Positions 1 to 64,000 are shown, numbered from the stretch's first letter. The stretch: 64,000 nt of DNA from Acidimicrobiia bacterium (GCA_965203555.1 CBDBCY010000004.1:1248001-1312000); one strand, 5' to 3'. The notes: generated from the sequence alone by a model not told the origin. A program made the numbers and translations.

Positions 1-648
1 GCTCTGGGAGCGAACTGAAACCGTACCCAAGGGTTCGAAGGCAGGATAGGGTCCCACTGCGGAACTGCGATCGAAAGATCCCCACTCAAAACTGCGCCTC
101 CCGCCGAACAGTTCTTGACATTCGGCGCCGCCGACCGTCTCCGGACGCGCATTATGGAGCCACCTCACCAATTCGCGAGCCTTTTCGACCGTCATGCCTT
201 CGATCAACTCGTAGTTGACAGTGACGGCCGGCGCTCCCCCGCATGCTCCTATACACTCCACGTGCTCCACGGTGACCAGACCCTCGGCATTGCTCTGTTC
301 GGCCATGACCTCCGTTTCATCCTCAATGGCCTTCAACACCTCATCAGACCCCAACAGCATGCAACTTATCGAAGTGCAACAAGAAATCAAATAGTTGCCG
401 GGGTGCTCCCTCTTGTACATCGTGTAGAAAGAAGCCACCGCGCTGACCTGGGCCGGGGTCAAGCCCACTCGTTTAGCCACTTCCCTCATCCCGTCATCGG
501 TGAGGTAGCCCTCCTCGGCCATGGCCAGATACAGAAGAGGCATAACCGCGGACCGGGGCTCCGGATAGCTTTCAATGATCTTCGAGGCCCTCCGTTGGGT
601 CTCCTCGGACCATTCATTACCGACGCTCGGGGGGCGAATTTTGACCAT
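1..648 (-). CDS. nuoE: NADH-quinone oxidoreductase subunit E (2Fe-2S), 3' end runs off the window
   Basis: Not in the ORF track because no stop falls in the window. Manual translation from ATG at 648 gives MVKIRPP...YPEPRSAVMPLL...VASFYTMY...CCTSISC...VECIGACGGAPAVTVN, the NuoE Cys pattern. Confidence 0.9.
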   Translation of the reverse strand, partial: MVKIRPPSVGNEWSEETQRRASKIIESYPEPRSAVMPLLYLAMAEEGYLTDDGMREVAKRVGLTPAQVSAVASFYTMYKREHPGNYLISCCTSISCMLLGSDEVLKAIEDETEVMAEQSNAEGLVTVEHVECIGACGGAPAVTVNYELIEGMTVEKARELVRWLHNARPETVGGAECQELFGGRRSFEWGSFDRSSAVGPYPAFEPLGTVSVRSQS

Positions 649-803
649 TGGAGACGAGATTAGTTATCGCCACGCCCATCTCAAACCTCACCCGTCCTCA
701 GCACCTCTAAAGTACATCCCGCCCGCGTCGAAGCATGCCCCACCACCCTCTCATTTAACACGTTTGTATTAGTCTCCGCCCCAGGCTGTGGGCCTGTCGG
801 TCT

Positions 804-1892
804 TTACCGGATCACCAACTCGGGATGGGAGCGAATCCGGGGACGGGCCTTCTCGACCTCCGAAGCCAGCCGGGTAAATGCCCGGGCAGCCTCGCTTTCG
901 GGGGCGGTCGCCATCACCGGGAGACCGCGATCGGCCCCCTCCCGCATCAGGGGCAACAACGGGATTTGCGCCATCAGGGGAACACCGAGTTCCGAAGCCA
1001 GGGCCTGGCCACCTCCCGATCCAAACAATTCGTAGCGTTTATGGTCATCGCCGGTGAACCAGGACATGTTTTCAACCACCCCGATCACCTCCTGGTTGAC
1101 CTGGGCCGCCATCAGCGCCGCGCGCCGGGCGACCCGCTGGGCGGTGGGCTGGGGAGTGGTAACCAGAAGGACCTGGGATCTGGGCAAAAAATTCTGGATG
1201 GAAATGGCAATATCCCCGGTTCCCGGCGGCATATCGATCAGCAGGTAGTCCGGCCTGTCCCAGAACACGTCCTTGAGGAACTGCTCCAGGGCCTTGTGGA
1301 GCATCGGACCCCGCCAGATCACCGCCCGGTCGTCAGGCACGAAATAGTCCATGGACATGGCGTTGACCCCGTAGGCGCTGGGAGGGATGATGGACTGGTC
1401 GATGACCACCGGCGGCCGGTCTATGCCCAGCATCTTGGGGATGGAGAAACCCCAGATGTCGGCGTCTATCAGCCCCACTTTCCTTCCCAGTTCCCGCAAC
1501 GCGAGCCCGAGATTGGTGGCGACCGACGACTTCCCGACTCCCCCCTTACCCGAAGAAATCGCCACCACCCGGGTGGCGGATCCGGTCTCTCCGGGACCGG
1601 GACCGGCTTCTTGGCGGACCCGCGCCATCATCGCCTCCCGGTCTGCGTCGGTCATGAGTTCGGTCCGGACGTCCAGATCGGAAACCAGGTCCGAACCGGC
1701 ACGCCGCAATCTCTCGACCAACTCAGAGAGCAGCGGATAGTTGGGCACGGGTAGGGCAATGGTTACCGTGGGCGAACCGAATCTTCGCGTCTTAACCGAA
1801 CGGACCATGTCCAGCGAGGCGAGAGAACGGCCCAATAACGGCTCTTCGACCGCCGCCAGAGCGGCCCTCAAAGCACCCTGAGACGGCATCAT
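804..1892 (-). CDS. mrp: Mrp/ApbC (NBP35-family) Fe-S cluster carrier ATPase
   Basis: SGKGGVGKS deviant Walker A, DADIWGFS, VIWRGPM, DMPPGTGD, VENMS; N-terminal DUF59-like region. Confidence 0.92.
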   Translation of the reverse strand: MMPSQGALRAALAAVEEPLLGRSLASLDMVRSVKTRRFGSPTVTIALPVPNYPLLSELVERLRRAGSDLVSDLDVRTELMTDADREAMMARVRQEAGPGPGETGSATRVVAISSGKGGVGKSSVATNLGLALRELGRKVGLIDADIWGFSIPKMLGIDRPPVVIDQSIIPPSAYGVNAMSMDYFVPDDRAVIWRGPMLHKALEQFLKDVFWDRPDYLLIDMPPGTGDIAISIQNFLPRSQVLLVTTPQPTAQRVARRAALMAAQVNQEVIGVVENMSWFTGDDHKRYELFGSGGGQALASELGVPLMAQIPLLPLMREGADRGLPVMATAPESEAARAFTRLASEVEKARPRIRSHPELVIR

Positions 1893-1932
1893 CTGTAACT
1901 ATAATCTCTCCCTGTAAGTTCAAAGGTCAGTC
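1893..1932. promoter_or_regulatory. Overlapping divergent -10 boxes: TATAAT on + (1900-1905) and TATAGT on - (1903-1898)
   Basis: 40-bp intergenic gap. The minus-strand TATAGT sits 5 nt upstream of the mrp ATG, consistent with a leaderless transcript. Confidence 0.55.
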
Positions 1933-2646
1933 ATGAGCCATCAGGTAATCGACAAGCAAATAGCCGACCTGACCTCTGCGCTCGGAGACGCCACTCGCCG
2001 AGCCATCTTCATCGCGGTGCGGGAGTCACCTAAGGCTCTCACGGTAGGCAAAGTCTCCGAGTTGTTCGGAATTCACCGCAACCTGGCTCGCCACCACCTG
2101 GAAAAGCTCATGGAGGACGGATTCCTCAAAGTCGGCGACCAACCCGCGCCAGCCACCAGAAAGGCGGGAAGGCCGCCCAAGCACTACCAGGCCACCACCC
2201 GCCACATAGAGATCATCTATCCCACGCTTCGGTACGACCTCCTGGTGGAACTCCTTACCAAGATTCTCAGCCGCCTGTCTCCCGAAGACCTCTCCGAAGT
2301 AGCCGAGCAGGTGGGGAGGGAGTACGGACTGGAGTTGGCCGAGGAGATCGGGACACCTGCCGACGCGGGCTACGAGGAGGCGATCCGAGGAGTGATGGGC
2401 GCCATGGGTGGGATCGGATTCGCCATGAATCCCGACTGGGAGGCGGGACGTCTTCTCACCTATCACTGTCCTTTCGGGGAAGCCGCCATCAGTCATCCCG
2501 AAGTGGTCTGTTCCCTGGACCGCGGCATCGTATCCGGGCTGTTCGAGGCGATAGCCAGATGCTCGGAGACGGTGCTCCGTCCCCACCTCGATCATCTCGA
2601 GGACTGCGTTACCGAGATCCCGGTCGAAATCACCATCCGCTCCTAA
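1933..2646 (+). CDS. ArsR/SufR-like HTH transcriptional regulator with C-terminal Cys ligands
   Basis: ALGDATRRAI, HRNLARHHLEKL, GRPPKHY wHTH motifs; C-terminal HCPF...HPEVVC...C...C. Confidence 0.8.
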   Translation: MSHQVIDKQIADLTSALGDATRRAIFIAVRESPKALTVGKVSELFGIHRNLARHHLEKLMEDGFLKVGDQPAPATRKAGRPPKHYQATTRHIEIIYPTLRYDLLVELLTKILSRLSPEDLSEVAEQVGREYGLELAEEIGTPADAGYEEAIRGVMGAMGGIGFAMNPDWEAGRLLTYHCPFGEAAISHPEVVCSLDRGIVSGLFEAIARCSETVLRPHLDHLEDCVTEIPVEITIRS

Positions 2647-2655
2647 AAGGAAGCC

Positions 2656-5322
2656 ATGAACACCGCCGACAAATCGACAGCCACTATCACCACGCCCCTG
2701 GGACTGAGAAAGATCGCCCGGCTGGATTCCGTCCCGGAGGTCGACGCCCTTCCCTACTCGATCAAGGTGCTGCTGGAATCGGCGATTCGCAACCTGGGCC
2801 GTCCCGGATTCTCGGCCGACGACATCCGGACGATCGCCGCCTTCAACCCCGACCGCTCCTCGAACGACGAGATTCCCTTCCTCCCCGGGCGGGTGATCCT
2901 GCAGGACTTCACCGGAGTGCCCGCCGTGGTGGATCTCGCCGCCATGCGGGACGCCATAGTGGCGATGACCGGAGATCCCGACTCCGCCGACAAGGTCAAT
3001 CCCCTGGTGCCGGTGGACCTGGTGGTCGACCACAGCGTGCAGATCGATGTCTTCAACCGGCCCGACGCGCTGCTGATCAACTCCCGGCGGGAGTTCGAGC
3101 GAAACCAGCAGCGATACCAACTGCTCAAATGGGCGCAGTCGGCTTTCGACAATTTCCGGGTGGTGCCTCCCGCCACCGGGATAGTCCACCAGGTCAACCT
3201 GGAGTACCTGGGCAAAGTCGTCTGGGACGACGGAGAGTGGCTCTACCCCGACAGCCTGGTGGGCACGGACTCCCATACCACCATGATCAACGGACTGGGG
3301 GTGGCCGGATGGGGCGTCGGCGGAATCGAAGCCGAGGCGGTGATGGTGGGCCAACCTATCTTCATGCTCCTCCCCGAGGTGGTGGGGGTCCGGCTGGTCG
3401 GACGCCTGCGGGAAGGTTCCACCGCCACCGACCTGGTGCTGCGAGTCACCGAGATGCTCCGCAGCCACGGGGTGGTGGGCAAGTTCGTTGAATTCGGGGG
3501 TCCGGGACTGGACGACATGCCGGTGGCCACTCGGGCCACCATCGCCAACATGGCGCCGGAGTACGGCGCCACGGTGGGATTCTTCCCGGTGGACAGCCAG
3601 ACCATCCGTTACCTGGAACTGTCAGGCCGGTCCCCGGAGTTGGCGGAGACGGTGGAGCAGTACTGCCGGGAACAGGGACTGTGGCGAGATGACCGGGAGA
3701 TCTCATACCACGCCCACCTGGAACTGGATCTGGACACCGTGGAACCGTCCCTGGCGGGTCCCCGCCGTCCCCAGGACCGCATCCCGCTGTTCCGGATGAA
3801 GGATCAGTGGCATTCGGACCTGGCTTCGGTATTTGATCGCTCCCCTCCCAATGGCGCCAACGTCGCCCAGCAGGTCAGCCTGAACGGTGATACCTTCGAT
3901 CTGGAGGACGGCCGAGTGGTGATCGCCGCCATCACCTCCTGTACCAACACCTCCAACCCGGCGGTGATGGTCGGGGCCGGGCTACTGGCCCGCAACGCCC
4001 GGCGCCGAGGCTTGACACGCCGGCCCTGGGTCAAGACTTCGCTGGCGCCCGGATCCCAGGTGGTGACCGACTACCTGGACCGGGCGGGGCTGACCGAGGA
4101 CCTGGAAGCGCTGGGTTTCTACGTGGTGGGCTATGGATGCACCACCTGCATCGGCAATTCCGGGCCGCTGCCCGAGCCCATCACCGAGGCCATCGATTCA
4201 GCCGATCTGGTGGCCGCCAGCGTGCTGTCGGGCAACCGCAATTTCGAGGGCCGCATCAGCCCCCACATCCAGGCCAACTATCTGGCCTCTCCTCCGCTGG
4301 TGGTGGCCTATGCACTGGCCGGCACGGTCGACTGGGATCCGTCCGCCGAGCCCCTGGGAACCGACTCCGAGGGCCGGGAGGTTTACCTGCGGGACATCTG
4401 GCCCTCCCAGGAAGAAGTCACCTCCATCATCGACCGTCACGTGAGCCGCGAGCAGTTCAACGCCCGCTACGCCGACGTCTTCACCGGCGCCGCGGAGTGG
4501 CGAGCCGTTGACATGGAAGAAAGCCGGCTGTACCAGTGGTCGGACGATTCCACCTACATCCAGTCACCGCCGTTCTTCACGGATCTCACCCCGGAGCCCC
4601 GTCCGGTGGAGCCCATCAGTGGCGCTCGGGCACTGGTGATGGTGGGAGATTCCATCACCACCGACCATATATCCCCGGCCGGTCCGATCTCGGCCAACAC
4701 CCCTGCCGGACAGTATCTCATCGAACGGGGTGTGCAGCCTTCGGGCTTCAACTCCTACGGCGCCCGCCGGGGCAACGACCGGATCATGAGCCGCGGCACC
4801 TTTGCAAATATCCGGGTGCGCAACCTGCTGGCCCCCGGAACGGTGGGCGGGTTCACCACCGACTTCGGAGACGGTCAGGTCAAGACCATCTTCGAAGCGG
4901 CCGGCTCCTACCGGGAACGGGGGACTCCGCTCATAGTGATCGCCGGTCGGGATTACGGAATGGGGTCATCGCGGGACTGGGCCGCCAAGGGTCCCTTCCT
5001 GCTCGGCGTGCGAGCAGCCATCGCCGAGAGCTACGAACGCATCCATCGCACCAACCTGGTGATGATGGGCCTGCTCCCCCTCCAGTTCACCGAAGGCGAG
5101 AACCCCGAGACCCTGGGCCTGTCCGGCTCGGAGACCTTTCACATTCCGGTCGACGAATCACTGGTCCCCGGACAGCGGGTGACGGTGAGAGCCGAAGGGG
5201 AGAACGGCGCGGCGACGGAGTTCGAGGTCATCATCCGCATTGACACCCCCATCGAGGTCGACTACTACCGCCACGGAGGCATCCTCCCCTACGTACTCCG
5301 CCAGATGGCAAATACCGGCTGA
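2656..5322 (+). CDS. acnA: Aconitate hydratase A
   Basis: [71 protein letters not shown]; 888 aa. Confidence 0.97.
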
Positions 5323-5502
5323 CCGGTCAGGGACCGATGAGACCTCCCAGTCCTATGCCTTCAAACAACAGACCCACCCATCGGGCATGAAGATCGACGT
5401 TACCGATGTTGCCGAAAGCCATGGAACTGCTATCGGGGACGCCCCGGCGCCCCGCAGTTTCACCACCGCTGTCTACAGGGGCGTGAAGATCGGAAGAGAA
5501 CT

Positions 5503-6699
5503 ATGAGCGCCGGACCGTTGGAAGGGATTCGGGTGATCGACATCGCCACCCTGTTCGCCGGTCCCATGGCAGCCACCCTCCTGGCCGACTACGGCGCCTC
5601 GGTCATCAAGGTGGAACACCCCCGCGGCGACCCGGTTCGCAACCACGGACACGTCAAGGACGGCGTGCCTCTGTGGTGGAAGACCCTCAATCGCAACAAG
5701 GAGGCAATCACCCTCAACCTGTCCACCCCGCAGGGGCGTGACCTGCTGTTATGTCTGCTTGCCGACGCCGATGTCCTGATCGAGAACTTCCGACCAGGCA
5801 CCTTGGAGAGGTGGGACCTCGCCCCTGAGCTATTGACGGAGGTAAATGCGGGACTGGTGATTGCCAGGGTGAGCGGGTTCGGCCAGTTCGGTCCCTACTC
5901 CCGACGACCGGGATTCGGGACTCTTGCTGAATCGATGAGCGGCTTCGCCTCCCTGACCGGCCAGCCGGACGGCCCTCCCACCCTTCCCCCCTTCGGGCTG
6001 GCCGACAGTATCACCGGCCTGACGGTAGCCAACGCAGTGCTGATGGCACTCCTACACCGAGACCGCAATGGCCGAGGTCGGGGCCAGGTGATCGACTGCG
6101 CCATTATCGAGCCGATCATGGGGATGCTGGGACCACACGCCTTGGTTTACGACCAGTTGGGGATCATCCAGCCCCGAACCGGCAACCGGTCCGTCGATAA
6201 TGCCCCACGCAACACCTACAAGACCCGGGACAACCGCTGGGTGGCGATCTCCACCAGCGCCCAGAGCATCGCCGAGAGAGTGATCCGCCTGGTTGGTCAT
6301 GCCGAGCTGGTGGACGAGCCGTGGTTCTCCTCGGGACGGGAACGCGCCAAGCGGGTGGATCTGCTCGACAAGTACGTGGGCGACTGGATCGCGCAGCGAG
6401 ACCTGGAGGAGGTGATGGAAGCGTTCACCGCCGCCCAGGCGGCAGTCGCCCCCATCTACGACATCTCCCAGGTCATGGAAGACCCCCAGTATCAGGCGCT
6501 CGATTCAATCATCCAACTGGACGATCCCGAATTGGGGAAGATAAAGATGCAGAACGTCCTGTTCCGGATGTCGGAGACCCCCGGCGAAGTCCGATGGAGC
6601 GGTCGCACCCAGGGAGCGGACAACCACCGGATCTATTGCGAGAAGCTGGGTCTCAGCACCGAGGAATTGGCCGAGTTGAAGAGAAAAGGTGTGGTGTGA
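5503..6699 (+). CDS. Family III (CaiB/BaiF) CoA-transferase
   Basis: PLEGIRVID, AGPMA..LADYGASVIKVEHP, NRNK, ENFRPG, SGFGQFGPY, catalytic LAD motif. Confidence 0.92.
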   Translation: MSAGPLEGIRVIDIATLFAGPMAATLLADYGASVIKVEHPRGDPVRNHGHVKDGVPLWWKTLNRNKEAITLNLSTPQGRDLLLCLLADADVLIENFRPGTLERWDLAPELLTEVNAGLVIARVSGFGQFGPYSRRPGFGTLAESMSGFASLTGQPDGPPTLPPFGLADSITGLTVANAVLMALLHRDRNGRGRGQVIDCAIIEPIMGMLGPHALVYDQLGIIQPRTGNRSVDNAPRNTYKTRDNRWVAISTSAQSIAERVIRLVGHAELVDEPWFSSGRERAKRVDLLDKYVGDWIAQRDLEEVMEAFTAAQAAVAPIYDISQVMEDPQYQALDSIIQLDDPELGKIKMQNVLFRMSETPGEVRWSGRTQGADNHRIYCEKLGLSTEELAELKRKGVV

Positions 6700-6948
6700 G
6701 GAGTACAGATAGGACGAGAGGCCGCTCACCGACCGGGGAGAACACCGATAGCCCCCGGAGTCTTCCGCGGGCTGCACCCCACCAACCAATGTCCGTTACT
6801 CGGAGTGGAACTCATCGTTGAGATGACATAGCCGCACAACTTGGAAGTTCGAGTGATATCCGTTGCCCCACGGCGATCCGGGCTTATTGGGAAAGTCATA
6901 CTCTACGGTTCTGCCTCCTCAAAGTCCTCAGTCCGGTGGAGTCCAAAA

Positions 6949-6976
6949 TGACACATGTGTAAGCTATCCTGACCTC
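6949..6976 (+). promoter_or_regulatory. PafBC-type promoter candidate TGACAC-N10-TATCCT-N6-ATG (leaderless)
   Basis: Read directly upstream of the methyltransferase ATG at 6977; the hexamer differs from TGTCAC at one position. Confidence 0.55.
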
Positions 6977-7894
6977 ATGGTCAGTGATTCTCTTCCAGCA
7001 CCTCCCCAGGGCAGAGAACGAGCCTTGGCCAAGCTGTTGCATAAAGGGGTCGTGTGGGGGGATTCCGCCGAATGGCTGCCCAGACTGCCGTCAAACTCGG
7101 TGGACCTCTTTTTCATGTCCCCTCCATACGCTGATGCCCGTTCTTATGCGCGGATTGCCCCCGAAAAATATGTCGAGTGGTTCTTGCCCTTCGGTGAAGC
7201 CATGCTCAAGGCTGCACGAGAGACCGGCTCCTTCGTCTTGAATATCAAAAACCGGGTGGCAAAAGCCGGTCCCCTCCGGGGCCAGCGCCACCCGTACGTG
7301 TATCAACTTGTACTGGAGTTGCAGAGACTGGGCTGGCGTTGGACCGAGACATACATTTGGCAGAAGCCAAATGCCATTCCCGGTCGGTTCGGACCCCGCA
7401 CCAAGGATGCTTTCGAGTACGTATACCACTTCAGCAAAGGAACAAAGCCCTACTTTGATCTGGACAGCGTGCGAGTCCCTTACAAGGCTGATCCGTCAGA
7501 GATTGCCCGGCGGGTCAAGGACGCCAACGGCCGGCGCAACACTGAAGCCGGGTTTGGCAGAGACCGCGCCCGAACCTACGGTTGTGGCGGCGCCGATCCG
7601 GGAAACGTGATCACGGTTGGTCAGACTTACAATCAGCACAGAGGGCCGGCGGGACTCCACACCGCAGTTATGCCGGAAGGACTGGCGGAGTTCTTCGTCA
7701 AAGCAATGTCTCCACCGGGCGGGGTGGTAATAGACCCATTCGCCGGTTCAGGCACCACCGTAGTTGTGGCGCGGCGCCATGGTCGCCGCTCAGGTGGGAT
7801 CGAATTGCATTCCGGATATGTGCAGGTGGCCCGAAATCGTATCGCGGAGGACCACTACACGGAAGAACAGGGATTGCTCTTTGTCGCTCACTGA
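6977..7894 (+). CDS. Orphan beta-class amino (N4-C/N6-A) DNA methyltransferase 1
   Basis: Motif IV FMSPPY precedes motif I DPFAGSGTT; also IWQKPN and HTAVMP. Start placed at ATG 6977 from promoter spacing. Confidence 0.9.
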   Translation: MVSDSLPAPPQGRERALAKLLHKGVVWGDSAEWLPRLPSNSVDLFFMSPPYADARSYARIAPEKYVEWFLPFGEAMLKAARETGSFVLNIKNRVAKAGPLRGQRHPYVYQLVLELQRLGWRWTETYIWQKPNAIPGRFGPRTKDAFEYVYHFSKGTKPYFDLDSVRVPYKADPSEIARRVKDANGRRNTEAGFGRDRARTYGCGGADPGNVITVGQTYNQHRGPAGLHTAVMPEGLAEFFVKAMSPPGGVVIDPFAGSGTTVVVARRHGRRSGGIELHSGYVQVARNRIAEDHYTEEQGLLFVAH

Positions 7895-7995
7895 TTCGGA
7901 GCGCCGACTGCTCTCGGTAGCGGGTACCACACCCAGTCCGACAATCAGGCGCCAAGCGGTGGACTAAGGCTTCGTAGCTCATCCTTTTTTGGGTG

Positions 7996-8130
7996 TCACA
8001 GATTAACTCCCCTGCCCTGGGCAGGGCTTTCATCGTATAAGTCCGCCATCTGGCGGACGGCTTCGAATTCATCCCGGGAGGGCGTGAAGATTTCGTTAAT
8101 GACCGGCACTTGCACCGGATGAATGGCACG
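7996..8130 (-). pseudogene. Remnant of the 3' part of a CitE/HpcH-family gene, paralogous to 8411-9247
   Basis: AIHPVQVPVINEIFTPSRDEFEA versus AIHPAQVPVINEVFTPSKDELEA in the intact neighbour. Confidence 0.85.
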
Positions 8131-8410
8131 AGCGGGAGGAGAAACCGCAGCAGTTGCGTAACCTGGGTGGATGCTCTCGGTCCGCTGATCAGGGTTCATC
8201 ACCAGAGGCATGCTCTACAGCCCCGCCCACGCGTTTACGGTCTTCGACGACTTTCTTCGGCACCACTTCTTACGGTGGAACAGCGAAGCGCCGCCTGATT
8301 GCAACCTCAGTCGACCCGCATCCCCAGATAGCAACGTATCGAGCCAGTTCTCACCGAATGGCCGGGACATCCCGGTACGCCGTCCCTCCGTGGGCGACAA
8401 CCCACGTTGA

Positions 8411-9247
8411 TCACTGGTTCAAGCGATTCATGATGCCGCGGGCTCGGCGGACCACCGCTTCGTCGATCATCCTTCCCTGGGAGTCGGTGATCGCCCCCTT
8501 GCCCTCGGCCAAGGCTTGATCGTATCGAGCGACCAGTCGGCGAGATGCTTCAAGTTCGTCCTTTGAAGGCGTGAAAACTTCGTTGATGACCGGTACCTGT
8601 GCCGGGTGGATGGCTGATCGGGACGCGAACCCGGACTGTCGGAGCAGGAGAGTGGACTCTCTCAGTCCTTCCAGATCCCGGATATCGGTCGAAACCGAAC
8701 CGGTCGGACCTGGCAATCCCGCCGCTGCCGCCGCCCACACCAGCCGGGATCGGGCGGATTGCCAGAGCATCGGGTCTGCGTCGGGGTCCACGCCCAAGTC
8801 GGCGCCCAAGTCCTGCTCCCCGATAGCCACTCCAACCACCGAGGGGTGTTCGGCAATAGGAAGAGACTCCCACAAACCTCGAGCGCTTTCGATGAGGGCA
8901 ATCAAACGAAGCGGACCGGGATTTCCTGCTCTTTCGACCCCCCGTGTCACGCCTCCTAACACCGACATTGTGGCTTTCGGCACCACCAAGGTCGAGACCT
9001 TCGTATCCGCGAGAACAGCTAGGTCGGCTTCCATCTCCTCCGGTTCGGAGTTGATGCGAACGGCAAACCTCGCTCCGGCGCTTCCTATTACCGGGATCAT
9101 GTCAGCAAGGATCCGGCGAGCCTCCGCCTTGGCGCTGGGAGCTACTGCGTCCTCCAGATCAAGGATGAGCATGTCCGCCCCCCGTGTCGGCGCTTTGGCC
9201 AGCATGGAAGGCTGGTCGCCGGGAACGTAGAGGTAGCTTCGGATCAT
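8411..9247 (-). CDS. CitE/HpcH-HpaI family CoA-ester lyase (citryl-/malyl-/citramalyl-CoA lyase-like)
   Basis: RSYLYVPG, ILDLEDAV, VRIN, VVPK, LIESARG, GEQDLGADLG, AIHPAQV, GRMIDEAV; start at ATG 9247. Confidence 0.9.
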   Translation of the reverse strand: MIRSYLYVPGDQPSMLAKAPTRGADMLILDLEDAVAPSAKAEARRILADMIPVIGSAGARFAVRINSEPEEMEADLAVLADTKVSTLVVPKATMSVLGGVTRGVERAGNPGPLRLIALIESARGLWESLPIAEHPSVVGVAIGEQDLGADLGVDPDADPMLWQSARSRLVWAAAAAGLPGPTGSVSTDIRDLEGLRESTLLLRQSGFASRSAIHPAQVPVINEVFTPSKDELEASRRLVARYDQALAEGKGAITDSQGRMIDEAVVRRARGIMNRLNQ

Positions 9248-9276
9248 CGCCGGCGGCTTCGGCGAGTGTTTGGAGA

Positions 9277-10524
9277 TCAACCGCCCGGCATAGGATCGAA
9301 GTCCATGCCCAGTTCGGCCTTCCCGAGATGTTCTTCCATCTCCGGCGCCTTGAAAATGATTGCGGTCTGAGCCAGGAGATCCCGGTACATCCGCTCGTAA
9401 GGATTGACAGCCACGATCCCGTGCGCTCCTGCCAGCCGGAAGGACTCCCGCGCCACATCCTCGGTCATCCGCCGGATGTGGTAGAGCGCCATCAGGCTGA
9501 TCCAGGCCCGCCTTTCCTGCGGGTAATGAGGGTCGGATAGTTTGGCGGCCGTGTCGTAGAGCACCGTGGAAGCCGAGCGGACCCAGAAGCTCATTCGCCC
9601 GTAGGTGGACTGCGCCCATCCCACGTCGGCGCGAGTCAAAGGCACGTTTCCCTTGATGGCCACCGCGATCCCGCCCTTGCGCTTTCGCAGATATCCGGCC
9701 ATATAGTCAAGAATCCGGCGGCAATGTCCCAACTGCATTCCGCCGCCGGACAGATTGAGGAGACCAAACGCCATGTGCTGGACCTCTCCCTCATCGTCGG
9801 TGAAGGTGGCCTGAGGCTGGTCCAAGTCGCGCACCAGGGCATACTTCTCGGGCACGAACGCGTCTTTGATTGTTACCGAATTGGTGGCGGTCGCCCTCAG
9901 GCCCATGGCGTTCCAGTCGTCATGGATCGTCATGCCGGGCGTCCCGACCGGAACGAACATCACCAGGAGTCTGCGCCCCACCAACTCGCCGTGCTCATCC
10001 ACCACCGAGGCGATGGTTCCCACATAGGTGGCGCCCGCCGAATTGGTGGCGAACCCCACTCGGCCGTTACCCAGCCACCCCCCTTCAACCCGGCGGAACC
10101 GGGCGCCCACCTTGGTCACATCCAACTCATCGGGGGGCGCGGAGGCGGCGCCACAGAACATCGACTGGTTCTCGGCGCAGTCCCGAAGCAGTGCGGCCAT
10201 GTTGTCGTCCCCGAAGGCGTAGGGTCCGATCAGGTCGAGCGCCGACCAGTGCATGTTGGTGCAGGCGGCGGACACCGGGTCGCCGTAGGCGATCACCTCC
10301 GCCACCTTGGTGCGGGTGGCGATGTTGTGGCCGGGCCCGCCGAACTGGGGGTGGATGGCCATGGAGGGCACGCCAACCGATTTGAGCGCTTCCATGTTCT
10401 CGAAGGGATAACGCGACTCCCGATCATTTCGGGATGCTCTTCCAAAGAAATCCTCTTCGGAAACTACCTTTTCTACGAGTTTTACGTAATCGTGATCAAT
10501 CATGTCAGAAGGGCCGGGGGTCAT
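9277..10524 (-). CDS. Acyl-CoA dehydrogenase-fold flavoprotein, possibly a two-component monooxygenase
   Basis: FGGPG, GNGRVGFATNS, DDWNAMGLRATATNSV, YERMYRD; 415 aa. Confidence 0.8.
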   Translation of the reverse strand: MTPGPSDMIDHDYVKLVEKVVSEEDFFGRASRNDRESRYPFENMEALKSVGVPSMAIHPQFGGPGHNIATRTKVAEVIAYGDPVSAACTNMHWSALDLIGPYAFGDDNMAALLRDCAENQSMFCGAASAPPDELDVTKVGARFRRVEGGWLGNGRVGFATNSAGATYVGTIASVVDEHGELVGRRLLVMFVPVGTPGMTIHDDWNAMGLRATATNSVTIKDAFVPEKYALVRDLDQPQATFTDDEGEVQHMAFGLLNLSGGGMQLGHCRRILDYMAGYLRKRKGGIAVAIKGNVPLTRADVGWAQSTYGRMSFWVRSASTVLYDTAAKLSDPHYPQERRAWISLMALYHIRRMTEDVARESFRLAGAHGIVAVNPYERMYRDLLAQTAIIFKAPEMEEHLGKAELGMDFDPMPGG

Positions 10525-10762
10525 ATTTCACCCGGCTAAGCCTAACCCCATCAATCTCGCCCTCTGCAACACCCGGATGAGGAGTCCGTGTTCTGGGTGT
10601 CTTCCTGTCCCGAGACCGTAACCGTTATGCCTACCGGTTCCTTGGTGGGATCTGTCCTCTGTCAAGATCGGCGTCTCGTTGCCAGGTCGGATTTGAGGTA
10701 TGGGGAAAAACCACAAAGAGGCGCCTTCCTACTCGGAATGACTTTTGCTGCATCCCCGGGTT

Positions 10763-10791
10763 TGTCACACCCCGGGGATATGGTTGGCCGC
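10763..10791 (+). promoter_or_regulatory. PafBC-type promoter candidate TGTCAC-ACCCCGGGGA-TATGGT-N7-GTG (leaderless)
   Basis: Exact N10 spacing; the GTG at 10792 is in frame with the methyltransferase. Confidence 0.7.
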
Positions 10792-11730
10792 GTGGACCTC
10801 AACACACAGTTGCCATCGCGCCGCCCCCTGTTCCGGACAGGCGAAAGCGGGCCGGCCCGCATCGGTTCGCACGTCACGATCAGCACGGACCTAGACCTTC
10901 CGACGGCTTCCTTGACCTATCCTTTGATCATGTGCGGTCGTGCGACCGACGCCTTGAGTCTTCTGCCGACCGGTAGCGTGCAGACGGTCGTGACCTCTCC
11001 TCCGTACTGGTCGTTGCGGGACTACGACGTTTCCCAGCAAATCGGTTGCGATGACGGACTGGGAGAGTACGTCGAGAGCATCGTCACGGCCTTCGACCAG
11101 ATTCGGCGCGTTCTCACTGATGACGGCACCGTCTGGCTCAACGTCGGAGACAGTTACACCTCGGGCAACCGGAAGTACCGCGCCCCGGATCGCAGGAACC
11201 GGGCAAGAGCGATGTCGGTGCGCCCTCCTACTCCGGTTGGACTGAAGCCGAAGGATCTGATCGGCGTTCCGTGGCGGCTTGCCTTCGCTCTCCAGGATGC
11301 CGGGTGGTGGCTGAGGTCCGAAGTGATCTGGTATAAGCCCAATGCGCATCCCGAGTCGGTACGTGACCGGCCCACGAAGGCTCACGAGACTGTGTTTCTG
11401 TTGTCGAAGAATCAGGACTACTTCTACGACGTCTCGGCCGTGACGGGACCGAACGGCCGTCGGCTGCGGACGATGTGGGACATCAATACCGAGCCCAGGT
11501 CTCGGAAGGCGGGGGGGATTGATGACCACCCTGCGGTCATGCCAATGACCCTGGCTCGTCGGTGCATCCGGATCACCAGTCGCCCCGGTGATGTGGTCCT
11601 CGATCCTTACGCCGGGTCCGGGACGACGCTCGTGGCAGCCAGGGAACTCCACAGGAACTGGGTCGGCATCGAACTGAAGCCCGAGTATGTGGATCTTATA
11701 GAACGCAGGATTGCCACGGCAACCACCTGA
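10792..11730 (+). CDS. Orphan beta-class amino DNA methyltransferase 2
   Basis: VTSPPY, WLNVGDSY, KPKDLIGVPWRLAFALQ..GW.LRSEVIWYKPN.PESVRDRPT.AHE, HPAVMP, DPYAGSGTT. Start inferred from the promoter. Confidence 0.9.
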   Translation: MDLNTQLPSRRPLFRTGESGPARIGSHVTISTDLDLPTASLTYPLIMCGRATDALSLLPTGSVQTVVTSPPYWSLRDYDVSQQIGCDDGLGEYVESIVTAFDQIRRVLTDDGTVWLNVGDSYTSGNRKYRAPDRRNRARAMSVRPPTPVGLKPKDLIGVPWRLAFALQDAGWWLRSEVIWYKPNAHPESVRDRPTKAHETVFLLSKNQDYFYDVSAVTGPNGRRLRTMWDINTEPRSRKAGGIDDHPAVMPMTLARRCIRITSRPGDVVLDPYAGSGTTLVAARELHRNWVGIELKPEYVDLIERRIATATT

Positions 11731-11894
11731 GGACCATCGACGAACTCAAGGACCGAATCGAGTCTCTTTCGCCGATGGCCGTCCGGCTCGTCGCACGTCT
11801 GACCTGCATGGGAACAGACATACCACACCCATAGGGCGAGCCTCTGCGTAAGCCCCTCGGCGAGACGCGAAGATCCTCCGAGGCAGACTCCCGG

Positions 11895-13190
11895 TCAGTT
11901 GAACTGCATCTCTTCGGTGGAGCCCACCAGCGCCAATGTGGAGGCGTTGCCGCCGCTCACGGCTTGCGCCACCCGGTCGAAATAGCCCGCTCCGACCTCG
12001 GCCTGGTGCTTGGTGGCGGTGTAGCCATGAACCTCTGAGGCAAACTCCCGGTTCTGAAGCCTGCTGTAGGCGGCCATGCCTTCGGCGCCGTACGCCCGGG
12101 CCAGGTCAAAGGTGTGGTAGTTGACCGAGTGCCAACCTGCCAGCGTGATGAACTGGAACCTGTATCCCAACTCGGCGAGTTCATTCTGGAATCGAGCGAT
12201 CTCATCGTTGTTGAGATGCTGTCTCCAGTTGAACGACGGCGAGCAATTGTAGGCCAAGAGCTTCCCGGGGAATTCAGCATGGACGGCCTCCGCAAACCGC
12301 GCCGCATCTTGGATGTCCGGTTCGGGGGTCTCGCACCACAGGATATCGGCGAATGGAGCGTAGGTCAGGGCGCGGGCCGTCGCCGCCTCCATGCCGCCTC
12401 GCACCACATGGTATCCCTCGGCAGTTCGCTCCCCGGTGAGGAACCGATGGTCCCGCTCATCGACATCGCTCATCAGCAAGGTGGCGTCCCGGGCGTCGGT
12501 CCGAGCCATCAGAACGGTCGGCACATCCATCACATCGGACGCCAGGCGCGCCGCGGTCAGGGTACGAATGAACTGCGAGGTGGGCACCAGGACCTTGCCG
12601 CCCATGTGTCCGCACTTTTTCTCGGATGCGAGTTGATCCTCGAAATGAACACCTGCGGCGCCGGCCTCGATCATGGACTTCATCAGTTCGTAGCTGTGGA
12701 TAGGACCACCGAAACCCGCCTCCGCGTCGGCGACGATCGGAGCGAACCAGTGGGCGCCGTACTCGCCGTTGAGGTGAGCGATCTGATCAGCGCGCATCAA
12801 AGCACTGTTGATCCGTCTGATCAGGGTCGGCGCACTGTTGGATGGATAGAGGCTCTGGTCGGGATAAGTCTGTCCCGACAGGTTGGCGTCGGCAGCCACC
12901 TGCCAACCGCTCAGGTAGATAGCTTGCAGTCCGGCTTTGACCATCTGCACCGCTTGGGAGCCGGTCAGGGCGCCAAAGGTGCGGACAAAGGGCTCTGTCT
13001 GGAGCAGATTCCACAGCCGTTCGGCTCCGGCCCGGGCAAGGGTGTGTTCGATCTGCAGGGACCCGCGCAGCGCCAACACGTCCTGCGGGGAGTAAGAGCG
13101 CTGTATTCCTTGCCACCGCTCCTCGAAATCCCAGCGGACTTGGAGGTCGCCTACTACAGCGTCAAACCCATTGTGGCCATTAATCGACAT
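11895..13190 (-). CDS. aceA: Isocitrate lyase
   Basis: [39 protein letters not shown] signature, [17 protein letters not shown]; AAAGGAGG RBS before ATG 13190. Confidence 0.97.
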
Positions 13191-13323
13191 GATGATCATC
13201 CTCCTTTGGCATTGCGGGTTTGGCTGCTTGAACTGCGCGCCGGTAATCGTCACCTTCGGGGTAAAGCCCAGATGATGCAACGACTCTTCGACACATTAAA
13301 GGAAAGTGTGCTCGATTTCAAGT

Positions 13324-13371
13324 GATAGGAGAAGACCCTAATTTCATATCAGAGCGATAGGCGAAGCTTAT
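13324..13371. promoter_or_regulatory. Probable LysR binding sites between divergent aceA and lysR
   Basis: Direct repeats GATAGGAGAAG (13324) and GATAGGCGAAG (13356); the second forms ATA-N9-TAT, a T-N11-A LysR box. Confidence 0.55.
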
Positions 13372-13412
13372 ACTTCCACAGTACGGAACATCTTCCACAG
13401 TGCGGGATTGTT

Positions 13413-14360
13413 ATGGAGCTTTCACAACTTGAATCGTTTATCGAGGCGGCCAAATCGGGGAGTTTTCGCGGGGCAGCCCGCGCCTTGTACCTGAGCCAGC
13501 CATCCGTGAGCGGGCGAATCCGGGCCCTCGAGCGGGAATTGCGGACTCCTCTCTTCCATCGCATGGGCCGGGGGGTGAGACTCACTGAAGCCGGGGAAGC
13601 CTTCCGCCCTTTTGTCGAGCAGGCACTTGAGACCATTGATCTGGGCACGCAAGCCGTTCGCAATACCCAGGAGTCCCAGCGGCGGACCATCACCATCGGG
13701 TCGGCCCGGATCATAGGAACCTACATACTCCCCCCCACCCTCGAGCGTTTCCAGCACCGCTTCCCCGGGGTGGCGGCTCGTATCCGCACCGGACGGTCAT
13801 CAGACGTGATAGATATGGTTGCGAACGGAGTGGTGGACATAGGCCTGTCGAGAGGTCTTGACCACCCGGAAGTGTTCTCGATACATCTCTACGACGAACC
13901 GATCGTCCTGGCAACCTATCCCGATCATCCCTTCGCGGAGCGCGGATACGCCTACATCTGGGAGGTGGCCAGACAGCCCCTTATCCTCTACGATCCCAGT
14001 TCCACTTACTTCCTGCTCATCAATCAAGCCTGCCGAGAAGCGGGAATCGTCCCTCAGATCGAGACGATGCTGGACAACATCGAAGCAACCAAGCGCATGG
14101 TGGCTCTGGGGCTGGGTATCTCCTTTCTGCCTCACAGCGCCATCCTCACTGAAATCGAGCAGGGGACTCTTCGACACATCGAGTTGAAGGGTGATCAGCA
14201 TGTGCATCTGCCCACCCACGTCTTGGTGCGACGAGCCCAGCACTACAGTGCACCCCTGCTCGATTTCCTCAGACTCCTGCGAGACATCTATGGGTGCGAC
14301 ATCTCCGAAATCGCGGGGAGCCCGTTAGCTCCTGGGGCGAGTTCGGGCTCGGTCGGCTAA
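13413..14360 (+). CDS. LysR-family transcriptional regulator, divergent from aceA
   Basis: GSFRGAARALYLSQPSVSGRIRALEREL..LFHR..RGVRLTEAG; C-terminal VALGLGISFLP. Confidence 0.95.
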   Translation: MELSQLESFIEAAKSGSFRGAARALYLSQPSVSGRIRALERELRTPLFHRMGRGVRLTEAGEAFRPFVEQALETIDLGTQAVRNTQESQRRTITIGSARIIGTYILPPTLERFQHRFPGVAARIRTGRSSDVIDMVANGVVDIGLSRGLDHPEVFSIHLYDEPIVLATYPDHPFAERGYAYIWEVARQPLILYDPSSTYFLLINQACREAGIVPQIETMLDNIEATKRMVALGLGISFLPHSAILTEIEQGTLRHIELKGDQHVHLPTHVLVRRAQHYSAPLLDFLRLLRDIYGCDISEIAGSPLAPGASSGSVG

Positions 14361-14544
14361 GGCGTGTTCACATCATGCGGGGGGTCGCGGGTGAGGGCGG
14401 GGGTGATGTGGGCGAGGAACGTAAACCAACTGGGAGCGCCGGTTTCTGTCACCAAGCGCTCGGTGGGTCGGGGGTCTTTCGGCAACCGTTTGGTGGACGC
14501 TGCGGAAAAGTTTTAGTGTTTGTTTTCACAACTTAGTGATGTTT

Positions 14545-14572
14545 TGTCACACCCCCTGTGCATACTGTACAC
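14545..14572 (+). promoter_or_regulatory. PafBC-type promoter candidate TGTCAC-ACCCCCTGTG-CATACT-N6-ATG (leaderless)
   Basis: N10 spacing; ATG at 14573 lies 6 nt after the -10 box. Confidence 0.7.
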
Positions 14573-15796
14573 ATGAAACAAGCAGTCAACAGCCGGCGGT
14601 CCGCCAACCTGGCCAAGCTCCTGTCACCCTCTCTGCCGGTCGTAGAGGCGTCGGTTGAAGAACTGAAACAGCGAATCCAGTCCACCATCCGCGTCCAGAA
14701 CCAAGTGGCGGCGGTCCGCGCCCAGGCGGTGTCGGAGTTGCGCCGCCGCCAGGGGGCGGAGAAGGTGGAGACGATTTTGCGGGAGGACGGTCTGTTGGGC
14801 CGTCGGAAGGCCCGGTCGGAGGTGGAGACCGCCCGGGGGTTGGAGGAGCTGCCCAAAACCCGGGAAGGGTTACGCAAGGGAGAGATCTCTGCTGACAACG
14901 CGCGTATCCTGGCGGGCGCCAACCAGAGGGGAACCATCGTCGAGGACGAGTTGTTGGACGGGGCCCGTTCCCAGTCTCCTGACAAGTTCGCCCGCATGGT
15001 ACGCAAACACGAACAGGCCCGTGCCCAAGATGATGGTGTGTCGAAGTTGGAGCATCAGCGCTCCCGCCGGTTCGCCAAGCTCACCACCGACCAAGACGAC
15101 GGAATGACCGTCCTTTATGGGCGTTTCGACCCGGTCACCGGCGCCCGGGTCGAAACGGCGGTGTCTCACATGATGAAACAACTATGGCACCAAGAAGACC
15201 CCACCGATCGGGCTACTGCGGGTCAGCGGATGGCCGACGCCATAGCCGAACTGGTCACCCGCCAAGGCAAAGACAAGAACGGTGGTTCCCAGGGCGTGAG
15301 GTTGTTGTTGATCGCCGACTACGACACGGTCAGCCAACAGTTGGGCAACCCTCGCCTCGAGAACGGAACCCCCCTCCCCGCCCAGACCCTGCGCCAGTTG
15401 GCCTGCGACGCTCAGATCCTGCCCGCCATGTTCTCGGGTTCGTCGGTGCCGCTGGATTTGGGACGGGCGCGGCGGACGGCCAGCGGTTCCCAGCGGGCCG
15501 CGCTGGTCGCCCGGGACAAACACTGTGTGGGTTGCGGCGCCAAAGCCTCCTGGTGCCAGGCCCACCACATCGTCCACTGGCAAGACGGGGGTCCCACCAA
15601 CCTGGACAACATGTGTCTTCTGTGCAGCAAATGCCACCACAAAGTCCACGACAATGACTGGCAGGTTGAACGCACTACAACCGGCGCCTACCGGCTCCGC
15701 CCACCACCCACCCAATGGGGACGCCCACCCCGACCTAAGTACCGGAACCGCCGACGCCAACCCACGCGCCGACGCCCGATCAAACAGAGAAAATGA
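14573..15796 (+). CDS. DUF222 / HNH endonuclease protein (REP13E12-like family)
   Basis: QRMADAIAEL, LACDA, PLDLGR..R, QRAALVARDKHCVGC...CQAHHIVHWQDGGPTNLDN..LLCSKCHHKVH. Confidence 0.92.
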   Translation: MKQAVNSRRSANLAKLLSPSLPVVEASVEELKQRIQSTIRVQNQVAAVRAQAVSELRRRQGAEKVETILREDGLLGRRKARSEVETARGLEELPKTREGLRKGEISADNARILAGANQRGTIVEDELLDGARSQSPDKFARMVRKHEQARAQDDGVSKLEHQRSRRFAKLTTDQDDGMTVLYGRFDPVTGARVETAVSHMMKQLWHQEDPTDRATAGQRMADAIAELVTRQGKDKNGGSQGVRLLLIADYDTVSQQLGNPRLENGTPLPAQTLRQLACDAQILPAMFSGSSVPLDLGRARRTASGSQRAALVARDKHCVGCGAKASWCQAHHIVHWQDGGPTNLDNMCLLCSKCHHKVHDNDWQVERTTTGAYRLRPPPTQWGRPPRPKYRNRRRQPTRRRPIKQRK

Positions 15797-16060
15797 CCGA
15801 ACCCGCGTCCTGTCTCTATGGTTCCTGCCGGCCCGTTTTGCCACTCTTGATCCACGCCCATCCCCAATGGGGGTTTCTGGAAGCACTTTGAACACCAGAT
15901 ACAACACCCCGCTAATTGTTTACCGGCTCAAACGCGCATAAACAGCGCGCCACCTCCCAAACCGGGACGGCAACCCCCGCCACCTGCCGCCATCCTCCCG
16001 CCACCACGCCAAACCACCACCCCACCCAAGCGTGAACACGTCTTGGTACGCTCTGCCCTG

Positions 16061-16792
16061 ATGTCGAGTTCTCGTGCCGTCGTTACCGGCGCCTCCGGCG
16101 CCATCGGCTCGGCTTGCGTGCGCCTGCTCCACGAACGAGGGTGGGAGATCACCGGCATTGATGTAGCTGAGCCTCCGTCCGATCTCGAATACGTCTCGTG
16201 GCACATGGTCGATGTCCGCGATCGGCAAGCTTTGGGCAAGGTGGCAGAACGATACGGGCCGGTCCAGCTGCTAATCAACGGCGCCGGTTTCGGAGACCGG
16301 GCGCCCGCCGCCGAGATGACCGCACATCAGTGGCAAAGCGTGCTGGATGTCTGCCTGACGGGCACTTTCATGACCTCCCAAGCCTTCTATCCCAACCTGT
16401 GCGAAGCCCAAGGAGCGGTGGTGATGAACATCGCCTCACTGGCCGCGCAACGATCCTGCGCCCTTCACGCCAACTACTGCGCCGCCAAAGCAGGGGTCGA
16501 GTCGCTCACTCAAGTGCTGGCGCTGGAGTGGGCCGCCGACAAGATACGAGTGATAGCGGTGAGCCCGGGTGTGGTGAACACCCCCATCGTCCGCAAGAAC
16601 ATGGCCCCCGGCTCAGAACGAGAAAAAGCCATCATCGGCATGACCCCCCTGGGTCGCCTGTTCGGACCAGACGAACTGGCCCGACTGATCCTGGCATACT
16701 CCTCCGAAGACTTCTACCACGTAACAGGCGCCACCCTGGTAGCCGACGGAGGCTTCGCTACTGCTGGCGGGCTGCCTCAGTTTTATGACTGA
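16061..16792 (+). CDS. Short-chain dehydrogenase/reductase
   Basis: VTGASGAIG, INGAG, NIAS, YCAAK, DGG. Confidence 0.9.
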   Translation: MSSSRAVVTGASGAIGSACVRLLHERGWEITGIDVAEPPSDLEYVSWHMVDVRDRQALGKVAERYGPVQLLINGAGFGDRAPAAEMTAHQWQSVLDVCLTGTFMTSQAFYPNLCEAQGAVVMNIASLAAQRSCALHANYCAAKAGVESLTQVLALEWAADKIRVIAVSPGVVNTPIVRKNMAPGSEREKAIIGMTPLGRLFGPDELARLILAYSSEDFYHVTGATLVADGGFATAGGLPQFYD

Positions 16793-16835
16793 GGGGCTCA
16801 CCGGAGGCTGCCCTGCCTGTGAACACAGGGCTGGC

Positions 16836-17513
16836 TCAGGGCGAGCAACGCCTTTCAGAAGCGTAACCGGATAGCCTTTCCCAACTTCCGCTGTCCTTCA
16901 TTGTGAAATTGGGGGGCGCCGTGCGGCGGGCAATGGCTACGGCGTTGCAACTCAAACATTTCGCCACGTACCTCATCTCCTGTGGGTCGATGCCCGCCTT
17001 CTGCTCGAAGGGAGTCAGCCGATGTCCCAGTTGCCGCGACTGTTCAGTCAAATAGTCCGGGACCGGGCTGGGGACTCGGGCGGGGGCGGTGTCGGGTGTG
17101 CGCCCGGGAACGCGGATGCGGCGCACCTTTCCCGTCGAGGTTCCCGCCGTTGGACGCCGCTCAGAAGGCTTGGTCCGGGATCTGGCAGGCGATTCCGTGA
17201 GCGCTTCCGACGGCGCCGGCGCCACCGATGAATGCCCGCTCGACTCTACAGGCGCCGCAGTCGGTTGCTCATCCGGCTCTGTGGTGGCCAAGGGCAGAGA
17301 CGGAGGAGCAGGGGCAGGCGCTTCGGTCCTTTTCTGTCCTACTCCGCGACGCAGCCGGGAAAAGACCCTCTTGACCCGCCGACGGTCGGGCCTTTCGGTG
17401 TCTTTTCGGAGGCGTTCCCCTCTTCTTGCCTTCTTCCCGAATGGGAGAATGCCCTGCTCCAATTCCTCGGGGGTGGGGACATCAAAGTCGGGAGTGGCGT
17501 CTCGTCGACTCAT
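16836..17513 (-). CDS. Hypothetical protein: Pro/Arg-rich low-complexity region plus a C-terminal putative Zn-binding module (H...CxxC...C)
   Basis: ATG at 17513 overlaps the Hsp70 stop (ATGA); C-terminus GHRL...AKCLSCNA...ERRC. Confidence 0.7.
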   Translation of the reverse strand: MSRRDATPDFDVPTPEELEQGILPFGKKARRGERLRKDTERPDRRRVKRVFSRLRRGVGQKRTEAPAPAPPSLPLATTEPDEQPTAAPVESSGHSSVAPAPSEALTESPARSRTKPSERRPTAGTSTGKVRRIRVPGRTPDTAPARVPSPVPDYLTEQSRQLGHRLTPFEQKAGIDPQEMRYVAKCLSCNAVAIARRTAPPNFTMKDSGSWERLSGYASERRCSP

Positions 17514-18847
17514 GTCCAAATCTCCTGTGCGACCACTCCCAAACCTTTGGCGACGGTTGTGAACGGTTCCCGGTCACGTATCTTGTCTGCTCCGAAAACC
17601 CGTTCCAGCATCGCTGCAAAGGAGAACAAACGCGATGAGCCTCCGGTGCGGAACACCGCCGTGACCTGGTCCGGGCCTATTCCCACTCTGTCCAACGCTT
17701 TGAGCATCTGATTTCGGATAGTACGCAGGTAGGGCTCGGTTAGCCGGTCGAGGTCGGTTCTGTTCAGTGGTATCGACAAGTCTCCCTGTGGAGGATGAAA
17801 CTCGATGGAGGTCATCGACCTCTCCGACAGTCTGATCTTCGCCCTCTCTATGGCCTTGTGAAACGGATGCGCCTGGCCCCCTCTCACAATGGCGTCCACC
17901 AGTGCGCCGGAACGCGGATTCAACTTTCTCAGTTGATTGAGGACATAGAAAGTGTGCCTGTTGGTCATCAAACCCCGGAAGCCGCTCCAACTGCCCAGGC
18001 TGTCTCTGAACCAGGTCGGTATGGACGGGTGGTCAAGCCCCAGTGAGGGCGCCACCTTGTCACGGAAGATCAACTGGTCGAAGATCGAACCTCCTATTCT
18101 GGCGCCTTCCATGCTCACCACCTCTCCCTCCTGACCGTCGACCTCCACCACCGCTATGTCGAACGTCCCTCCCCCGAAGTCGACAGCTACCGCGTAACCG
18201 TCCGGAATCACCGTATCGAGAGCGGCGGCGGCCGGCTCCGGATACAACTCCACCTCTGAGAATCCGGCTTCGTGTGCGGCCTCCTTCAGCCTGTCCTCCG
18301 CCAGTTGCTGCAGTTCTTCGAAGTCTTCCTCGGCGGTCCCGAAAAAGGCCACCGGATGTCCTATAACCACTCTGGTCACGTCCTGACCGGTTAACCGATC
18401 AGCGCGGCGTTTCAAATCTCTGATACCGATGGAGGCCAGTTGCTCCATGGTGAAGTCGATCGACCACGAATGGGTACTGCGGAAGAGATCGTTGGCGAAT
18501 TCGCTCTTGAGTTCACCCATCAGTCGTGAATCGAGACAACCTCCCCCGCGCTCGTACTGGCGGCAGTCACTACCCCACTTCCAACCCCTTCGACCATGTC
18601 TCTCCCGGACCACCAGAGCACAGTGCTCGCAACTGGTGCGCTGGTCACCGGTGATCGTGAACTGCTCCACCGCCCGGTCTCCCGCCATTCGAAGGCCATC
18701 TCGATGCAGATAGGTAATTGAAGGGACCGAGTTGGGCATGCCCGCGTCGATACCCAACCGCAACACCTCCACCCGGTGGGGATAGGCCACAGAGATGGAA
18801 CTGTTGGTCGTACCGTAGTCGATACCGTAAGCGAGAGGACTGTTCAC
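17510..18847 (-). CDS. Hsp70-family ATPase (YegD-like, nucleotide-binding domain only) with a Cys-rich insertion
   Basis: GIDYGTTNS, VIGHPV.F, PEPAAAA, VDFGGGTFDI, IGGSIFD, IERAKIRLS, TGGSS, VAKGL; 445 aa, no peptide-binding domain. Confidence 0.9.
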   Translation of the reverse strand: MNSPLAYGIDYGTTNSSISVAYPHRVEVLRLGIDAGMPNSVPSITYLHRDGLRMAGDRAVEQFTITGDQRTSCEHCALVVRERHGRRGWKWGSDCRQYERGGGCLDSRLMGELKSEFANDLFRSTHSWSIDFTMEQLASIGIRDLKRRADRLTGQDVTRVVIGHPVAFFGTAEEDFEELQQLAEDRLKEAAHEAGFSEVELYPEPAAAALDTVIPDGYAVAVDFGGGTFDIAVVEVDGQEGEVVSMEGARIGGSIFDQLIFRDKVAPSLGLDHPSIPTWFRDSLGSWSGFRGLMTNRHTFYVLNQLRKLNPRSGALVDAIVRGGQAHPFHKAIERAKIRLSERSMTSIEFHPPQGDLSIPLNRTDLDRLTEPYLRTIRNQMLKALDRVGIGPDQVTAVFRTGGSSRLFSFAAMLERVFGADKIRDREPFTTVAKGLGVVAQEIWT

Positions 18848-21800
18848 TCCCCGACCACCAATGCCGCTGCCAGCAATCGAATGGAGAGGTCCGATGCTCT
18901 GCTTTCGATGTCCTGCACTCTGTGTCGCCGATCCTCTTCCAGTCCTGCCAGACGCCTTCGGTTCTTCGCCAACATGCCGCGCCGGGCCGGCAACACTCTC
19001 CTTTCCTGGGACGTACCGGTCTTTTCCTTCTCATCGATCCAAGCCCTCTCATCCCTGATCCTGTTCATCAAGCGAACCTTCTGATAGGTGTACATGCGCT
19101 CGGTTCTCTCCAATTCCTCCCGGCGCCATTTCTCTTGCAGTTCGAATACATGTTGGTCAGCCTCCAGCCTCTTGTCCGCGATCTTGCTCGCGCTTACATC
19201 GAAAGCCGCGCCCAGCCACTCGGGCGTTTCTCCCTCCATCCAGGCACCTCCCACCTGGGGCATCTCGGTAACCACTTCCTCTTCCACAGTCAGGTTTTTG
19301 CTCACCAGATGACGCACGAATACGCCGAAACGAGCCGGACCCTCGCCCTCCAGTGCATAGAACACTTCCAAGTAGGGACCTCCTTGCACTCCGCTGACCC
19401 GGCGGTGGCAGGCCAAAGGGCTGTGGGACTCCAATGGCATGCTCACTATTGCGTCGATCAGCCCGTGCCCGAAAGCAAAGAAGTCGAGATCCTCACGTTC
19501 CAGAGCCAATCGATAGTCGAAAACCCCTCGGTAAGACCGTTTGTCCCGTTTCAGGCGCCGCTGCAGCCCACCGGAGAGATAGATGCCAACCCCGCCCTTC
19601 TCATGATCCGTCATGTTTCCTCCGTAATACCGAAGAGTCATCCCCACATGGTTCGCCAGGTCGGAGAACTCAGCCATAACGCGTTTTTCCACCAATCGAT
19701 TGGCATGGTCTCTCCGGAAAGTGGACGGGTCCAGGGCAAAATATCTTCTTTCCTTTTCCAGCCTCCGAGACTCTTTGACTTTCTGCTCCCACTCCGAGGC
19801 GATGGCCTGGAAATCTTCCCGGCGATTCCCAGCTTTGCTCAATGCCATACGCTCGATCTCCTTACTTACATCGCCCAGAATGGGATCCAGCGGACCCACC
19901 GACTCCTCGAAGAGACCGATCCGATCCTCCAACACCTCCAGAATCCGCTCTTCCACTGTCCCCTGGCAGGCAAAGTTGTAGATCACCACCTCTCTTTTCT
20001 GGCCGATGCGGTCCAAGCGTCCGATCCGTTGCTCGACCTTCATCGGATTCCAAGGCAGGTCGTAGTTGAACATCACATGAGCGAACTGGAAGTTGCGTCC
20101 CTCCCCGCCAGCTTCGGTGGAGATCATGATCTGCGACCTGTCTCGGAATCGCCGCACAGTCTCGTCCTTGTGCTCCTGGCTCATGACACCGTTGAATATC
20201 TCCACTCCATATCCCTGGCTCTCGAGTGTCGCCTTCAAGAATGTCTGAGTGTCGAGAAACTGGGTGAAAACGAGGATCTTCTGATCCGGCTCTATCTCGT
20301 CTCGGAGAATACGCAGGAATTCTCTCGCTTTGGAGTCGCGAATCTTCCCCAGCCGGAACACAAGTTGTTCCAGCCGATCAATCTCAGCCCGCAGTTCCTC
20401 AGCCAATCCGGCGCGGGTTTCATGGTGATAGCGGTCTGCAACCGCGCTGAGTTCCCTGGGATCGGTCCAGTCATCGAGATCATCCTCGGTAGGACGGTTG
20501 TTTCCCCAGTCCGAGGCGGGCGACCCGAGCTTCTCGCGTAGTTTGGCGATGCGTTTGAGCAGGGCGCCGCGAATGGCGTTGGAACTGGAAGCCAGCATCT
20601 TCTGGTAGCTGACCATCACAAACCCAACCGCCTTGCGATCTTCTCTTTGCGCCAGGTCGTACTCGTCCCGGATGTAGTTGTTTACATCCTGATATATCCC
20701 GATCTCCTCGGGGAGCATTTCCACCCGCACCACTTGAGGACGGCGTTTGGTGAATCCTCCCACCTCGGACTTGCGGTTCCGGACCAGCGTCCTGCTAAGT
20801 GGGAACTCCCGCGACAAGTCTTCCAGGGCCCGTTCCCGGTGTTCTCTCCTGTCCAAGTCCAGGTCTTCCCCGCTCGGCAGTTGGATTTTGACGAACGACT
20901 GCGTTTCCCCTCGGTCAGAGGCGTTCACCTTCTCCCACTCCTGCAAGCACTTGGCTACCTTGGTGAGGTCGGGCAGCCATTGCCTGGCCGCCTCGTACTG
21001 TTCAAAGGACTCGAACAGACCGGGTTCCACCAACTCGATCAGGGAATACAGCTCAAATGGGTGGAGTTGCATCGGAGTGGCAGTGAGAAGCAACAGACCG
21101 TAGACTGTCTCCTTCAGTTCATCTGCCAGGCGATAGGCCTGGGTAGTAACTATCTTCTTGGTGCTCGGGAGGCTGCGGCGCACCTTGTGGGCCTCATCGA
21201 AAATCGCCATGTCCCAGCCTGCCTCCAGTATCTGCTGTGCCCGGTCGTTCCGCCGGGCCGTGTTCAAAGAACAGATGACATTGTCGTAAAGCCGCCACGG
21301 ATTCTCTCCACGTTTCTCCAAAGACTTGATCAAAGGACCATCCAAGACCTGGAATTCCTCGTTGAACTTGGAACTGAGTTCTTGACGCCACTGCCACTGG
21401 AGTGACGGAGGCACCACGATCAGCGCCCGCTCAACCATCTGCCGGGCGCGCAGTTCCTTGAGGATCATTCCGGCTTCTATGGTCTTGCCCAGCCCCACTT
21501 CGTCGGCCAAGATCATGCGGGGCCGGGTTTTGGAAAGCACTCGAAGGGCAGTCATCACCTGGTGGAAGGCCGGCTCGATGCGGGCGCTGGACAATCCAGC
21601 CATATCGTCGTAGCGGTAAGCGTGCTGCAGGTAGAGCGCCTGTATGGCAAGCCCGTATACCTCGGCTCTGCCGAGATCGTTCCGCAGCAGAGCCTGTTGC
21701 GGGTTTTCCGACACAGGTTGTAATGCTGTGCCATCCAGATAGAGGGTGCCGGTGGCAAAAGAAACCTCGTAGCCGAGGGGACTGCCGGCGCCAACAACCA

Positions 21801-21873
21801 CGCCTGTTTCTCCCCCGGCGACTCTCATCACCCGATCACCCACATGGAAGGTTTTCGACTCCGGTTTTGTCAT
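18844..21873 (-). CDS. SNF2-family helicase/translocase with RapA/HepA-like architecture
   Basis: LADEVGLGKTIEAG, QWRQEL, DEAH, LLTATP, LVFTQF, STEAGGEGRNFQ, YDLPWNPMKVEQRIGRLDRIGQ. Start taken as ATG 21873. Confidence 0.93.
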   Translation of the reverse strand: MTKPESKTFHVGDRVMRVAGGETGVVVGAGSPLGYEVSFATGTLYLDGTALQPVSENPQQALLRNDLGRAEVYGLAIQALYLQHAYRYDDMAGLSSARIEPAFHQVMTALRVLSKTRPRMILADEVGLGKTIEAGMILKELRARQMVERALIVVPPSLQWQWRQELSSKFNEEFQVLDGPLIKSLEKRGENPWRLYDNVICSLNTARRNDRAQQILEAGWDMAIFDEAHKVRRSLPSTKKIVTTQAYRLADELKETVYGLLLLTATPMQLHPFELYSLIELVEPGLFESFEQYEAARQWLPDLTKVAKCLQEWEKVNASDRGETQSFVKIQLPSGEDLDLDRREHRERALEDLSREFPLSRTLVRNRKSEVGGFTKRRPQVVRVEMLPEEIGIYQDVNNYIRDEYDLAQREDRKAVGFVMVSYQKMLASSSNAIRGALLKRIAKLREKLGSPASDWGNNRPTEDDLDDWTDPRELSAVADRYHHETRAGLAEELRAEIDRLEQLVFRLGKIRDSKAREFLRILRDEIEPDQKILVFTQFLDTQTFLKATLESQGYGVEIFNGVMSQEHKDETVRRFRDRSQIMISTEAGGEGRNFQFAHVMFNYDLPWNPMKVEQRIGRLDRIGQKREVVIYNFACQGTVEERILEVLEDRIGLFEESVGPLDPILGDVSKEIERMALSKAGNRREDFQAIASEWEQKVKESRRLEKERRYFALDPSTFRRDHANRLVEKRVMAEFSDLANHVGMTLRYYGGNMTDHEKGGVGIYLSGGLQRRLKRDKRSYRGVFDYRLALEREDLDFFAFGHGLIDAIVSMPLESHSPLACHRRVSGVQGGPYLEVFYALEGEGPARFGVFVRHLVSKNLTVEEEVVTEMPQVGGAWMEGETPEWLGAAFDVSASKIADKRLEADQHVFELQEKWRREELERTERMYTYQKVRLMNRIRDERAWIDEKEKTGTSQERRVLPARRGMLAKNRRRLAGLEEDRRHRVQDIESRASDLSIRLLAAALVVGE

Positions 21874-21884
21874 TTGGTATCGCG

Positions 21885-21907
21885 AGGTTACAACGACAGG
21901 TGTGACA
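21885..21907 (-). promoter_or_regulatory. PafBC-type promoter candidate TGTCAC-ACCTGTCGTTG-TAACCT (N11)
   Basis: TGTCACACC core as in the other copies; the -10 box lies 11 nt upstream of ATG 21873. Confidence 0.55.
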
Positions 21908-21990
21908 CTTGAGGACGGCCGCCCTGTCATCGGGCAGTTCTCGCCGTCGAATTTGCCTGCTCTACAGAGGGATCTCCCGCCCGGGTTCTA

Positions 21991-22713
21991 TCAGCCCGAA
22001 GATTCCACTCCCAGGAGCCGTCGCTGCGCCTCGGGGTCGTTGAGGAGTTGGTCGGGTTCCATCTCGGCGGCTATTCGCCCTGAGACCATCACCAAGTGGC
22101 GTTGGGCGATCTCCGACGCCACTCCCAGGTTCTGTTCGACCAGCAGGACCGCGTGTCCCTCTTCCACCAGTGTCCGGCAGGTGTCGATCAACTGCTCTAT
22201 GATGGTGGGCGCCAGTCCCTCGGACGGCTCGTCCATGATCAAAAGCGGCGCATTGAGCAGAAGCGCGCGGCCGATGGCCAGCATCTGCTGCTCCCCTCCG
22301 GAGAGTCTCGTCCCCTTCACGTTTTTGCGCTCCACCAAGCGGGGGAAGAGGTCGTACACCGCACTTGGAGTCCACCGTTGACCCTTGGTGCCCTTGGCTA
22401 GCATCATCAAATGCTCGTCAACGCTCAGCGAGGCGAACAGCCGGCGGCCCTGGGGAACATACCCGATGCCGCGTTCTGCGATGTGGTGGGGCTTTCTCCC
22501 GGTCAGTTCGTGACCGGCCAGGCGAATCGAGCCGGAACGGGCCGCCACCAGTCCCATGATGGTGCGGCACAAGGTGGTCTTCCCCATGCCGTTGCGACCG
22601 ACCACCGCTACGGCTTCGGCGCCCACCTGGAAGGAGACGCCGTGGAGGACCTGTGCAGCCCCGTACCCGGAAACGAGGTTCTCGACTTCCAGAAGGGGTC
22701 TGCTATCAGCCAT
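21991..22713 (-). CDS. Branched-chain-amino-acid-type ABC ATPase (LivF-like)
   Basis: GRNGMGKTT, YVPQGRRLF, LSGGEQQMLAIGRAL, DEPSEGLAP. Confidence 0.93.
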   Translation of the reverse strand: MADSRPLLEVENLVSGYGAAQVLHGVSFQVGAEAVAVVGRNGMGKTTLCRTIMGLVAARSGSIRLAGHELTGRKPHHIAERGIGYVPQGRRLFASLSVDEHLMMLAKGTKGQRWTPSAVYDLFPRLVERKNVKGTRLSGGEQQMLAIGRALLLNAPLLIMDEPSEGLAPTIIEQLIDTCRTLVEEGHAVLLVEQNLGVASEIAQRHLVMVSGRIAAEMEPDQLLNDPEAQRRLLGVESSG

Positions 22714-22719
22714 TTTCGT

Positions 22720-23475
22720 CTATCTCCGACCCAGATAGATATCGTGAACAAGCTGGTTGGCGCGAATCTCATCCGGGGTGCCTTCGGCCACTGTCAATCC
22801 CTCGTGCATCACCACCACCCGCTCGGCGACTTCCAGCGCCACGTCCATGTCATGTTCGATAAGCATCAACGTGATGCTGCGATCCAGCGCCAGCAGCAAC
22901 TCGGTGAGCCGCTCCCGCTCGGCACTCGACAGACCGGATGCCGGTTCGTCAAGCAACAGCAACGAAGGATCGGTGACCATGGCCATGGCAACCTCCAACT
23001 GACGTTGCTCGCCGTGGGAGAGATCTGCCACCATGGATCCCAGCTTGTCATCGAGCCAGACTTCGGCCGCCGCCTGCTGGGCGTGTTGCCGGTAGCCCTC
23101 ATCCGATCCCTTGTGAAACATCCGAAGACGTCCCCCGCCTTTGCCCGCAGCCGCCACAAACAGATTGTCCGCCACGGTCAGACCCCCGAAGAGCCGGGTT
23201 TGCTGGTAGGTCCTGGCCACTCCGAGGCCGGGCCGTACCCGGGACGGAGCGGTGCTCACATCCAGGTCACCAATGACGACCTGGCCTTCGGTGGGAGCGA
23301 AGTCACCGGAGATCACGTTGAACAGGGTGGTCTTTCCCGCCCCGTTCGGTCCGAGAATTCCCAGGCGCTCGCCCTGCGTGACGTCCAAGTCAACGCCACG
23401 CAGGGCATGCACGCCTCCAACGATCACCTCAATCCCGCGCAGTCGCAGGATCGGAGTTCCGTTGGTCTCGTTCAT
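22720..23475 (-). CDS. Branched-chain-amino-acid-type ABC ATPase (LivG-like)
   Basis: GPNGAGKTTLFN, LSHGEQRQLE, LLDEPASGL, IEHDM. Confidence 0.93.
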   Translation of the reverse strand: MNETNGTPILRLRGIEVIVGGVHALRGVDLDVTQGERLGILGPNGAGKTTLFNVISGDFAPTEGQVVIGDLDVSTAPSRVRPGLGVARTYQQTRLFGGLTVADNLFVAAAGKGGGRLRMFHKGSDEGYRQHAQQAAAEVWLDDKLGSMVADLSHGEQRQLEVAMAMVTDPSLLLLDEPASGLSSAERERLTELLLALDRSITLMLIEHDMDVALEVAERVVVMHEGLTVAEGTPDEIRANQLVHDIYLGRR

Positions 23476-23504
23476 GTTCTTACTCGGTCAGTTCCTTCCT
23501 CGTC

Positions 23505-25007
23505 CTAGCTCTGGGGAACGCCGTCGACCACCGGAATCGAGTTGCCGATCCAGGGCAGGTCACGCTCCTCACAGGTGGGAACCTCACGCCCGGGCGGGTC
23601 GATGTCCGGAGTGAAAGCGCCGCCGAAGCTCTGATCCACACCGGGGATCACCGCAACGGTGGTCAACCCGAGCGAACCGTCGTCGTTGGCGACGATCTGG
23701 CGGACATAGGAGTCCACGATCGCCTGGCGGTTGCTGTCCAAGGAGATCGGACCGTAGGGGCCTTCGACGGTCAAGCCACCGAGTGCCGCCTGCAGAGCCT
23801 GATGATCATCGGAGATGTCTCCGCCGACCTGCTCCAGTGCCTGGATGAGCGCCTTGGCGGCCACGAAGTAGTTCACCAGGAATCCGGAGTGGGCCTGGAG
23901 GGCTGCGGGCGTCATGTTTCCACCGGGATCGGGGAAATCATCGAAGTGACGATCCAGGATGGCGGTGTGCTCGCCAACCGAGTCCAGGGCGAGGTCGGCA
24001 GCAGTGCCGAATCCGCCGACATAGGCGCCGGCCATGCCAGGATCGAACGCTCCGACCGCGAACTCCCAGAACAAGTTACCCATGTGTTGCTCAGGGTTGA
24101 GTTCACCCTTGGCGTCCTCGAAGGCCTTGAGCGAGGGGATGGTTCCGGTTCCGCCGACCACCCAGAAGTACCCGTCGACCTCATCGGGGTCGGGGAGCTG
24201 GGCGGCGAACGACGAATAGTCGGTGGTGTTGAGCGGCGGGAAGACCCGCGAGGTCACATCACCGCCGGCCGCGCAGAACTCGGCGATAAAGCCGGCCGCG
24301 GAGGTCCAGCCGAAGCTGTAGTCGTCCATGACCACGGCCGCGGTCTCCCATCCGAGCACGTTCTTGGCGTAGTCGCCGGTACCGGCGTTCCACTGAGCTC
24401 CGTCACCGTTGTACCGGAAGAAGTTGGGAGCCTGGACGTGCATAGTGGTGTCCAGGGCGCCAGCCGTTCCGTTGATGAAGGTCTGGGTGGGATGGTCCTT
24501 GGCGTAGTTGGCCACCGCGATGGACTCGTCACCCGACAGCGGGCCGATCATGATGTCGGCGCCGATCTGCTCCATCAGGCGGCGGGTCTCTTCGATGGCC
24601 TTATCAGCGGTGTCGTCGGCACAACCGATACCCACCAACTCGACGGGGACCCCGGCAACCGAGGCGCCGGTGAAGCCGTCGGTCGGCTTATTGGGATTGG
24701 TGACGGTAGCGCCTGCAAACTCGGCGAACGCCGCGACGACGCCGGCCAGGTCCTGGTCGTGGAAACCTCCGAACGCTCCTTCGCAGTCGGACAGCACGGC
24801 CAGGTTGATGACCTCGGTGCCCATCATCTCCTCTTCCATCTCCTCCTCCGGCTCAGGGGCGGCCGCAGTGGTGGTGGGAGCGGCGGTGGTAGTGGGAGCG
24901 GCGGTGGTAGTGGCAGTCTCCTCCTCGCCTCCGCAGGCGGCGGCGATCAGAGCAATAACAGCTGCCAGTATCGCCAGCCTCATTACTTTTGACTTACGAA
25001 AAGACAT
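23505..25007 (-). CDS. ABC substrate-binding lipoprotein (Liv/type I PBP)
   Basis: Lipobox IAAAC, TTTAAP linker repeats, GPLSGDE, DDYSFG; ABC operon context. Confidence 0.88.
   Translation of the reverse strand: MSFRKSKVMRLAILAAVIALIAAACGGEEETATTTAAPTTTAAPTTTAAAPEPEEEMEEEMMGTEVINLAVLSDCEGAFGGFHDQDLAGVVAAFAEFAGATVTNPNKPTDGFTGASVAGVPVELVGIGCADDTADKAIEETRRLMEQIGADIMIGPLSGDESIAVANYAKDHPTQTFINGTAGALDTTMHVQAPNFFRYNGDGAQWNAGTGDYAKNVLGWETAAVVMDDYSFGWTSAAGFIAEFCAAGGDVTSRVFPPLNTTDYSSFAAQLPDPDEVDGYFWVVGGTGTIPSLKAFEDAKGELNPEQHMGNLFWEFAVGAFDPGMAGAYVGGFGTAADLALDSVGEHTAILDRHFDDFPDPGGNMTPAALQAHSGFLVNYFVAAKALIQALEQVGGDISDDHQALQAALGGLTVEGPYGPISLDSNRQAIVDSYVRQIVANDDGSLGLTTVAVIPGVDQSFGGAFTPDIDPPGREVPTCEERDLPWIGNSIPVVDGVPQS
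24860..24916 (-). repeat. 18-bp coding tandem repeat (TTTAAP x about 3) in the lipoprotein linker
   Basis: GTGGGAGCGGCGGTGGT repeated on + with period 18. Confidence 0.8.
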
Positions 25008-25033
25008 TCTTTCTCCTTTCTTATCTTTCTATT

Positions 25034-26122
25034 TCAACCAGTTGTGGTCGTTTCCTGTGGTTCCCCGAGCTTATCCCCGGGGGGTTCCCGACCGGAGGCC
25101 GGGCGGAAGATGCGTTTCAATAGCTTTCCGAAACTGCTTCCCAGTCCCATGAGACCGTCGGGGGAAGCCAGTACGATCACCAAAAAGATCACACCCACCA
25201 GGGTGTTGAACCGATCCTCGGTGATCCCGATCTTGTCGACCAACGGCACCGATCTGACGTAGTTGTTCACCACCACATAGATGAACGCTCCCACCCAGGC
25301 GCCCTCCAGCCGGTTCATGCCGCCGATGACCGCGATTATCAAAAGAGCCAGTATCTCTCCGATTCCTATCGAAGCAGGATCGATCTGGCGGTTCCACCAC
25401 ACGTTGAGCACCCCTGCCAGAGATGCGACGAACCCACCCAGCACGAAGGCAAGAGCGCGGTGCATAACCAGGTTGTATCCCAAGGCGCTCATCCTCACCG
25501 GGTCATCGCGAATTCCCTGCAGCGCCAGGCCGAAGGGAGTTCGGGTGACATAGCGCAGCAGCATGTAACTGAATACCGATACAGCCAGTGCCGCGTAGTA
25601 CAGGCTTACCGGATGTTCCCCCGGTTCCCCGATGAAGTCGGGCGCCACGATCTGATTGATGCCGCCAAAGCCCGAGAAGGTAGTGACCTGCCCGAAGAAG
25701 TAAAACCCGATCACACCGAAAGTGAGCGTGATCATCAAGTAATACAGACCCGTCGAGCGGCTCGCCACCAGACCAAGGATGAACGCCAGCACTGTTGTGA
25801 AAACGATTCCGATCGCCACCCCCACCCAGGGATTGAGGCCCAGGTTCAGTCCTTTGCTCCCCCCCTGCGTGACGGCATTCCCGATCGCGAAGCCTGCGAA
25901 CCCGTACATGAGAGTCTGGGCCAGGGAGATCATCCCCCCGTAGGCGGCCAGGAAAATCAGACTGGCGGCGGCGATTCCCAGCCAAAGAGTCTGGGTGAGG
26001 ACAAAGCTGACAAAGAAAGTGGTGGAGAAGGCCGGCGCCAATATCAACACGACTAGGACAACCAACAGCATTGCTCGTTCGGGGGTGAACTTGATCAAAC
26101 GAGAGGGTGATCGCAAGGTCAT
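25034..26122 (-). CDS. ABC permease (LivM-like)
   Basis: GMISLAQ, YYLMITLTFG, TPFGLALQGIRDD, VIGG; ATG 26122 overlaps the upstream stop. Confidence 0.9.
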   Translation of the reverse strand: MTLRSPSRLIKFTPERAMLLVVLVVLILAPAFSTTFFVSFVLTQTLWLGIAAASLIFLAAYGGMISLAQTLMYGFAGFAIGNAVTQGGSKGLNLGLNPWVGVAIGIVFTTVLAFILGLVASRSTGLYYLMITLTFGVIGFYFFGQVTTFSGFGGINQIVAPDFIGEPGEHPVSLYYAALAVSVFSYMLLRYVTRTPFGLALQGIRDDPVRMSALGYNLVMHRALAFVLGGFVASLAGVLNVWWNRQIDPASIGIGEILALLIIAVIGGMNRLEGAWVGAFIYVVVNNYVRSVPLVDKIGITEDRFNTLVGVIFLVIVLASPDGLMGLGSSFGKLLKRIFRPASGREPPGDKLGEPQETTTTG

Positions 26123-27180
26123 TCCGGCCGTCCGAACAAACCATAGGGCCGCCATGCCAGGACCGCGGCCAGCAGCACGAAGGTGAAGATCACCGAATAG
26201 TGCGTGAAATCAGCAGGCAGGTAGGCGGGAGCGAAAGCGGTGACCAGACCCAGAAGTAAAGAACCGGCCATAGCGCCCACCAGCGAGCCCATTCCACCCA
26301 CGATCACCACGATGATCGAGTTGAGCAACCATTGACCGTCCACTCCGGGCGCCAGGCTGGCGAAGGATCCTCCCATCACACCTCCGATCCCAGCCAGGGC
26401 CGACCCCACCAGAAAGGCCAGGGCGAACACCACTTGCACGTTGATCCCCAGCGCCTGCACCATGGCAGTGTCGTCAACACCGGCACGAATCACCATTCCG
26501 GTGCGGGTCTTGTGCAACCACAACCACAGGGCCACGCCCACCACTATGGCGGTGAACAGCATGAACAGCCGCGGCACCGAATACCGGAAGTCGAACACGA
26601 TCAGGAAGTGATCCAAGAGGGCCGGCCACCTGATGTCCTTGGCGAGACCGCCGAAGTGCGTCAGCATCTGGTCGGCCAGGATCACGGAGATGGCAATGGT
26701 GATCAGGGTCTCGCGCATGTCCTGTCCCTGAAACCACCGCAGGAAAACCTGCTGGGTGATCAATCCGATGATGCCCGCCACCGCCGCCGCCAGGGCGAGG
26801 GGGACCAACCATCTGAGAGCGCTCACCTCCGAACTGGAGATATTCCCGCTCTTTCCCACCATGAACCTCTGGAACTCCAGAGCCACATACCCGCCCAGCA
26901 GGAAGAAGGACCCATGAGCCAGGTTCACCACCCTCATCAGGCCGAAAATCAGAGTGAACCCGGCCGCCACGATGAAATAGAGCCCGGCGATTGTGAGGGC
27001 GTTGAGCAGCGTCGAGAGGAAGTCTCTCGGCTCGTGTATCAACGGCCCGGCCGGGGTGCCGGTTGCCAGAACCAGCACCCAGGCTGCGATCAGGGCCAGC
27101 AGAAGCAGGCCGATGCCAAGACCCACCCACTGCAGGGGGGATCTTTGCTTCGAGCTGCGCGTTGAGGCCCTGGTAACCAA
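26119..27180 (-). CDS. ABC permease (LivH-like)
   Basis: GFTLIFGLMRVVNLAHG, TRTGMVIRA, ALGINV, IVGGMGS, RPYGLFG. Confidence 0.92.
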   Translation of the reverse strand: MVTRASTRSSKQRSPLQWVGLGIGLLLLALIAAWVLVLATGTPAGPLIHEPRDFLSTLLNALTIAGLYFIVAAGFTLIFGLMRVVNLAHGSFFLLGGYVALEFQRFMVGKSGNISSSEVSALRWLVPLALAAAVAGIIGLITQQVFLRWFQGQDMRETLITIAISVILADQMLTHFGGLAKDIRWPALLDHFLIVFDFRYSVPRLFMLFTAIVVGVALWLWLHKTRTGMVIRAGVDDTAMVQALGINVQVVFALAFLVGSALAGIGGVMGGSFASLAPGVDGQWLLNSIIVVIVGGMGSLVGAMAGSLLLGLVTAFAPAYLPADFTHYSVIFTFVLLAAVLAWRPYGLFGRPE

Positions 27181-27185
27181 GCGAC

Positions 27186-27800
27186 TCAGCCGAGAGCCGA
27201 TATCACCGCATCCACATTGGTTACGGTCGACACGTTCTGAAGGGCATAGTTGATCGAAGCGTTGTGCCAGTCGGCATTCATGGTCGAGCAGCCATCTTCG
27301 GGGACGACCATGTAATAGCCCTTGTCGGCGCCGGTACGCGCCGTGTGCTCCACCGACATGTTGGTCCAGGCGCCGGTCACGATCACGGTGTCACGGCCCA
27401 AGCCCCTGAGCAGCGACTCCATCCTGGTTCCCTGCCAGGCGCTCATCCGCATCTTCTCGACGATCAGGTCGCCTTCCTGGGGCTCCAGGCCCTCGGCGGG
27501 CGCCGCTCCCCAACTTCCTCTCACCAAGCCGTTGGTACCCACCACGCCTTCGAACAGGGGGGCGTTGAGCTTGAGACCCGGAGCGCCTTCTTCGACTATG
27601 TACCAGACATGCATGACCGGCACGCCCTTGGCCCGGCAGACGTCGGCCAACCTCATAACGTTGGCCACCACGTTCTGCTCCCGGGCGTGATCGGGAGACC
27701 CGGTCTCCGCGAAAGCGCCCCCGTCGATCATCACGTCGTTCTGCAGATCCTGGATGACCAGCGCGCAACGGCTGGCATCCAGGGTGAAATCATCGCTCAT
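27186..27800 (-). CDS. Isochorismatase-family cysteine hydrolase (amidase)
   Basis: ALVIQDLQND, VEKMRMSAW, TGAWTNMSVEHTAR (Ser at the usual catalytic Cys position), DGCS. Confidence 0.85.
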   Translation of the reverse strand: MSDDFTLDASRCALVIQDLQNDVMIDGGAFAETGSPDHAREQNVVANVMRLADVCRAKGVPVMHVWYIVEEGAPGLKLNAPLFEGVVGTNGLVRGSWGAAPAEGLEPQEGDLIVEKMRMSAWQGTRMESLLRGLGRDTVIVTGAWTNMSVEHTARTGADKGYYMVVPEDGCSTMNADWHNASINYALQNVSTVTNVDAVISALG

Positions 27801-27872
27801 GTTCCTATTCCTTTCCTCTTTCGCAAACCTCTCAGCCCTTCCCACAGGGTGGCTGACAGACCAAGACGGGGA

Positions 27873-28787
27873 TCAGGCCCGCATGTAGGGCTCTTCGTGA
27901 GCCCGGACCTTGGTGCGGACCGTGTACAGCGATGTCGACGACGGCATGTACAACGTGCGCCAATCGTCATCACCCCAGGTCAGATTCCCGACGTTCTCGG
28001 GCACTTGGACAGTTCCCAGGTGCTCACCAGCGGTATTGAACACCCAAACCCCGCCCGGGCCGGTCACCCAGATGTTGCCCATCTCGTCGCACTTCATACC
28101 GTCGGGAATGCCTTCCTCGATGACGCCGCTGCCGATGTTCTCCGCAAACCGCCGACCGTTGGAAAGGGTGCCGTCGTCATTGACGTCGTACACGTCAATC
28201 AACGCCCGGGGGGTGTCGTTGATGTACATCAGGGACTCGTCGGGCGAGAAGCACAGACCGTTGGGCATCTCGTACTCATTGCGATCCACCACCAACTCCA
28301 GTTCGCCACCGGGCGGGATACGGTAGACACCCTGGAATCCCAGATCACGGGGGCGCTCCAGGCCGAAGACCGGAAAGCGGCCGTACCAGGGATCGGAAAA
28401 GTAGATGGAGCCGTCGGAACCGACGCACACATCGTTGGGGCTGTTCAGTTCCTTCCCCTCGAAATGGGAGGCCAGCACCACCCGTTCACCGTCGGTCGTC
28501 TCCATGATCAACGACGAGGTGACATGCTCGCAGACGATCAGGTTGAGGTCGGCGTCGTAGGTCATGCCATTGCACTTGTTCGACGGGTTGGCAACCTCCA
28601 TCACGGTCCCGTCGGGGGTGTACTTGCGACGCACATCACCGGGCATGTCCGAGAACAACAGATACCCGTCCTTGGGATGCCAGATGGGACCTTCGGTGAA
28701 CATAAACCCTGTAGCGGCCTGTACCACTTCCTCTCCCGGATCGACCAACTCGAAAATCGCGTCAGAATTCGCTTCCACGGAACTCAT
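27873..28787 (-). CDS. SMP-30/gluconolactonase-family protein
   Basis: FTEGPIW, LNSPND, FSDP, PNGLCFSPDE, PDGMKCD. Confidence 0.92.
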   Translation of the reverse strand: MSSVEANSDAIFELVDPGEEVVQAATGFMFTEGPIWHPKDGYLLFSDMPGDVRRKYTPDGTVMEVANPSNKCNGMTYDADLNLIVCEHVTSSLIMETTDGERVVLASHFEGKELNSPNDVCVGSDGSIYFSDPWYGRFPVFGLERPRDLGFQGVYRIPPGGELELVVDRNEYEMPNGLCFSPDESLMYINDTPRALIDVYDVNDDGTLSNGRRFAENIGSGVIEEGIPDGMKCDEMGNIWVTGPGGVWVFNTAGEHLGTVQVPENVGNLTWGDDDWRTLYMPSSTSLYTVRTKVRAHEEPYMRA

Positions 28788-28943
28788 GTCGTTCCTCCTT
28801 TTAATATGCGGGCCCTGGCAAAGATGCTATCAAAATGCCAAGTCCCATGCCCTGCCAACACATGCTGCGCTAATGTTTACAAAAAATATAGCACCCATGC
28901 CGCAGCGTGGGTCCAAGAGCAAGTAAATGTAGATTGGAGCCAT

Positions 28944-29726
28944 ATGGATATTGACGTGCGGATTCCCGATTCGTCAGAGGCTGCCGCGGCTGACTTCGGA
29001 GACGGGTCAGACGTCTCGGTCATGGCGGGCGGGACGATAATGATGAACCTTCTCAACTCCTACACGGTGCAACCCTCCAAGGTGTTGCTCCTCCACCGGG
29101 CCGGTCTGTCCTATGTCAACCGGAACGGCTCCACCGTGACGATCGGCGCCACCACCTCGCTGGCCGATCTGACCGGGATGTCGGCCCCGCTGGGACCCTG
29201 CGCGGCCAACATCGGAGACCCTGCCATCAGAGGACAGGGGACAGTAGGGGGCAACCTGTGCGCGGTGGCCTCGCCGGAGTTTCCGGTCGGGGATCTGCAG
29301 GGGCCACTCCTGGCACTGGACGCAACCGTCCGGTCGGTCGGAGAGGGAGGGGAGCGAAGCGAAAGCCTCGCCGATTTCCTGGCGGGAGGAGGTGGCCGCC
29401 TACTGCTGGAAGTGTCCTTCGAGGCTCCGTCCGCAGGGGCATTCGAAGCGTTGCGTCGCCCCCACACCAAGCACTTCACCCCCCTGGCGGTCTCCGGAGC
29501 CCTGGCGTCCGACGGCCGGATCAGGCTGGCGGCGACCGGAGCAGGCAGCACCGGAGTTCGCCTTCCCTCGGCGGAGGCAGCAGCCGATGATCCGTCGGGA
29601 GCCGGTCAGGCTGCGCTGGGAGACGTGACACTGGCGGACGATGCCCTGGCTTCGGCCTGGTATCGCGGTCGGACTCTCCCCACCCTGGTGGAACGGGTCC
29701 TTGAGCAACTGAAGGAGCAAGCGTGA
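28944..29726 (+). CDS. Molybdo-hydroxylase FAD-binding (medium) subunit
   Basis: AGGT, IGATT, AIRGQGTVGGNL, ASAWYR; ATG 28944 lies inside the long ORF-track frame. Confidence 0.85.
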   Translation: MDIDVRIPDSSEAAAADFGDGSDVSVMAGGTIMMNLLNSYTVQPSKVLLLHRAGLSYVNRNGSTVTIGATTSLADLTGMSAPLGPCAANIGDPAIRGQGTVGGNLCAVASPEFPVGDLQGPLLALDATVRSVGEGGERSESLADFLAGGGGRLLLEVSFEAPSAGAFEALRRPHTKHFTPLAVSGALASDGRIRLAATGAGSTGVRLPSAEAAADDPSGAGQAALGDVTLADDALASAWYRGRTLPTLVERVLEQLKEQA

Positions 29727-30241
29727 GAATCGAAGTTAACGGCGCCGGTCACGAGGTTTCAAGCCCCCCCTTGACCTCACTGCTGAACGTCCTGCGGGAA
29801 GAGATGGACGTCACCAGCGTCAAGGCCGGCTGCGAATCGGGGGGATGCGGAGCCTGCACGGTTCTGGTCGACGGCCAGCCGCGGCGGGCCTGCCTCACCC
29901 CGGTGGTGACCGCGGTGGGGTCGGAAATCACTACGGTCGAAGGTCTGGGCACGCCCGAGTCACCGTCGGCAATACAGCAGTCGTTCATCCATCACTACGC
30001 CATGCAGTGCGGATTCTGCACGCCTGGTCTGGTGGTCGCCGCCACCGCCTATGTGAACGGGGGCGGAAGTGACGACCTCGAATCCGTAGCGGAAGCTATC
30101 AGCGGACATGTTTGCAGGTGCACCGGCTACAACAAGATCCTGGAGGCCGTCGCCGCCGCGGTGAACAGTTCGGAGTTCGACCTCAACTCGACGGCGGTGG
30201 ACAAGAACACCGTCGTTGTCAAAACGGGAGGTGCAGTATGA
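29723..30241 (+). CDS. Molybdo-hydroxylase 2x[2Fe-2S] (small) subunit
   Basis: KAGCESGGCGACTVLVDG...C, QCGFCTPG, CRCTGY. Confidence 0.93.
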   Translation: MRIEVNGAGHEVSSPPLTSLLNVLREEMDVTSVKAGCESGGCGACTVLVDGQPRRACLTPVVTAVGSEITTVEGLGTPESPSAIQQSFIHHYAMQCGFCTPGLVVAATAYVNGGGSDDLESVAEAISGHVCRCTGYNKILEAVAAAVNSSEFDLNSTAVDKNTVVVKTGGAV

Positions 30242-31605
30242 AAGCAGTAGGAGCCCGACTGCCCCGCTATGACGCAATGGGGCACGTCACCGGGAGCACC
30301 CAGTTCGTGGATGACGTTCGGGTGCCCCGGATGTTGTGGGCCAAGATGTTGCGTTCGCCCCATCACCACGCCGCCATCACCCGGATGGGCACTTCCCGGG
30401 CCGAAGGCATGCCGGGGGTGAAGGCTGTCATCACCTGGGAGGACGTTCCACTCCTTACATACGGACACCTCGAGGCTCTGGGCATTCCGGCCGACGAGCC
30501 GCTCCTGGCCAAGGACGAGGTCCGGTACAAGGGCCAGCCCATCGCCTTGGTGGCAGCCGAGGACGTGGACACTGCCATGGCAGGCGTGGCAGCCATCGAT
30601 ATCGAATACGCCGAACGTCCCGCGCTGTTCGACGTGCGCAAGGCCTTCGATTCCGATTCGGCCCAGATCCATCCCTGGGGCAACTGGTATCCCCACTTCG
30701 AAGGAGAGATGGACCGGCGGAAAATCCGAAAGGGCGACATCGACGAGGCCTTCGAGCAGGCTGACAAGATCATCTCCGGTGTCTATCGTCCTGCCGCCAT
30801 CGAACATGTGCCGGTGGAGACGCAGGTTTGCCTGGCGGTACCGGAGCCCGATGGCCGTCTGACCATCTATTCCTGCACGCAGGCGCTGTATTTCACCATG
30901 GGCGTGGTCGCTGCCCACCTACAGGTTCCCCTCAACAGGCTGAAGGTGATCGGAGGAACGGTGGGAGGCGGTTTCGGCGGCAAGGTCGACACCGCCAGTG
31001 ACACCGTCACCACCCTGGCGGCCATGAAGGCGGGGCGCCCCGTCAAGTGGCGCTGGACCCGGGAAGAGGAGTTCCTGGCCTCCTCCACCCGAGCGCCCTG
31101 GCACATGGAAATCATTGACGCGGTAACCAGTGACGGCTGGATCCTGGGTCGTAAGATGTTGACGCTCCACGACTCGGGCGCCTACGCCAGGTTCTCGCCC
31201 TACGGAGTCACCAAGCACAGCTTCCACCACACCGGGGCCTACACCATCCCCAACCTGCACTTCGACGGTTACGTGGTGTTTACCAACCGGGTACCCACCA
31301 CCGCCATGCGCGGCTTCGGGGTGACGTCGATCTCGTTTGCGGTGGAGACCCATATGAGCCGGGTGGCCAACGAGTTGGGGATGGATCCCTACGAGGTGCG
31401 TCTGCTCAACGCCAACCGGATCAACGACACTTCGCCCAACCGGATCCGCTACACAGATCCGAGCACCGTGGATGTCCTGCAGTCGCTGGCTGATGCCGAA
31501 GGCGTCCAGTTGGACGCCGCCTATGCGGGTATGACCAGGGATCCACGCTCGGGAGACCTGCTGCCTGACCATCTGGTCGGACAACTGAAGACGGAGGGAC
31601 ACTAA
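30238..31605 (+). CDS. Molybdopterin-binding subunit, N-terminal half of a split large subunit
   Basis: LRSPHHHA, VRYKGQPIALV, VGGGFGGK, GRPVK, TAMRGFG. Confidence 0.9.
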   Translation: MKAVGARLPRYDAMGHVTGSTQFVDDVRVPRMLWAKMLRSPHHHAAITRMGTSRAEGMPGVKAVITWEDVPLLTYGHLEALGIPADEPLLAKDEVRYKGQPIALVAAEDVDTAMAGVAAIDIEYAERPALFDVRKAFDSDSAQIHPWGNWYPHFEGEMDRRKIRKGDIDEAFEQADKIISGVYRPAAIEHVPVETQVCLAVPEPDGRLTIYSCTQALYFTMGVVAAHLQVPLNRLKVIGGTVGGGFGGKVDTASDTVTTLAAMKAGRPVKWRWTREEEFLASSTRAPWHMEIIDAVTSDGWILGRKMLTLHDSGAYARFSPYGVTKHSFHHTGAYTIPNLHFDGYVVFTNRVPTTAMRGFGVTSISFAVETHMSRVANELGMDPYEVRLLNANRINDTSPNRIRYTDPSTVDVLQSLADAEGVQLDAAYAGMTRDPRSGDLLPDHLVGQLKTEGH

Positions 31606-32705
31606 TGGCTGTTCATAAAGGACGCGGCATAGCCGCTATTGAATACCCCACGGGAATGAACCAGAACGGCGATCCCTCTCAGGCATGGATCAAAGTCAAG
31701 CCGGACGGACGCATCGATGTGTTCTCAGGCACCGCCGACATCGGCAACGGCGCCAAGACCATCCAGTCCCAGATCGTGGCGGACACCATCGGCGTCCCCT
31801 ACGACTGGGTGACCTTCGACAACTCCAACACCGACTCCTCGCCGGTCTGCACCGGGACTTTCGCTTCCCGCGCTACCTTCGTAGCCGGGAAGGCGGTGCT
31901 CAAGGCTGCCCGCGAAGTTCAGCAGAAGCTGCTGGACGTGGCGGCCCAGGAGATGGAGATCAGTCCCGAGGACCTGGAAATCGAAGACGGACGGGTCAGC
32001 GTCAAGGGCCTTCCCGACGAGGGAATGGACGTGGGAGAGGTGGCCGGGGCGGCCGTATACGGTCATGGGATTCTCGTCACCGGCACCGGTGCCCAGTTGA
32101 ATCCTTACGCGGCATTCACCGACCCCGGCACTGGCGAGGTGGACGGCCCCCCTCATGCCGCCATCTCCTATGCGGGTTGCGTGGCGGAGGTGGAGGTAGA
32201 CGACGTCACCGGCGAGGTCCGGGTCACCAAGCTGACCCAGTCCTACGACGTGGGCCGAGCGATCAACCCTTCGCTGGTGGAAGGCCAGATCCAGGGCGGA
32301 GCGATCATGGGCCTGGGTCTGGGGGTACTGGAGACCAGTTATCCCTACTATCCCTCGGTCGAGCACCGGGGAAGCGGATTCGGGTCCTATTTCGCACCCA
32401 GCCCACTGGATATGCCGGATCTGGAGACCATCATCATCGAGAACCCCTCCGAAGACGGTCCCTACGGCGCCAAGGGCATCGGCGAGATGGCCAACAACAG
32501 CCAACCCGCCGCCATCGCCACCGCCGTCTACAACGCGATCGGCGTCTGGATCACCGAACTGCCCATTACGCCGGAGTCCGTGCTGAGGGCCCTGGAGAAG
32601 AAGGCCGCCGGAGAAGACCAGCCCCGCAGGGAAGGCAAGATGGTGATCTTCGACGAGGAAATCTCGGTCAACACCGTCGGCGCCGGCCTGCAGTGGACCG
32701 CCTGA
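31605..32705 (+). CDS. Molybdopterin-binding subunit, C-terminal half of a split large subunit
   Basis: DIGNG, GTFASR, EVEVD..TGEV, DVGRAINP..VEGQIQGG, GPYGAKGIGE; TAATG coupling with its own RBS. Confidence 0.9.
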   Translation: MAVHKGRGIAAIEYPTGMNQNGDPSQAWIKVKPDGRIDVFSGTADIGNGAKTIQSQIVADTIGVPYDWVTFDNSNTDSSPVCTGTFASRATFVAGKAVLKAAREVQQKLLDVAAQEMEISPEDLEIEDGRVSVKGLPDEGMDVGEVAGAAVYGHGILVTGTGAQLNPYAAFTDPGTGEVDGPPHAAISYAGCVAEVEVDDVTGEVRVTKLTQSYDVGRAINPSLVEGQIQGGAIMGLGLGVLETSYPYYPSVEHRGSGFGSYFAPSPLDMPDLETIIIENPSEDGPYGAKGIGEMANNSQPAAIATAVYNAIGVWITELPITPESVLRALEKKAAGEDQPRREGKMVIFDEEISVNTVGAGLQWTA

Positions 32706-32725
32706 CCGAAACCTAACCAACAACC

Positions 32726-32773
32726 GAAGAGGCGCTTCACGGCCCGACCCGGGTCACCGTGAAGCGCCTCTTC
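32726..32773. terminator. Long perfect hairpin between convergent genes
   Basis: 17-bp arms GAAGAGGCGCTTCACGG / CCGTGAAGCGCCTCTTC with a 14-nt loop. Confidence 0.8.
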
Positions 32774-32877
32774 ATTCACGTAGGGATCGGCTACCCATGA
32801 CGATCCTCGTCATGGCCGCCGCCACGACCGCCATGTACGTACCGGTGCTCCCAGCCCTGGCGAACAGCAACCGAGTC

Positions 32878-35800
32878 CTACCTTCGTGGTAGGTGGTGGC
32901 GGGTTTCGAGGAGTGGCACTTCCCAGTGGTCCTTTTGGATGAGGTGGCGGTATTCCTCTTTGCTGTCGTCTTTGGTGCGGGACACCATGGCGAGCACGGT
33001 GGTGGCATCACTTCTCGTGTCTCCCCGGGTCTGTCTCCACTGGCGTGCTGCCTCCTTTGAAAGCAGCGCTAGGTCTCTGCCCTTGGTGTCGCGCACGACT
33101 ACCGACCTTGTTCCGTTTGCAGTCAATGTGACTCTGCTGCCGGTGGCAATGTCGGATAACGCTTGGTGGATGGGGTGATCGGGCGGTTGGTTTCCGGCAT
33201 AGCTGAGATAGATACCCTCCAGCCCAAGCTGGGTGTAGCTGGTGCGGACTCGCTCTGCTTCATCGTGTGCAAACGTCCATGGCCGCTGGGCTACTTCGGG
33301 CCCTTGGATTTCGTTGATGTAGGGGAGTTGGTCGTCTTGGCGGTTGATGATTGTCAATGTGCTCATGGCCCTGGTCATGGCCACATAGAACAGACGCCTT
33401 TCTGCTTTTTTCAGTTCTGCTTCCTTGTCGTGGCGGTTGAGAGACTGGCGCCAATCGCCACCTAGGACTATGACATGGGGGAACTCTTTCCCCTTGGCAG
33501 CATGAACGGTTGCGACTAGCACCCCTTCCCCGATGAGATGTTCCCTCTTTGCCACGGCGAGTTGGTCGTGGATTGCTCTGGTCAGGTAGGTTCGCGGGCA
33601 GGGCTCTTCCCCCACGTCTTGTCCGATCTCGGCGAGGATGCGGTCGGCCATGACGGTCCAGAATGACTTCGCTCCGCAGATTGCGGCGAGGTGCCGTCTG
33701 ATCGTCGGTACTGCTATGTCTGAAATAGTTAGGTCCTCTAGATGGTCGAGTAGCCGACGGAACTCTCTGATTCTCTGTAGACGCGGCATCCCCTCGGGAA
33801 CAGGTCTTCTTATACGTATGCCGTTCCGTTCCAAATAGCCCCGGGTTGCGTTGGCCTCTTCCCAGGTCCGCGCCAAGACCGCGAAGTCGGTCCAGTCGGT
33901 TGCCTGGTGGAGTTTTCTGACCCTCTCGATGTATGCCGTGACCGCGGCGTCCGCTGCTAAACCGTCTTCTACATCCAGAAGGAGAACTTTTCCTCGGAGG
34001 ACAGGGTTCAACCTCTCCCAGTCGCCGCCCGCCGGGCGGTTTCGCCGGGCGTGGTTGATCCTGATGGCGCGGTGCTCTTTCATCCTTCCCCGGTTGTTTT
34101 CAATCAGACGGTTGGCTGTGTTGATGATGTTGGTGGTTGACCGGTAGTTTTCAACAAGGTATCGAATCTGGGCATTGAAGTCGCTTTTGTAGCGTTGAAT
34201 GAACTCTGTGTTGGCTCCTCTCCATTCGTAGATGGCCTGGTCGTCGTCTCCCACCGCCAGGATCGTGGCGTACCTGTCTTCGTCTCTGCCCGCTTTTCGG
34301 GCGATGTGGGTGAGCATCTCGTACTGGTCTTCGTCGATGTCTTGGTACTCGTCGACCAGGACGTGCTCGTATCCGGCCAATAGCCGGTCGCGGAGGTCGT
34401 CCGCCGCAACTCCTTCTATGTTTTCGTCACCCTGTAGCCGCCGATTGGCCGCTCGGATCATCTCCTTGAAGAATTTTTCAATGGTCTGGTCTTCTCTCGC
34501 TTTCCGTTCCTTGGAGATTCCTTGGTCTTCTTTCGCTTTCCGTTCCTCAACCAGGGAGCGTTCACAGATTCTGAGAGCCAGCGAGTGGTAGGTGTGGATC
34601 GCCACCTGCCGGGCCAAGTCTCCCACCAGGGCCCTGATTCGTGAACGCAACTCGTACATGGCGGTCCGGTTGTAGCAAATCACGAGGATCCGTTCGGGCC
34701 GGATACGTTCCACTTGGAGCAGATAGGCACAGCGGTGGACGACTACCCGCGTCTTCCCGGATCCGGGACCCGCCAGCACGAGCAGGTTGTCGTCTCTGCG
34801 CGCGGTGACGATTCGTTGTTGGGCGGCGTTATGCAGATTGTCGACAATTTCCTCATAGCGTTCCCGCGAAGTGGGCAGCTTGACGGTGGCAGCGTTTGGA
34901 AAGTACTGCCGGCGGAACCTGGATTGGGGCATGCCGAAATAGCTGTTTACCAACTCCTGGCTTGCTCCCGCTCTGCCGTTCGTTGCTTCTTCCACGTAAC
35001 GGCCTATGGCGTGAACTTGGAACTCTCGAGCTTTGTAATGGTCGGCGAGTGGTTTGTAGTCCTTTTCCGAGTAGCGGCGGTTCCTGGCCTCGTCCAGCAT
35101 TTTGATGGTCATGGCTTGGCGGAACAGCGACAACCCGTGCTCCAGGCGTATAGTGTCGTGCTCGTCCAAGAAGAGCAGCGTCTTCTCCAGTGCTGTGAAC
35201 CTGTCGCTTATCTCTGAGGAGAGTTGTAAATGATCTTCGAGTGCCCTGCCCATGTCGTCCAGGGAGAACAGGATGAGTCGCTCGCCTCTTTCGGCAACTT
35301 TGGCCATCTCGTTGAGGATTACCCTGCCTACCTCGGTTCGGAGATCAAGTTGACGGCGCAGGTCCGGCCAATTGGAGTGCAGCCCCACATGGATGGACCC
35401 GTAGCCGCTGCTTTTGAGAGCGACAGTTTCGCCGAAACCCTTGCGTTCCCATCCCCTGAGGAGCTTCAGCAGCCCTTCGTTCAGCAGGCTTCTCTTCCTC
35501 TCCCGTAGTCGTGTCTGCAGGCCCGCCAGTGTCACTTCCGCCTCCCCGTTCTGGATCAGGTCGGGATAATGCTGCTCCAATACCTCGCACAGATCAGTCT
35601 GTGCTTCATGTACCCGTTCGAGCCTGGCTTTGGAATGGTCGGTCGTTTGGTGGCGGAACCAGGCGGAGAAGTGGACTCCCCGTTTGAGCACTCCGGCCTC
35701 TCCCATGTGGAAAAGCATGCGGATAATCTCCCGATTGGCTGCTTCATTGACCAGCCGGGGGTTACCGTTGTAGCGGCGTTTCAGAGAGGCGAACAGGGAC

Positions 35801-38205
35801 CTGAACGCCGGCCGCCCAGCCAGGTGGTCAATATCGATCCCTGCCCGGGGATCGGAGTCTCGGAGAAGGTCCACGGTTGTAGACCACCTGGCGGACTCCG
35901 CACGAGAAAGATCCAACGTGGCGATGATCTTGTCCGTGTCTGTATCGGACACGGCCGGGATTCCCTGGAAGAGACGGGTCCTGTTCTCGTTTCGCAGCAC
36001 GAAGAGTGCCCGCTCCAGCCAGGAAATGGCTACCCGTACCTTGGAGGTGGCGTCTCTGTCTTCTGGGTCAAACGACGTGAGAGTCTCGGGTACTCTCAGC
36101 AAGTCTCCCGTTGACACCACTATCTCGGTGCTCTTCTTCTTGCGTACCCGGCGAATGGCCCTGAGGATTTGCGCCAGATCTCGTTTGGTGATCTGGCCCC
36201 GCGACAGCAGGTCGAACTGGCGGTCCAAGTCTCCTTTGGTGAATAGCAACACGCAATCCGCTGGTGCACCGTCTCTTCCAGCTCGGCCTGCTTCTTGCAG
36301 GTAGTTTTCGATAGACGACGGCACGTCCGCGTGTACGACTAGACGAACATTGTCTTTGTCAACCCCCATCCCGAAGGCGTTGGTGGCAACGATTACCGGT
36401 GTGTTCCCTGATACGAAGTCGTCTTGGATGTTCTTCTTGTCCGGTGGGTCCATGCCTCCATGGAAGTACTGAGCCGCCCACCCCCGGTTCTGAAGCGCTT
36501 CTGCTATATCTTCTGTGCGACGGTGGGTCCGTGCGTACACTATCGCGGTGCCGATGAACCTTTTGCTGGCAGGACTGCCCAGCTTGTCTGCAAGCAGGTT
36601 GTGGATGCGCGACTCTTTCTGTGCGGTGGTGACTTCCTCAACGTGATATGAAAGGTTGTCGCGGTCTACACGGTCGGCTGAGAAGACCCTGAGTCTTTGA
36701 CCTAGATGATCCTCGAAGTAGCCGCATATCTCGTCGCGGACAGCTTGCGTGGCGGTGGCGGTGAAACAGGCCACCGGGGCGAGTGGGACTCCTTCCCTCT
36801 CGGAGAACTCCCTGATAAACCGTCCCGCGTAGTAGTAATCCGGCCTGAATTCGTGCCCCCACTGGGCCAAACAATGAGCCTCGTCGAACACCCACGCCGC
36901 TATGTTCCGCTGGCGGACAGTCCGCTCGAAGGTTGGGTTGCGCAGCTGCTCCGGGGAAACATAGAGAATCGCGAACTTGCCGAGGCGCACACCTTCCAAG
37001 GTGTCGTATCGCTCGGGCATGGTCTGGAGGCCGTTCAAGGTTGCTGCCAGATTCGGGCTTCCAGTCTTGTTGTTGAGGCCATCCACCTGGTCTCTCATCA
37101 GCGCCTGGAGTGGGGACACAACAACCGTCAATACGCCGGACTGCTTGTAGCGCAAAATAGCGGGCAGTTGGAAACACAGCGACTTGCCACCACCAGTAGG
37201 CATGATCCCCAGCAGGGGAAACCCCTCCAGCATGGTCGTGGTGATTCGCTCCTGAAGGCTTTCCCCCTCCGCGGTGGCTGGCGAGGGACGGAACTCCGAG
37301 TAGCGGAAGTACCGATGCAGGTTACTTCTGGGGTCATGCTGTGTCTTGCAGTACCCGCACGAACCGACTCCACAAGGGACGCTACGCAGGTCACGTATAA
37401 GGCGACCAGCATGTGGGAACTGAAAGTGAACCCACCTGGGAAGAACCGATTCGGTTTCGGCAACCAACATCCAAGCCAACGCGTAAGCAATCGCCGGTCG
37501 AGTTTGCGGGTTGATCGCAAGTTCAAGGATCTGTCTGCGGGCCGCTCGGTGGCAGAATACCTCTCCTGCCAACTCGGTGAACCGAGACTCGATTTCCCAA
37601 TCCCGAAGCCGGCGGCCGCCCAGGGCTTCCAAGAAGTCTCCCGTTCCCCCGTCGAAACATGACCTGTAAACATCGAGAAGCCCCTTGTACCGGCGACCCC
37701 ACTCGCCCAGCAGCGACCAGCATTCCCCGAGAAGATCACGGCTGAGTTTGCAGTCCTCGAGGGGATTGCTCTGTTCCGGCCCTAGCTTGTAGTCTTTCAC
37801 CAACCTGTGATACGGACGCTGTGGACTTGCCAAGGGAGACAGATAGAGCGTATCCACCAACGGCAACTGGAGCAACGGTGACGATGGAATCAGCCCCTCG
37901 ACAAAGCGCCGGTCGTGGGCAACAATGTTGTGTCCCGCGACAAACCGTGCATCACCCGCGAGATCAGTTAGGCGATCCATGATCTCTCGGGCCTGCTGCT
38001 CTGTTCGAATAACGGGTTCGTGCAGTTCTCGTTCTCCGTACAGACCCGCCAACGCCCTCACAGGAGACAATCCCGGCTCAACAGGACCAGAAACGGTCTC
38101 AAGATCGACAAACACACATCGGTCAGCGAAGGGTTGTTGAGCCGACCCGGCGCCCTCCTCATAGCCTGAACCATCCATCACCCTCTCCGAGTGGACATCT
38201 GTCAT
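32878..38205 (-). CDS. Fusion protein: DEDD exonuclease-like + RecQ helicase + UvrD/SF1 helicase + C-terminal HIRAN-like domain
   Basis: Exonuclease: VDLET, GHNIVAHD, VDTL. RecQ: PTGGGKSLCFQLP, DEAHC..QWGHEFRPDY, QEAGRAGRDG. UvrD: AGPGSGKT, VDEYQD, VGDDDQAIY.WRGA, ENYRS, TVHAAKGKEF, ERRLFYVAMTRA. The HIRAN call is tentative. Confidence 0.92.
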   Translation of the reverse strand: MTDVHSERVMDGSGYEEGAGSAQQPFADRCVFVDLETVSGPVEPGLSPVRALAGLYGERELHEPVIRTEQQAREIMDRLTDLAGDARFVAGHNIVAHDRRFVEGLIPSSPLLQLPLVDTLYLSPLASPQRPYHRLVKDYKLGPEQSNPLEDCKLSRDLLGECWSLLGEWGRRYKGLLDVYRSCFDGGTGDFLEALGGRRLRDWEIESRFTELAGEVFCHRAARRQILELAINPQTRPAIAYALAWMLVAETESVLPRWVHFQFPHAGRLIRDLRSVPCGVGSCGYCKTQHDPRSNLHRYFRYSEFRPSPATAEGESLQERITTTMLEGFPLLGIMPTGGGKSLCFQLPAILRYKQSGVLTVVVSPLQALMRDQVDGLNNKTGSPNLAATLNGLQTMPERYDTLEGVRLGKFAILYVSPEQLRNPTFERTVRQRNIAAWVFDEAHCLAQWGHEFRPDYYYAGRFIREFSEREGVPLAPVACFTATATQAVRDEICGYFEDHLGQRLRVFSADRVDRDNLSYHVEEVTTAQKESRIHNLLADKLGSPASKRFIGTAIVYARTHRRTEDIAEALQNRGWAAQYFHGGMDPPDKKNIQDDFVSGNTPVIVATNAFGMGVDKDNVRLVVHADVPSSIENYLQEAGRAGRDGAPADCVLLFTKGDLDRQFDLLSRGQITKRDLAQILRAIRRVRKKKSTEIVVSTGDLLRVPETLTSFDPEDRDATSKVRVAISWLERALFVLRNENRTRLFQGIPAVSDTDTDKIIATLDLSRAESARWSTTVDLLRDSDPRAGIDIDHLAGRPAFRSLFASLKRRYNGNPRLVNEAANREIIRMLFHMGEAGVLKRGVHFSAWFRHQTTDHSKARLERVHEAQTDLCEVLEQHYPDLIQNGEAEVTLAGLQTRLRERKRSLLNEGLLKLLRGWERKGFGETVALKSSGYGSIHVGLHSNWPDLRRQLDLRTEVGRVILNEMAKVAERGERLILFSLDDMGRALEDHLQLSSEISDRFTALEKTLLFLDEHDTIRLEHGLSLFRQAMTIKMLDEARNRRYSEKDYKPLADHYKAREFQVHAIGRYVEEATNGRAGASQELVNSYFGMPQSRFRRQYFPNAATVKLPTSRERYEEIVDNLHNAAQQRIVTARRDDNLLVLAGPGSGKTRVVVHRCAYLLQVERIRPERILVICYNRTAMYELRSRIRALVGDLARQVAIHTYHSLALRICERSLVEERKAKEDQGISKERKAREDQTIEKFFKEMIRAANRRLQGDENIEGVAADDLRDRLLAGYEHVLVDEYQDIDEDQYEMLTHIARKAGRDEDRYATILAVGDDDQAIYEWRGANTEFIQRYKSDFNAQIRYLVENYRSTTNIINTANRLIENNRGRMKEHRAIRINHARRNRPAGGDWERLNPVLRGKVLLLDVEDGLAADAAVTAYIERVRKLHQATDWTDFAVLARTWEEANATRGYLERNGIRIRRPVPEGMPRLQRIREFRRLLDHLEDLTISDIAVPTIRRHLAAICGAKSFWTVMADRILAEIGQDVGEEPCPRTYLTRAIHDQLAVAKREHLIGEGVLVATVHAAKGKEFPHVIVLGGDWRQSLNRHDKEAELKKAERRLFYVAMTRAMSTLTIINRQDDQLPYINEIQGPEVAQRPWTFAHDEAERVRTSYTQLGLEGIYLSYAGNQPPDHPIHQALSDIATGSRVTLTANGTRSVVVRDTKGRDLALLSKEAARQWRQTRGDTRSDATTVLAMVSRTKDDSKEEYRHLIQKDHWEVPLLETRHHLPRR

Positions 38206-38227
38206 ACCATGCTTCTGGCCTGCGACA
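38206..38227 (-). promoter_or_regulatory. Weaker PafBC-type promoter candidate TGTCGC-N10-CATGGT
   Basis: Same spacing as the other copies. It abuts ATG 38205, so if real the true start is a downstream GTG/ATG after GGAGAGG. Confidence 0.4.
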
Positions 38228-38450
38228 TCAATGATGCTTTGCGTAGGGATAGCAACACCAGCAACTGTACCCGACTCCCCTTTATGACAAAGGCAGTGGG
38301 AAGAGGGAATACCTCGGATTAACCTGGCGATAAGGAGGACATCGAGGTCGATGAATCGCCTGTCTTGCCTCTTTCAGAATCAGGTTCAAGTTTCTTGAAA
38401 GCCACCACCAACAACTCTGGTCACCCACAGACCCCCATGAATAATCGGGG

Positions 38451-39986
38451 CTAGTTGACGGCCTTGTCCATGCCTTCCCAGTAGGGGGCGCGCAGCTTGA
38501 ACTTCTGGAGTTTGCCGGTGGCGGTGCGGGCCAGCTCCGCGCGGAACTCCACCGAGGTGGGGCACTTGTAGTGGGCGATGAGATCCCGGCAGTGGTTGAT
38601 GAGGTCTTCGGGCGTCACTTCGGCGCCGGGAGCCAGGACCACCAGTGCCTTGACCGTCTCGCCCCACTTGTCATGGGGAACACCGATGACGGCCACTTCG
38701 GCAACGGACGGATGGGAGAACAATGCGTCCTCCACCTCAATGGACGAGACGTTCTCGCCGCCGGAGATGATGACGTCCTTCTTGCGGTCGGTGATGGTGT
38801 AGTAGCCGTCGTCGTCGGTGTAGCCCCCGTCCCCTGTGTGGAACCAGCCGTCCACGATGGCTTCGGCGGTGTCTCCGGGCTGCTCCCAGTAACCCTCAAG
38901 CACATGGTTGGTGCGCGCCAGAAACTCGCCGTCCGGGCTCACGGCCATGCGCACGCCGAGACCTGGCACACCCTGGCGGGCAAGTTTCCGGGCTCTCTCA
39001 GCCGGGGACAGGTGGTCCCACTCGGCGCGAGCACGGTTCATGGTGAGCAGGGGCGCCGTCTCGGTGAGACCGTAAAGATGGATGAACTCCCAGCCCAGTT
39101 CCGTCTCTATCCGCTCAATAGTGCGGGTGGGCGGCGGTGCACCGGCCACCACTATGCGGGTACGGCCCGCACCGGGGATGGGTCCGTCCCATCCGGCGGC
39201 GGCGTCGAGGATAGCCGCCACTACCGCAGGCGCACCGCACATGATCGTGATGTCGTGCTCGGCCACCCGGCGCAGGATCTCGGCGCCGTCCACCTTGCGC
39301 AACACCACCTGCTTGGCTCCCATGCCAACCAGTGCATAGGGCATCCCCCATCCGTTGCAGTGGAACATGGGCAGGGTGTGCAGATAGTTGTCGCGGTCGC
39401 TCACCGTCGCCTGCCAGCCGAAGACCGCCGCGTTGAGCCACAGACTGCGGTGGGTCTGCTGAACGCCCTTGGGCCGGGCGGTCGTGCCCGAGGTGTAATT
39501 GATAACTGCGGTTTCATCCTCATCGGGCGTCCATGGCCGAAGAGTCGCACCGAAGCGGAACATCGCCTTATCAGAATCGACACCCAGCACGAACTTGTGT
39601 CGACACTCGACAGGCGCCAGTTTGTCGGCCAGTTCAGGATCGACCAATAATATGTCGGCGCCGCAATGCTCGACGATGTAGGCCACCTCGTCGGTGCTGA
39701 GCCGGAAGTTGACGGGCACGAACACCCGGCCGTTCCCGCTCACTCCCCAAAAAGAGGTGAGCAGGCGCCCGGCGTTATGCGACACCATGGCGACGCGTCC
39801 ACCCATCGGCACGCCCAGTGCATCGAGCCCAGCCCCCATGGCATCAGCCAACTCTCCCAGACGCGAGAACGTCACCTCCCCCATCGAAGGGGCGGGCTGA
39901 TCAGACTCATCGACAAAGGCCACCCGGTTGGGATAAACAGCCAGAGCCCGGTCAAGGTGATCACGGATTGTGAGAGGAACCTTCAT
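38451..39986 (-). CDS. AMP-binding acyl-CoA synthetase
   Basis: YTSGTTARPKG, LPMFHCNGW, YGLTE, WFHTGD, DRKKDVIISGGENVSSIEVE, TGKLQKF. Confidence 0.95.
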   Translation of the reverse strand: MKVPLTIRDHLDRALAVYPNRVAFVDESDQPAPSMGEVTFSRLGELADAMGAGLDALGVPMGGRVAMVSHNAGRLLTSFWGVSGNGRVFVPVNFRLSTDEVAYIVEHCGADILLVDPELADKLAPVECRHKFVLGVDSDKAMFRFGATLRPWTPDEDETAVINYTSGTTARPKGVQQTHRSLWLNAAVFGWQATVSDRDNYLHTLPMFHCNGWGMPYALVGMGAKQVVLRKVDGAEILRRVAEHDITIMCGAPAVVAAILDAAAGWDGPIPGAGRTRIVVAGAPPPTRTIERIETELGWEFIHLYGLTETAPLLTMNRARAEWDHLSPAERARKLARQGVPGLGVRMAVSPDGEFLARTNHVLEGYWEQPGDTAEAIVDGWFHTGDGGYTDDDGYYTITDRKKDVIISGGENVSSIEVEDALFSHPSVAEVAVIGVPHDKWGETVKALVVLAPGAEVTPEDLINHCRDLIAHYKCPTSVEFRAELARTATGKLQKFKLRAPYWEGMDKAVN

Positions 39987-40062
39987 GTCCCCCATTTTAA
40001 GGCAGGCACAGCCCGAACCGCTGGTGATGGCTAACACCATTTGAGGGCAATCCCGACTCAAC

Positions 40063-40127
40063 GAAGAAACGGCCCCGGCTTCTACCGGGGCCGTCGGCCT
40101 CGGACTACTCGCCCGAGGGGGGTACAC
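40063..40127 (-). ncRNA. Candidate ~65-nt two-hairpin small RNA (alternatively only the terminator of the upstream SDR)
   Basis: Promoter TGTCAC-N10-TATCGT at 40154-40133; then CCCCCC, hairpin CCTCGGGC-GAGTA-GTCCGAGG, and terminator ACGGCCCCGG-TAGAAG-CCGGGGCCGT-TTCTT. Confidence 0.45.
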
Positions 40128-40335
40128 CGGTGACGATAACACGGTACTGTGACATCCTTCAAGTATCGTGGTGATTCTTGTGATAAACGGGGAGCGGGTT
40201 GTCAGTTACATCGATGGATACAACCTAATACCACTTTCACGATATCCCAAAGGGTGATCCGGTCTAGTCGACTGCCTGATCCCGTTATAACGTCATCAGG
40301 GAAGAACTCAACGCTCCGACCGGCTGGCTTCCGAC

Positions 40336-41097
40336 CTACACCACGCTCCAGCCGCCGTCCACGAACAGGGTGTGGCCGGTGACGTAACTGCCGGTGGCGC
40401 CTGCCAGGAAGACCACGGCTTGGGCTACCTCTTTGGGTTGGCCGTACCGCCCCAGAGGGACGGAGGCTTCAACGGCGGCCACCTGCTCGGCGGTGGCGGG
40501 ATCACTGCGAAACGGGGCGTTCATCGATGTTGCCGTGGGTCCCGGCGCCACCGCATTGACCCTGACCCCGAACTCGCTCCACTCCGCCGCCATGGTCTTG
40601 GTCAGGCCGATCATGCCGGCTTTGGCGGCCGCGTTGGCGGCCAGTCGGGGAAAGGCGAACGGACCGGCGATGGAGGCTATGTTCACCACCGATCCTGAAC
40701 GCTGGCTGATGAGATAGGGAGCGGCTGCTCGAGTGACGTAGAACACCGATGAGAGGTTGGTGGCGATTATGCGTTCCCATTCGGAGACCTCCAACTCCTC
40801 CACCCGGGCAAGGCGTCCCCGTTGGCCGGCGTTGTTCACCACCACATCCAGTCCCCCCAACTGGGCGACCAGGCTCCCCACGGCTGATTCGACCGCCTGC
40901 TGGTCGGTCACATCGCAAGGGACGACCACTCCGTTGGATGGCCCGATCAATTCCAGCGTCTCCTCCAGACCCGGGCGACGGCGGGCCATCAGCGCCACCT
41001 GGGCGCCTTCCCGGGCCAGCCCCATGGCAATGGCCCGACCGATACCCTGACTTGCGCCGGTAACCAACGCCACCTTGCCGTTCAGTTGCGTTTCCAT
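40336..41097 (-). CDS. SDR paralog 1 with catalytic Tyr replaced by Asn
   Basis: VTGASQGIG, NNAG, NIAS; ANAAAK where the paralogs have GYAASK/SYSASK. Confidence 0.9.
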   Translation of the reverse strand: METQLNGKVALVTGASQGIGRAIAMGLAREGAQVALMARRRPGLEETLELIGPSNGVVVPCDVTDQQAVESAVGSLVAQLGGLDVVVNNAGQRGRLARVEELEVSEWERIIATNLSSVFYVTRAAAPYLISQRSGSVVNIASIAGPFAFPRLAANAAAKAGMIGLTKTMAAEWSEFGVRVNAVAPGPTATSMNAPFRSDPATAEQVAAVEASVPLGRYGQPKEVAQAVVFLAGATGSYVTGHTLFVDGGWSVV

Positions 41098-41263
41098 GGC
41101 CTTGCCCGACCTCCTTTGCTCAACATGTGCACACGCTTGACTTCTCACTCCAATCCCTGATGGCCCACCCTGGTGAGCGAAACCTCTCCTCGGCCGAGGC
41201 GGCCCGTCGGGGTATTCGAATATCCTAGAAGGCCGCCGCCGGAGATGGCCGATCCAACCCCTC

Positions 41264-42025
41264 CTACACCACGCTCCATCCGCCATCCACAAAAAGGGTC
41301 TGGCCGGTGATATAGCTTCCGGTGGAACCCGCCAGGAACACCACCGCCTCAGCCACCTCCTCAGAGAATCCGTACCGTCCCACGGGGATACTGGATTTGA
41401 TCTTTGCCACCTGCTCGGCATTGGCCGGATCGTTGCGAAACGGGGCATTCATCGGCGTCTCTATGAACCCTGGCGCAACCGTGTTCACCCTCACTCCGAA
41501 CTCGCACCATTCGGCGGCCATGGTTCTGGTGAGCCCGATGATTCCCGCCTTGGAGGCTGCGTACCCTCCGATCCGGGGAATGCCGTACGGCCCGGAGATA
41601 GAGGCGATGTTCACCACCGACCCCGAGCGTTGAGCGATGAGATGACGGACGGCGGCGCGGGTGACATGGAAGACCGAAGACAGGTTGACCCCTATGATCC
41701 GGTCCCATTCTCGGGCCTCCAGTCGGTCCAGCCGGGCTCGGTTCTGCCGCTGACCGGCGTTGTTCACCACCACGTCCAGCCTTCCGAACTCGGCCATCAC
41801 CGTTTCGACCGCCGAGTGGATGTCTGCTTGATCTGTCACGTCGCAAGTGACCGCCAGACCGTCCGATCCCCCGACCGACTCCAGGGTCGCCTCCAGACCC
41901 AACCGATTACGGGCCAGGAGCGCCACCCGTGCACCCTCTCGAGCCAGAGCCACCGAGGTGGCCCGGCCGATACCCTGGCTGGCGCCGGTGACCAGGGCCA
42001 CCTTCCCTGCCAGTCGGGTCTCCAC
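41264..42025 (-). CDS. SDR paralog 2
   Basis: VTGASQGIG, NNAG, YAASK, VDGGWSVV; GTG start, same length as paralog 1. Confidence 0.92.
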   Translation of the reverse strand: METRLAGKVALVTGASQGIGRATSVALAREGARVALLARNRLGLEATLESVGGSDGLAVTCDVTDQADIHSAVETVMAEFGRLDVVVNNAGQRQNRARLDRLEAREWDRIIGVNLSSVFHVTRAAVRHLIAQRSGSVVNIASISGPYGIPRIGGYAASKAGIIGLTRTMAAEWCEFGVRVNTVAPGFIETPMNAPFRNDPANAEQVAKIKSSIPVGRYGFSEEVAEAVVFLAGSTGSYITGQTLFVDGGWSVV

Positions 42026-42184
42026 CCCCGCTACCCGATCCTGATCATGGCAGCCGGCACGCTGTCGTCTGAGGTTGATGGACATCCCAGACGGTTCCGC
42101 CTGCCGGTTCCTTCTGCGTTTTCTGATGGAATGTCATAGACAAGATGCATGAATAGGCTAGGGGAAAACGGCTGAAGGAGAGGG

Positions 42185-43591
42185 TTGGCTAACACCACAC
42201 TGATCAGAGGTGGAAGGGTCGTCACCGCCCAAAGCGATGTAACCGAAGACATCCTCATCGAGGACGGAAAGATCCTGAGAATGGGAGATCTGGCTGGCTT
42301 TCCGGCCGATCAGGTGATCGACGCCTCCGGCAAACTGGTCATTCCCGGTGGCATCGATCCTCACACCCACTTCGATCTTCCGTCGATGGGCACCGTCGGC
42401 GTCGACGACTTCTACACGGGGACCGCCGCGGCGGCAGTGGGCGGGACCACCACCATCATCGACTTCCCCACCCAGAACCGGGGCGAGGATCCCCGGGTCT
42501 CGCTTGAGGAGTGGTTCGGCAGATCGGAGGGGAGGACCGCGGTGGATTGGGCGTTTCATCAGATCATCACCGATCTGTCGGGCCCCTACCGGCCCTCCCT
42601 CCGAGCTTTGATGGAAGAGGGAATCTCCAGTTTCAAGTTGTTCATGGCCTACCCCAATGCCTTGATGCTGGATGATGGATCGATCTTGCGAGCTTTGCAG
42701 TGGACCCGGGAAAACGGGGGCCTGGTGATGCTCCACTGCGAGAACGGTCCCGCCATCGAATTCCTCATTCAGCAGGCGTTGGCGAGCGGGCGGACCGATC
42801 CCATCTACCATGCATTGACCCGACCTTCCACCGTCGAGGGAGAGGCCACCTCACGGGCGATCGCCCTGGCGCAGATCGCCCGGGTTCCGGTGTATGTGGT
42901 GCACCTCTCCGCCGAAGAGGCCCTGCAGGCGGTGGGAGGAGCCCGTCGGCGAGGACTCCCGGTCTACGCCGAGACCTGCCCCCACTATCTGCTGCTGTCC
43001 GACGACGACCTCCGGTCACCGGACTTCCAGGGCGCCAAGTACGTGTGCTCTCCGCCGCTGCGACCCGCCTCCCATCAGGAACCCCTCTGGCGGGGACTGG
43101 CCTCCGGCGACCTGCAGTTGGTCTCCACCGACCATGCTCCGTTCAACTTCTCGGGCCAAAAAGAGATGGGAAGAGGGGACTTCTCCAAGATCCCCAACGG
43201 CATGCCGGGAGTGGAGTGGCGGATTAACCTGCTGTATCACTTCGGGGTGGCCCGGGAGAGATTTTCGCTCAACCGCTGGGTGGAGATCACCTCCACCAAC
43301 GCCGCCAAACTGTTCGGCCTCTATCCGCAGAAGGGTGAAATAGCTCCGGGATCCGACGCCGACCTGGTGGTATTCGATCCCGACCGGGAACATACCCTCA
43401 CCGCCGAGACCCAGATGACCAGTTGCGACTACAACCCCTACGAAGGGCTGGCTCTTCGGGGAGCGCCGGAAATGGTCCTGCTGCGCGGAGAGACAGTGGT
43501 GCGGGACGGCAAGTTCGTGGGCCGGGCAGGCATGGGCCGATTCATCAGACGACAGCCGTCGGAGAGCCTTCATACCGACATACTCTCGTGA
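42185..43591 (+). CDS. hydA: Dihydropyrimidinase/D-hydantoinase, paralog 1
   Basis: PGGIDPHTH, GGTTTIIDF, SFKLFMAY, LHCENG, VVHLS, ETCPHYL, STDHAPF, IPNGMPG. Confidence 0.93.
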   Translation: MANTTLIRGGRVVTAQSDVTEDILIEDGKILRMGDLAGFPADQVIDASGKLVIPGGIDPHTHFDLPSMGTVGVDDFYTGTAAAAVGGTTTIIDFPTQNRGEDPRVSLEEWFGRSEGRTAVDWAFHQIITDLSGPYRPSLRALMEEGISSFKLFMAYPNALMLDDGSILRALQWTRENGGLVMLHCENGPAIEFLIQQALASGRTDPIYHALTRPSTVEGEATSRAIALAQIARVPVYVVHLSAEEALQAVGGARRRGLPVYAETCPHYLLLSDDDLRSPDFQGAKYVCSPPLRPASHQEPLWRGLASGDLQLVSTDHAPFNFSGQKEMGRGDFSKIPNGMPGVEWRINLLYHFGVARERFSLNRWVEITSTNAAKLFGLYPQKGEIAPGSDADLVVFDPDREHTLTAETQMTSCDYNPYEGLALRGAPEMVLLRGETVVRDGKFVGRAGMGRFIRRQPSESLHTDILS

Positions 43592-43845
43592 ACCAGGGTC
43601 TGGTCGGCCAGGTGCATGAGCCTTGGCGTGGATCGCTAAAAAAGGAGCCAGTGCAGTGTGTTCTTCGTCACAGGTGTGGCCCATATTGGAAGGGTCGAAC
43701 ACCTCTCGGTCCGGTCCGACGTCGCCAGTCCGCCCAAAGACCCATTTTGGAGGTCAGAGGTCATATCTCAAAACTAAATATCTGCCCTTTCGGATCCAGG
43801 ATTACAGATTCTTTTAGCGCTTTTTGTAGTGGTTAGAGGTAGTTT

Positions 43846-44134
43846 TATCACACCCCCCTGGCATACTCAGTGGGTAATGGGACTGAAAAACACCCACAGC
43901 CGGTCATCAACCGGGAGCAGGGTGGCTGCCAGGAATCAAGCACGGTTCGTGCCGCCTGCCCTGCCGGTCAAAGAGACTTCGCTTTCCGACTTGAAAGAAC
44001 AGATCCGCTCTGCCAGCCGAGTGAAAGCCCAAGCCGAAGCCCTCCGAGCCCGCGCCGCGGCCGAGTTCGCCAAAAGAGCAGGAGACAGCCTGGCGGAAAA
44101 GACTCTCCGGGAACTCCTGATCCAAGTGAGTTGA
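43846..44134 (+). pseudogene. Truncated DUF222-HNH gene (N-terminus only) with its promoter TATCAC-N10-CATACT
   Basis: PALPVKETSLSDLKEQIRSASRVKAQAEALRARAAAEF...EKTLRE aligns with PSLPVVEASVEELKQRIQSTIRVQNQVAAVRAQAVSEL...ETILRE of 14573-15796. Confidence 0.8.
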
Positions 44135-44182
44135 CTCCACGAAACCGGGTGATCATCAGACTGCAAGGCAGTCGTCTTGGTT

Positions 44183-47100
44183 CTATTCTTGGGAGCCTTT
44201 GGTGATCATCACCAGTGTTGGCAGGCCGAATAGGACGAAGAAGCCGGACATGATGAGTCCGCCGACAATGCTGACCGCCAGGGGGACGAGGACGGTAAGT
44301 CCTTCGCTGCGTTCGTAGAGCAGGGGCAGCAAGCCAAGTAGTGTGGTGGCGCTGGTGAGGAACACTGCCCTGAAGCGTTGGTTGGCGGCCCAGGCCAGGG
44401 CAGCGATTGCGGGTATGTCCTTGGCGCGTCGGATTTTGCCGTAGCGATCCAGCAACACCAGTACGTCGTTGACTACTACACCCGAGACGCCGATGATCCC
44501 GAAGATGGACAGTCCCGTTAGGTCCCAGCCGAGTATCCAGTGGCCTAGGATCGCGCCGGCTGCTGCTAGCGGGATTCCGGCTGCGGCGGCTAGTGGTTTC
44601 CAGTAGCTACGGAGGAAGGCCGCCATGAGTGCGTACATGGCGATGAGCATGATCGGGATTACTAGGGCCCAGTTTCTGAACAGATTCTGTTCGGCTTTCC
44701 ACCCACTGGACGTGTCGAGGATTAGACCTGGGTATTTGTCGAGCAAAGCTGGAAAGACCTCGTCTGAAAGGTACCTGCGGGCTTGGATCGGTGTCGTTAT
44801 TGCCTCATCCACGTTGGCGGAGACCAGCGCTGCCTGTTTGCCGTCTGCCCGGATTAGCTCTTTCAACTCCCGTGTTTCGCTGAGGGTGGCGACGGCGTTG
44901 ATCGGCACATCGCCGCCGGTGGCGCCAGGCAGGCGGATACGTTCGCTTGCCAATTCGTGTAAGCTCCGTCGCCTTTCCTCGGGGTAGCGCAGGATCACCT
45001 TTAGCTCTTCTTGGCCTCGCTGGATTCGCTGCACCTCCGTGCCGTAGAAACTGTTTCGCAGGTGCGTCCCGATCGCGATGGGCGTCAATCCGGCCGCGTA
45101 TCCTGCGGGGGTTAGATCGATTTCCAGGTGCCGTTTGCCCGGAGACATACTGTCATTGAGTTCGTAGGCGCCGGGCACGGCGGCAATGGCGGTCCCTAGT
45201 TCTGTCGCTGCCTGCTTTAGCGCTTGTTGGTTATCGTGCTTTAGCAATACAGCAATGTCGGCAAGGACACGGACACGCGAACTCCGGTACCGCATCGTTT
45301 CGACTCCGGCGAGGCTACCAACGGCATTACGCCATTCCCGCTCGATCTCCTGGAGCGACGCTCTACGAATAGGCCGCGGATGCAGTTTCAGGACCACGGA
45401 AGCCAGATGGCTGCCGTTGGGTGATGTTACGTCGAAGATCGACTCTGCGATGTTGCCTGCCAGGACCCTGACCGACCGGACCGTGTTCCCGCCTAGTCGG
45501 TCGTCGACAACGTACGCTGCGTCGACCACCCGCTCCACAGCTTCCAGTGTGTTCTCGAACGGCGACCCGACCGGAAGAAGCATGTTGACCTGGATGTCGT
45601 CTGTAATACTGTCCTGTTCGTCGAAGATGAGAACCCGGACGGTGTCGGTTGCCACCAGCGACACCGCCAGGACCAACACCAGCAGGGCACCGGTCAAGGT
45701 CAGCCACATGTGCCGCATCGACCATGTAACCGCTGGGGCGACGGTCTTGTCGCGTACCTTGTCCAGCCAGGCGCTTACCCGTTGTTGGATGCCCTTGAGT
45801 GGCCAACGACTCCATTCCTTACCGTGAGATAGATGCGCCGGCAGTATTAGGAATGCCTCGAGCAACGAGACAGCGAGCACGAAGACCGTGACATAGAAGA
45901 AGGGACGGAGCGTCTCGTAGTACCCAACTCCGAACAGCATCGGCACGAAAGCGAGCATCGTGGTCAGGACGCCGACAGTGACCGGACCGACCACCGACCT
46001 GGCACCCGAAATAGCCGCGCTGACAGCGCTCTTGCCCATCGCGCGTTCTGAGGCAATGCTCTCGCCCACTACCAGAGCGTCATCTACAACAAGGCCGATC
46101 ATTAGGAAGAAGCCGAAGATCGTGAAGATGTTCAAACTCATGTCGGCCAGACCGAAGAACGACATAGCACCAATGAAGGACACCGGGATACCTGCGGTTA
46201 TCCATACCGCCACTCGTAGGTCGAACACCAGAATCAGCAACAAGAACACCAAAAGCAATCCGATAGCGGCGTTACGCATGATGTCAGTGATGCGATCGAC
46301 CGCGGGTTCGGCCTGATCGCTCCAGATGCTGACTTCGATATTGGGAGGGGGTTCGTAGCTATCCAGCCAGTTCCTCACATGGCCGGCGATGTCGGATATC
46401 GACGTTCCCTCCAACGAGTTGACACGCACGAACACCGCTGGTTTGCCGTCAAGGGTGCTGACGATGTTCTCATCAGCGAATCCATCGCTGATATCGGCTA
46501 CGTCACCTAACCTTACGATGGCGCCGGCCGGTCTTGTGAGGAGCGGTATGTCCGCGAATTCCTCACCCACGGTGCGCTTGCCCAGGGTATGCAAGACGAT
46601 TTCCCCGGAGTCGGTGCGCAGTTGCCCGAAACTCAGGTTTACGGAGTCTCGTCTCAAAACCCCGGCCACTTGGGAGAAACTGAGATCGTGGCGGCGAAGT
46701 GCCTCCTCGCTCAACTCGATAGTTACCTCACGATCACGGGCTCCACGTAAGGTGACTTGTGGGAGAGACGGAAACTGCTGTAACTGCGAACGGATCTGCT
46801 CCGCTGCGGACCTCAAGTGGTCTTCGGATGCATGCGAAGACGCCACCGCCACAGTGATGACCTCATCCTTGGGCTGGACAAACTCTACCTCTGGTCTCTC
46901 AGCATTGGGCGGGGGAAAGGCTTCCACCCTGCCCAGAGCATCATGAACGTTTTCCATCACCGTTTCACGGTTCACGAATGTCTTGAGCTCGAGGGTGGTC
47001 ACGCCCAAGCCTTGAACCGCGGTCGTCTGGACCCGGTCGATACCCTCCAACCCGATGAAGGCCTCCTCTAAGCGCCGATTAATGTCCTCGTTCACTTCCG

Positions 47101-47329
47101 ACGCAGAAGAGCCAGGGGAATAAACAGACACGGTGATTTGAGATGGGCTGACCTTCGGAAAGCTCTGCAAGGGAAGGTTCCACGCCGCAACGAGACCGCC
47201 CACGACCAACAAGACCATCAGGAGGTTGGCGGCGACGGGATTCCTGGCGAAGAAGGCGATAGGTCCCCGCTTCTCGTCCTCCGCGCCGATGCCCTGCAGC
47301 GGATCCCGCTCGAAATCGGTGGCAGCCAT
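44183..47329 (-). CDS. RND (AcrB/AcrD/AcrF-family) efflux permease
   Basis: RNPVAANLLM, VRLGDVA, GLVVDDALVVGE, GVVVND, RFRAVFLTSATT; 1048 aa. Confidence 0.93.
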   Translation of the reverse strand: MAATDFERDPLQGIGAEDEKRGPIAFFARNPVAANLLMVLLVVGGLVAAWNLPLQSFPKVSPSQITVSVYSPGSSASEVNEDINRRLEEAFIGLEGIDRVQTTAVQGLGVTTLELKTFVNRETVMENVHDALGRVEAFPPPNAERPEVEFVQPKDEVITVAVASSHASEDHLRSAAEQIRSQLQQFPSLPQVTLRGARDREVTIELSEEALRRHDLSFSQVAGVLRRDSVNLSFGQLRTDSGEIVLHTLGKRTVGEEFADIPLLTRPAGAIVRLGDVADISDGFADENIVSTLDGKPAVFVRVNSLEGTSISDIAGHVRNWLDSYEPPPNIEVSIWSDQAEPAVDRITDIMRNAAIGLLLVFLLLILVFDLRVAVWITAGIPVSFIGAMSFFGLADMSLNIFTIFGFFLMIGLVVDDALVVGESIASERAMGKSAVSAAISGARSVVGPVTVGVLTTMLAFVPMLFGVGYYETLRPFFYVTVFVLAVSLLEAFLILPAHLSHGKEWSRWPLKGIQQRVSAWLDKVRDKTVAPAVTWSMRHMWLTLTGALLVLVLAVSLVATDTVRVLIFDEQDSITDDIQVNMLLPVGSPFENTLEAVERVVDAAYVVDDRLGGNTVRSVRVLAGNIAESIFDVTSPNGSHLASVVLKLHPRPIRRASLQEIEREWRNAVGSLAGVETMRYRSSRVRVLADIAVLLKHDNQQALKQAATELGTAIAAVPGAYELNDSMSPGKRHLEIDLTPAGYAAGLTPIAIGTHLRNSFYGTEVQRIQRGQEELKVILRYPEERRRSLHELASERIRLPGATGGDVPINAVATLSETRELKELIRADGKQAALVSANVDEAITTPIQARRYLSDEVFPALLDKYPGLILDTSSGWKAEQNLFRNWALVIPIMLIAMYALMAAFLRSYWKPLAAAAGIPLAAAGAILGHWILGWDLTGLSIFGIIGVSGVVVNDVLVLLDRYGKIRRAKDIPAIAALAWAANQRFRAVFLTSATTLLGLLPLLYERSEGLTVLVPLAVSIVGGLIMSGFFVLFGLPTLVMITKGSQE

Positions 47330-47342
47330 CTCGATGACTTCC

Positions 47343-48509
47343 CTAGGGTGCGCTACTCGTCAAATCCACCGCTAGACCTTCGGTAGCTCCTGCCGCTGCA
47401 CCAATCACTACCCCTTCGCCGGTATCGAAGGCCTCGACCAACTCACCGTCCACCGCGCGTCCCACACTCTTCGGCACAAACTCCACAAGGCGGCCGGACT
47501 TGACTATCCACACACTGCCCCCTCCCCGCAAGACAGAATCCGGGAGCACGAAAACGTCCTCGTGCACAGGTCCCTCAATCCGAACCTCAACAAACGTGCC
47601 CGGCCTAGGCAGCGACTCCGGTGGCACACCCTCCCCGAAATGCAAGAACAGCGCAGCCAGATGGGTCCTGGGGGCAACAACCGATGCAACCCCCGCCACT
47701 TCCGCATCCCACGATCCCGTACGTGCGGACACCCGAGCCGATCGGCCGATCACGGGCTCAAGCTTCTCCAGATCCGACGGATCGATCGGCACACGAACCT
47801 CCAACGCACCCACGCGATACAACAAAGCAATAGTGTCATCAGACCCCACCCCATCTCCCGACCCAACCGCATCCCCCGACCCAACCGCATCCCCCGACCC
47901 GACCAACTCCCCCACTTCTGCGCCCGACGCGATCACGCTGCTGGCAAACGGAAGAGAAATCACCGTACGTTGGAGTTCCAACTCCGCCAACTGCAAAGCC
48001 ACCCGCGCCTCGGCAAGCTCGGCCTCCGCTACCCGACGGGCCGCCTCACCACTCTCCCTCGCCACCCCCACACGGGCCTCAGCACTTCGAACCACCGCCG
48101 CCGCGTGGTCGACCCTCAACTCGAACTCAGCCGGATCGACCACCACAATCGGTTCATCGGCACCGAACGTCCCACCACTACGAAGCTTCGAAGACACCCA
48201 ATCCAGACGGCCCGTCACCTGGGAACGTAGCCTCACCGTACGCTGCGAACCCACCGTACCCGTCAACTCAAAGACCAACGACTCCGCCGTTGCGCTAGGT
48301 TGAAACACCTTCACCACAGGCCGCACGACATCCGCCTCCTGAACCGAACCACCAGAAACCGCAACAGAAGCGACACGTTCCACACGCGCAGGAGCCCGGG
48401 CAAGAACCACCGCGACAACAACCACCACCAGCACCAAAACCACCTGAGCCAAACCGACCCACCGCGACCTGGTCTGCTCTTTCCCGCCGCGATCCCGTTT
48501 CACCATCAT
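47343..48509 (-). CDS. RND membrane-fusion (periplasmic adaptor) protein
   Basis: N-terminal TM helix, SQVTGRL lipoyl half, alpha-hairpin, RTVISLPF, PGTFVEVRIEG. Confidence 0.85.
   Translation of the reverse strand: MMVKRDRGGKEQTRSRWVGLAQVVLVLVVVVVAVVLARAPARVERVASVAVSGGSVQEADVVRPVVKVFQPSATAESLVFELTGTVGSQRTVRLRSQVTGRLDWVSSKLRSGGTFGADEPIVVVDPAEFELRVDHAAAVVRSAEARVGVARESGEAARRVAEAELAEARVALQLAELELQRTVISLPFASSVIASGAEVGELVGSGDAVGSGDAVGSGDGVGSDDTIALLYRVGALEVRVPIDPSDLEKLEPVIGRSARVSARTGSWDAEVAGVASVVAPRTHLAALFLHFGEGVPPESLPRPGTFVEVRIEGPVHEDVFVLPDSVLRGGGSVWIVKSGRLVEFVPKSVGRAVDGELVEAFDTGEGVVIGAAAGATEGLAVDLTSSAP
47840..47900 (-). repeat. 18-bp coding tandem repeat (VGSGDA x about 3.5) in the MFP gene
   Basis: CCCGACCCAACCGCATCC at 47857 and 47875 plus degenerate flanking copies. 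Confidence 0.85.
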
Positions 48510-49147
48510 AAATGCTCAGTCGCTCTGTGTTTCAGGGAGATCAGAATCGTGAAAAGTGTCGGTGAAGGCGCTCGCGTCCGCTGATTTCCCAGAGGCCTTT
48601 GACCTGAATTGAAAATAAGCCACCGCGCGAACAATACCACCTTGTGTGTGATCAACCGGTGGCCTACGACCCCAAATATAATAATGCAGTAACCGAGGAG
48701 GAGCACGAATGTCGGGCCTGAACGGTCGGTATCGAGGCCGTTTTGTGCTCCACGGGGCAAGAGCACTCTCGATCTACTCGTCGGGCGGGACCGAGCCGCA
48801 GAGCTGATCCCGTTACAAGATGAAGAGATAAAGCGCCAGGTGCTTGAGGACGCCCATCGAAACCCTCCTCCCGGTTCCAGGCTCCCCACCTACGGCGAGG
48901 GTCTCTTCTCCAGGGTTTACCGGTGGAAACAGGCTGTGTGCATGGGCTCTCCCGGGATGTTCACCGAGGTAACGGACATCCGCAGAGAAGAAGCACCCTG
49001 GTTTTCGCGGGATAGTGTGCGGTTTCGCGATTTGGTTTTTTGGGTGGCCAGCCACTTTTTTCTGGGTAGCCGGCCACATGAGGTGCCGCTCAAGAACCAT
49101 CGGAAGGTAGGAAACCTGTGGTCCTGCGGCGAAGACCTCCAGCGAAC

Positions 49148-50440
49148 TCAATCCGGCAGGTGCGCGATTACGTCGGCGGTGGCGGCGATCAGGTCGTCGA
49201 CCTCGCCCAGAGTCATGGGAGTGGAGAGGCAGGCGGTCCCGCGGGCCGAGAGGTAGAAGCCGCGGTTGATCAAACCGAGGTGGAACAGTCGTCTCAGGTC
49301 GGGATCCACCCGGTTGACCGCGTGGGCGTCGGTGACGGGCTCGGAAGTGGGATGCAGGTTGAACAGCGAACCCATTCCGGTGACCTGTCCCGGAACCTCT
49401 CCTTCGGCGAATAAGCGGTTGATACCGGCGATGGCGTGTTCTCCGAGTTCGTTCAACTCCGCCAGCACCGGGTCGGTGAGCATCTCCAGACAAGCCAGGC
49501 CGGCGGCGGCGGTCACCGGGTTGCCGTTGAAGGTGCCGCCCCAGGAGATGTCTCCGGAGACGGGATGCATGATCTCCATGATCTCGCCCGCTCCGCCGAA
49601 GGCGCCGACCGGGAAGCCCCCGCCGATGATCTTGGCGAAAGTGCTCAGGTCGGGCCGGACCTGGTAGATGGCTTCGGCGCCTCCCCGGTGAAGGCGCAGG
49701 GTCTGCACTTCATCGAAGACGAGCAGAGAACCGTCTGCACTGGTGGCTTCCCGGAGAAAACCAAGAAACCCGGGGCTGGCGGGAATGACTCCCGACGCCC
49801 CCAGAACCGGCTCGACTATCACCGCGGCGAGCTCATGGCCCACCTGTTCCAGGACCTCCCGACACCCGTCGACGTCGTTGTAGGGCAGATCCACCACCAG
49901 TTCGGAGATCAGGCCGGGAACACCCGCCGCGGGAGCGGTGGTGTAGTCATGCGTTCCGTGATAGCTCCCCTCGAAGCGGCCGATCCGGGCCCGTCCGGTG
50001 TAGGCGCGGGCCAAGCGCATCGCCGCCATGGTGGCCTCGGTCCCCGAATTGGTGAATCTCACCAACTCCACGGAGGCGACCCTCTCGCAGATGACCTCCG
50101 CCAGCCGCACCTCGTATTCGGTCGGCGCCGCGAAGGCCGTTCCCCCTTCCGCGGCTTCCTGGGCAGCCTTCAGAATGCGGGGATGGGCGTGCCCACAGAT
50201 CAGCGACGTGTAATTGTTTAGGTAGTCGACCCGCCGGTTGCCGTCGACATCGACGATGTGGCACCCCTCTCCCCGCGCCTGGAACGGGGGGAAGGGCGGG
50301 AAGAAGGTGGTGGTGCGAGTGGTGCCGCCCGGAAGCACCTTCTGTGCGCGGCGGGACAGCTCCACGGACCGGGGATTGGCCCGACGGTACTCGGACACTT
50401 CCCGCTGGAGCGCGGCGGTGATCTGTGACCTGTCGTGCAC
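49148..50440 (-). CDS. Class III PLP aminotransferase (GSA-aminomutase-like fold)
   Basis: DVDGNR, GHAHP, FTNSGTEA, GSYHG, LVFDEV, FAKIIGGGFPVGA, GTFNGNP. Confidence 0.9.
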   Translation of the reverse strand: MHDRSQITAALQREVSEYRRANPRSVELSRRAQKVLPGGTTRTTTFFPPFPPFQARGEGCHIVDVDGNRRVDYLNNYTSLICGHAHPRILKAAQEAAEGGTAFAAPTEYEVRLAEVICERVASVELVRFTNSGTEATMAAMRLARAYTGRARIGRFEGSYHGTHDYTTAPAAGVPGLISELVVDLPYNDVDGCREVLEQVGHELAAVIVEPVLGASGVIPASPGFLGFLREATSADGSLLVFDEVQTLRLHRGGAEAIYQVRPDLSTFAKIIGGGFPVGAFGGAGEIMEIMHPVSGDISWGGTFNGNPVTAAAGLACLEMLTDPVLAELNELGEHAIAGINRLFAEGEVPGQVTGMGSLFNLHPTSEPVTDAHAVNRVDPDLRRLFHLGLINRGFYLSARGTACLSTPMTLGEVDDLIAATADVIAHLPD

Positions 50441-50455
50441 GGGTCCGATCCTGCT

Positions 50456-51214
50456 CTACACCACGCTCCAGCCGCCGTCCACCATCAGCGTCTGGCCGGT
50501 TATGTAGCTGGAGCACTCCCCTGCCAGGAACACCACCGCACTGGCCACCTCCGAGGCGTCGGCGAACCTGCCCATGAGGATCTTCGACTTGATGGTCTCC
50601 AGCATCTCGGCGTTGGCGGGGTCGGTGCGCAACTCCACGTTCATCGGCGAGGAGGTCCAACCCGGCGCCACCGAATTGACCCTCACCCCGAATTCGCACC
50701 ACTCCGCAGCCATGGTCCTGGTGGCGCCGATAACTCCCGACTTGGAGGCGCTGTACGACCCGATGGTGGGAAAACCCAGCGGACCGGCGATGGACGAGAC
50801 GTTCACCACCGACCCCGACCGCTGCCCGATCAGATGCTGCACGGCCGCGCGGGTCACATAGAACACCGACGACAGGTTCGCCGCGATAACCCTGTCCCAC
50901 TCTTGGATCGACAACTCGTCCAGGCGCTGGAAGTTCTGCCTCGTGCCCGCGTTGTTCACCACCACGTCCAGCCTCCCCAGCGCCGAGACCACATTTTCGA
51001 CCGCCCCTACGACGGCGGAAGGGTCGGTCACGTCACATGCCGCGACGACGCCCGACCCTCCGATCATCTCCAGGGTCTCTTCAAGAGCCTGCCGGTTGCG
51101 CGCCAAGAGGCCGACCCGGGCACCTTCCTGCGCCAAGGCCAAGGCGATGGCCCGACCTATGCCCTGGCTGGCGCCGGTGACCAGGGCTGCTTTGCCCTTT
51201 AGCTGAGTATCCAT
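50456..51214 (-). CDS. SDR paralog 3
   Basis: VTGASQGIG, NNAG, YSASK, VDGGWSVV. Confidence 0.92.
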   Translation of the reverse strand: MDTQLKGKAALVTGASQGIGRAIALALAQEGARVGLLARNRQALEETLEMIGGSGVVAACDVTDPSAVVGAVENVVSALGRLDVVVNNAGTRQNFQRLDELSIQEWDRVIAANLSSVFYVTRAAVQHLIGQRSGSVVNVSSIAGPLGFPTIGSYSASKSGVIGATRTMAAEWCEFGVRVNSVAPGWTSSPMNVELRTDPANAEMLETIKSKILMGRFADASEVASAVVFLAGECSSYITGQTLMVDGGWSVV

Positions 51215-51219
51215 CAGCC

Positions 51220-53586
51220 CTACCCGGTGGCCTCCTTGATGAGGTTCCACAGCCGGCTGGGGGTGATGGGAAGCTCATCGGCCTCCACTCCCAGGTGGCT
51301 GAGAGCGTCGGTGACCGCATTGGCGACCGCCGCCCCGGGAGGGAAGGTCCCGGCCTCGCCCATTCCCTTGAAGCCCCCGTCCGTATGGGGCGAGGGAGTC
51401 ACCACATGATGGATGTCAAAGTCGGGAACATCGGTGAAGGAAGGCAGCAGGTAGTCCATGAAGGACGTGGTCAGCAACTGGGCGTCCTCGTCGTAGACGA
51501 ACTCCTCCAGCACGGCGCCGCCCAGGGCCTGGGCGATCCCACCGTGGATCTGTCCTTCCACCAGCAACGGATTGATGAGCGGTCCGCAGTCGTCGACCAC
51601 GACATAATTCTGCCAGGTGATCTTTCCGGTGTTGGTGTCCACGTCCAGCACCACGACGTGGCATCCGGAAGCGGTGGTGAAGTTGGGCGGGTCGTAGACG
51701 TAGGTGGCCTCCAGGAAGGGCTGGTCGCCCTCGGGAAGAGCATGGGCCCAGTAGGCCTGCTGAGCCACCTGCGCCAGGCTCACCGATCGCATCTCCTCGG
51801 CGCCCTTCACCGAGACCATGCCGTCGGCGTACTCCAGGTCCTCCGCGTCGGCCTCCAGCATGCCGGCTCCGATACGGATGGCCTTGGCCTTGATCTCCTC
51901 GATCGCCCTGATCACCGCCACCGCGGCGACGTTGGAACGACTGCCCGCCGACCCGAAGCCGGTGTAGGGAGTCTGGTCGGTGTCGCCCCACACCACCCGC
52001 ACATCGGCCATGTCGATGCCCAGATGATGGGCGGCCACCTGCGCCAGGGTGGTCTCGGTGCCCTGGCCCATGGGAATCATCCCGGTGTACACGGTCGCCT
52101 TTCCGTTCGGGTCGACCTTCACCGTCGATCCTTCGTAACCGCCCGTGTAGTAGCTGAGATAACCCAGGATCGGGGAGGGTCCGAATCCCGACACGTGGAT
52201 GTAGCTCGAGATCCCGATTCCCCGGCAGATCCCCTGCTCGCGCAGTTCCGCCTGCTCGGCGCGGACCCGGTCGTAGTCGGCCGCCTCCAGCGCCTTCTCC
52301 AGGCAGGCGGGGAAGTTGCCCGAGTCATAGACCGCCCCGGCCGCATTGAACCAGGGAAACTCGTCGGGCTGGATCATGTTCTTGCGACGGATCTCGGCCG
52401 GGTCCATGCCCAGATGCTTGGCGGCCTTGTCCATCATCCTCTCGGATCCGAAGATCCCCTCGGGACCTCCGAAGCCCCGGAAGGTGCTGGAGGGGGTCTT
52501 GTTGGTGGCGGCCGCGAAGACGTCGCAGTAGTAGTTGGTGATCTTGTACTGGTTGGGCGCCGCCGCGCCGGTCACCCAGGCCGGGCCGATCCCCACGCTG
52601 TGGAGATGGGCGCCAAGGTCGTTGATGACCTTGCCCCGCAGTCCCAGGATGGTTCCGTCGCTCTGCAGCGCCATCTCCCATTCCTGGACCTGTGCCCGGC
52701 CATGCACGGTGGACATCAAACCCTCGCGCCGGTCGGCAATCCACTTGACGGGCCTGCCCAAGTCCATGCTGGCGATGCTCACCAGCAGATCCTCGGGATA
52801 GCGGTCCCACTTGTTGCCGAAGCCGCCGCCCATGTTGGGGGTCAGCACCCGGACAGCCGTTTCGGGAAGGCCCAGGCTGGCGGCCAATTCGGTCCGGAAC
52901 AGGCTGGCTACCTGCGACTCGGAGTGAACGGTGAGTCGCCCGTGGACTTCGTCCCAGTCGGCCACTATGCCCCGTGTTTCGAGCGGAATGCCCGAGTGCC
53001 GGCCGATGGTCAGCCGACCGCGGACTATCTCCTCGGCGTCGTCGAACACCTCCGGCTCGTATCCGCACACACCCAGGGCGTTGTATCCGGCAAAGACGTG
53101 GTGAATGGCGACGTTGTCGCCCCAATCCTCGTTGATCACCGCCGCGCCCTCTTCCAGGGCAGCCTCGCAGTCAGTGACCGCTTCAAGGGGCTCGTAGTCG
53201 ACGTCGATGCCGTCGAGAGCGTCCTCGGCCACATAGCGCGATTCGGCGACCACCGCCGCCACCGGCTCGCCCACATAGCGGACCTTGCCTTCCGCCAGGG
53301 CGGGAGTTCCCGAGTCCTTCTGGCCGGGAAGCCTCCAGATCACCGGAAATTCGGTTACGTGATCGGGGATGTCCTCGGGGGTGATCACCAGGTGCACCCC
53401 GTCCATCGCCCGCGCTTCGGAGGCGTCGATCGAGTTGATTTGCGCATGCCCGTAGGGGCTGCGCAGGATCGCCATGTGCAGAGTTCCCGGCAGGTTTATG
53501 TCGGCTACGTACCGGCCACGTCCCCGGATCAAGGCCGGATCTTCCCGACGCGGCGCTCGCGCGCCGATCCATTCGGTGGTGGTCAT
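51220..53586 (-). CDS. Xanthine-dehydrogenase/CoxL-family molybdopterin large subunit (not a CO dehydrogenase)
   Basis: RREDPAL, LRSPYGHA, MGGGFGNK, STFRGFG, GQGTET, INPLLVEGQIHGG, KGMGEAG; ATG 53586. Confidence 0.92.
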   Translation of the reverse strand: MTTTEWIGARAPRREDPALIRGRGRYVADINLPGTLHMAILRSPYGHAQINSIDASEARAMDGVHLVITPEDIPDHVTEFPVIWRLPGQKDSGTPALAEGKVRYVGEPVAAVVAESRYVAEDALDGIDVDYEPLEAVTDCEAALEEGAAVINEDWGDNVAIHHVFAGYNALGVCGYEPEVFDDAEEIVRGRLTIGRHSGIPLETRGIVADWDEVHGRLTVHSESQVASLFRTELAASLGLPETAVRVLTPNMGGGFGNKWDRYPEDLLVSIASMDLGRPVKWIADRREGLMSTVHGRAQVQEWEMALQSDGTILGLRGKVINDLGAHLHSVGIGPAWVTGAAAPNQYKITNYYCDVFAAATNKTPSSTFRGFGGPEGIFGSERMMDKAAKHLGMDPAEIRRKNMIQPDEFPWFNAAGAVYDSGNFPACLEKALEAADYDRVRAEQAELREQGICRGIGISSYIHVSGFGPSPILGYLSYYTGGYEGSTVKVDPNGKATVYTGMIPMGQGTETTLAQVAAHHLGIDMADVRVVWGDTDQTPYTGFGSAGSRSNVAAVAVIRAIEEIKAKAIRIGAGMLEADAEDLEYADGMVSVKGAEEMRSVSLAQVAQQAYWAHALPEGDQPFLEATYVYDPPNFTTASGCHVVVLDVDTNTGKITWQNYVVVDDCGPLINPLLVEGQIHGGIAQALGGAVLEEFVYDEDAQLLTTSFMDYLLPSFTDVPDFDIHHVVTPSPHTDGGFKGMGEAGTFPPGAAVANAVTDALSHLGVEADELPITPSRLWNLIKEATG

Positions 53587-54068
53587 GATGTCACCTCGTT
53601 CATTTCCCTCGCCGCCCCCAGCACCGACTCCACGATCTTCTGGTATCCGGTGCATCGGCAGATGTTTCCTCCCATGTCTTCCCGCACTTCGTCGGCGGAA
53701 GGATCGGGATTGCGTTTCAGCAGGTCCACTCCGGCCAGGATCATTCCCGGAGTGCAGAACCCGCACTGCAGACCGTGGTATTCCGAGAAGGCTTTCTGCA
53801 TGGGATGCAGTTCGCCATTCTGCTCCAAGCCTTCGATGGTGGTGATCTCGGCGCCCTGCGCCTGGACCGCGAACATCAGGCAGGAACGCACCATCTCCCC
53901 ATCCACCAGGACAGTGCAGGCGCCGCAAACCCCGTGTTCACAGCCAAGATGGGTCCCGGTGAGTCCAAGCCCATCTCGCAGTACGTCGGCCAGGATCTCC
54001 CTGGGCTCGGCCAAAGTGGTTTGGTTTCTTCCGTTCACATTGAGTGTTATCGCAACTTGGCCCATCAC
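53583..54068 (-). CDS. CoxS-like 2x[2Fe-2S] subunit
   Basis: GCEHGVCGACTV, QCGFCTPG, NICRCTGY. Confidence 0.95.
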   Translation of the reverse strand: MMGQVAITLNVNGRNQTTLAEPREILADVLRDGLGLTGTHLGCEHGVCGACTVLVDGEMVRSCLMFAVQAQGAEITTIEGLEQNGELHPMQKAFSEYHGLQCGFCTPGMILAGVDLLKRNPDPSADEVREDMGGNICRCTGYQKIVESVLGAAREMNEVTS

Positions 54069-54928
54069 TACACCTCCTGAGCGTTGGCGACCGCCTGCTG
54101 CAGCGCCCGGCGGGTGAGCACGTCTATCAGAGCGCGCCGGTAGTCGGCGCTTCCGTGAATATCGTCGGTGGAGGGGAACTGGGAAGCGGCCGCGGCGGCG
54201 GCTTCGGCCACTGCCGCTGCTCCGCCGTCGGCGCCGACCAGCGATGCTTCCGCTTCATCCAACCGGGCGGGAGTGGTCCCTCCGAAGGCGGTTATCGAAG
54301 CTGAAGCAACCCCGCTCCCGTTCATGCTCACCACCGCGGCGACGCCGGCCACCGCGAAGTCACCGTGGCGACGGGCGAACTCGGCGAATCCGTGACCGCC
54401 GGACTGGGCGGGCACCGAAATCTCGGTGATGAGTTCATCGGGTCCCAGAGCAGTGGAGAGAAAGTGTCCGCTGACCAGATCCTCCACGGACAGCACCCTC
54501 GATCCTCCCGCGGAGACCGCGGTGACGGAGGCGCTCAGCGCCATCAGGACCGCCGGGTACTCGGAGGCCGGGTCGTTGTGCGCCAGGCTTCCCGCCAGGG
54601 TCCCCCGGTTGCGAATCGCCCGATGGCCCACATAGCCGGTGGCGGCCACCAAGAGCGGCGCGTGGGCGCCGGCTTCCGATGACTCTTCAACCGCGGTCTG
54701 GCGGGCAGTGGCCCCGATTCGGAGATCACCTCCATCGGATCTGATGTAATCAAGGTCGGAAATCCCGTTTATGTCGACGATGGAGGCCGGTCTCGCCAAG
54801 CGGAAGCTCATCATGGGCACCAGGCTCTGGCCTCCGGCCAGCACCTTGGCGTCCTCGCGGCTGCTCAACAGTCCCACGGCGTCGTCGACAGATTCGGGAG
54901 CGTGATATTCGAAAGCTGCGGGTTTCAT
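54068..54928 (-). CDS. CoxM-like FAD subunit
   Basis: MKPAAFEY, LAGGQSL, AIRNRGTLAGS, RRHGDFA, GSADYR. Confidence 0.95.
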   Translation of the reverse strand: MKPAAFEYHAPESVDDAVGLLSSREDAKVLAGGQSLVPMMSFRLARPASIVDINGISDLDYIRSDGGDLRIGATARQTAVEESSEAGAHAPLLVAATGYVGHRAIRNRGTLAGSLAHNDPASEYPAVLMALSASVTAVSAGGSRVLSVEDLVSGHFLSTALGPDELITEISVPAQSGGHGFAEFARRHGDFAVAGVAAVVSMNGSGVASASITAFGGTTPARLDEAEASLVGADGGAAAVAEAAAAAASQFPSTDDIHGSADYRRALIDVLTRRALQQAVANAQEV

Positions 54929-55002
54929 CGCTCTCCCATCTCTGTTTAATTGTCCCCGCCCAATATAGAGCGCCGCCTCCCCTGAAGTCGGCCAAGAGGG
55001 AC

Positions 55003-56139
55003 TTATTCGGTCAACAATCCCGCCATTTGGTCCAAAGCGGCCAAGTTGTGCCCGGCCACCATCGAGTCGATGTGAGGGAGGGAAGCTATGAGACCCCTGG
55101 TCAGCGGTCGGAACCGGGGATCGCCCATCAGGGGATTCACCCAGATCACGCGGTGGGCCTGGCGGGCGAGACGAGCCATAGCCGCCCCCAGCGTCCGGGG
55201 GTCTCCCCTCTCCAGCCCGTCCGAACAGATCAGCACCACCGAACCCCGGTTGCGGGAGTCGGGTCCGTAACGGCGCACGTACTGGGTCAGCGACTCTCCG
55301 ATCCGGGTACCGCTCTCCCAGTCCACCACCCGCGACGCGGCTTCCTCTATGGAGCGATTGGGGTCCCGCCAGCGCAACTGGGGCGTGATCCGGGTGAGCC
55401 TGGTTCCAAAGCAGAACACCTCCACGCCGTGGGCGGCGCGGTGGGTGGCGTAGGCGAAGTGAAGGAGCGGCCGGGAAAAGCCCGCCATGGACCCGGAGAT
55501 GTCGAGGATCAGCACCAAGCGCCGGGGTTTGATGCGCCGCCGGCGGAAGGCTCTGTGGAAAGGCTCGCCGTCGCTGCGAAGCGACCGACGGACGGTTCTT
55601 CGCAGGTCGATCTGTCCGGTGTGCCCCGGACGGGTGCGCCGCACCACCCGCCTGGGCAGATTCACCGCGATGCCCGCCACCAGTCGATGCAGCCGGCGAA
55701 GGTCACCTTCCGTCCAATGATCGAACCGCTTGTCCTTGAGAAGCTCGTCCTCCGACGCGGTCGGTCCGCTGGAACCGGGGCCGTCGTCGGCCGGGTCGAC
55801 CACGGAGACCTCCTGGGTGGTGGAGACCGTCTGCGTCCCCATCGGCGCGCCATCGTCGTCCCAGCCGCCGAAGACATACTCGCCGGCCCGGGCGGAGGAC
55901 TGCTGTTCGGACCGGGAGAACCACTCGTCGAAGGCCCGGTCGTAGTCGGCAAAGCGCCGGTGGTCATCCACCAGCGTCAAGCGGCCCGCCCAGTACAGGT
56001 CCGCCGGATCGGTGGGGTCGAGGTCCGCCGCCGCTCGGCAGAAGGAGAGAATCCGTCCCGGTCCCACCGTGAAGCCGTGGCTTCGCAGGTGCTGGCCGAA
56101 GCGGATCAGCGACCCGAAAAGCTCCTCGCCGTCACTCAA
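55003..56139 (-). CDS. CoxE-like vWA domain protein
   Basis: IDLRRTVR, LDISGSM (MIDAS), FCFGTRL, GTRIG, SDGLE, WVNPL. Confidence 0.9.
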   Translation of the reverse strand: MSDGEELFGSLIRFGQHLRSHGFTVGPGRILSFCRAAADLDPTDPADLYWAGRLTLVDDHRRFADYDRAFDEWFSRSEQQSSARAGEYVFGGWDDDGAPMGTQTVSTTQEVSVVDPADDGPGSSGPTASEDELLKDKRFDHWTEGDLRRLHRLVAGIAVNLPRRVVRRTRPGHTGQIDLRRTVRRSLRSDGEPFHRAFRRRRIKPRRLVLILDISGSMAGFSRPLLHFAYATHRAAHGVEVFCFGTRLTRITPQLRWRDPNRSIEEAASRVVDWESGTRIGESLTQYVRRYGPDSRNRGSVVLICSDGLERGDPRTLGAAMARLARQAHRVIWVNPLMGDPRFRPLTRGLIASLPHIDSMVAGHNLAALDQMAGLLTE

Positions 56140-57025
56140 GGTCGGCGAGTTCCTCGATGAACCCCTCCGCCGTCTCCAAGTCGTCCCGCTCCTTGAGCGC
56201 CGCCCCCAGGGTGAGCCGCACCGTCTCGGTGTCCAGGCGGTCCGTTCCCAGTCGCTGCAACGCCTGACCCCAACTGATGGTCTCCGCCACGCCGGGGGTT
56301 TTCACCAGGTCGGCCTGCCGCAAACGCGCCGCCGCCCTGACCACCTTCCGGGCCAGGGCCTCGGACACCTCCGGCGCCCTGGTCCTGATTATCTCCACCT
56401 CCCGCAGGGGTTCGGGAAGGTGGATCCAGTGGTAGAGGCACCGCCGCTTGAGAGCGTCGTGCAACTCCCGGGTGCGGTTGGAGGTCAGGACCACCATGGG
56501 AGGAGCGGACGAGTGGACTACTCCCAACTCGGGGATGCTGATCTGAAAGTCCGAGAGGATCTCCAGCAGGAACGCTTCGAACTCGTCGTCGGCCCGGTCG
56601 ATCTCGTCGATCAGCAGAACGCACCTGCCTTCCGACCGCAAAGCCCGAAGCAATGGTCTTTCCAGCAGGAACTCCTCCGAGTAGATGTCCCGGCCGGCGC
56701 CGTCCCGGATGTCGGCGGCCCGCAGATGCAAGAGTTGCCGGGTGTAGTCCCACTCGTAAAGGGCCTGCGAAGCATCGATCCCCTCATAGCACTGCAGTCG
56801 CACCAGCGGAACTCCCAGGGCCTCCGCCAACGCCTTGGCCACTTCGGTCTTGCCGACCCCCGCCTCCCCCTCCAGCATCAGCGGCTGGGGAAGGCTTGCG
56901 GCCAGGTAGATGGCGGTGGCCAGTCCCCGGTCGGCCAGGTAGGCGTGGCGGTGCAACAGCTCGGCGACCCGAGCCGGGGAGGAGAGCCCCGTTTCGGCCT
57001 GTGGCGCGTACATATCTGAGTCCAA
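56132..57025 (-). CDS. CoxD-like MoxR AAA+ ATPase
   Basis: LEGEAGVGKT, RLQCYEG, YEWDY, LLIDEIDRAD.EFEAFLLE, TSNRTRELHDALKRRC. Confidence 0.93.
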   Translation of the reverse strand: MDSDMYAPQAETGLSSPARVAELLHRHAYLADRGLATAIYLAASLPQPLMLEGEAGVGKTEVAKALAEALGVPLVRLQCYEGIDASQALYEWDYTRQLLHLRAADIRDGAGRDIYSEEFLLERPLLRALRSEGRCVLLIDEIDRADDEFEAFLLEILSDFQISIPELGVVHSSAPPMVVLTSNRTRELHDALKRRCLYHWIHLPEPLREVEIIRTRAPEVSEALARKVVRAAARLRQADLVKTPGVAETISWGQALQRLGTDRLDTETVRLTLGAALKERDDLETAEGFIEELADLE

Positions 57026-57097
57026 GTCGATCCTCCAATAGGATTATCACGGCAAGATAGTCGAATAGGCTAGGAGAAAGTTGAACAAGGAGAGTTG

Positions 57098-58501
57098 GTG
57101 AGCACCACATTGATCCAGGGAGGACGGGTTGTAACCGCCACCCGGGACCAGGTAGAGGACATTCTCATCGAGAACGGCAGGATCGCCAGGGTGGGAAGCC
57201 TCAACGATTTTCCGGCCGACCGGGTGGTGGACGCCTCCGGAAAGCTGGTCATCCCCGGAGGTATCGACCCGCATACGCACATGGACACTCCGGCCGGCGG
57301 CACCGTAATCTCCGATGACTTCTACACGGGCACCGCGGCGGCCGCGGTGGGAGGGACCACCACCATCATCGACTTTGCCATCCAGAAGCAGGGCGACGAC
57401 CCCCGTGTGTCGCTGGAGGAGTGGTTCGGCAAGTCGGAGGGAAAGGCCGCCGTCGACTGGGCCTTCCACCAGATCATCACCGACCTGCCGGAGTCCTACA
57501 TGCCCTCCCTTGCAGGGCTGATGGATGAGGGAGTGGCCAGCTTCAAGTTGTTCATGGCCTATCCCAACGCCTGGATGCTGGATGACGGCACGATCTTCCG
57601 GGCGCTGCAGTGGACGGCCGACAGCGGTGGACTGATCATGCTCCATTGCGAGAACGGTCCCGCCATCGAAGTGCTCATCCAGCAGGCGCTGGCCGCCGGG
57701 CAGACGGCGCCCCGCTATCACGCCGCGACCCGACCCTCCATCGCCGAGGGAGAGGCCACGTCCCGCGCCGTCGCCCTGGCCGAGATCGCCGGGGTCCCGG
57801 TGTACGTGGTGCATCTGTCGGCGTCGGAGGCCCTGAGCGCCGTCGGGCAGGCCCGTCATCGGGAATTGCCGGTCTATGCCGAGACCTGCCCCCAATACCT
57901 GCTCCTGTCCGACGACATGCTGGCCTCGCCGGGGTTCCACGGCTCCAAGTACGTCATCTCCCCACCGCTTCGGCCCGCTACCCATCACGAGAAGCTGTGG
58001 CAGGGGCTGGCCTCGGGCGACCTGCAGATGGTCGCCACCGACCACGCTCCGTTCCATTACAAGGGACAGAAAGAGATGGGAAGGGGGGACTTCACCAAGA
58101 TTCCCAACGGGATGCCGGGAGTTGAATGGAGAGTGAGCCTGCTCTACCACTTCGGGGTGCGGGCGAACCGGATCTCCCTCAACCGGTGGGTGGAGATCAC
58201 CTCCACCAACGCCGCCAAACTGTTCGGCCTCTATCCGCAAAAGGGCGAGATCGCGCCGGGATCCGACGGGGACCTGGTGATCTTCGATCCCGAGCGGGAG
58301 CACACCCTTTCCGCCGAGACCCAGGTGACCAACTGCGACTACAACCCGTACGAAGGCTGGGTGCTGCAGGGCGCCCCCGACACGGTGTTGGTGCGCGGCG
58401 AGCCGGTGGTCTCGGACGGAAAGTTCGTGGGCCGGGCCGGCATGGGCCGGTTCATCAAACGCCGCCCTTCCGAGACCATCGCCACCGATCTGATTACCTG
58501 A
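57098..58501 (+). CDS. hydA: Dihydropyrimidinase/D-hydantoinase, paralog 2
   Basis: Same metal-binding motifs as 42185-43591, with long identical stretches. Confidence 0.93.
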   Translation: MSTTLIQGGRVVTATRDQVEDILIENGRIARVGSLNDFPADRVVDASGKLVIPGGIDPHTHMDTPAGGTVISDDFYTGTAAAAVGGTTTIIDFAIQKQGDDPRVSLEEWFGKSEGKAAVDWAFHQIITDLPESYMPSLAGLMDEGVASFKLFMAYPNAWMLDDGTIFRALQWTADSGGLIMLHCENGPAIEVLIQQALAAGQTAPRYHAATRPSIAEGEATSRAVALAEIAGVPVYVVHLSASEALSAVGQARHRELPVYAETCPQYLLLSDDMLASPGFHGSKYVISPPLRPATHHEKLWQGLASGDLQMVATDHAPFHYKGQKEMGRGDFTKIPNGMPGVEWRVSLLYHFGVRANRISLNRWVEITSTNAAKLFGLYPQKGEIAPGSDGDLVIFDPEREHTLSAETQVTNCDYNPYEGWVLQGAPDTVLVRGEPVVSDGKFVGRAGMGRFIKRRPSETIATDLIT

Positions 58502-58518
58502 CCTGGGGGTTGAAAGAG

Positions 58519-59363
58519 ATGACCACCGTCCGAACCGCACTGATCCAGATGACCACCGTCTATGACAAAGAGGCCAACACCGCCAAGGGAGAGCGACTGG
58601 TGCGCCAGGCCGCCGACCGGGGAGCGCAGATCGTCTGTTTGCAGGAACTGTTCAACACCATCTATTTCCCCTTCGAGATGGATCCCCGCCACCTCGAGCT
58701 GGCCGAGCCCATCCCCGTCCCACCACCGAACGGATGCAGGAGGTCGCCCGCCAGACCGGGGTGGTGCTGGTCGCCCCCATCTACGAAAAAACCATCGAAG
58801 GGATGCTGTTCAACACCGCCCCGGTGATAGGCACCGACGGGGAATTGCTGGGCATCTACCGCAAGAGCCACATTCCACTGGTGAGCACTCCCACCCTGAC
58901 CGGGATCGAGAAGTACTACTTCGCACCCGGCGACACCGGGTTCGTCACCTTCGACACTCCCTTCGGCATCAAGTTCTGCGTCTACATCTGCTACGACCGC
59001 CACTTCCCCGAAGGCGTGAGGGCATTCGCCCTGCAGGGCGCCCAGTTGATGGTGGTCCCCACCGCCACCACCGGGATGAGCCGCTACCTGTGGGAGTTGG
59101 AACTGCGCGCCCACGCGGTGGACAACATAATGTACGTGGGCGGCGTCAACCGCGTCGGTGTCGACCAGGGCGGATCGGACTCGCACTTCTACGGATCATC
59201 GGTGTGGGTCGACCCGAAGGGACAGATCATCAGCCAGGCCGGCGACCAGGACGACGAGGTGCTCATCGCCGACCTCGACTTTTCCGTGGTCCCACAGATC
59301 CGCAACGAGTGGGGATTCTTCCGTGACCGCCGCCCCGACCTGTACGGAGCGGTCGCCACCTGA
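58519..59363 (+). pseudogene. Nitrilase-superfamily C-N hydrolase (beta-ureidopropionase/N-carbamoylase-like) with a single-base frameshift near 58717
   Basis: Frame 1 gives MTTVRTALIQ...CLQELF...LAEPIP; frame 2 gives PTTERMQ...YRKSHIP...ICYDRHFPE...FFRDRRPDLY. Restoring one G gives EPIPGPTT. May be a sequencing error. Confidence 0.8.
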
Positions 59364-59507
59364 GCCAGTGTCTGGAGGCGGATACGCAGTTGGATGAGGC
59401 TGCGACCAAGCCCTTCCTGGCTTCACTCCCACGGCAAGGCAGTGGCCTCTTTTCAATCGGTCCGTCCACGGAGTTGTGAAGAAAACCACCACGCGGGGAT
59501 TGACTCT

Positions 59508-59529
59508 TGTCACACCCGTGGTTCACGTT
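59508..59529 (+). promoter_or_regulatory. Orphan PafBC-type promoter candidate TGTCAC-ACCCGTGGTT-CACGTT
   Basis: TGTCACACCC core with N10 spacing; no convincing ORF downstream. Confidence 0.4.
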
Positions 59530-59747
59530 GATAGGAGCCAAACACCGAGAAGGCCCGTTCCGGCGTCGTTCGGGCCGCATCAAGGGATCAGAAGACGGGT
59601 TTTATCAGCACGTTCCGGCTTGGGCGACGCTATGGCCGATGGAAAGGTGGCGGCGGGGGTGGGTTCCCTATAGGGAGGTATTTTTGGCGGGTTTTTCGCG
59701 ACACGGGGGACTACTCACAAAGGGTGGGAATCCGGCGGGGACGGTTG

Positions 59748-60794
59748 TCACCTTGGAATCCCGGGCGTCAGTGAGTCAGATCCCGGAGCGAATGCCTCAA
59801 TCATCTCAGAGTAGTTGTCGGTGATAGGCAGTGGCACCGGATACACGTTGGGGCGGGTGACGTAGGCGGCCAGTCCCTGTCGGCAGGCGGCCAGGTCTCC
59901 CCACACGCACAGAGCGCTCACCACCTCGGTCGGCACCAGCGGCATGGCCGCCTCTATCCCGCCTTCCCGGGGAGGCCAGCCGCCCATCTCGGCCCGGACC
60001 CGGTCCAACAGTTCCTGGGGCACCCCGCTGGCCAGGGCGATGTGGGGCTGTTGTCCCAGGTACATGGTGGTCATGCGCCGGGCTATCTCCAGCGCCCGCT
60101 CCGGGTGGCGGTCGTCGGCGCTCACCACTATCACCTGCGGCAAATCCAGGTCGTCGAGGGTCCTGTCCGCCCGGGCGGCGCCGGCGGCCATCCGCTCGAA
60201 AGCCTGGGCCTGGTAGGCAAGGGAGGTGAATCCGTTGAGCAGCACCCCGTCGGCGATCTCCCCCGAAAGGGCCAGCATCTTGGGCCCGGTGGCCCCGATG
60301 TAGATGGGCACCTCCTTGGGAGTTTGGGAAGCCCCCTCCCCCAGTTCCAACCGCAGATCCCGCACCTGCACCAGGTCGCCCTCGTAGGTCACGGTCTCGA
60401 GGGCGAGGAGCCTCCGACACACCTCCACGTACTCCCGCATCTGCCTGAGAGGGCGGCTGCGGATCACCCCCTGCTTCCAGGCCAGCGGATCCCAGTAGGC
60501 GCCCAGGCCCAGGAGCATCCGGGCGGGCGCCAATTCGTCCAGGGTGGCAAAGGTGAGAGCCATCAGGGCGGCCGGCCTGGTCCAGGTGTTCACCACTCCG
60601 GCCCCGATCTTGATCCGCTCTGTCTGGTGGGCCACGGCCCCCATCACCGAGATGGCGTCGCGGGCGGTGCGGGTCTCGCAAATCCACACCGACTCGTATC
60701 CCAGTGCCTCCGCTTGCCGGGATAGAGCCACCTGGCTGCGGGCGTCGGGACGATCCAGGAAGCAAATCCCCACCCTGCTCAGGGAAGCGTTCAA
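59748..60794 (-). CDS. LLM-class (luciferase-like, Mer/F420-type) oxidoreductase
   Basis: AEALGYESVWICE, TERIKIGAGVVN, ATLDELA, LGLG, PIYIGATGPKML.LSGEIADG; TTG 60794 with AGAGGAG RBS. Confidence 0.88.
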   Translation of the reverse strand: MNASLSRVGICFLDRPDARSQVALSRQAEALGYESVWICETRTARDAISVMGAVAHQTERIKIGAGVVNTWTRPAALMALTFATLDELAPARMLLGLGAYWDPLAWKQGVIRSRPLRQMREYVEVCRRLLALETVTYEGDLVQVRDLRLELGEGASQTPKEVPIYIGATGPKMLALSGEIADGVLLNGFTSLAYQAQAFERMAAGAARADRTLDDLDLPQVIVVSADDRHPERALEIARRMTTMYLGQQPHIALASGVPQELLDRVRAEMGGWPPREGGIEAAMPLVPTEVVSALCVWGDLAACRQGLAAYVTRPNVYPVPLPITDNYSEMIEAFAPGSDSLTPGIPR

Positions 60795-61068
60795 TACAGA
60801 CTCCTCTATCCAATTGTCGGTCACCCCAGCTATGGTAGAAGCACTCCCGGTCCCAACTTGCAGAGTCTTCACTCCTCCAATCCAACCGGGAGGTGCTCCG
60901 GCATGAGAACGGTCCGGCAACTCCTACTCCGTAGTTCGAGTCCCTCATTTCGATTCGAGAAATTCGCGTCCTACCCACCCCGACACCCGCCTCAGGACTT
61001 AGACTCCGAGCCAAGTTAAATCGCGTTCGTTCGCATGACCGTTCGTTTTTCCATGAGAAGGAGAGAGC

Positions 61069-62289
61069 ATGCTCAGGATCCGCAACAGGGGTCCGCTGGT
61101 ACTCCTCGTCGCCCTCGCACTCGTGTTCACCGCATGTGCCGACGACACCACAGAGGAAACAACCCCCGCAACAACTGCGGCCCCAACCACCACCCAGGCA
61201 CCGGCCACAACCGAAGCGCCCACCACAACCGAGGCCCCGACCACCACTGCAGCCCCGACCACCACGACCGAAGCCATGATGGACATGACGCCCGAGACCC
61301 CGGACATCAGGGTGATGCCGGCCACACTCGCGCAATTCCTGCCCCTCTACGTGGCCCAGGAGAAGGGCTTCTTCGCCGAATACGGGCTGGAGCCGGAGAT
61401 TCTCGCGTTCGAGGGCGGCGCCGGTCGCGCCACCGAGGCGGCCCTGTCCGGCGAGGCGCACATGGGCTACACGAGCTGGCCGCTGGCATTCTCACTCGCA
61501 GAGCGGGGCCAGCAACTCAAGTTCATCACCACGCATGCCTACTACGCGGTGGTGGATGGCGTTGACTACAGCACGCATCGGCTGATCGTCACCGAGGACT
61601 CCCCGATCCAGACCGTCGCGGATCTCGAAGGCGCCCGCATCGGCGTGATCGCCCGAGGGTCGAACGAAGAGGCATTCCTCACCTCGATCCTGCTTCAGGT
61701 GGGCGTCGACCCGGACAGCGTCGAACTCATCGAAGCATTCTGGGGCGCGCACCCCGATCTCCTCACGTCGGGCGAGATCGACGTCGGTTACATGATCTAT
61801 CCGTTCATCACCGGCATCATCCCCTACGGCCAGACCGAGGGGAACGGCTTCCGTTCGATCGGCGACCCCTACATCGGCGGCGGCGACGGCATCCCCGAGA
61901 TGCTGGGACCCCGCGGCGCCGGTATGTTCCCGATGGCCGCCTCTCCCGAGTTCGTGGCGGACAACCCCAACACCATCAGGGCCTGGGCGCTTGCCATCCG
62001 CGACGCCTCCCAGTGGATCGTCGATAACCCGGCCGAGGCCCTGGAGATCTCCGAGGCCATCTCGGGCGTCCCGGCGGATGCTCAGAAGAACAATCCGCCG
62101 CACATGTACGTGACCTGGCCGGAAAACATCGTCGAACAGATGCAGCGTGTTGCGGACATGATGGTCGAGGCGGACCTGCTCGGGGAAGGGCTGGATGTCG
62201 GAGCCTTCATCTCGGACCTCCCCTTCAGCGAAGAGGAGATGATCGAGAACGGCCGCTACTTCCCCTGGGATCCGAGCCAACTGCCCTAG
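61069..62289 (+). CDS. ABC substrate-binding lipoprotein (SsuA/TauA/NMT1 type)
   Basis: Lipobox VFTAC, TTTEAP linker, LYVAQEKGFF..YGL, DSPIQTVADLEG. Confidence 0.9.
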   Translation: MLRIRNRGPLVLLVALALVFTACADDTTEETTPATTAAPTTTQAPATTEAPTTTEAPTTTAAPTTTTEAMMDMTPETPDIRVMPATLAQFLPLYVAQEKGFFAEYGLEPEILAFEGGAGRATEAALSGEAHMGYTSWPLAFSLAERGQQLKFITTHAYYAVVDGVDYSTHRLIVTEDSPIQTVADLEGARIGVIARGSNEEAFLTSILLQVGVDPDSVELIEAFWGAHPDLLTSGEIDVGYMIYPFITGIIPYGQTEGNGFRSIGDPYIGGGDGIPEMLGPRGAGMFPMAASPEFVADNPNTIRAWALAIRDASQWIVDNPAEALEISEAISGVPADAQKNNPPHMYVTWPENIVEQMQRVADMMVEADLLGEGLDVGAFISDLPFSEEEMIENGRYFPWDPSQLP

Positions 62290-62310
62290 CCAACCCAAAC
62301 AGGAAATAGC

Positions 62311-63069
62311 GTGACAGGAGCCCTGCGGTTCCCTGGACTCACCGCCGTCGCCGTCATCCTCGCAGCATGGGTGACGGCGACGGCCACCGGGTTCGTCAAT
62401 TCCGAGTTCATCCCTCCGCCCGGCGAGGTCCTGGCGGCGGGGATCGAGGACTGGGCGAACCTGGGGTCCGCCACGATCGAGAGCATGTGGACCGCGCTGG
62501 TCGGCTACGCGGTCGGATTCGGAGCGGCCGTCGTGGTCGGCATGGCGGTGGGTAGATACGCTTCCGTCGACTCTTGGGTGAGCGGGCCGCTCGACTTCTT
62601 CCGCGCCATCCCGGCGGTGGCCATAGTCCCGATGGCGCTCCTGATCCTCGCCGACTCGTTCCTGGTGGGCGCCTTCGCCGTGGCGTGGGGATGCTTCTTC
62701 CTGGCCGTCATCAACGTGATCTCGGGCGTCAAACACATCCCGAACACGTTGCAGGACGCGGCCCGAAGCTTCGGCGCCGGCGAGGTGAAGGTGCTTCGCA
62801 AGGTCGGGATACCGAGCCTCCTCCCCTACTTTCTCTCCAGCCTTCGACAGAACGTGTCGGTGGCGCTGATCGTCATCGTCGTCGCCGACATGGTCATCGG
62901 GCTGTCCGGGCTGGGGTTCTACATCCTCCGTACCCAGAGCAATGCCCTGTTCGGACGTATGTATGCCTCCATCACCCTGATCGCCGTCATCGGATACGTC
63001 GCATTCCGCCTGCTCGAGGAGGCCCAGCGGAGACTGTTCCCATGGTGGTCGGAGACATCTCTGGCATGA
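62311..63069 (+). CDS. ABC permease (SsuC/TauC type)
   Basis: FIPPPGEV, RAIP, DAARSFGA EAA loop, GLGFYI. Confidence 0.9.
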   Translation: MTGALRFPGLTAVAVILAAWVTATATGFVNSEFIPPPGEVLAAGIEDWANLGSATIESMWTALVGYAVGFGAAVVVGMAVGRYASVDSWVSGPLDFFRAIPAVAIVPMALLILADSFLVGAFAVAWGCFFLAVINVISGVKHIPNTLQDAARSFGAGEVKVLRKVGIPSLLPYFLSSLRQNVSVALIVIVVADMVIGLSGLGFYILRTQSNALFGRMYASITLIAVIGYVAFRLLEEAQRRLFPWWSETSLA

Positions 63070-63863
63070 CCGGGCGCCACACCTCCTCCAGTCCGGCCAT
63101 CCACCTGAGGGGCGTCACCAAGACCTACGCTCGGCGCGGTCACGACGAGGACCTGAGAATCATCGACAGCCTGGATCTGTCGTTCCGGCCGGGCGAACTG
63201 GTGACGATCGTCGGGCCTTCCGGGTGCGGTAAGTCGACCATCCTGAAGATGATCGACGGATTGACCCCGTTGACCAGTGGGTCGATCAGCTTCGAACCCG
63301 GCTCCCCGAAGCCGCGCATGGGCTTCGTCTTCCAGGACTACGCCAACGCGCTGGCGCCATGGAGGACCGTCCAGAAGAACGTCGAGTTCGGTCTGGAGAT
63401 CGAGGGCGTCGCCTCTCGGACCGAGCGAGCCGAGGCGGCCGCCCGCTACATAAAGATGGTCGGTCTGGAGGGGTTCGAGAACGCCTATCCACGGGAACTG
63501 TCGGGCGGCATGCAGCAGCGGGTCCAGTTGGCCCGGGTGCTGGCGTACGAACCCGACGTTCTGTTGATGGACGAACCGTTCGGATCGCTCGACGCACAGA
63601 TCCGCCGGGTTATGCAGGAAGAACTCCGCAACATCCTCGAGACTCTCGACCGAACGGTGCTGTTCGTCACCCACGACATCGAGGAGTCGCTCTACCTCGG
63701 CGACCGCACCGTGGTCCTCGACCACCGCCCGGCCCGGGTGCTCACCGACTTCGAACAGGGCGATCGTACTTCGAGTTACGAAGACTTCGTCGCCTCCGAG
63801 GGGTTCCGGGCACGGTACAACGAGGTGTGGAGCCTTCTGAAGGGCGGTGGCGAACGCGGATGA
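63066..63863 (+). CDS. ABC ATPase (SsuB/TauB type)
   Basis: GPSGCGKST, FVFQDY, YPRELSGGMQQRV, MDEPFGSLD, FVTHD; ATG 63066. Confidence 0.93.
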   Translation: MTGRHTSSSPAIHLRGVTKTYARRGHDEDLRIIDSLDLSFRPGELVTIVGPSGCGKSTILKMIDGLTPLTSGSISFEPGSPKPRMGFVFQDYANALAPWRTVQKNVEFGLEIEGVASRTERAEAAARYIKMVGLEGFENAYPRELSGGMQQRVQLARVLAYEPDVLLMDEPFGSLDAQIRRVMQEELRNILETLDRTVLFVTHDIEESLYLGDRTVVLDHRPARVLTDFEQGDRTSSYEDFVASEGFRARYNEVWSLLKGGGERG

Positions 63864-64000
63864 CCTCGTCGGTGTGGATTCGCGGGCTGAAGACCATGGT
63901 CGTTCTCGCCGCCATCTTCGGCGCATGGGAGTACGTGAGCCGCGCCGAGATGGTCAACCAATTCCTCTTCCCACCGCCCACCCAGGTGTTCGCCGACACC
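63860..64000 (+). CDS. Second ABC permease, 5' part only (runs off the window)
   Basis: ATGA overlap with the ATPase stop; MTSSVW...GAWEYVSR...FLFPPPTQV. Confidence 0.8.
   Translation, partial: MTSSVWIRGLKTMVVLAAIFGAWEYVSRAEMVNQFLFPPPTQVFADT

Follow-up and report, generated by a model that had tools for sequence, protein, structure and literature searches.

The pattern TGTCAC(ACC)-N10-(T/C)AnnnT is very probably this genome's form of the actinobacterial PafBC-dependent (RecA-NDp) promoter, an assignment to the PafBC-type -26/-10 class that is drawn from the boxes at recA and repair genes, their conservation, the presence of pafA-pafB-pafC and the retention of the GTC-reading arginines. The initial annotation of the window (the whole 64,000-nt stretch analysed) had listed eight such sites as a PafBC-like, LexA-independent damage regulon; the core of that idea stands (a conserved recA box, boxes before lhr, an adnAB-like pair and dnaB, and pafBC itself), but its scope was overstated. 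All eight strings were found at the coordinates and on the strands listed, and a ninth site, at 43666, was absent from that list. The sites, with our grading, are:

6949..6970, plus strand: promoter of solitary DNA methylase 1 (6977-7894), TGACAC overlapping an ACAC-N2-GTGT inverted repeat; conserved, leaderless.
10763..10784, plus strand: putative PafBC-type promoter TGTCAC-N10-TATGGT of solitary DNA methylase 2 (gene 10792-11730); exact match, solid.
14545..14566, plus strand: putative PafBC-type promoter TGTCAC-N10-CATACT of a DUF222-HNH gene (14573-15796); exact match, solid.
21885..21907, minus strand: TGTCACACC-type box with spacing 11 before an SNF2 helicase operon; plausible, unconserved.
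38206..38227, minus strand: TGTCGC-N10-CATGGT before a 1,775-aa DEAD + UvrD helicase (32878-38205); one mismatch, unsupported.
40133..40154, minus strand: TGTCAC-N10-TATCGT promoter with a weak -35-like TTGAAG; exact match, solid.
43666..43687, plus strand: CGTCAC-N10-CATATT at a second, shortened copy of the RNA-like family found at 59508.
43846..43867, plus strand: decayed DUF222-type promoter TATCAC (GTC lost) before a DUF222 gene remnant; relic.
59500..59529, plus strand: promoter with a canonical -35 TTGACT (59500-59505) and TGTCAC-N10-CACGTT; exact match, solid.

Exact TGTCAC-N10-YAnnnT occurred four times in the window (10763+, 14545+, 40154- and 59508+) against 0.45 expected, a count reached by none of 100 window shuffles. 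One-mismatch matches numbered 20 against 14.5 expected, with 8 of 100 shuffles reaching 20, and as a class they are not above chance in the window. About half of the eight listed sites hold up: the four exact ones exceed chance, whereas the other four are one-mismatch or N11 variants. On the sequence evidence the solid members of the class in the window are 10763, 14545, 40154 and 59508, the last with an added -35 box. The remark that five sites carry ACC(C) after the hexamer was correct, and the statement that all are intergenic was essentially right: the longest ORFs extend over 6949 and 10763, but both sites precede the start codons that follow their -10 boxes by 6-7 nt. No tRNA genes were found in the window.

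Across the genome (both strands, 3.42 Mb), TGTCAC plus YAnnnT was found 82 times at spacing 10 against 7-33 times at spacings 6-14, and the reversed hexamer GTGACA gave 8-27 matches; outside deep coding sequence the counts were 67 at N10 and 3-26 at other spacings, the 26 sites at N12 being a by-product of CATACTGT in the DUF222 copies. Spacing 11 held 16 sites (3-10 at spacings 7-9 and 13). Genome-wide, TGTCAC, TGTCCC and TGTCTC peaked at N10 and TGTCGG did not, and outside deep coding sequence there was no spacing-10 peak for TGACAC (6 vs 0-4), TATCAC (1 site) or TGTCGC (14 vs 2-15). Two repeat families, DUF222 with 26 copies and the RNA-like family with some 8-10, account for about 35 of the 82 exact sites, so the N10 peak partly reflects copy number and not independent recruitment. 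Together with the near-identical spacers among the DUF222 copies, this would fit a motif that is nothing more than a promoter inherited by selfish DNA as it amplified, with single-copy matches arising by chance and no shared regulon. We consider that reading very improbable: with repeats collapsed, 43 clusters with a downstream ORF plus 7 sites without one persist at N10, against 8 + 2 at N9 and 15 at N11; the single-copy boxes of recA, lhr and the HmaA-like helicase are kept in orthologs whose flanks have diverged; and TGTCAC is kept in methylase 2 orthologs with different spacers. Gene calls came from a crude home-made ORF model (2,831 ORFs covering 85% of the genome), and the regulon list, built from regular expressions and this caller, is accordingly neither complete nor clean.

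The recA gene carries TTTGTCAC-N10-TAGCTT 34 nt before its start and an SOS box about 77 nt further upstream. Its PafBC-type box is conserved across the order, being present in all 28 relatives with a usable 5' flank (16 of the same genus, 12 of other genera; 27/27 when the unpublished genome G021 is left out). In the other genera the hexamer was TGTCAC (8), TGTCGC (3) or TGTCAT (1). The motif also precedes lhr, the adnAB-like pair, an HmaA-like SNF2 helicase and dnaB. The lhr box was found in 21/27 loci, three same-genus lhr promoters reading TGCCAC and so breaking the supposedly strict GTC, and the HmaA-like box in 6/7, the seventh being CGTCAC. Among the repair genes named for inspection, recA and the adnAB-like pair bear the motif, but no box stands immediately before ruvC, ssb or uvrD in this genome; ruvC and ssb appear to lie inside operons. 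Inspection by eye of the promoters of recA, DUF222, methylase 2 and lhr showed no TTGACA-like hexamer 17 nt upstream of the -10 box. DNA-acting genes lay downstream of 16/28 sites with a gene within 120 nt, compared with 10/40 random first genes (Fisher p = 0.011), and without transposase-type genes the figures were 15/28 and 4/40 (p = 2e-4), the categories in both comparisons being hand-assigned and unblinded. Defence-like genes with a box included HmaA-like, ZacA-like, LmuB-like and Cas3g genes, that of Cas3g being unconserved (1/3 loci; 1/2 without G021), and some boxes precede metabolic or unrelated genes such as a LuxR regulator, an IMPDH-like gene and an aminotransferase.

A search for the candidate activator recovered pafA-pafB-pafC: the genome has only two WYL ORFs, adjacent and directly after pafA. 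PafB (WYL + WCX domains) aligns to M. smegmatis PafB (7p5x_AY, E = 4e-12) and keeps the counterparts of R46 and R50 (query ..arRtfeRDK.. opposite ..fsRmfeRDK..), while for PafC (HTH_PafC + WYL + WCX) alignments were obtained with its M. smegmatis counterpart and with the PafC half of 6sj9. The motif is given as tGTCgg(N10)tA(N3)T, with GTC alone strict and read by PafB R46 and R50, in PMC8635444. Some other regulator or sigma accessory might instead read TGTCAC at -26, the RecA-NDp likeness being convergent. Positions 5-9 read ACACC where mycobacteria have GGTG, PafBC binding is here a prediction from sequence, NCBIfam names neither ORF, and both ORFs show low identity to the PafB and PafC of known structure (E = 1e-8 to 1e-18). 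Such a substitute reader nevertheless seems unlikely to us, given the same geometry of hexamer, N10 and -10 box with GTC conserved, the same recA context with an upstream SOS box, a pafBC pair that stands in its canonical place and holds the sole WYL domains found, and the fact that TGTCAC functions as a PafBC site in M. tuberculosis according to PMC8151990. The same source takes away the claim that TGTCAC is an innovation peculiar to this lineage, since TGTCAC-N10-TAnnnT is there an accepted M. tuberculosis variant. The mechanism itself was known before, and TGTCAC has already been published as a form of the box.

If PafBC acts here as in mycobacteria, the promoter would consist of a -26 element and an ordinary sigma-A -10 box, usually without a -35 box; a PafB-PafC heterodimer, activated by single-stranded DNA, would sit between sigma region 4 and the DNA, and PafB would read GTC, so that the housekeeping polymerase would fire at such promoters after DNA damage. 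We infer PafBC binding and damage induction and, from the place of the -10 box, transcription that would begin 6-7 nt downstream of it, with the hexamer at about -23 to -28.

Many of the boxes belong to the DUF222-HNH family of selfish HNH nuclease genes. The window copy (ATG 6 nt after the -10 box) gave Pfam matches to DUF222 (2e-23) and HNH (4e-8) over 14558-15796, and TGTCAC-N10-YAnnnT stands at 26/26 full-length paralogs in the genome (47-95% amino acid identity), many of them leaderless. One subfamily has a convergent small transcription unit downstream. The site at 43846 is identical to the 14545 promoter at 22/26 nt, and 112 nt of 5' coding sequence in the remnant behind it are 65% identical as well; comparison at the protein level gave no match for this remnant, nor did Pfam for 43829-44205, and by its sequence the site is a dead relic of a DUF222 promoter. 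The family resembles REP13E12 in its Pfam DUF222 and HNH domains, its multiple copies and its damage-type promoters, and differs from it in having 26 full-length genes in 3.4 Mb, many leaderless, and one subfamily with a convergent unit. The box stands on 26 copies here, whereas two 13E12 genes are marked 'SOS box' in Table S5 of PMC8151990.

Methylase 2 (N6_N4_Mtase domain) has its GTG start 7 nt after the -10 box, and its promoter is therefore probably leaderless. TGTCAC was found at the same position in 4/4 full-length same-genus orthologs despite differing flanks and spacers, with a -10 box of the form YAnnnT in three and TGAGGT in the fourth. At methylase 1, AATGACACAGGTGTAAGCTAnnCT is kept in three same-genus orthologs, and all 4/4 copies, the window's included, read TGACAC and never TGTCAC amid unrelated flanks; its sequence marks 6949 as a different conserved promoter type whose membership of the PafBC class is unsupported. 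Both methylases are solitary, with no restriction nuclease gene among the adjacent genes, which are metabolic (a CoA-transferase and an aldolase for one; an acyl-CoA dehydrogenase and an isocitrate lyase for the other), and PADLOC returned methylase models only. The proposed recruitment of orphan methyltransferases has a precedent in Rv3263, a 'DNA methylase' flagged PafBC_candidate in M. tuberculosis in Table S7 of PMC8151990, where DnaB, Ssb and transposases carry the same flag.

The SNF2 operon comprises an SNF2 helicase (18844-21873), an Hsp70-like ATPase (17510-18847) and a 227-aa ORF (16836-17519). Its box was not found in two same-genus SNF2 orthologs (62-66% identity) or in one order-level relative. 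At 38227 the closest helicase ortholog (84% identity) reads CATCGC, and the box was seen at that place in 0/10 more distant copies. The assertion that the motif marks every DNA-acting unit was thus too strong, as these two boxes are absent from orthologs and that of methylase 1 differs. For 38227, 21907 and 6949 we lean towards a coincidental likeness at ordinary or differently regulated promoters, since one-mismatch matches in the window are at chance level, the two helicase boxes are missing in orthologs, 6949 is stably TGACAC with a palindrome of its own, and neither TGACAC nor TGTCGC peaks at spacing 10. Each site also has a point in its favour: 21907 fits the extended consensus TGTCACACC 11 nt before the helicase start codon, TGTCGC is the recA hexamer in three order-level relatives, and the GAC of 6949 would, by our own reasoning, keep both guanines reportedly contacted by PafB (PMC8635444). 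By their sequences, 38227 is probably a chance resemblance, and 21907 a possible class member, plausible but unconfirmed.

Behind the 40154 promoter lies a predicted RNA of about 68 nt (~40058-40126, minus strand), which folds into two hairpins and ends at an intrinsic terminator. This terminator, a 12-bp GC hairpin with a U tract (fold z = -4.4), does separate 40154 from the acyl-CoA synthetase, as the initial annotation had it. The box is kept in 2/2 syntenic same-genus loci, and the RNA occurs at five further distinct same-genus loci behind other promoters without the box. By family alignment, the 59508 promoter heads one copy (~59536-59750) of a multi-copy RNA-like element of about 200 nt that is genus-wide: its signature marks 17 copies in this genome, and each of 16 congeners has 1-15. 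In all 17 copies, which were selected by the RNA signature alone, the -10 box is preceded at a distance of 10-11 nt by [TC]GTCNC, and 15 of the 17 promoters, 59508 included, have a clear TTGAnn -35 box, a good -35 being a difference from described PafBC promoters. Rfam returned no family for the whole window at the gathering threshold, and two chance-level matches only for 59450-59850 at E up to 10. RNAalifold placed one well-kept hairpin, GGUCCG...CGGACC, with two-sided changes in 2/19 rows at one pair, and also an alternative in which the G-rich 3' part enters a long-range pairing; this modelled covariation is too thin to settle the structure. In metatranscriptome run X7 (0.07 of sampled words) contigs covered parts of methylase 2 and DUF222, which shows only that these parts are present, as contigs reveal neither start sites nor strand nor level and may derive from carried-over DNA; one partial piece came from X9.

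The system shares with the mycobacterial PafBC regulon (M. smegmatis, M. tuberculosis) the GTC hexamer, the 10-nt spacing, TAnnnT and the position of pafB-pafC behind pafA, an apparent lack of a -35 box at recA, DUF222, methylase 2 and lhr (judged by eye here, and not extending to the RNA-like family), the two-signal layout of recA (PafBC box plus SOS box), and content that includes recA, adnAB, dnaB, a DNA methylase, transposase/TnpB-type genes and Rv1128c/Rv1148c, which we take to be 13E12-family genes. It differs in its consensus after GTC, in the 26 DUF222-HNH copies and the defence-like genes that carry the box, in the multi-copy RNA-like genes whose promoters add a -35 box, and in its host, an uncultured member of the Acidimicrobiia outside the Mycobacteriales. 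According to PMC12392091, the DdaA regulon of Moraxellaceae is likewise run by a damage-responsive WYL activator and joins repair with restriction-modification or CRISPR genes; unlike PafBC, DdaA forms a homodimer, binds some 50 bp ahead of the start and works without sigma adaptation. DdaA also takes the place of SOS, while this genome has LexA and SOS boxes. DriD of Caulobacter is reportedly also an ssDNA-sensing WYL activator of an SOS-independent damage response, but a homodimer of a different clade with a different kind of site.

No paper pairing 'PafBC' with 'Acidimicrobiia' was found in the library searched, which has few subscription journals. The finding extends the mycobacterial regulon to an uncultured marine class, supplies a workable promoter rule by which damage-inducible genes can be annotated in Acidimicrobiia symbiont genomes, and points to accessory genes riding on the signal, namely HNH elements, a solitary methylase, an HmaA-like helicase and small RNAs. 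Speculatively, PafBC in this sponge- and coral-associated genus might be a general single-stranded DNA alarm that feeds repair (recA, lhr, adnAB), defence modules (HmaA-like, solitary methylases, ZacA-like, a Lamassu-like ATPase, Cas3g), the 26-copy HNH family and structured RNAs whose promoters all keep the GTCNC box atop a normal -35/-10 pair. If true, actinobacteria would have in this alarm a counterpart to the DdaA network of repair plus immunity, and riboregulators would be a new kind of output.

All eight strings that the initial annotation quoted as copies of one promoter type are present in the window, at positions 6949, 10763, 14545, 21907(-), 38227(-), 40154(-), 43846 and 59508 (minus strand indicated). 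The strict box, TGTCAC-N10-YAnnnT (a -26-type hexamer, a spacer and a -10 box), occurs four times in the 64-kb window versus 0.45 expected, a count of at least four being reached in 0 of 100 shuffles. With one mismatch allowed, 20 window matches were found versus 14.5 expected (20 reached in 8 of 100 shuffles); because this is near the shuffle level, the degenerate sites 6949, 21907 (N11), 38227 and 43846 are not acceptable on pattern alone. Across the 3.42-Mb assembly (62% G+C), in which the window spans C4:1248001–1312000, TGTCAC and YAnnnT were paired 82 times at spacing 10 versus 7–33 times at the other spacings from 6 to 14, and the reversed-hexamer control gave 8–27 sites in the same scan. 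Outside deep coding sequence, 67 sites remained at N10 versus 3–26 at other spacings, the 26 at N12 arising from CATACTGT in a single repeat family. An N10 peak was also obtained for TGTCCC (30 vs 4–12 at other spacings) and TGTCTC (17 vs 4–10); this genome-wide scan gave no such peak for TGTCGG, the mycobacterial form, nor for TGACAC, TATCAC or TGTCGC. Directly 3' of the hexamer, A prevails and CC frequently comes next, and at many sites a start codon lies 5–9 nt after the -10 box, suggesting leaderless transcripts.

Taken together, the promoter class is real and has strong support. As members of a single type, four of the eight listed sites stood firm and one is possible, but the others proved to be a relic, an unsupported match and a promoter of another type.

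Standing of the eight sites (window positions).
10763: methylase 2, a solitary DNA methylase; solid, TGTCAC at equal distance from the leaderless start in 4/4 full-length same-genus orthologs, with spacer and flanks differing
14545: DUF222-HNH nuclease gene; solid, box conserved among paralogs
40154, minus strand: predicted RNA of ~68 nt (about 40058–40126, minus strand); solid as promoter
59508: RNA-like element; solid but unusual, with a canonical -35 TTGACT and 18-nt spacer besides the PafBC-type box
21907, minus strand: SNF2 helicase; possible, matches TGTCACACC 11 nt before the SNF2 start, spacing 11
43846: relic, 22/26 nt of the DUF222 promoter kept, GTC changed to ATC, degraded 5' gene fragment downstream
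38227, minus strand: unsupported, CATCGC in the 84%-identical ortholog and a box at that place in none of the other copies
6949: methylase 1, a solitary DNA methylase; its leaderless promoter is real and conserved but of another type, TGACAC in 4/4 copies and no genome-wide peak

In the methylase 1 promoter (window 6949–6976), TGACAC and the -10 box have between them a conserved inverted repeat, ACAC-N2-GTGT. In the window's genome its 10 bp are a perfect palindrome, and it may be an operator or the target of methylase 1 itself for autoregulation. At methylase 2, contigs of a close relative from a coral metagenome and its metatranscriptome skip 262 nt (window 10651–10912) including the promoter and start codon.

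The initial annotation had proposed a PafBC-like damage regulon, and a candidate activator was found: the genome encodes exactly two WYL-domain ORFs, which are adjacent and start 13 nt after pafA (TIGR03686, 505 bits; locus cut at its 5' end). The first has WYL and WCX domains; when it is aligned to PafB of Mycobacterium smegmatis (7p5x_AY), arginines stand at the places of R46 and R50, and it also aligns to the PafB half of 6sj9, the PafBC of Arthrobacter. The second (HTH_PafC, WYL and WCX domains) aligns to PafC. Relatives of the PafB at 77–82% identity are MAGs labelled Acidimicrobiia bacterium or bacterium, and DNA runs with 30–48% of sampled words carry the labels coral, sponge and marine metagenome. 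PMC8635444 gives the PafBC motif as tGTCgg(N10)tA(N3)T, located at -23 to -28 in promoters without a -35 box, and states that in actinobacterial recA promoters the GTC triplet alone, read by PafB R46 and R50, is strictly conserved. Every feature testable in sequence agrees with this description; binding, induction and transcription starts are predicted.

The strongest argument for what would read the box is the list of genes behind it.

Genes with the box upstream.
recA, box 34 nt before the start
Lhr helicase, 1,474 aa
RNase T-type exonuclease
AdnA/AdnB-like pair, UvrD and PD-(D/E)XK, box 224 nt before the longest-ORF start
RmuC
DnaB
GyrB, spacing N11
two SNF2 helicases
three DNA methylases
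one TnpB
DUF222-HNH genes

At recA, one of the genes that the initial annotation proposed to check, TGTC[AG][CT]-N10-TAnnnT is kept in 28/28 relatives with a readable 5' flank (16 congeners and 12 members of other genera of the order; 27/27 without the unpublished genome G021), one further locus ending at a contig edge and one genome yielding no locus. An SOS box precedes the TGTCAC box of recA by ~77 nt, and lexA, also present in the genome, has three SOS boxes itself. In four relatives (L087–L090; G018, G028, G021, G020) recA lies in open frames of 632–816 aa, and in G018, G021 and G028 the match is split near residue 200, consistent with inteins. The lhr box is kept in 21/27 loci; in three congeners (L241, L242, L244; G002, G005, G012) TGCCAC replaces TGTCAC, which departs from the strict GTC rule. 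No box was found directly upstream of ruvC, ssb and uvrD, which the initial annotation had also named, and the genes behind the box include a LuxR regulator, an IMPDH-like gene, an aminotransferase and an acyl-CoA synthetase ORF, none of them DNA-acting. Among 28 N10 or N11 sites outside deep coding sequence with a called gene within 120 nt, the downstream gene was DNA-acting, a class assigned by hand after the Pfam tables were seen, in 16/28 cases versus 10/40 random first genes of transcription units (6 of the 10 being transposases; Fisher p = 0.011), or 15/28 versus 4/40 with transposase-type genes left out (Fisher p = 2e-4).

TGTCAC-N10-YAnnnT stands before each of the 26 full-length DUF222-HNH paralogs, which share 47–95% amino acid identity with the window copy. 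Other box-bearing genes matched PADLOC models for HmaA (1,328 bits), Cas3g (810 bits), ZacA, an LmuB-like ATPase, a PD-Lambda-5_B-type methylase, PDC-M41B (DUF5131) and PDC-S48 (exonuclease). The HmaA-like box is kept in 6/7 loci, the seventh reading CGTCAC, and the Cas3g box is not conserved (1/3 loci). Two orthologs from the same genus lack the 21907(-) box, as does a single more distant relative. The operon behind it (window 16836–21930, minus strand) encodes an SNF2 helicase with BrxHI and DrmD as best PADLOC models, an Hsp70/MreB-like ATPase and a 227-aa ORF with no family assignment; the operon corresponds to no named defence system in PADLOC and was located in just 2/16 congeners. The gene at 32878–38205 (minus strand) encodes a protein of 1,775 aa in which a DpdF-like DEAD helicase is fused to a GajB/UvrD-like one, with copies at 40–84% identity in 9/16 congeners and at most three matches per genome.

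The box at 40154(-) is kept in two syntenic congeners. The ~68-nt RNA, with two predicted hairpins of which the second is a terminator, occurs at seven distinct same-genus loci, five of them with other -10-type promoters and no box, and in one stem a C-G pair is replaced by U-A, a compensatory exchange. The RNA-like element behind site 59508, ~200 nt long, is one of 17 copies that carry the family's signature; in 17/17 copies, selected by RNA signature alone, [TC]GTCNC lies 10–11 nt before a CAYRYT -10 box. The signature is found 1–15 times per genome in 16/16 congeners and 0–4 times per genome in 14 members of other genera, versus 0–1 per genome for the reversed signature. The 5' hairpin of the element (GGUCCG..CCGACGUCG..CGGACC) is conserved and its inserted hairpins vary; it also has a block rich in G, GGUGGCGGCGGGGGAGGG, and a tail reading TTTCGCG..TTTCGCG. 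A separate -35/GTCNC/-10 promoter belongs to every copy. The element has no match in Rfam and appears to be undescribed. Several copies lie 44–475 nt from DUF222 genes. A second small conserved unit, TTG..TGTC[TC]C-N10-CATATT followed by ..ACAAACATG..GCGGTCCGGATCGCC..TCATCAGAT, lies on the opposite strand 309–413 nt from the nearest DUF222 gene end in 7/9 copies, as though it belonged to the DUF222 repeat unit.

Small multi-copy units (G000, the genome containing the window; C, contig).
Window 59536–59750: RNA-like element
Window 43694–43830: second, shortened copy, promoter at 43666
G000:C4:1843457, 2445481, 3058395: examples of other copies
G000:C1:43826(-), C2:76691(-), C4:420571(-), 637758(+), 731429(+), 833532(+), 1966873(+): second small unit

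Two proposals of the initial annotation, a TGTCAC variant and a recruited methyltransferase, have precedents: TGTCAG and TGTCAC are both accepted in the PafBC motif of M. tuberculosis, and Table S7 flags Rv3263, a DNA methylase, as a PafBC candidate (PMC8151990). The candidates there also include Ssb, DnaB, XthA, Ogt, resolvase/transposase pairs, Rv1128c and Rv1148c, and two 13E12/HNH genes carry an SOS box mark. The nearest described single WYL activator of repair and defence genes, DdaA of Moraxellaceae, differs in promoter geometry from the box promoters (PMC12392091). No paper naming both PafBC and Acidimicrobiia was found in the literature searched. The promoter class is ordinary in kind, a probable PafBC regulon, here in a class of Actinomycetota that is new for it; what would reach beyond the known picture, as yet unproven, is how far the HNH genes are amplified, together with the defence-type genes and with RNA families whose promoters combine a -35 box with a PafBC-type box.
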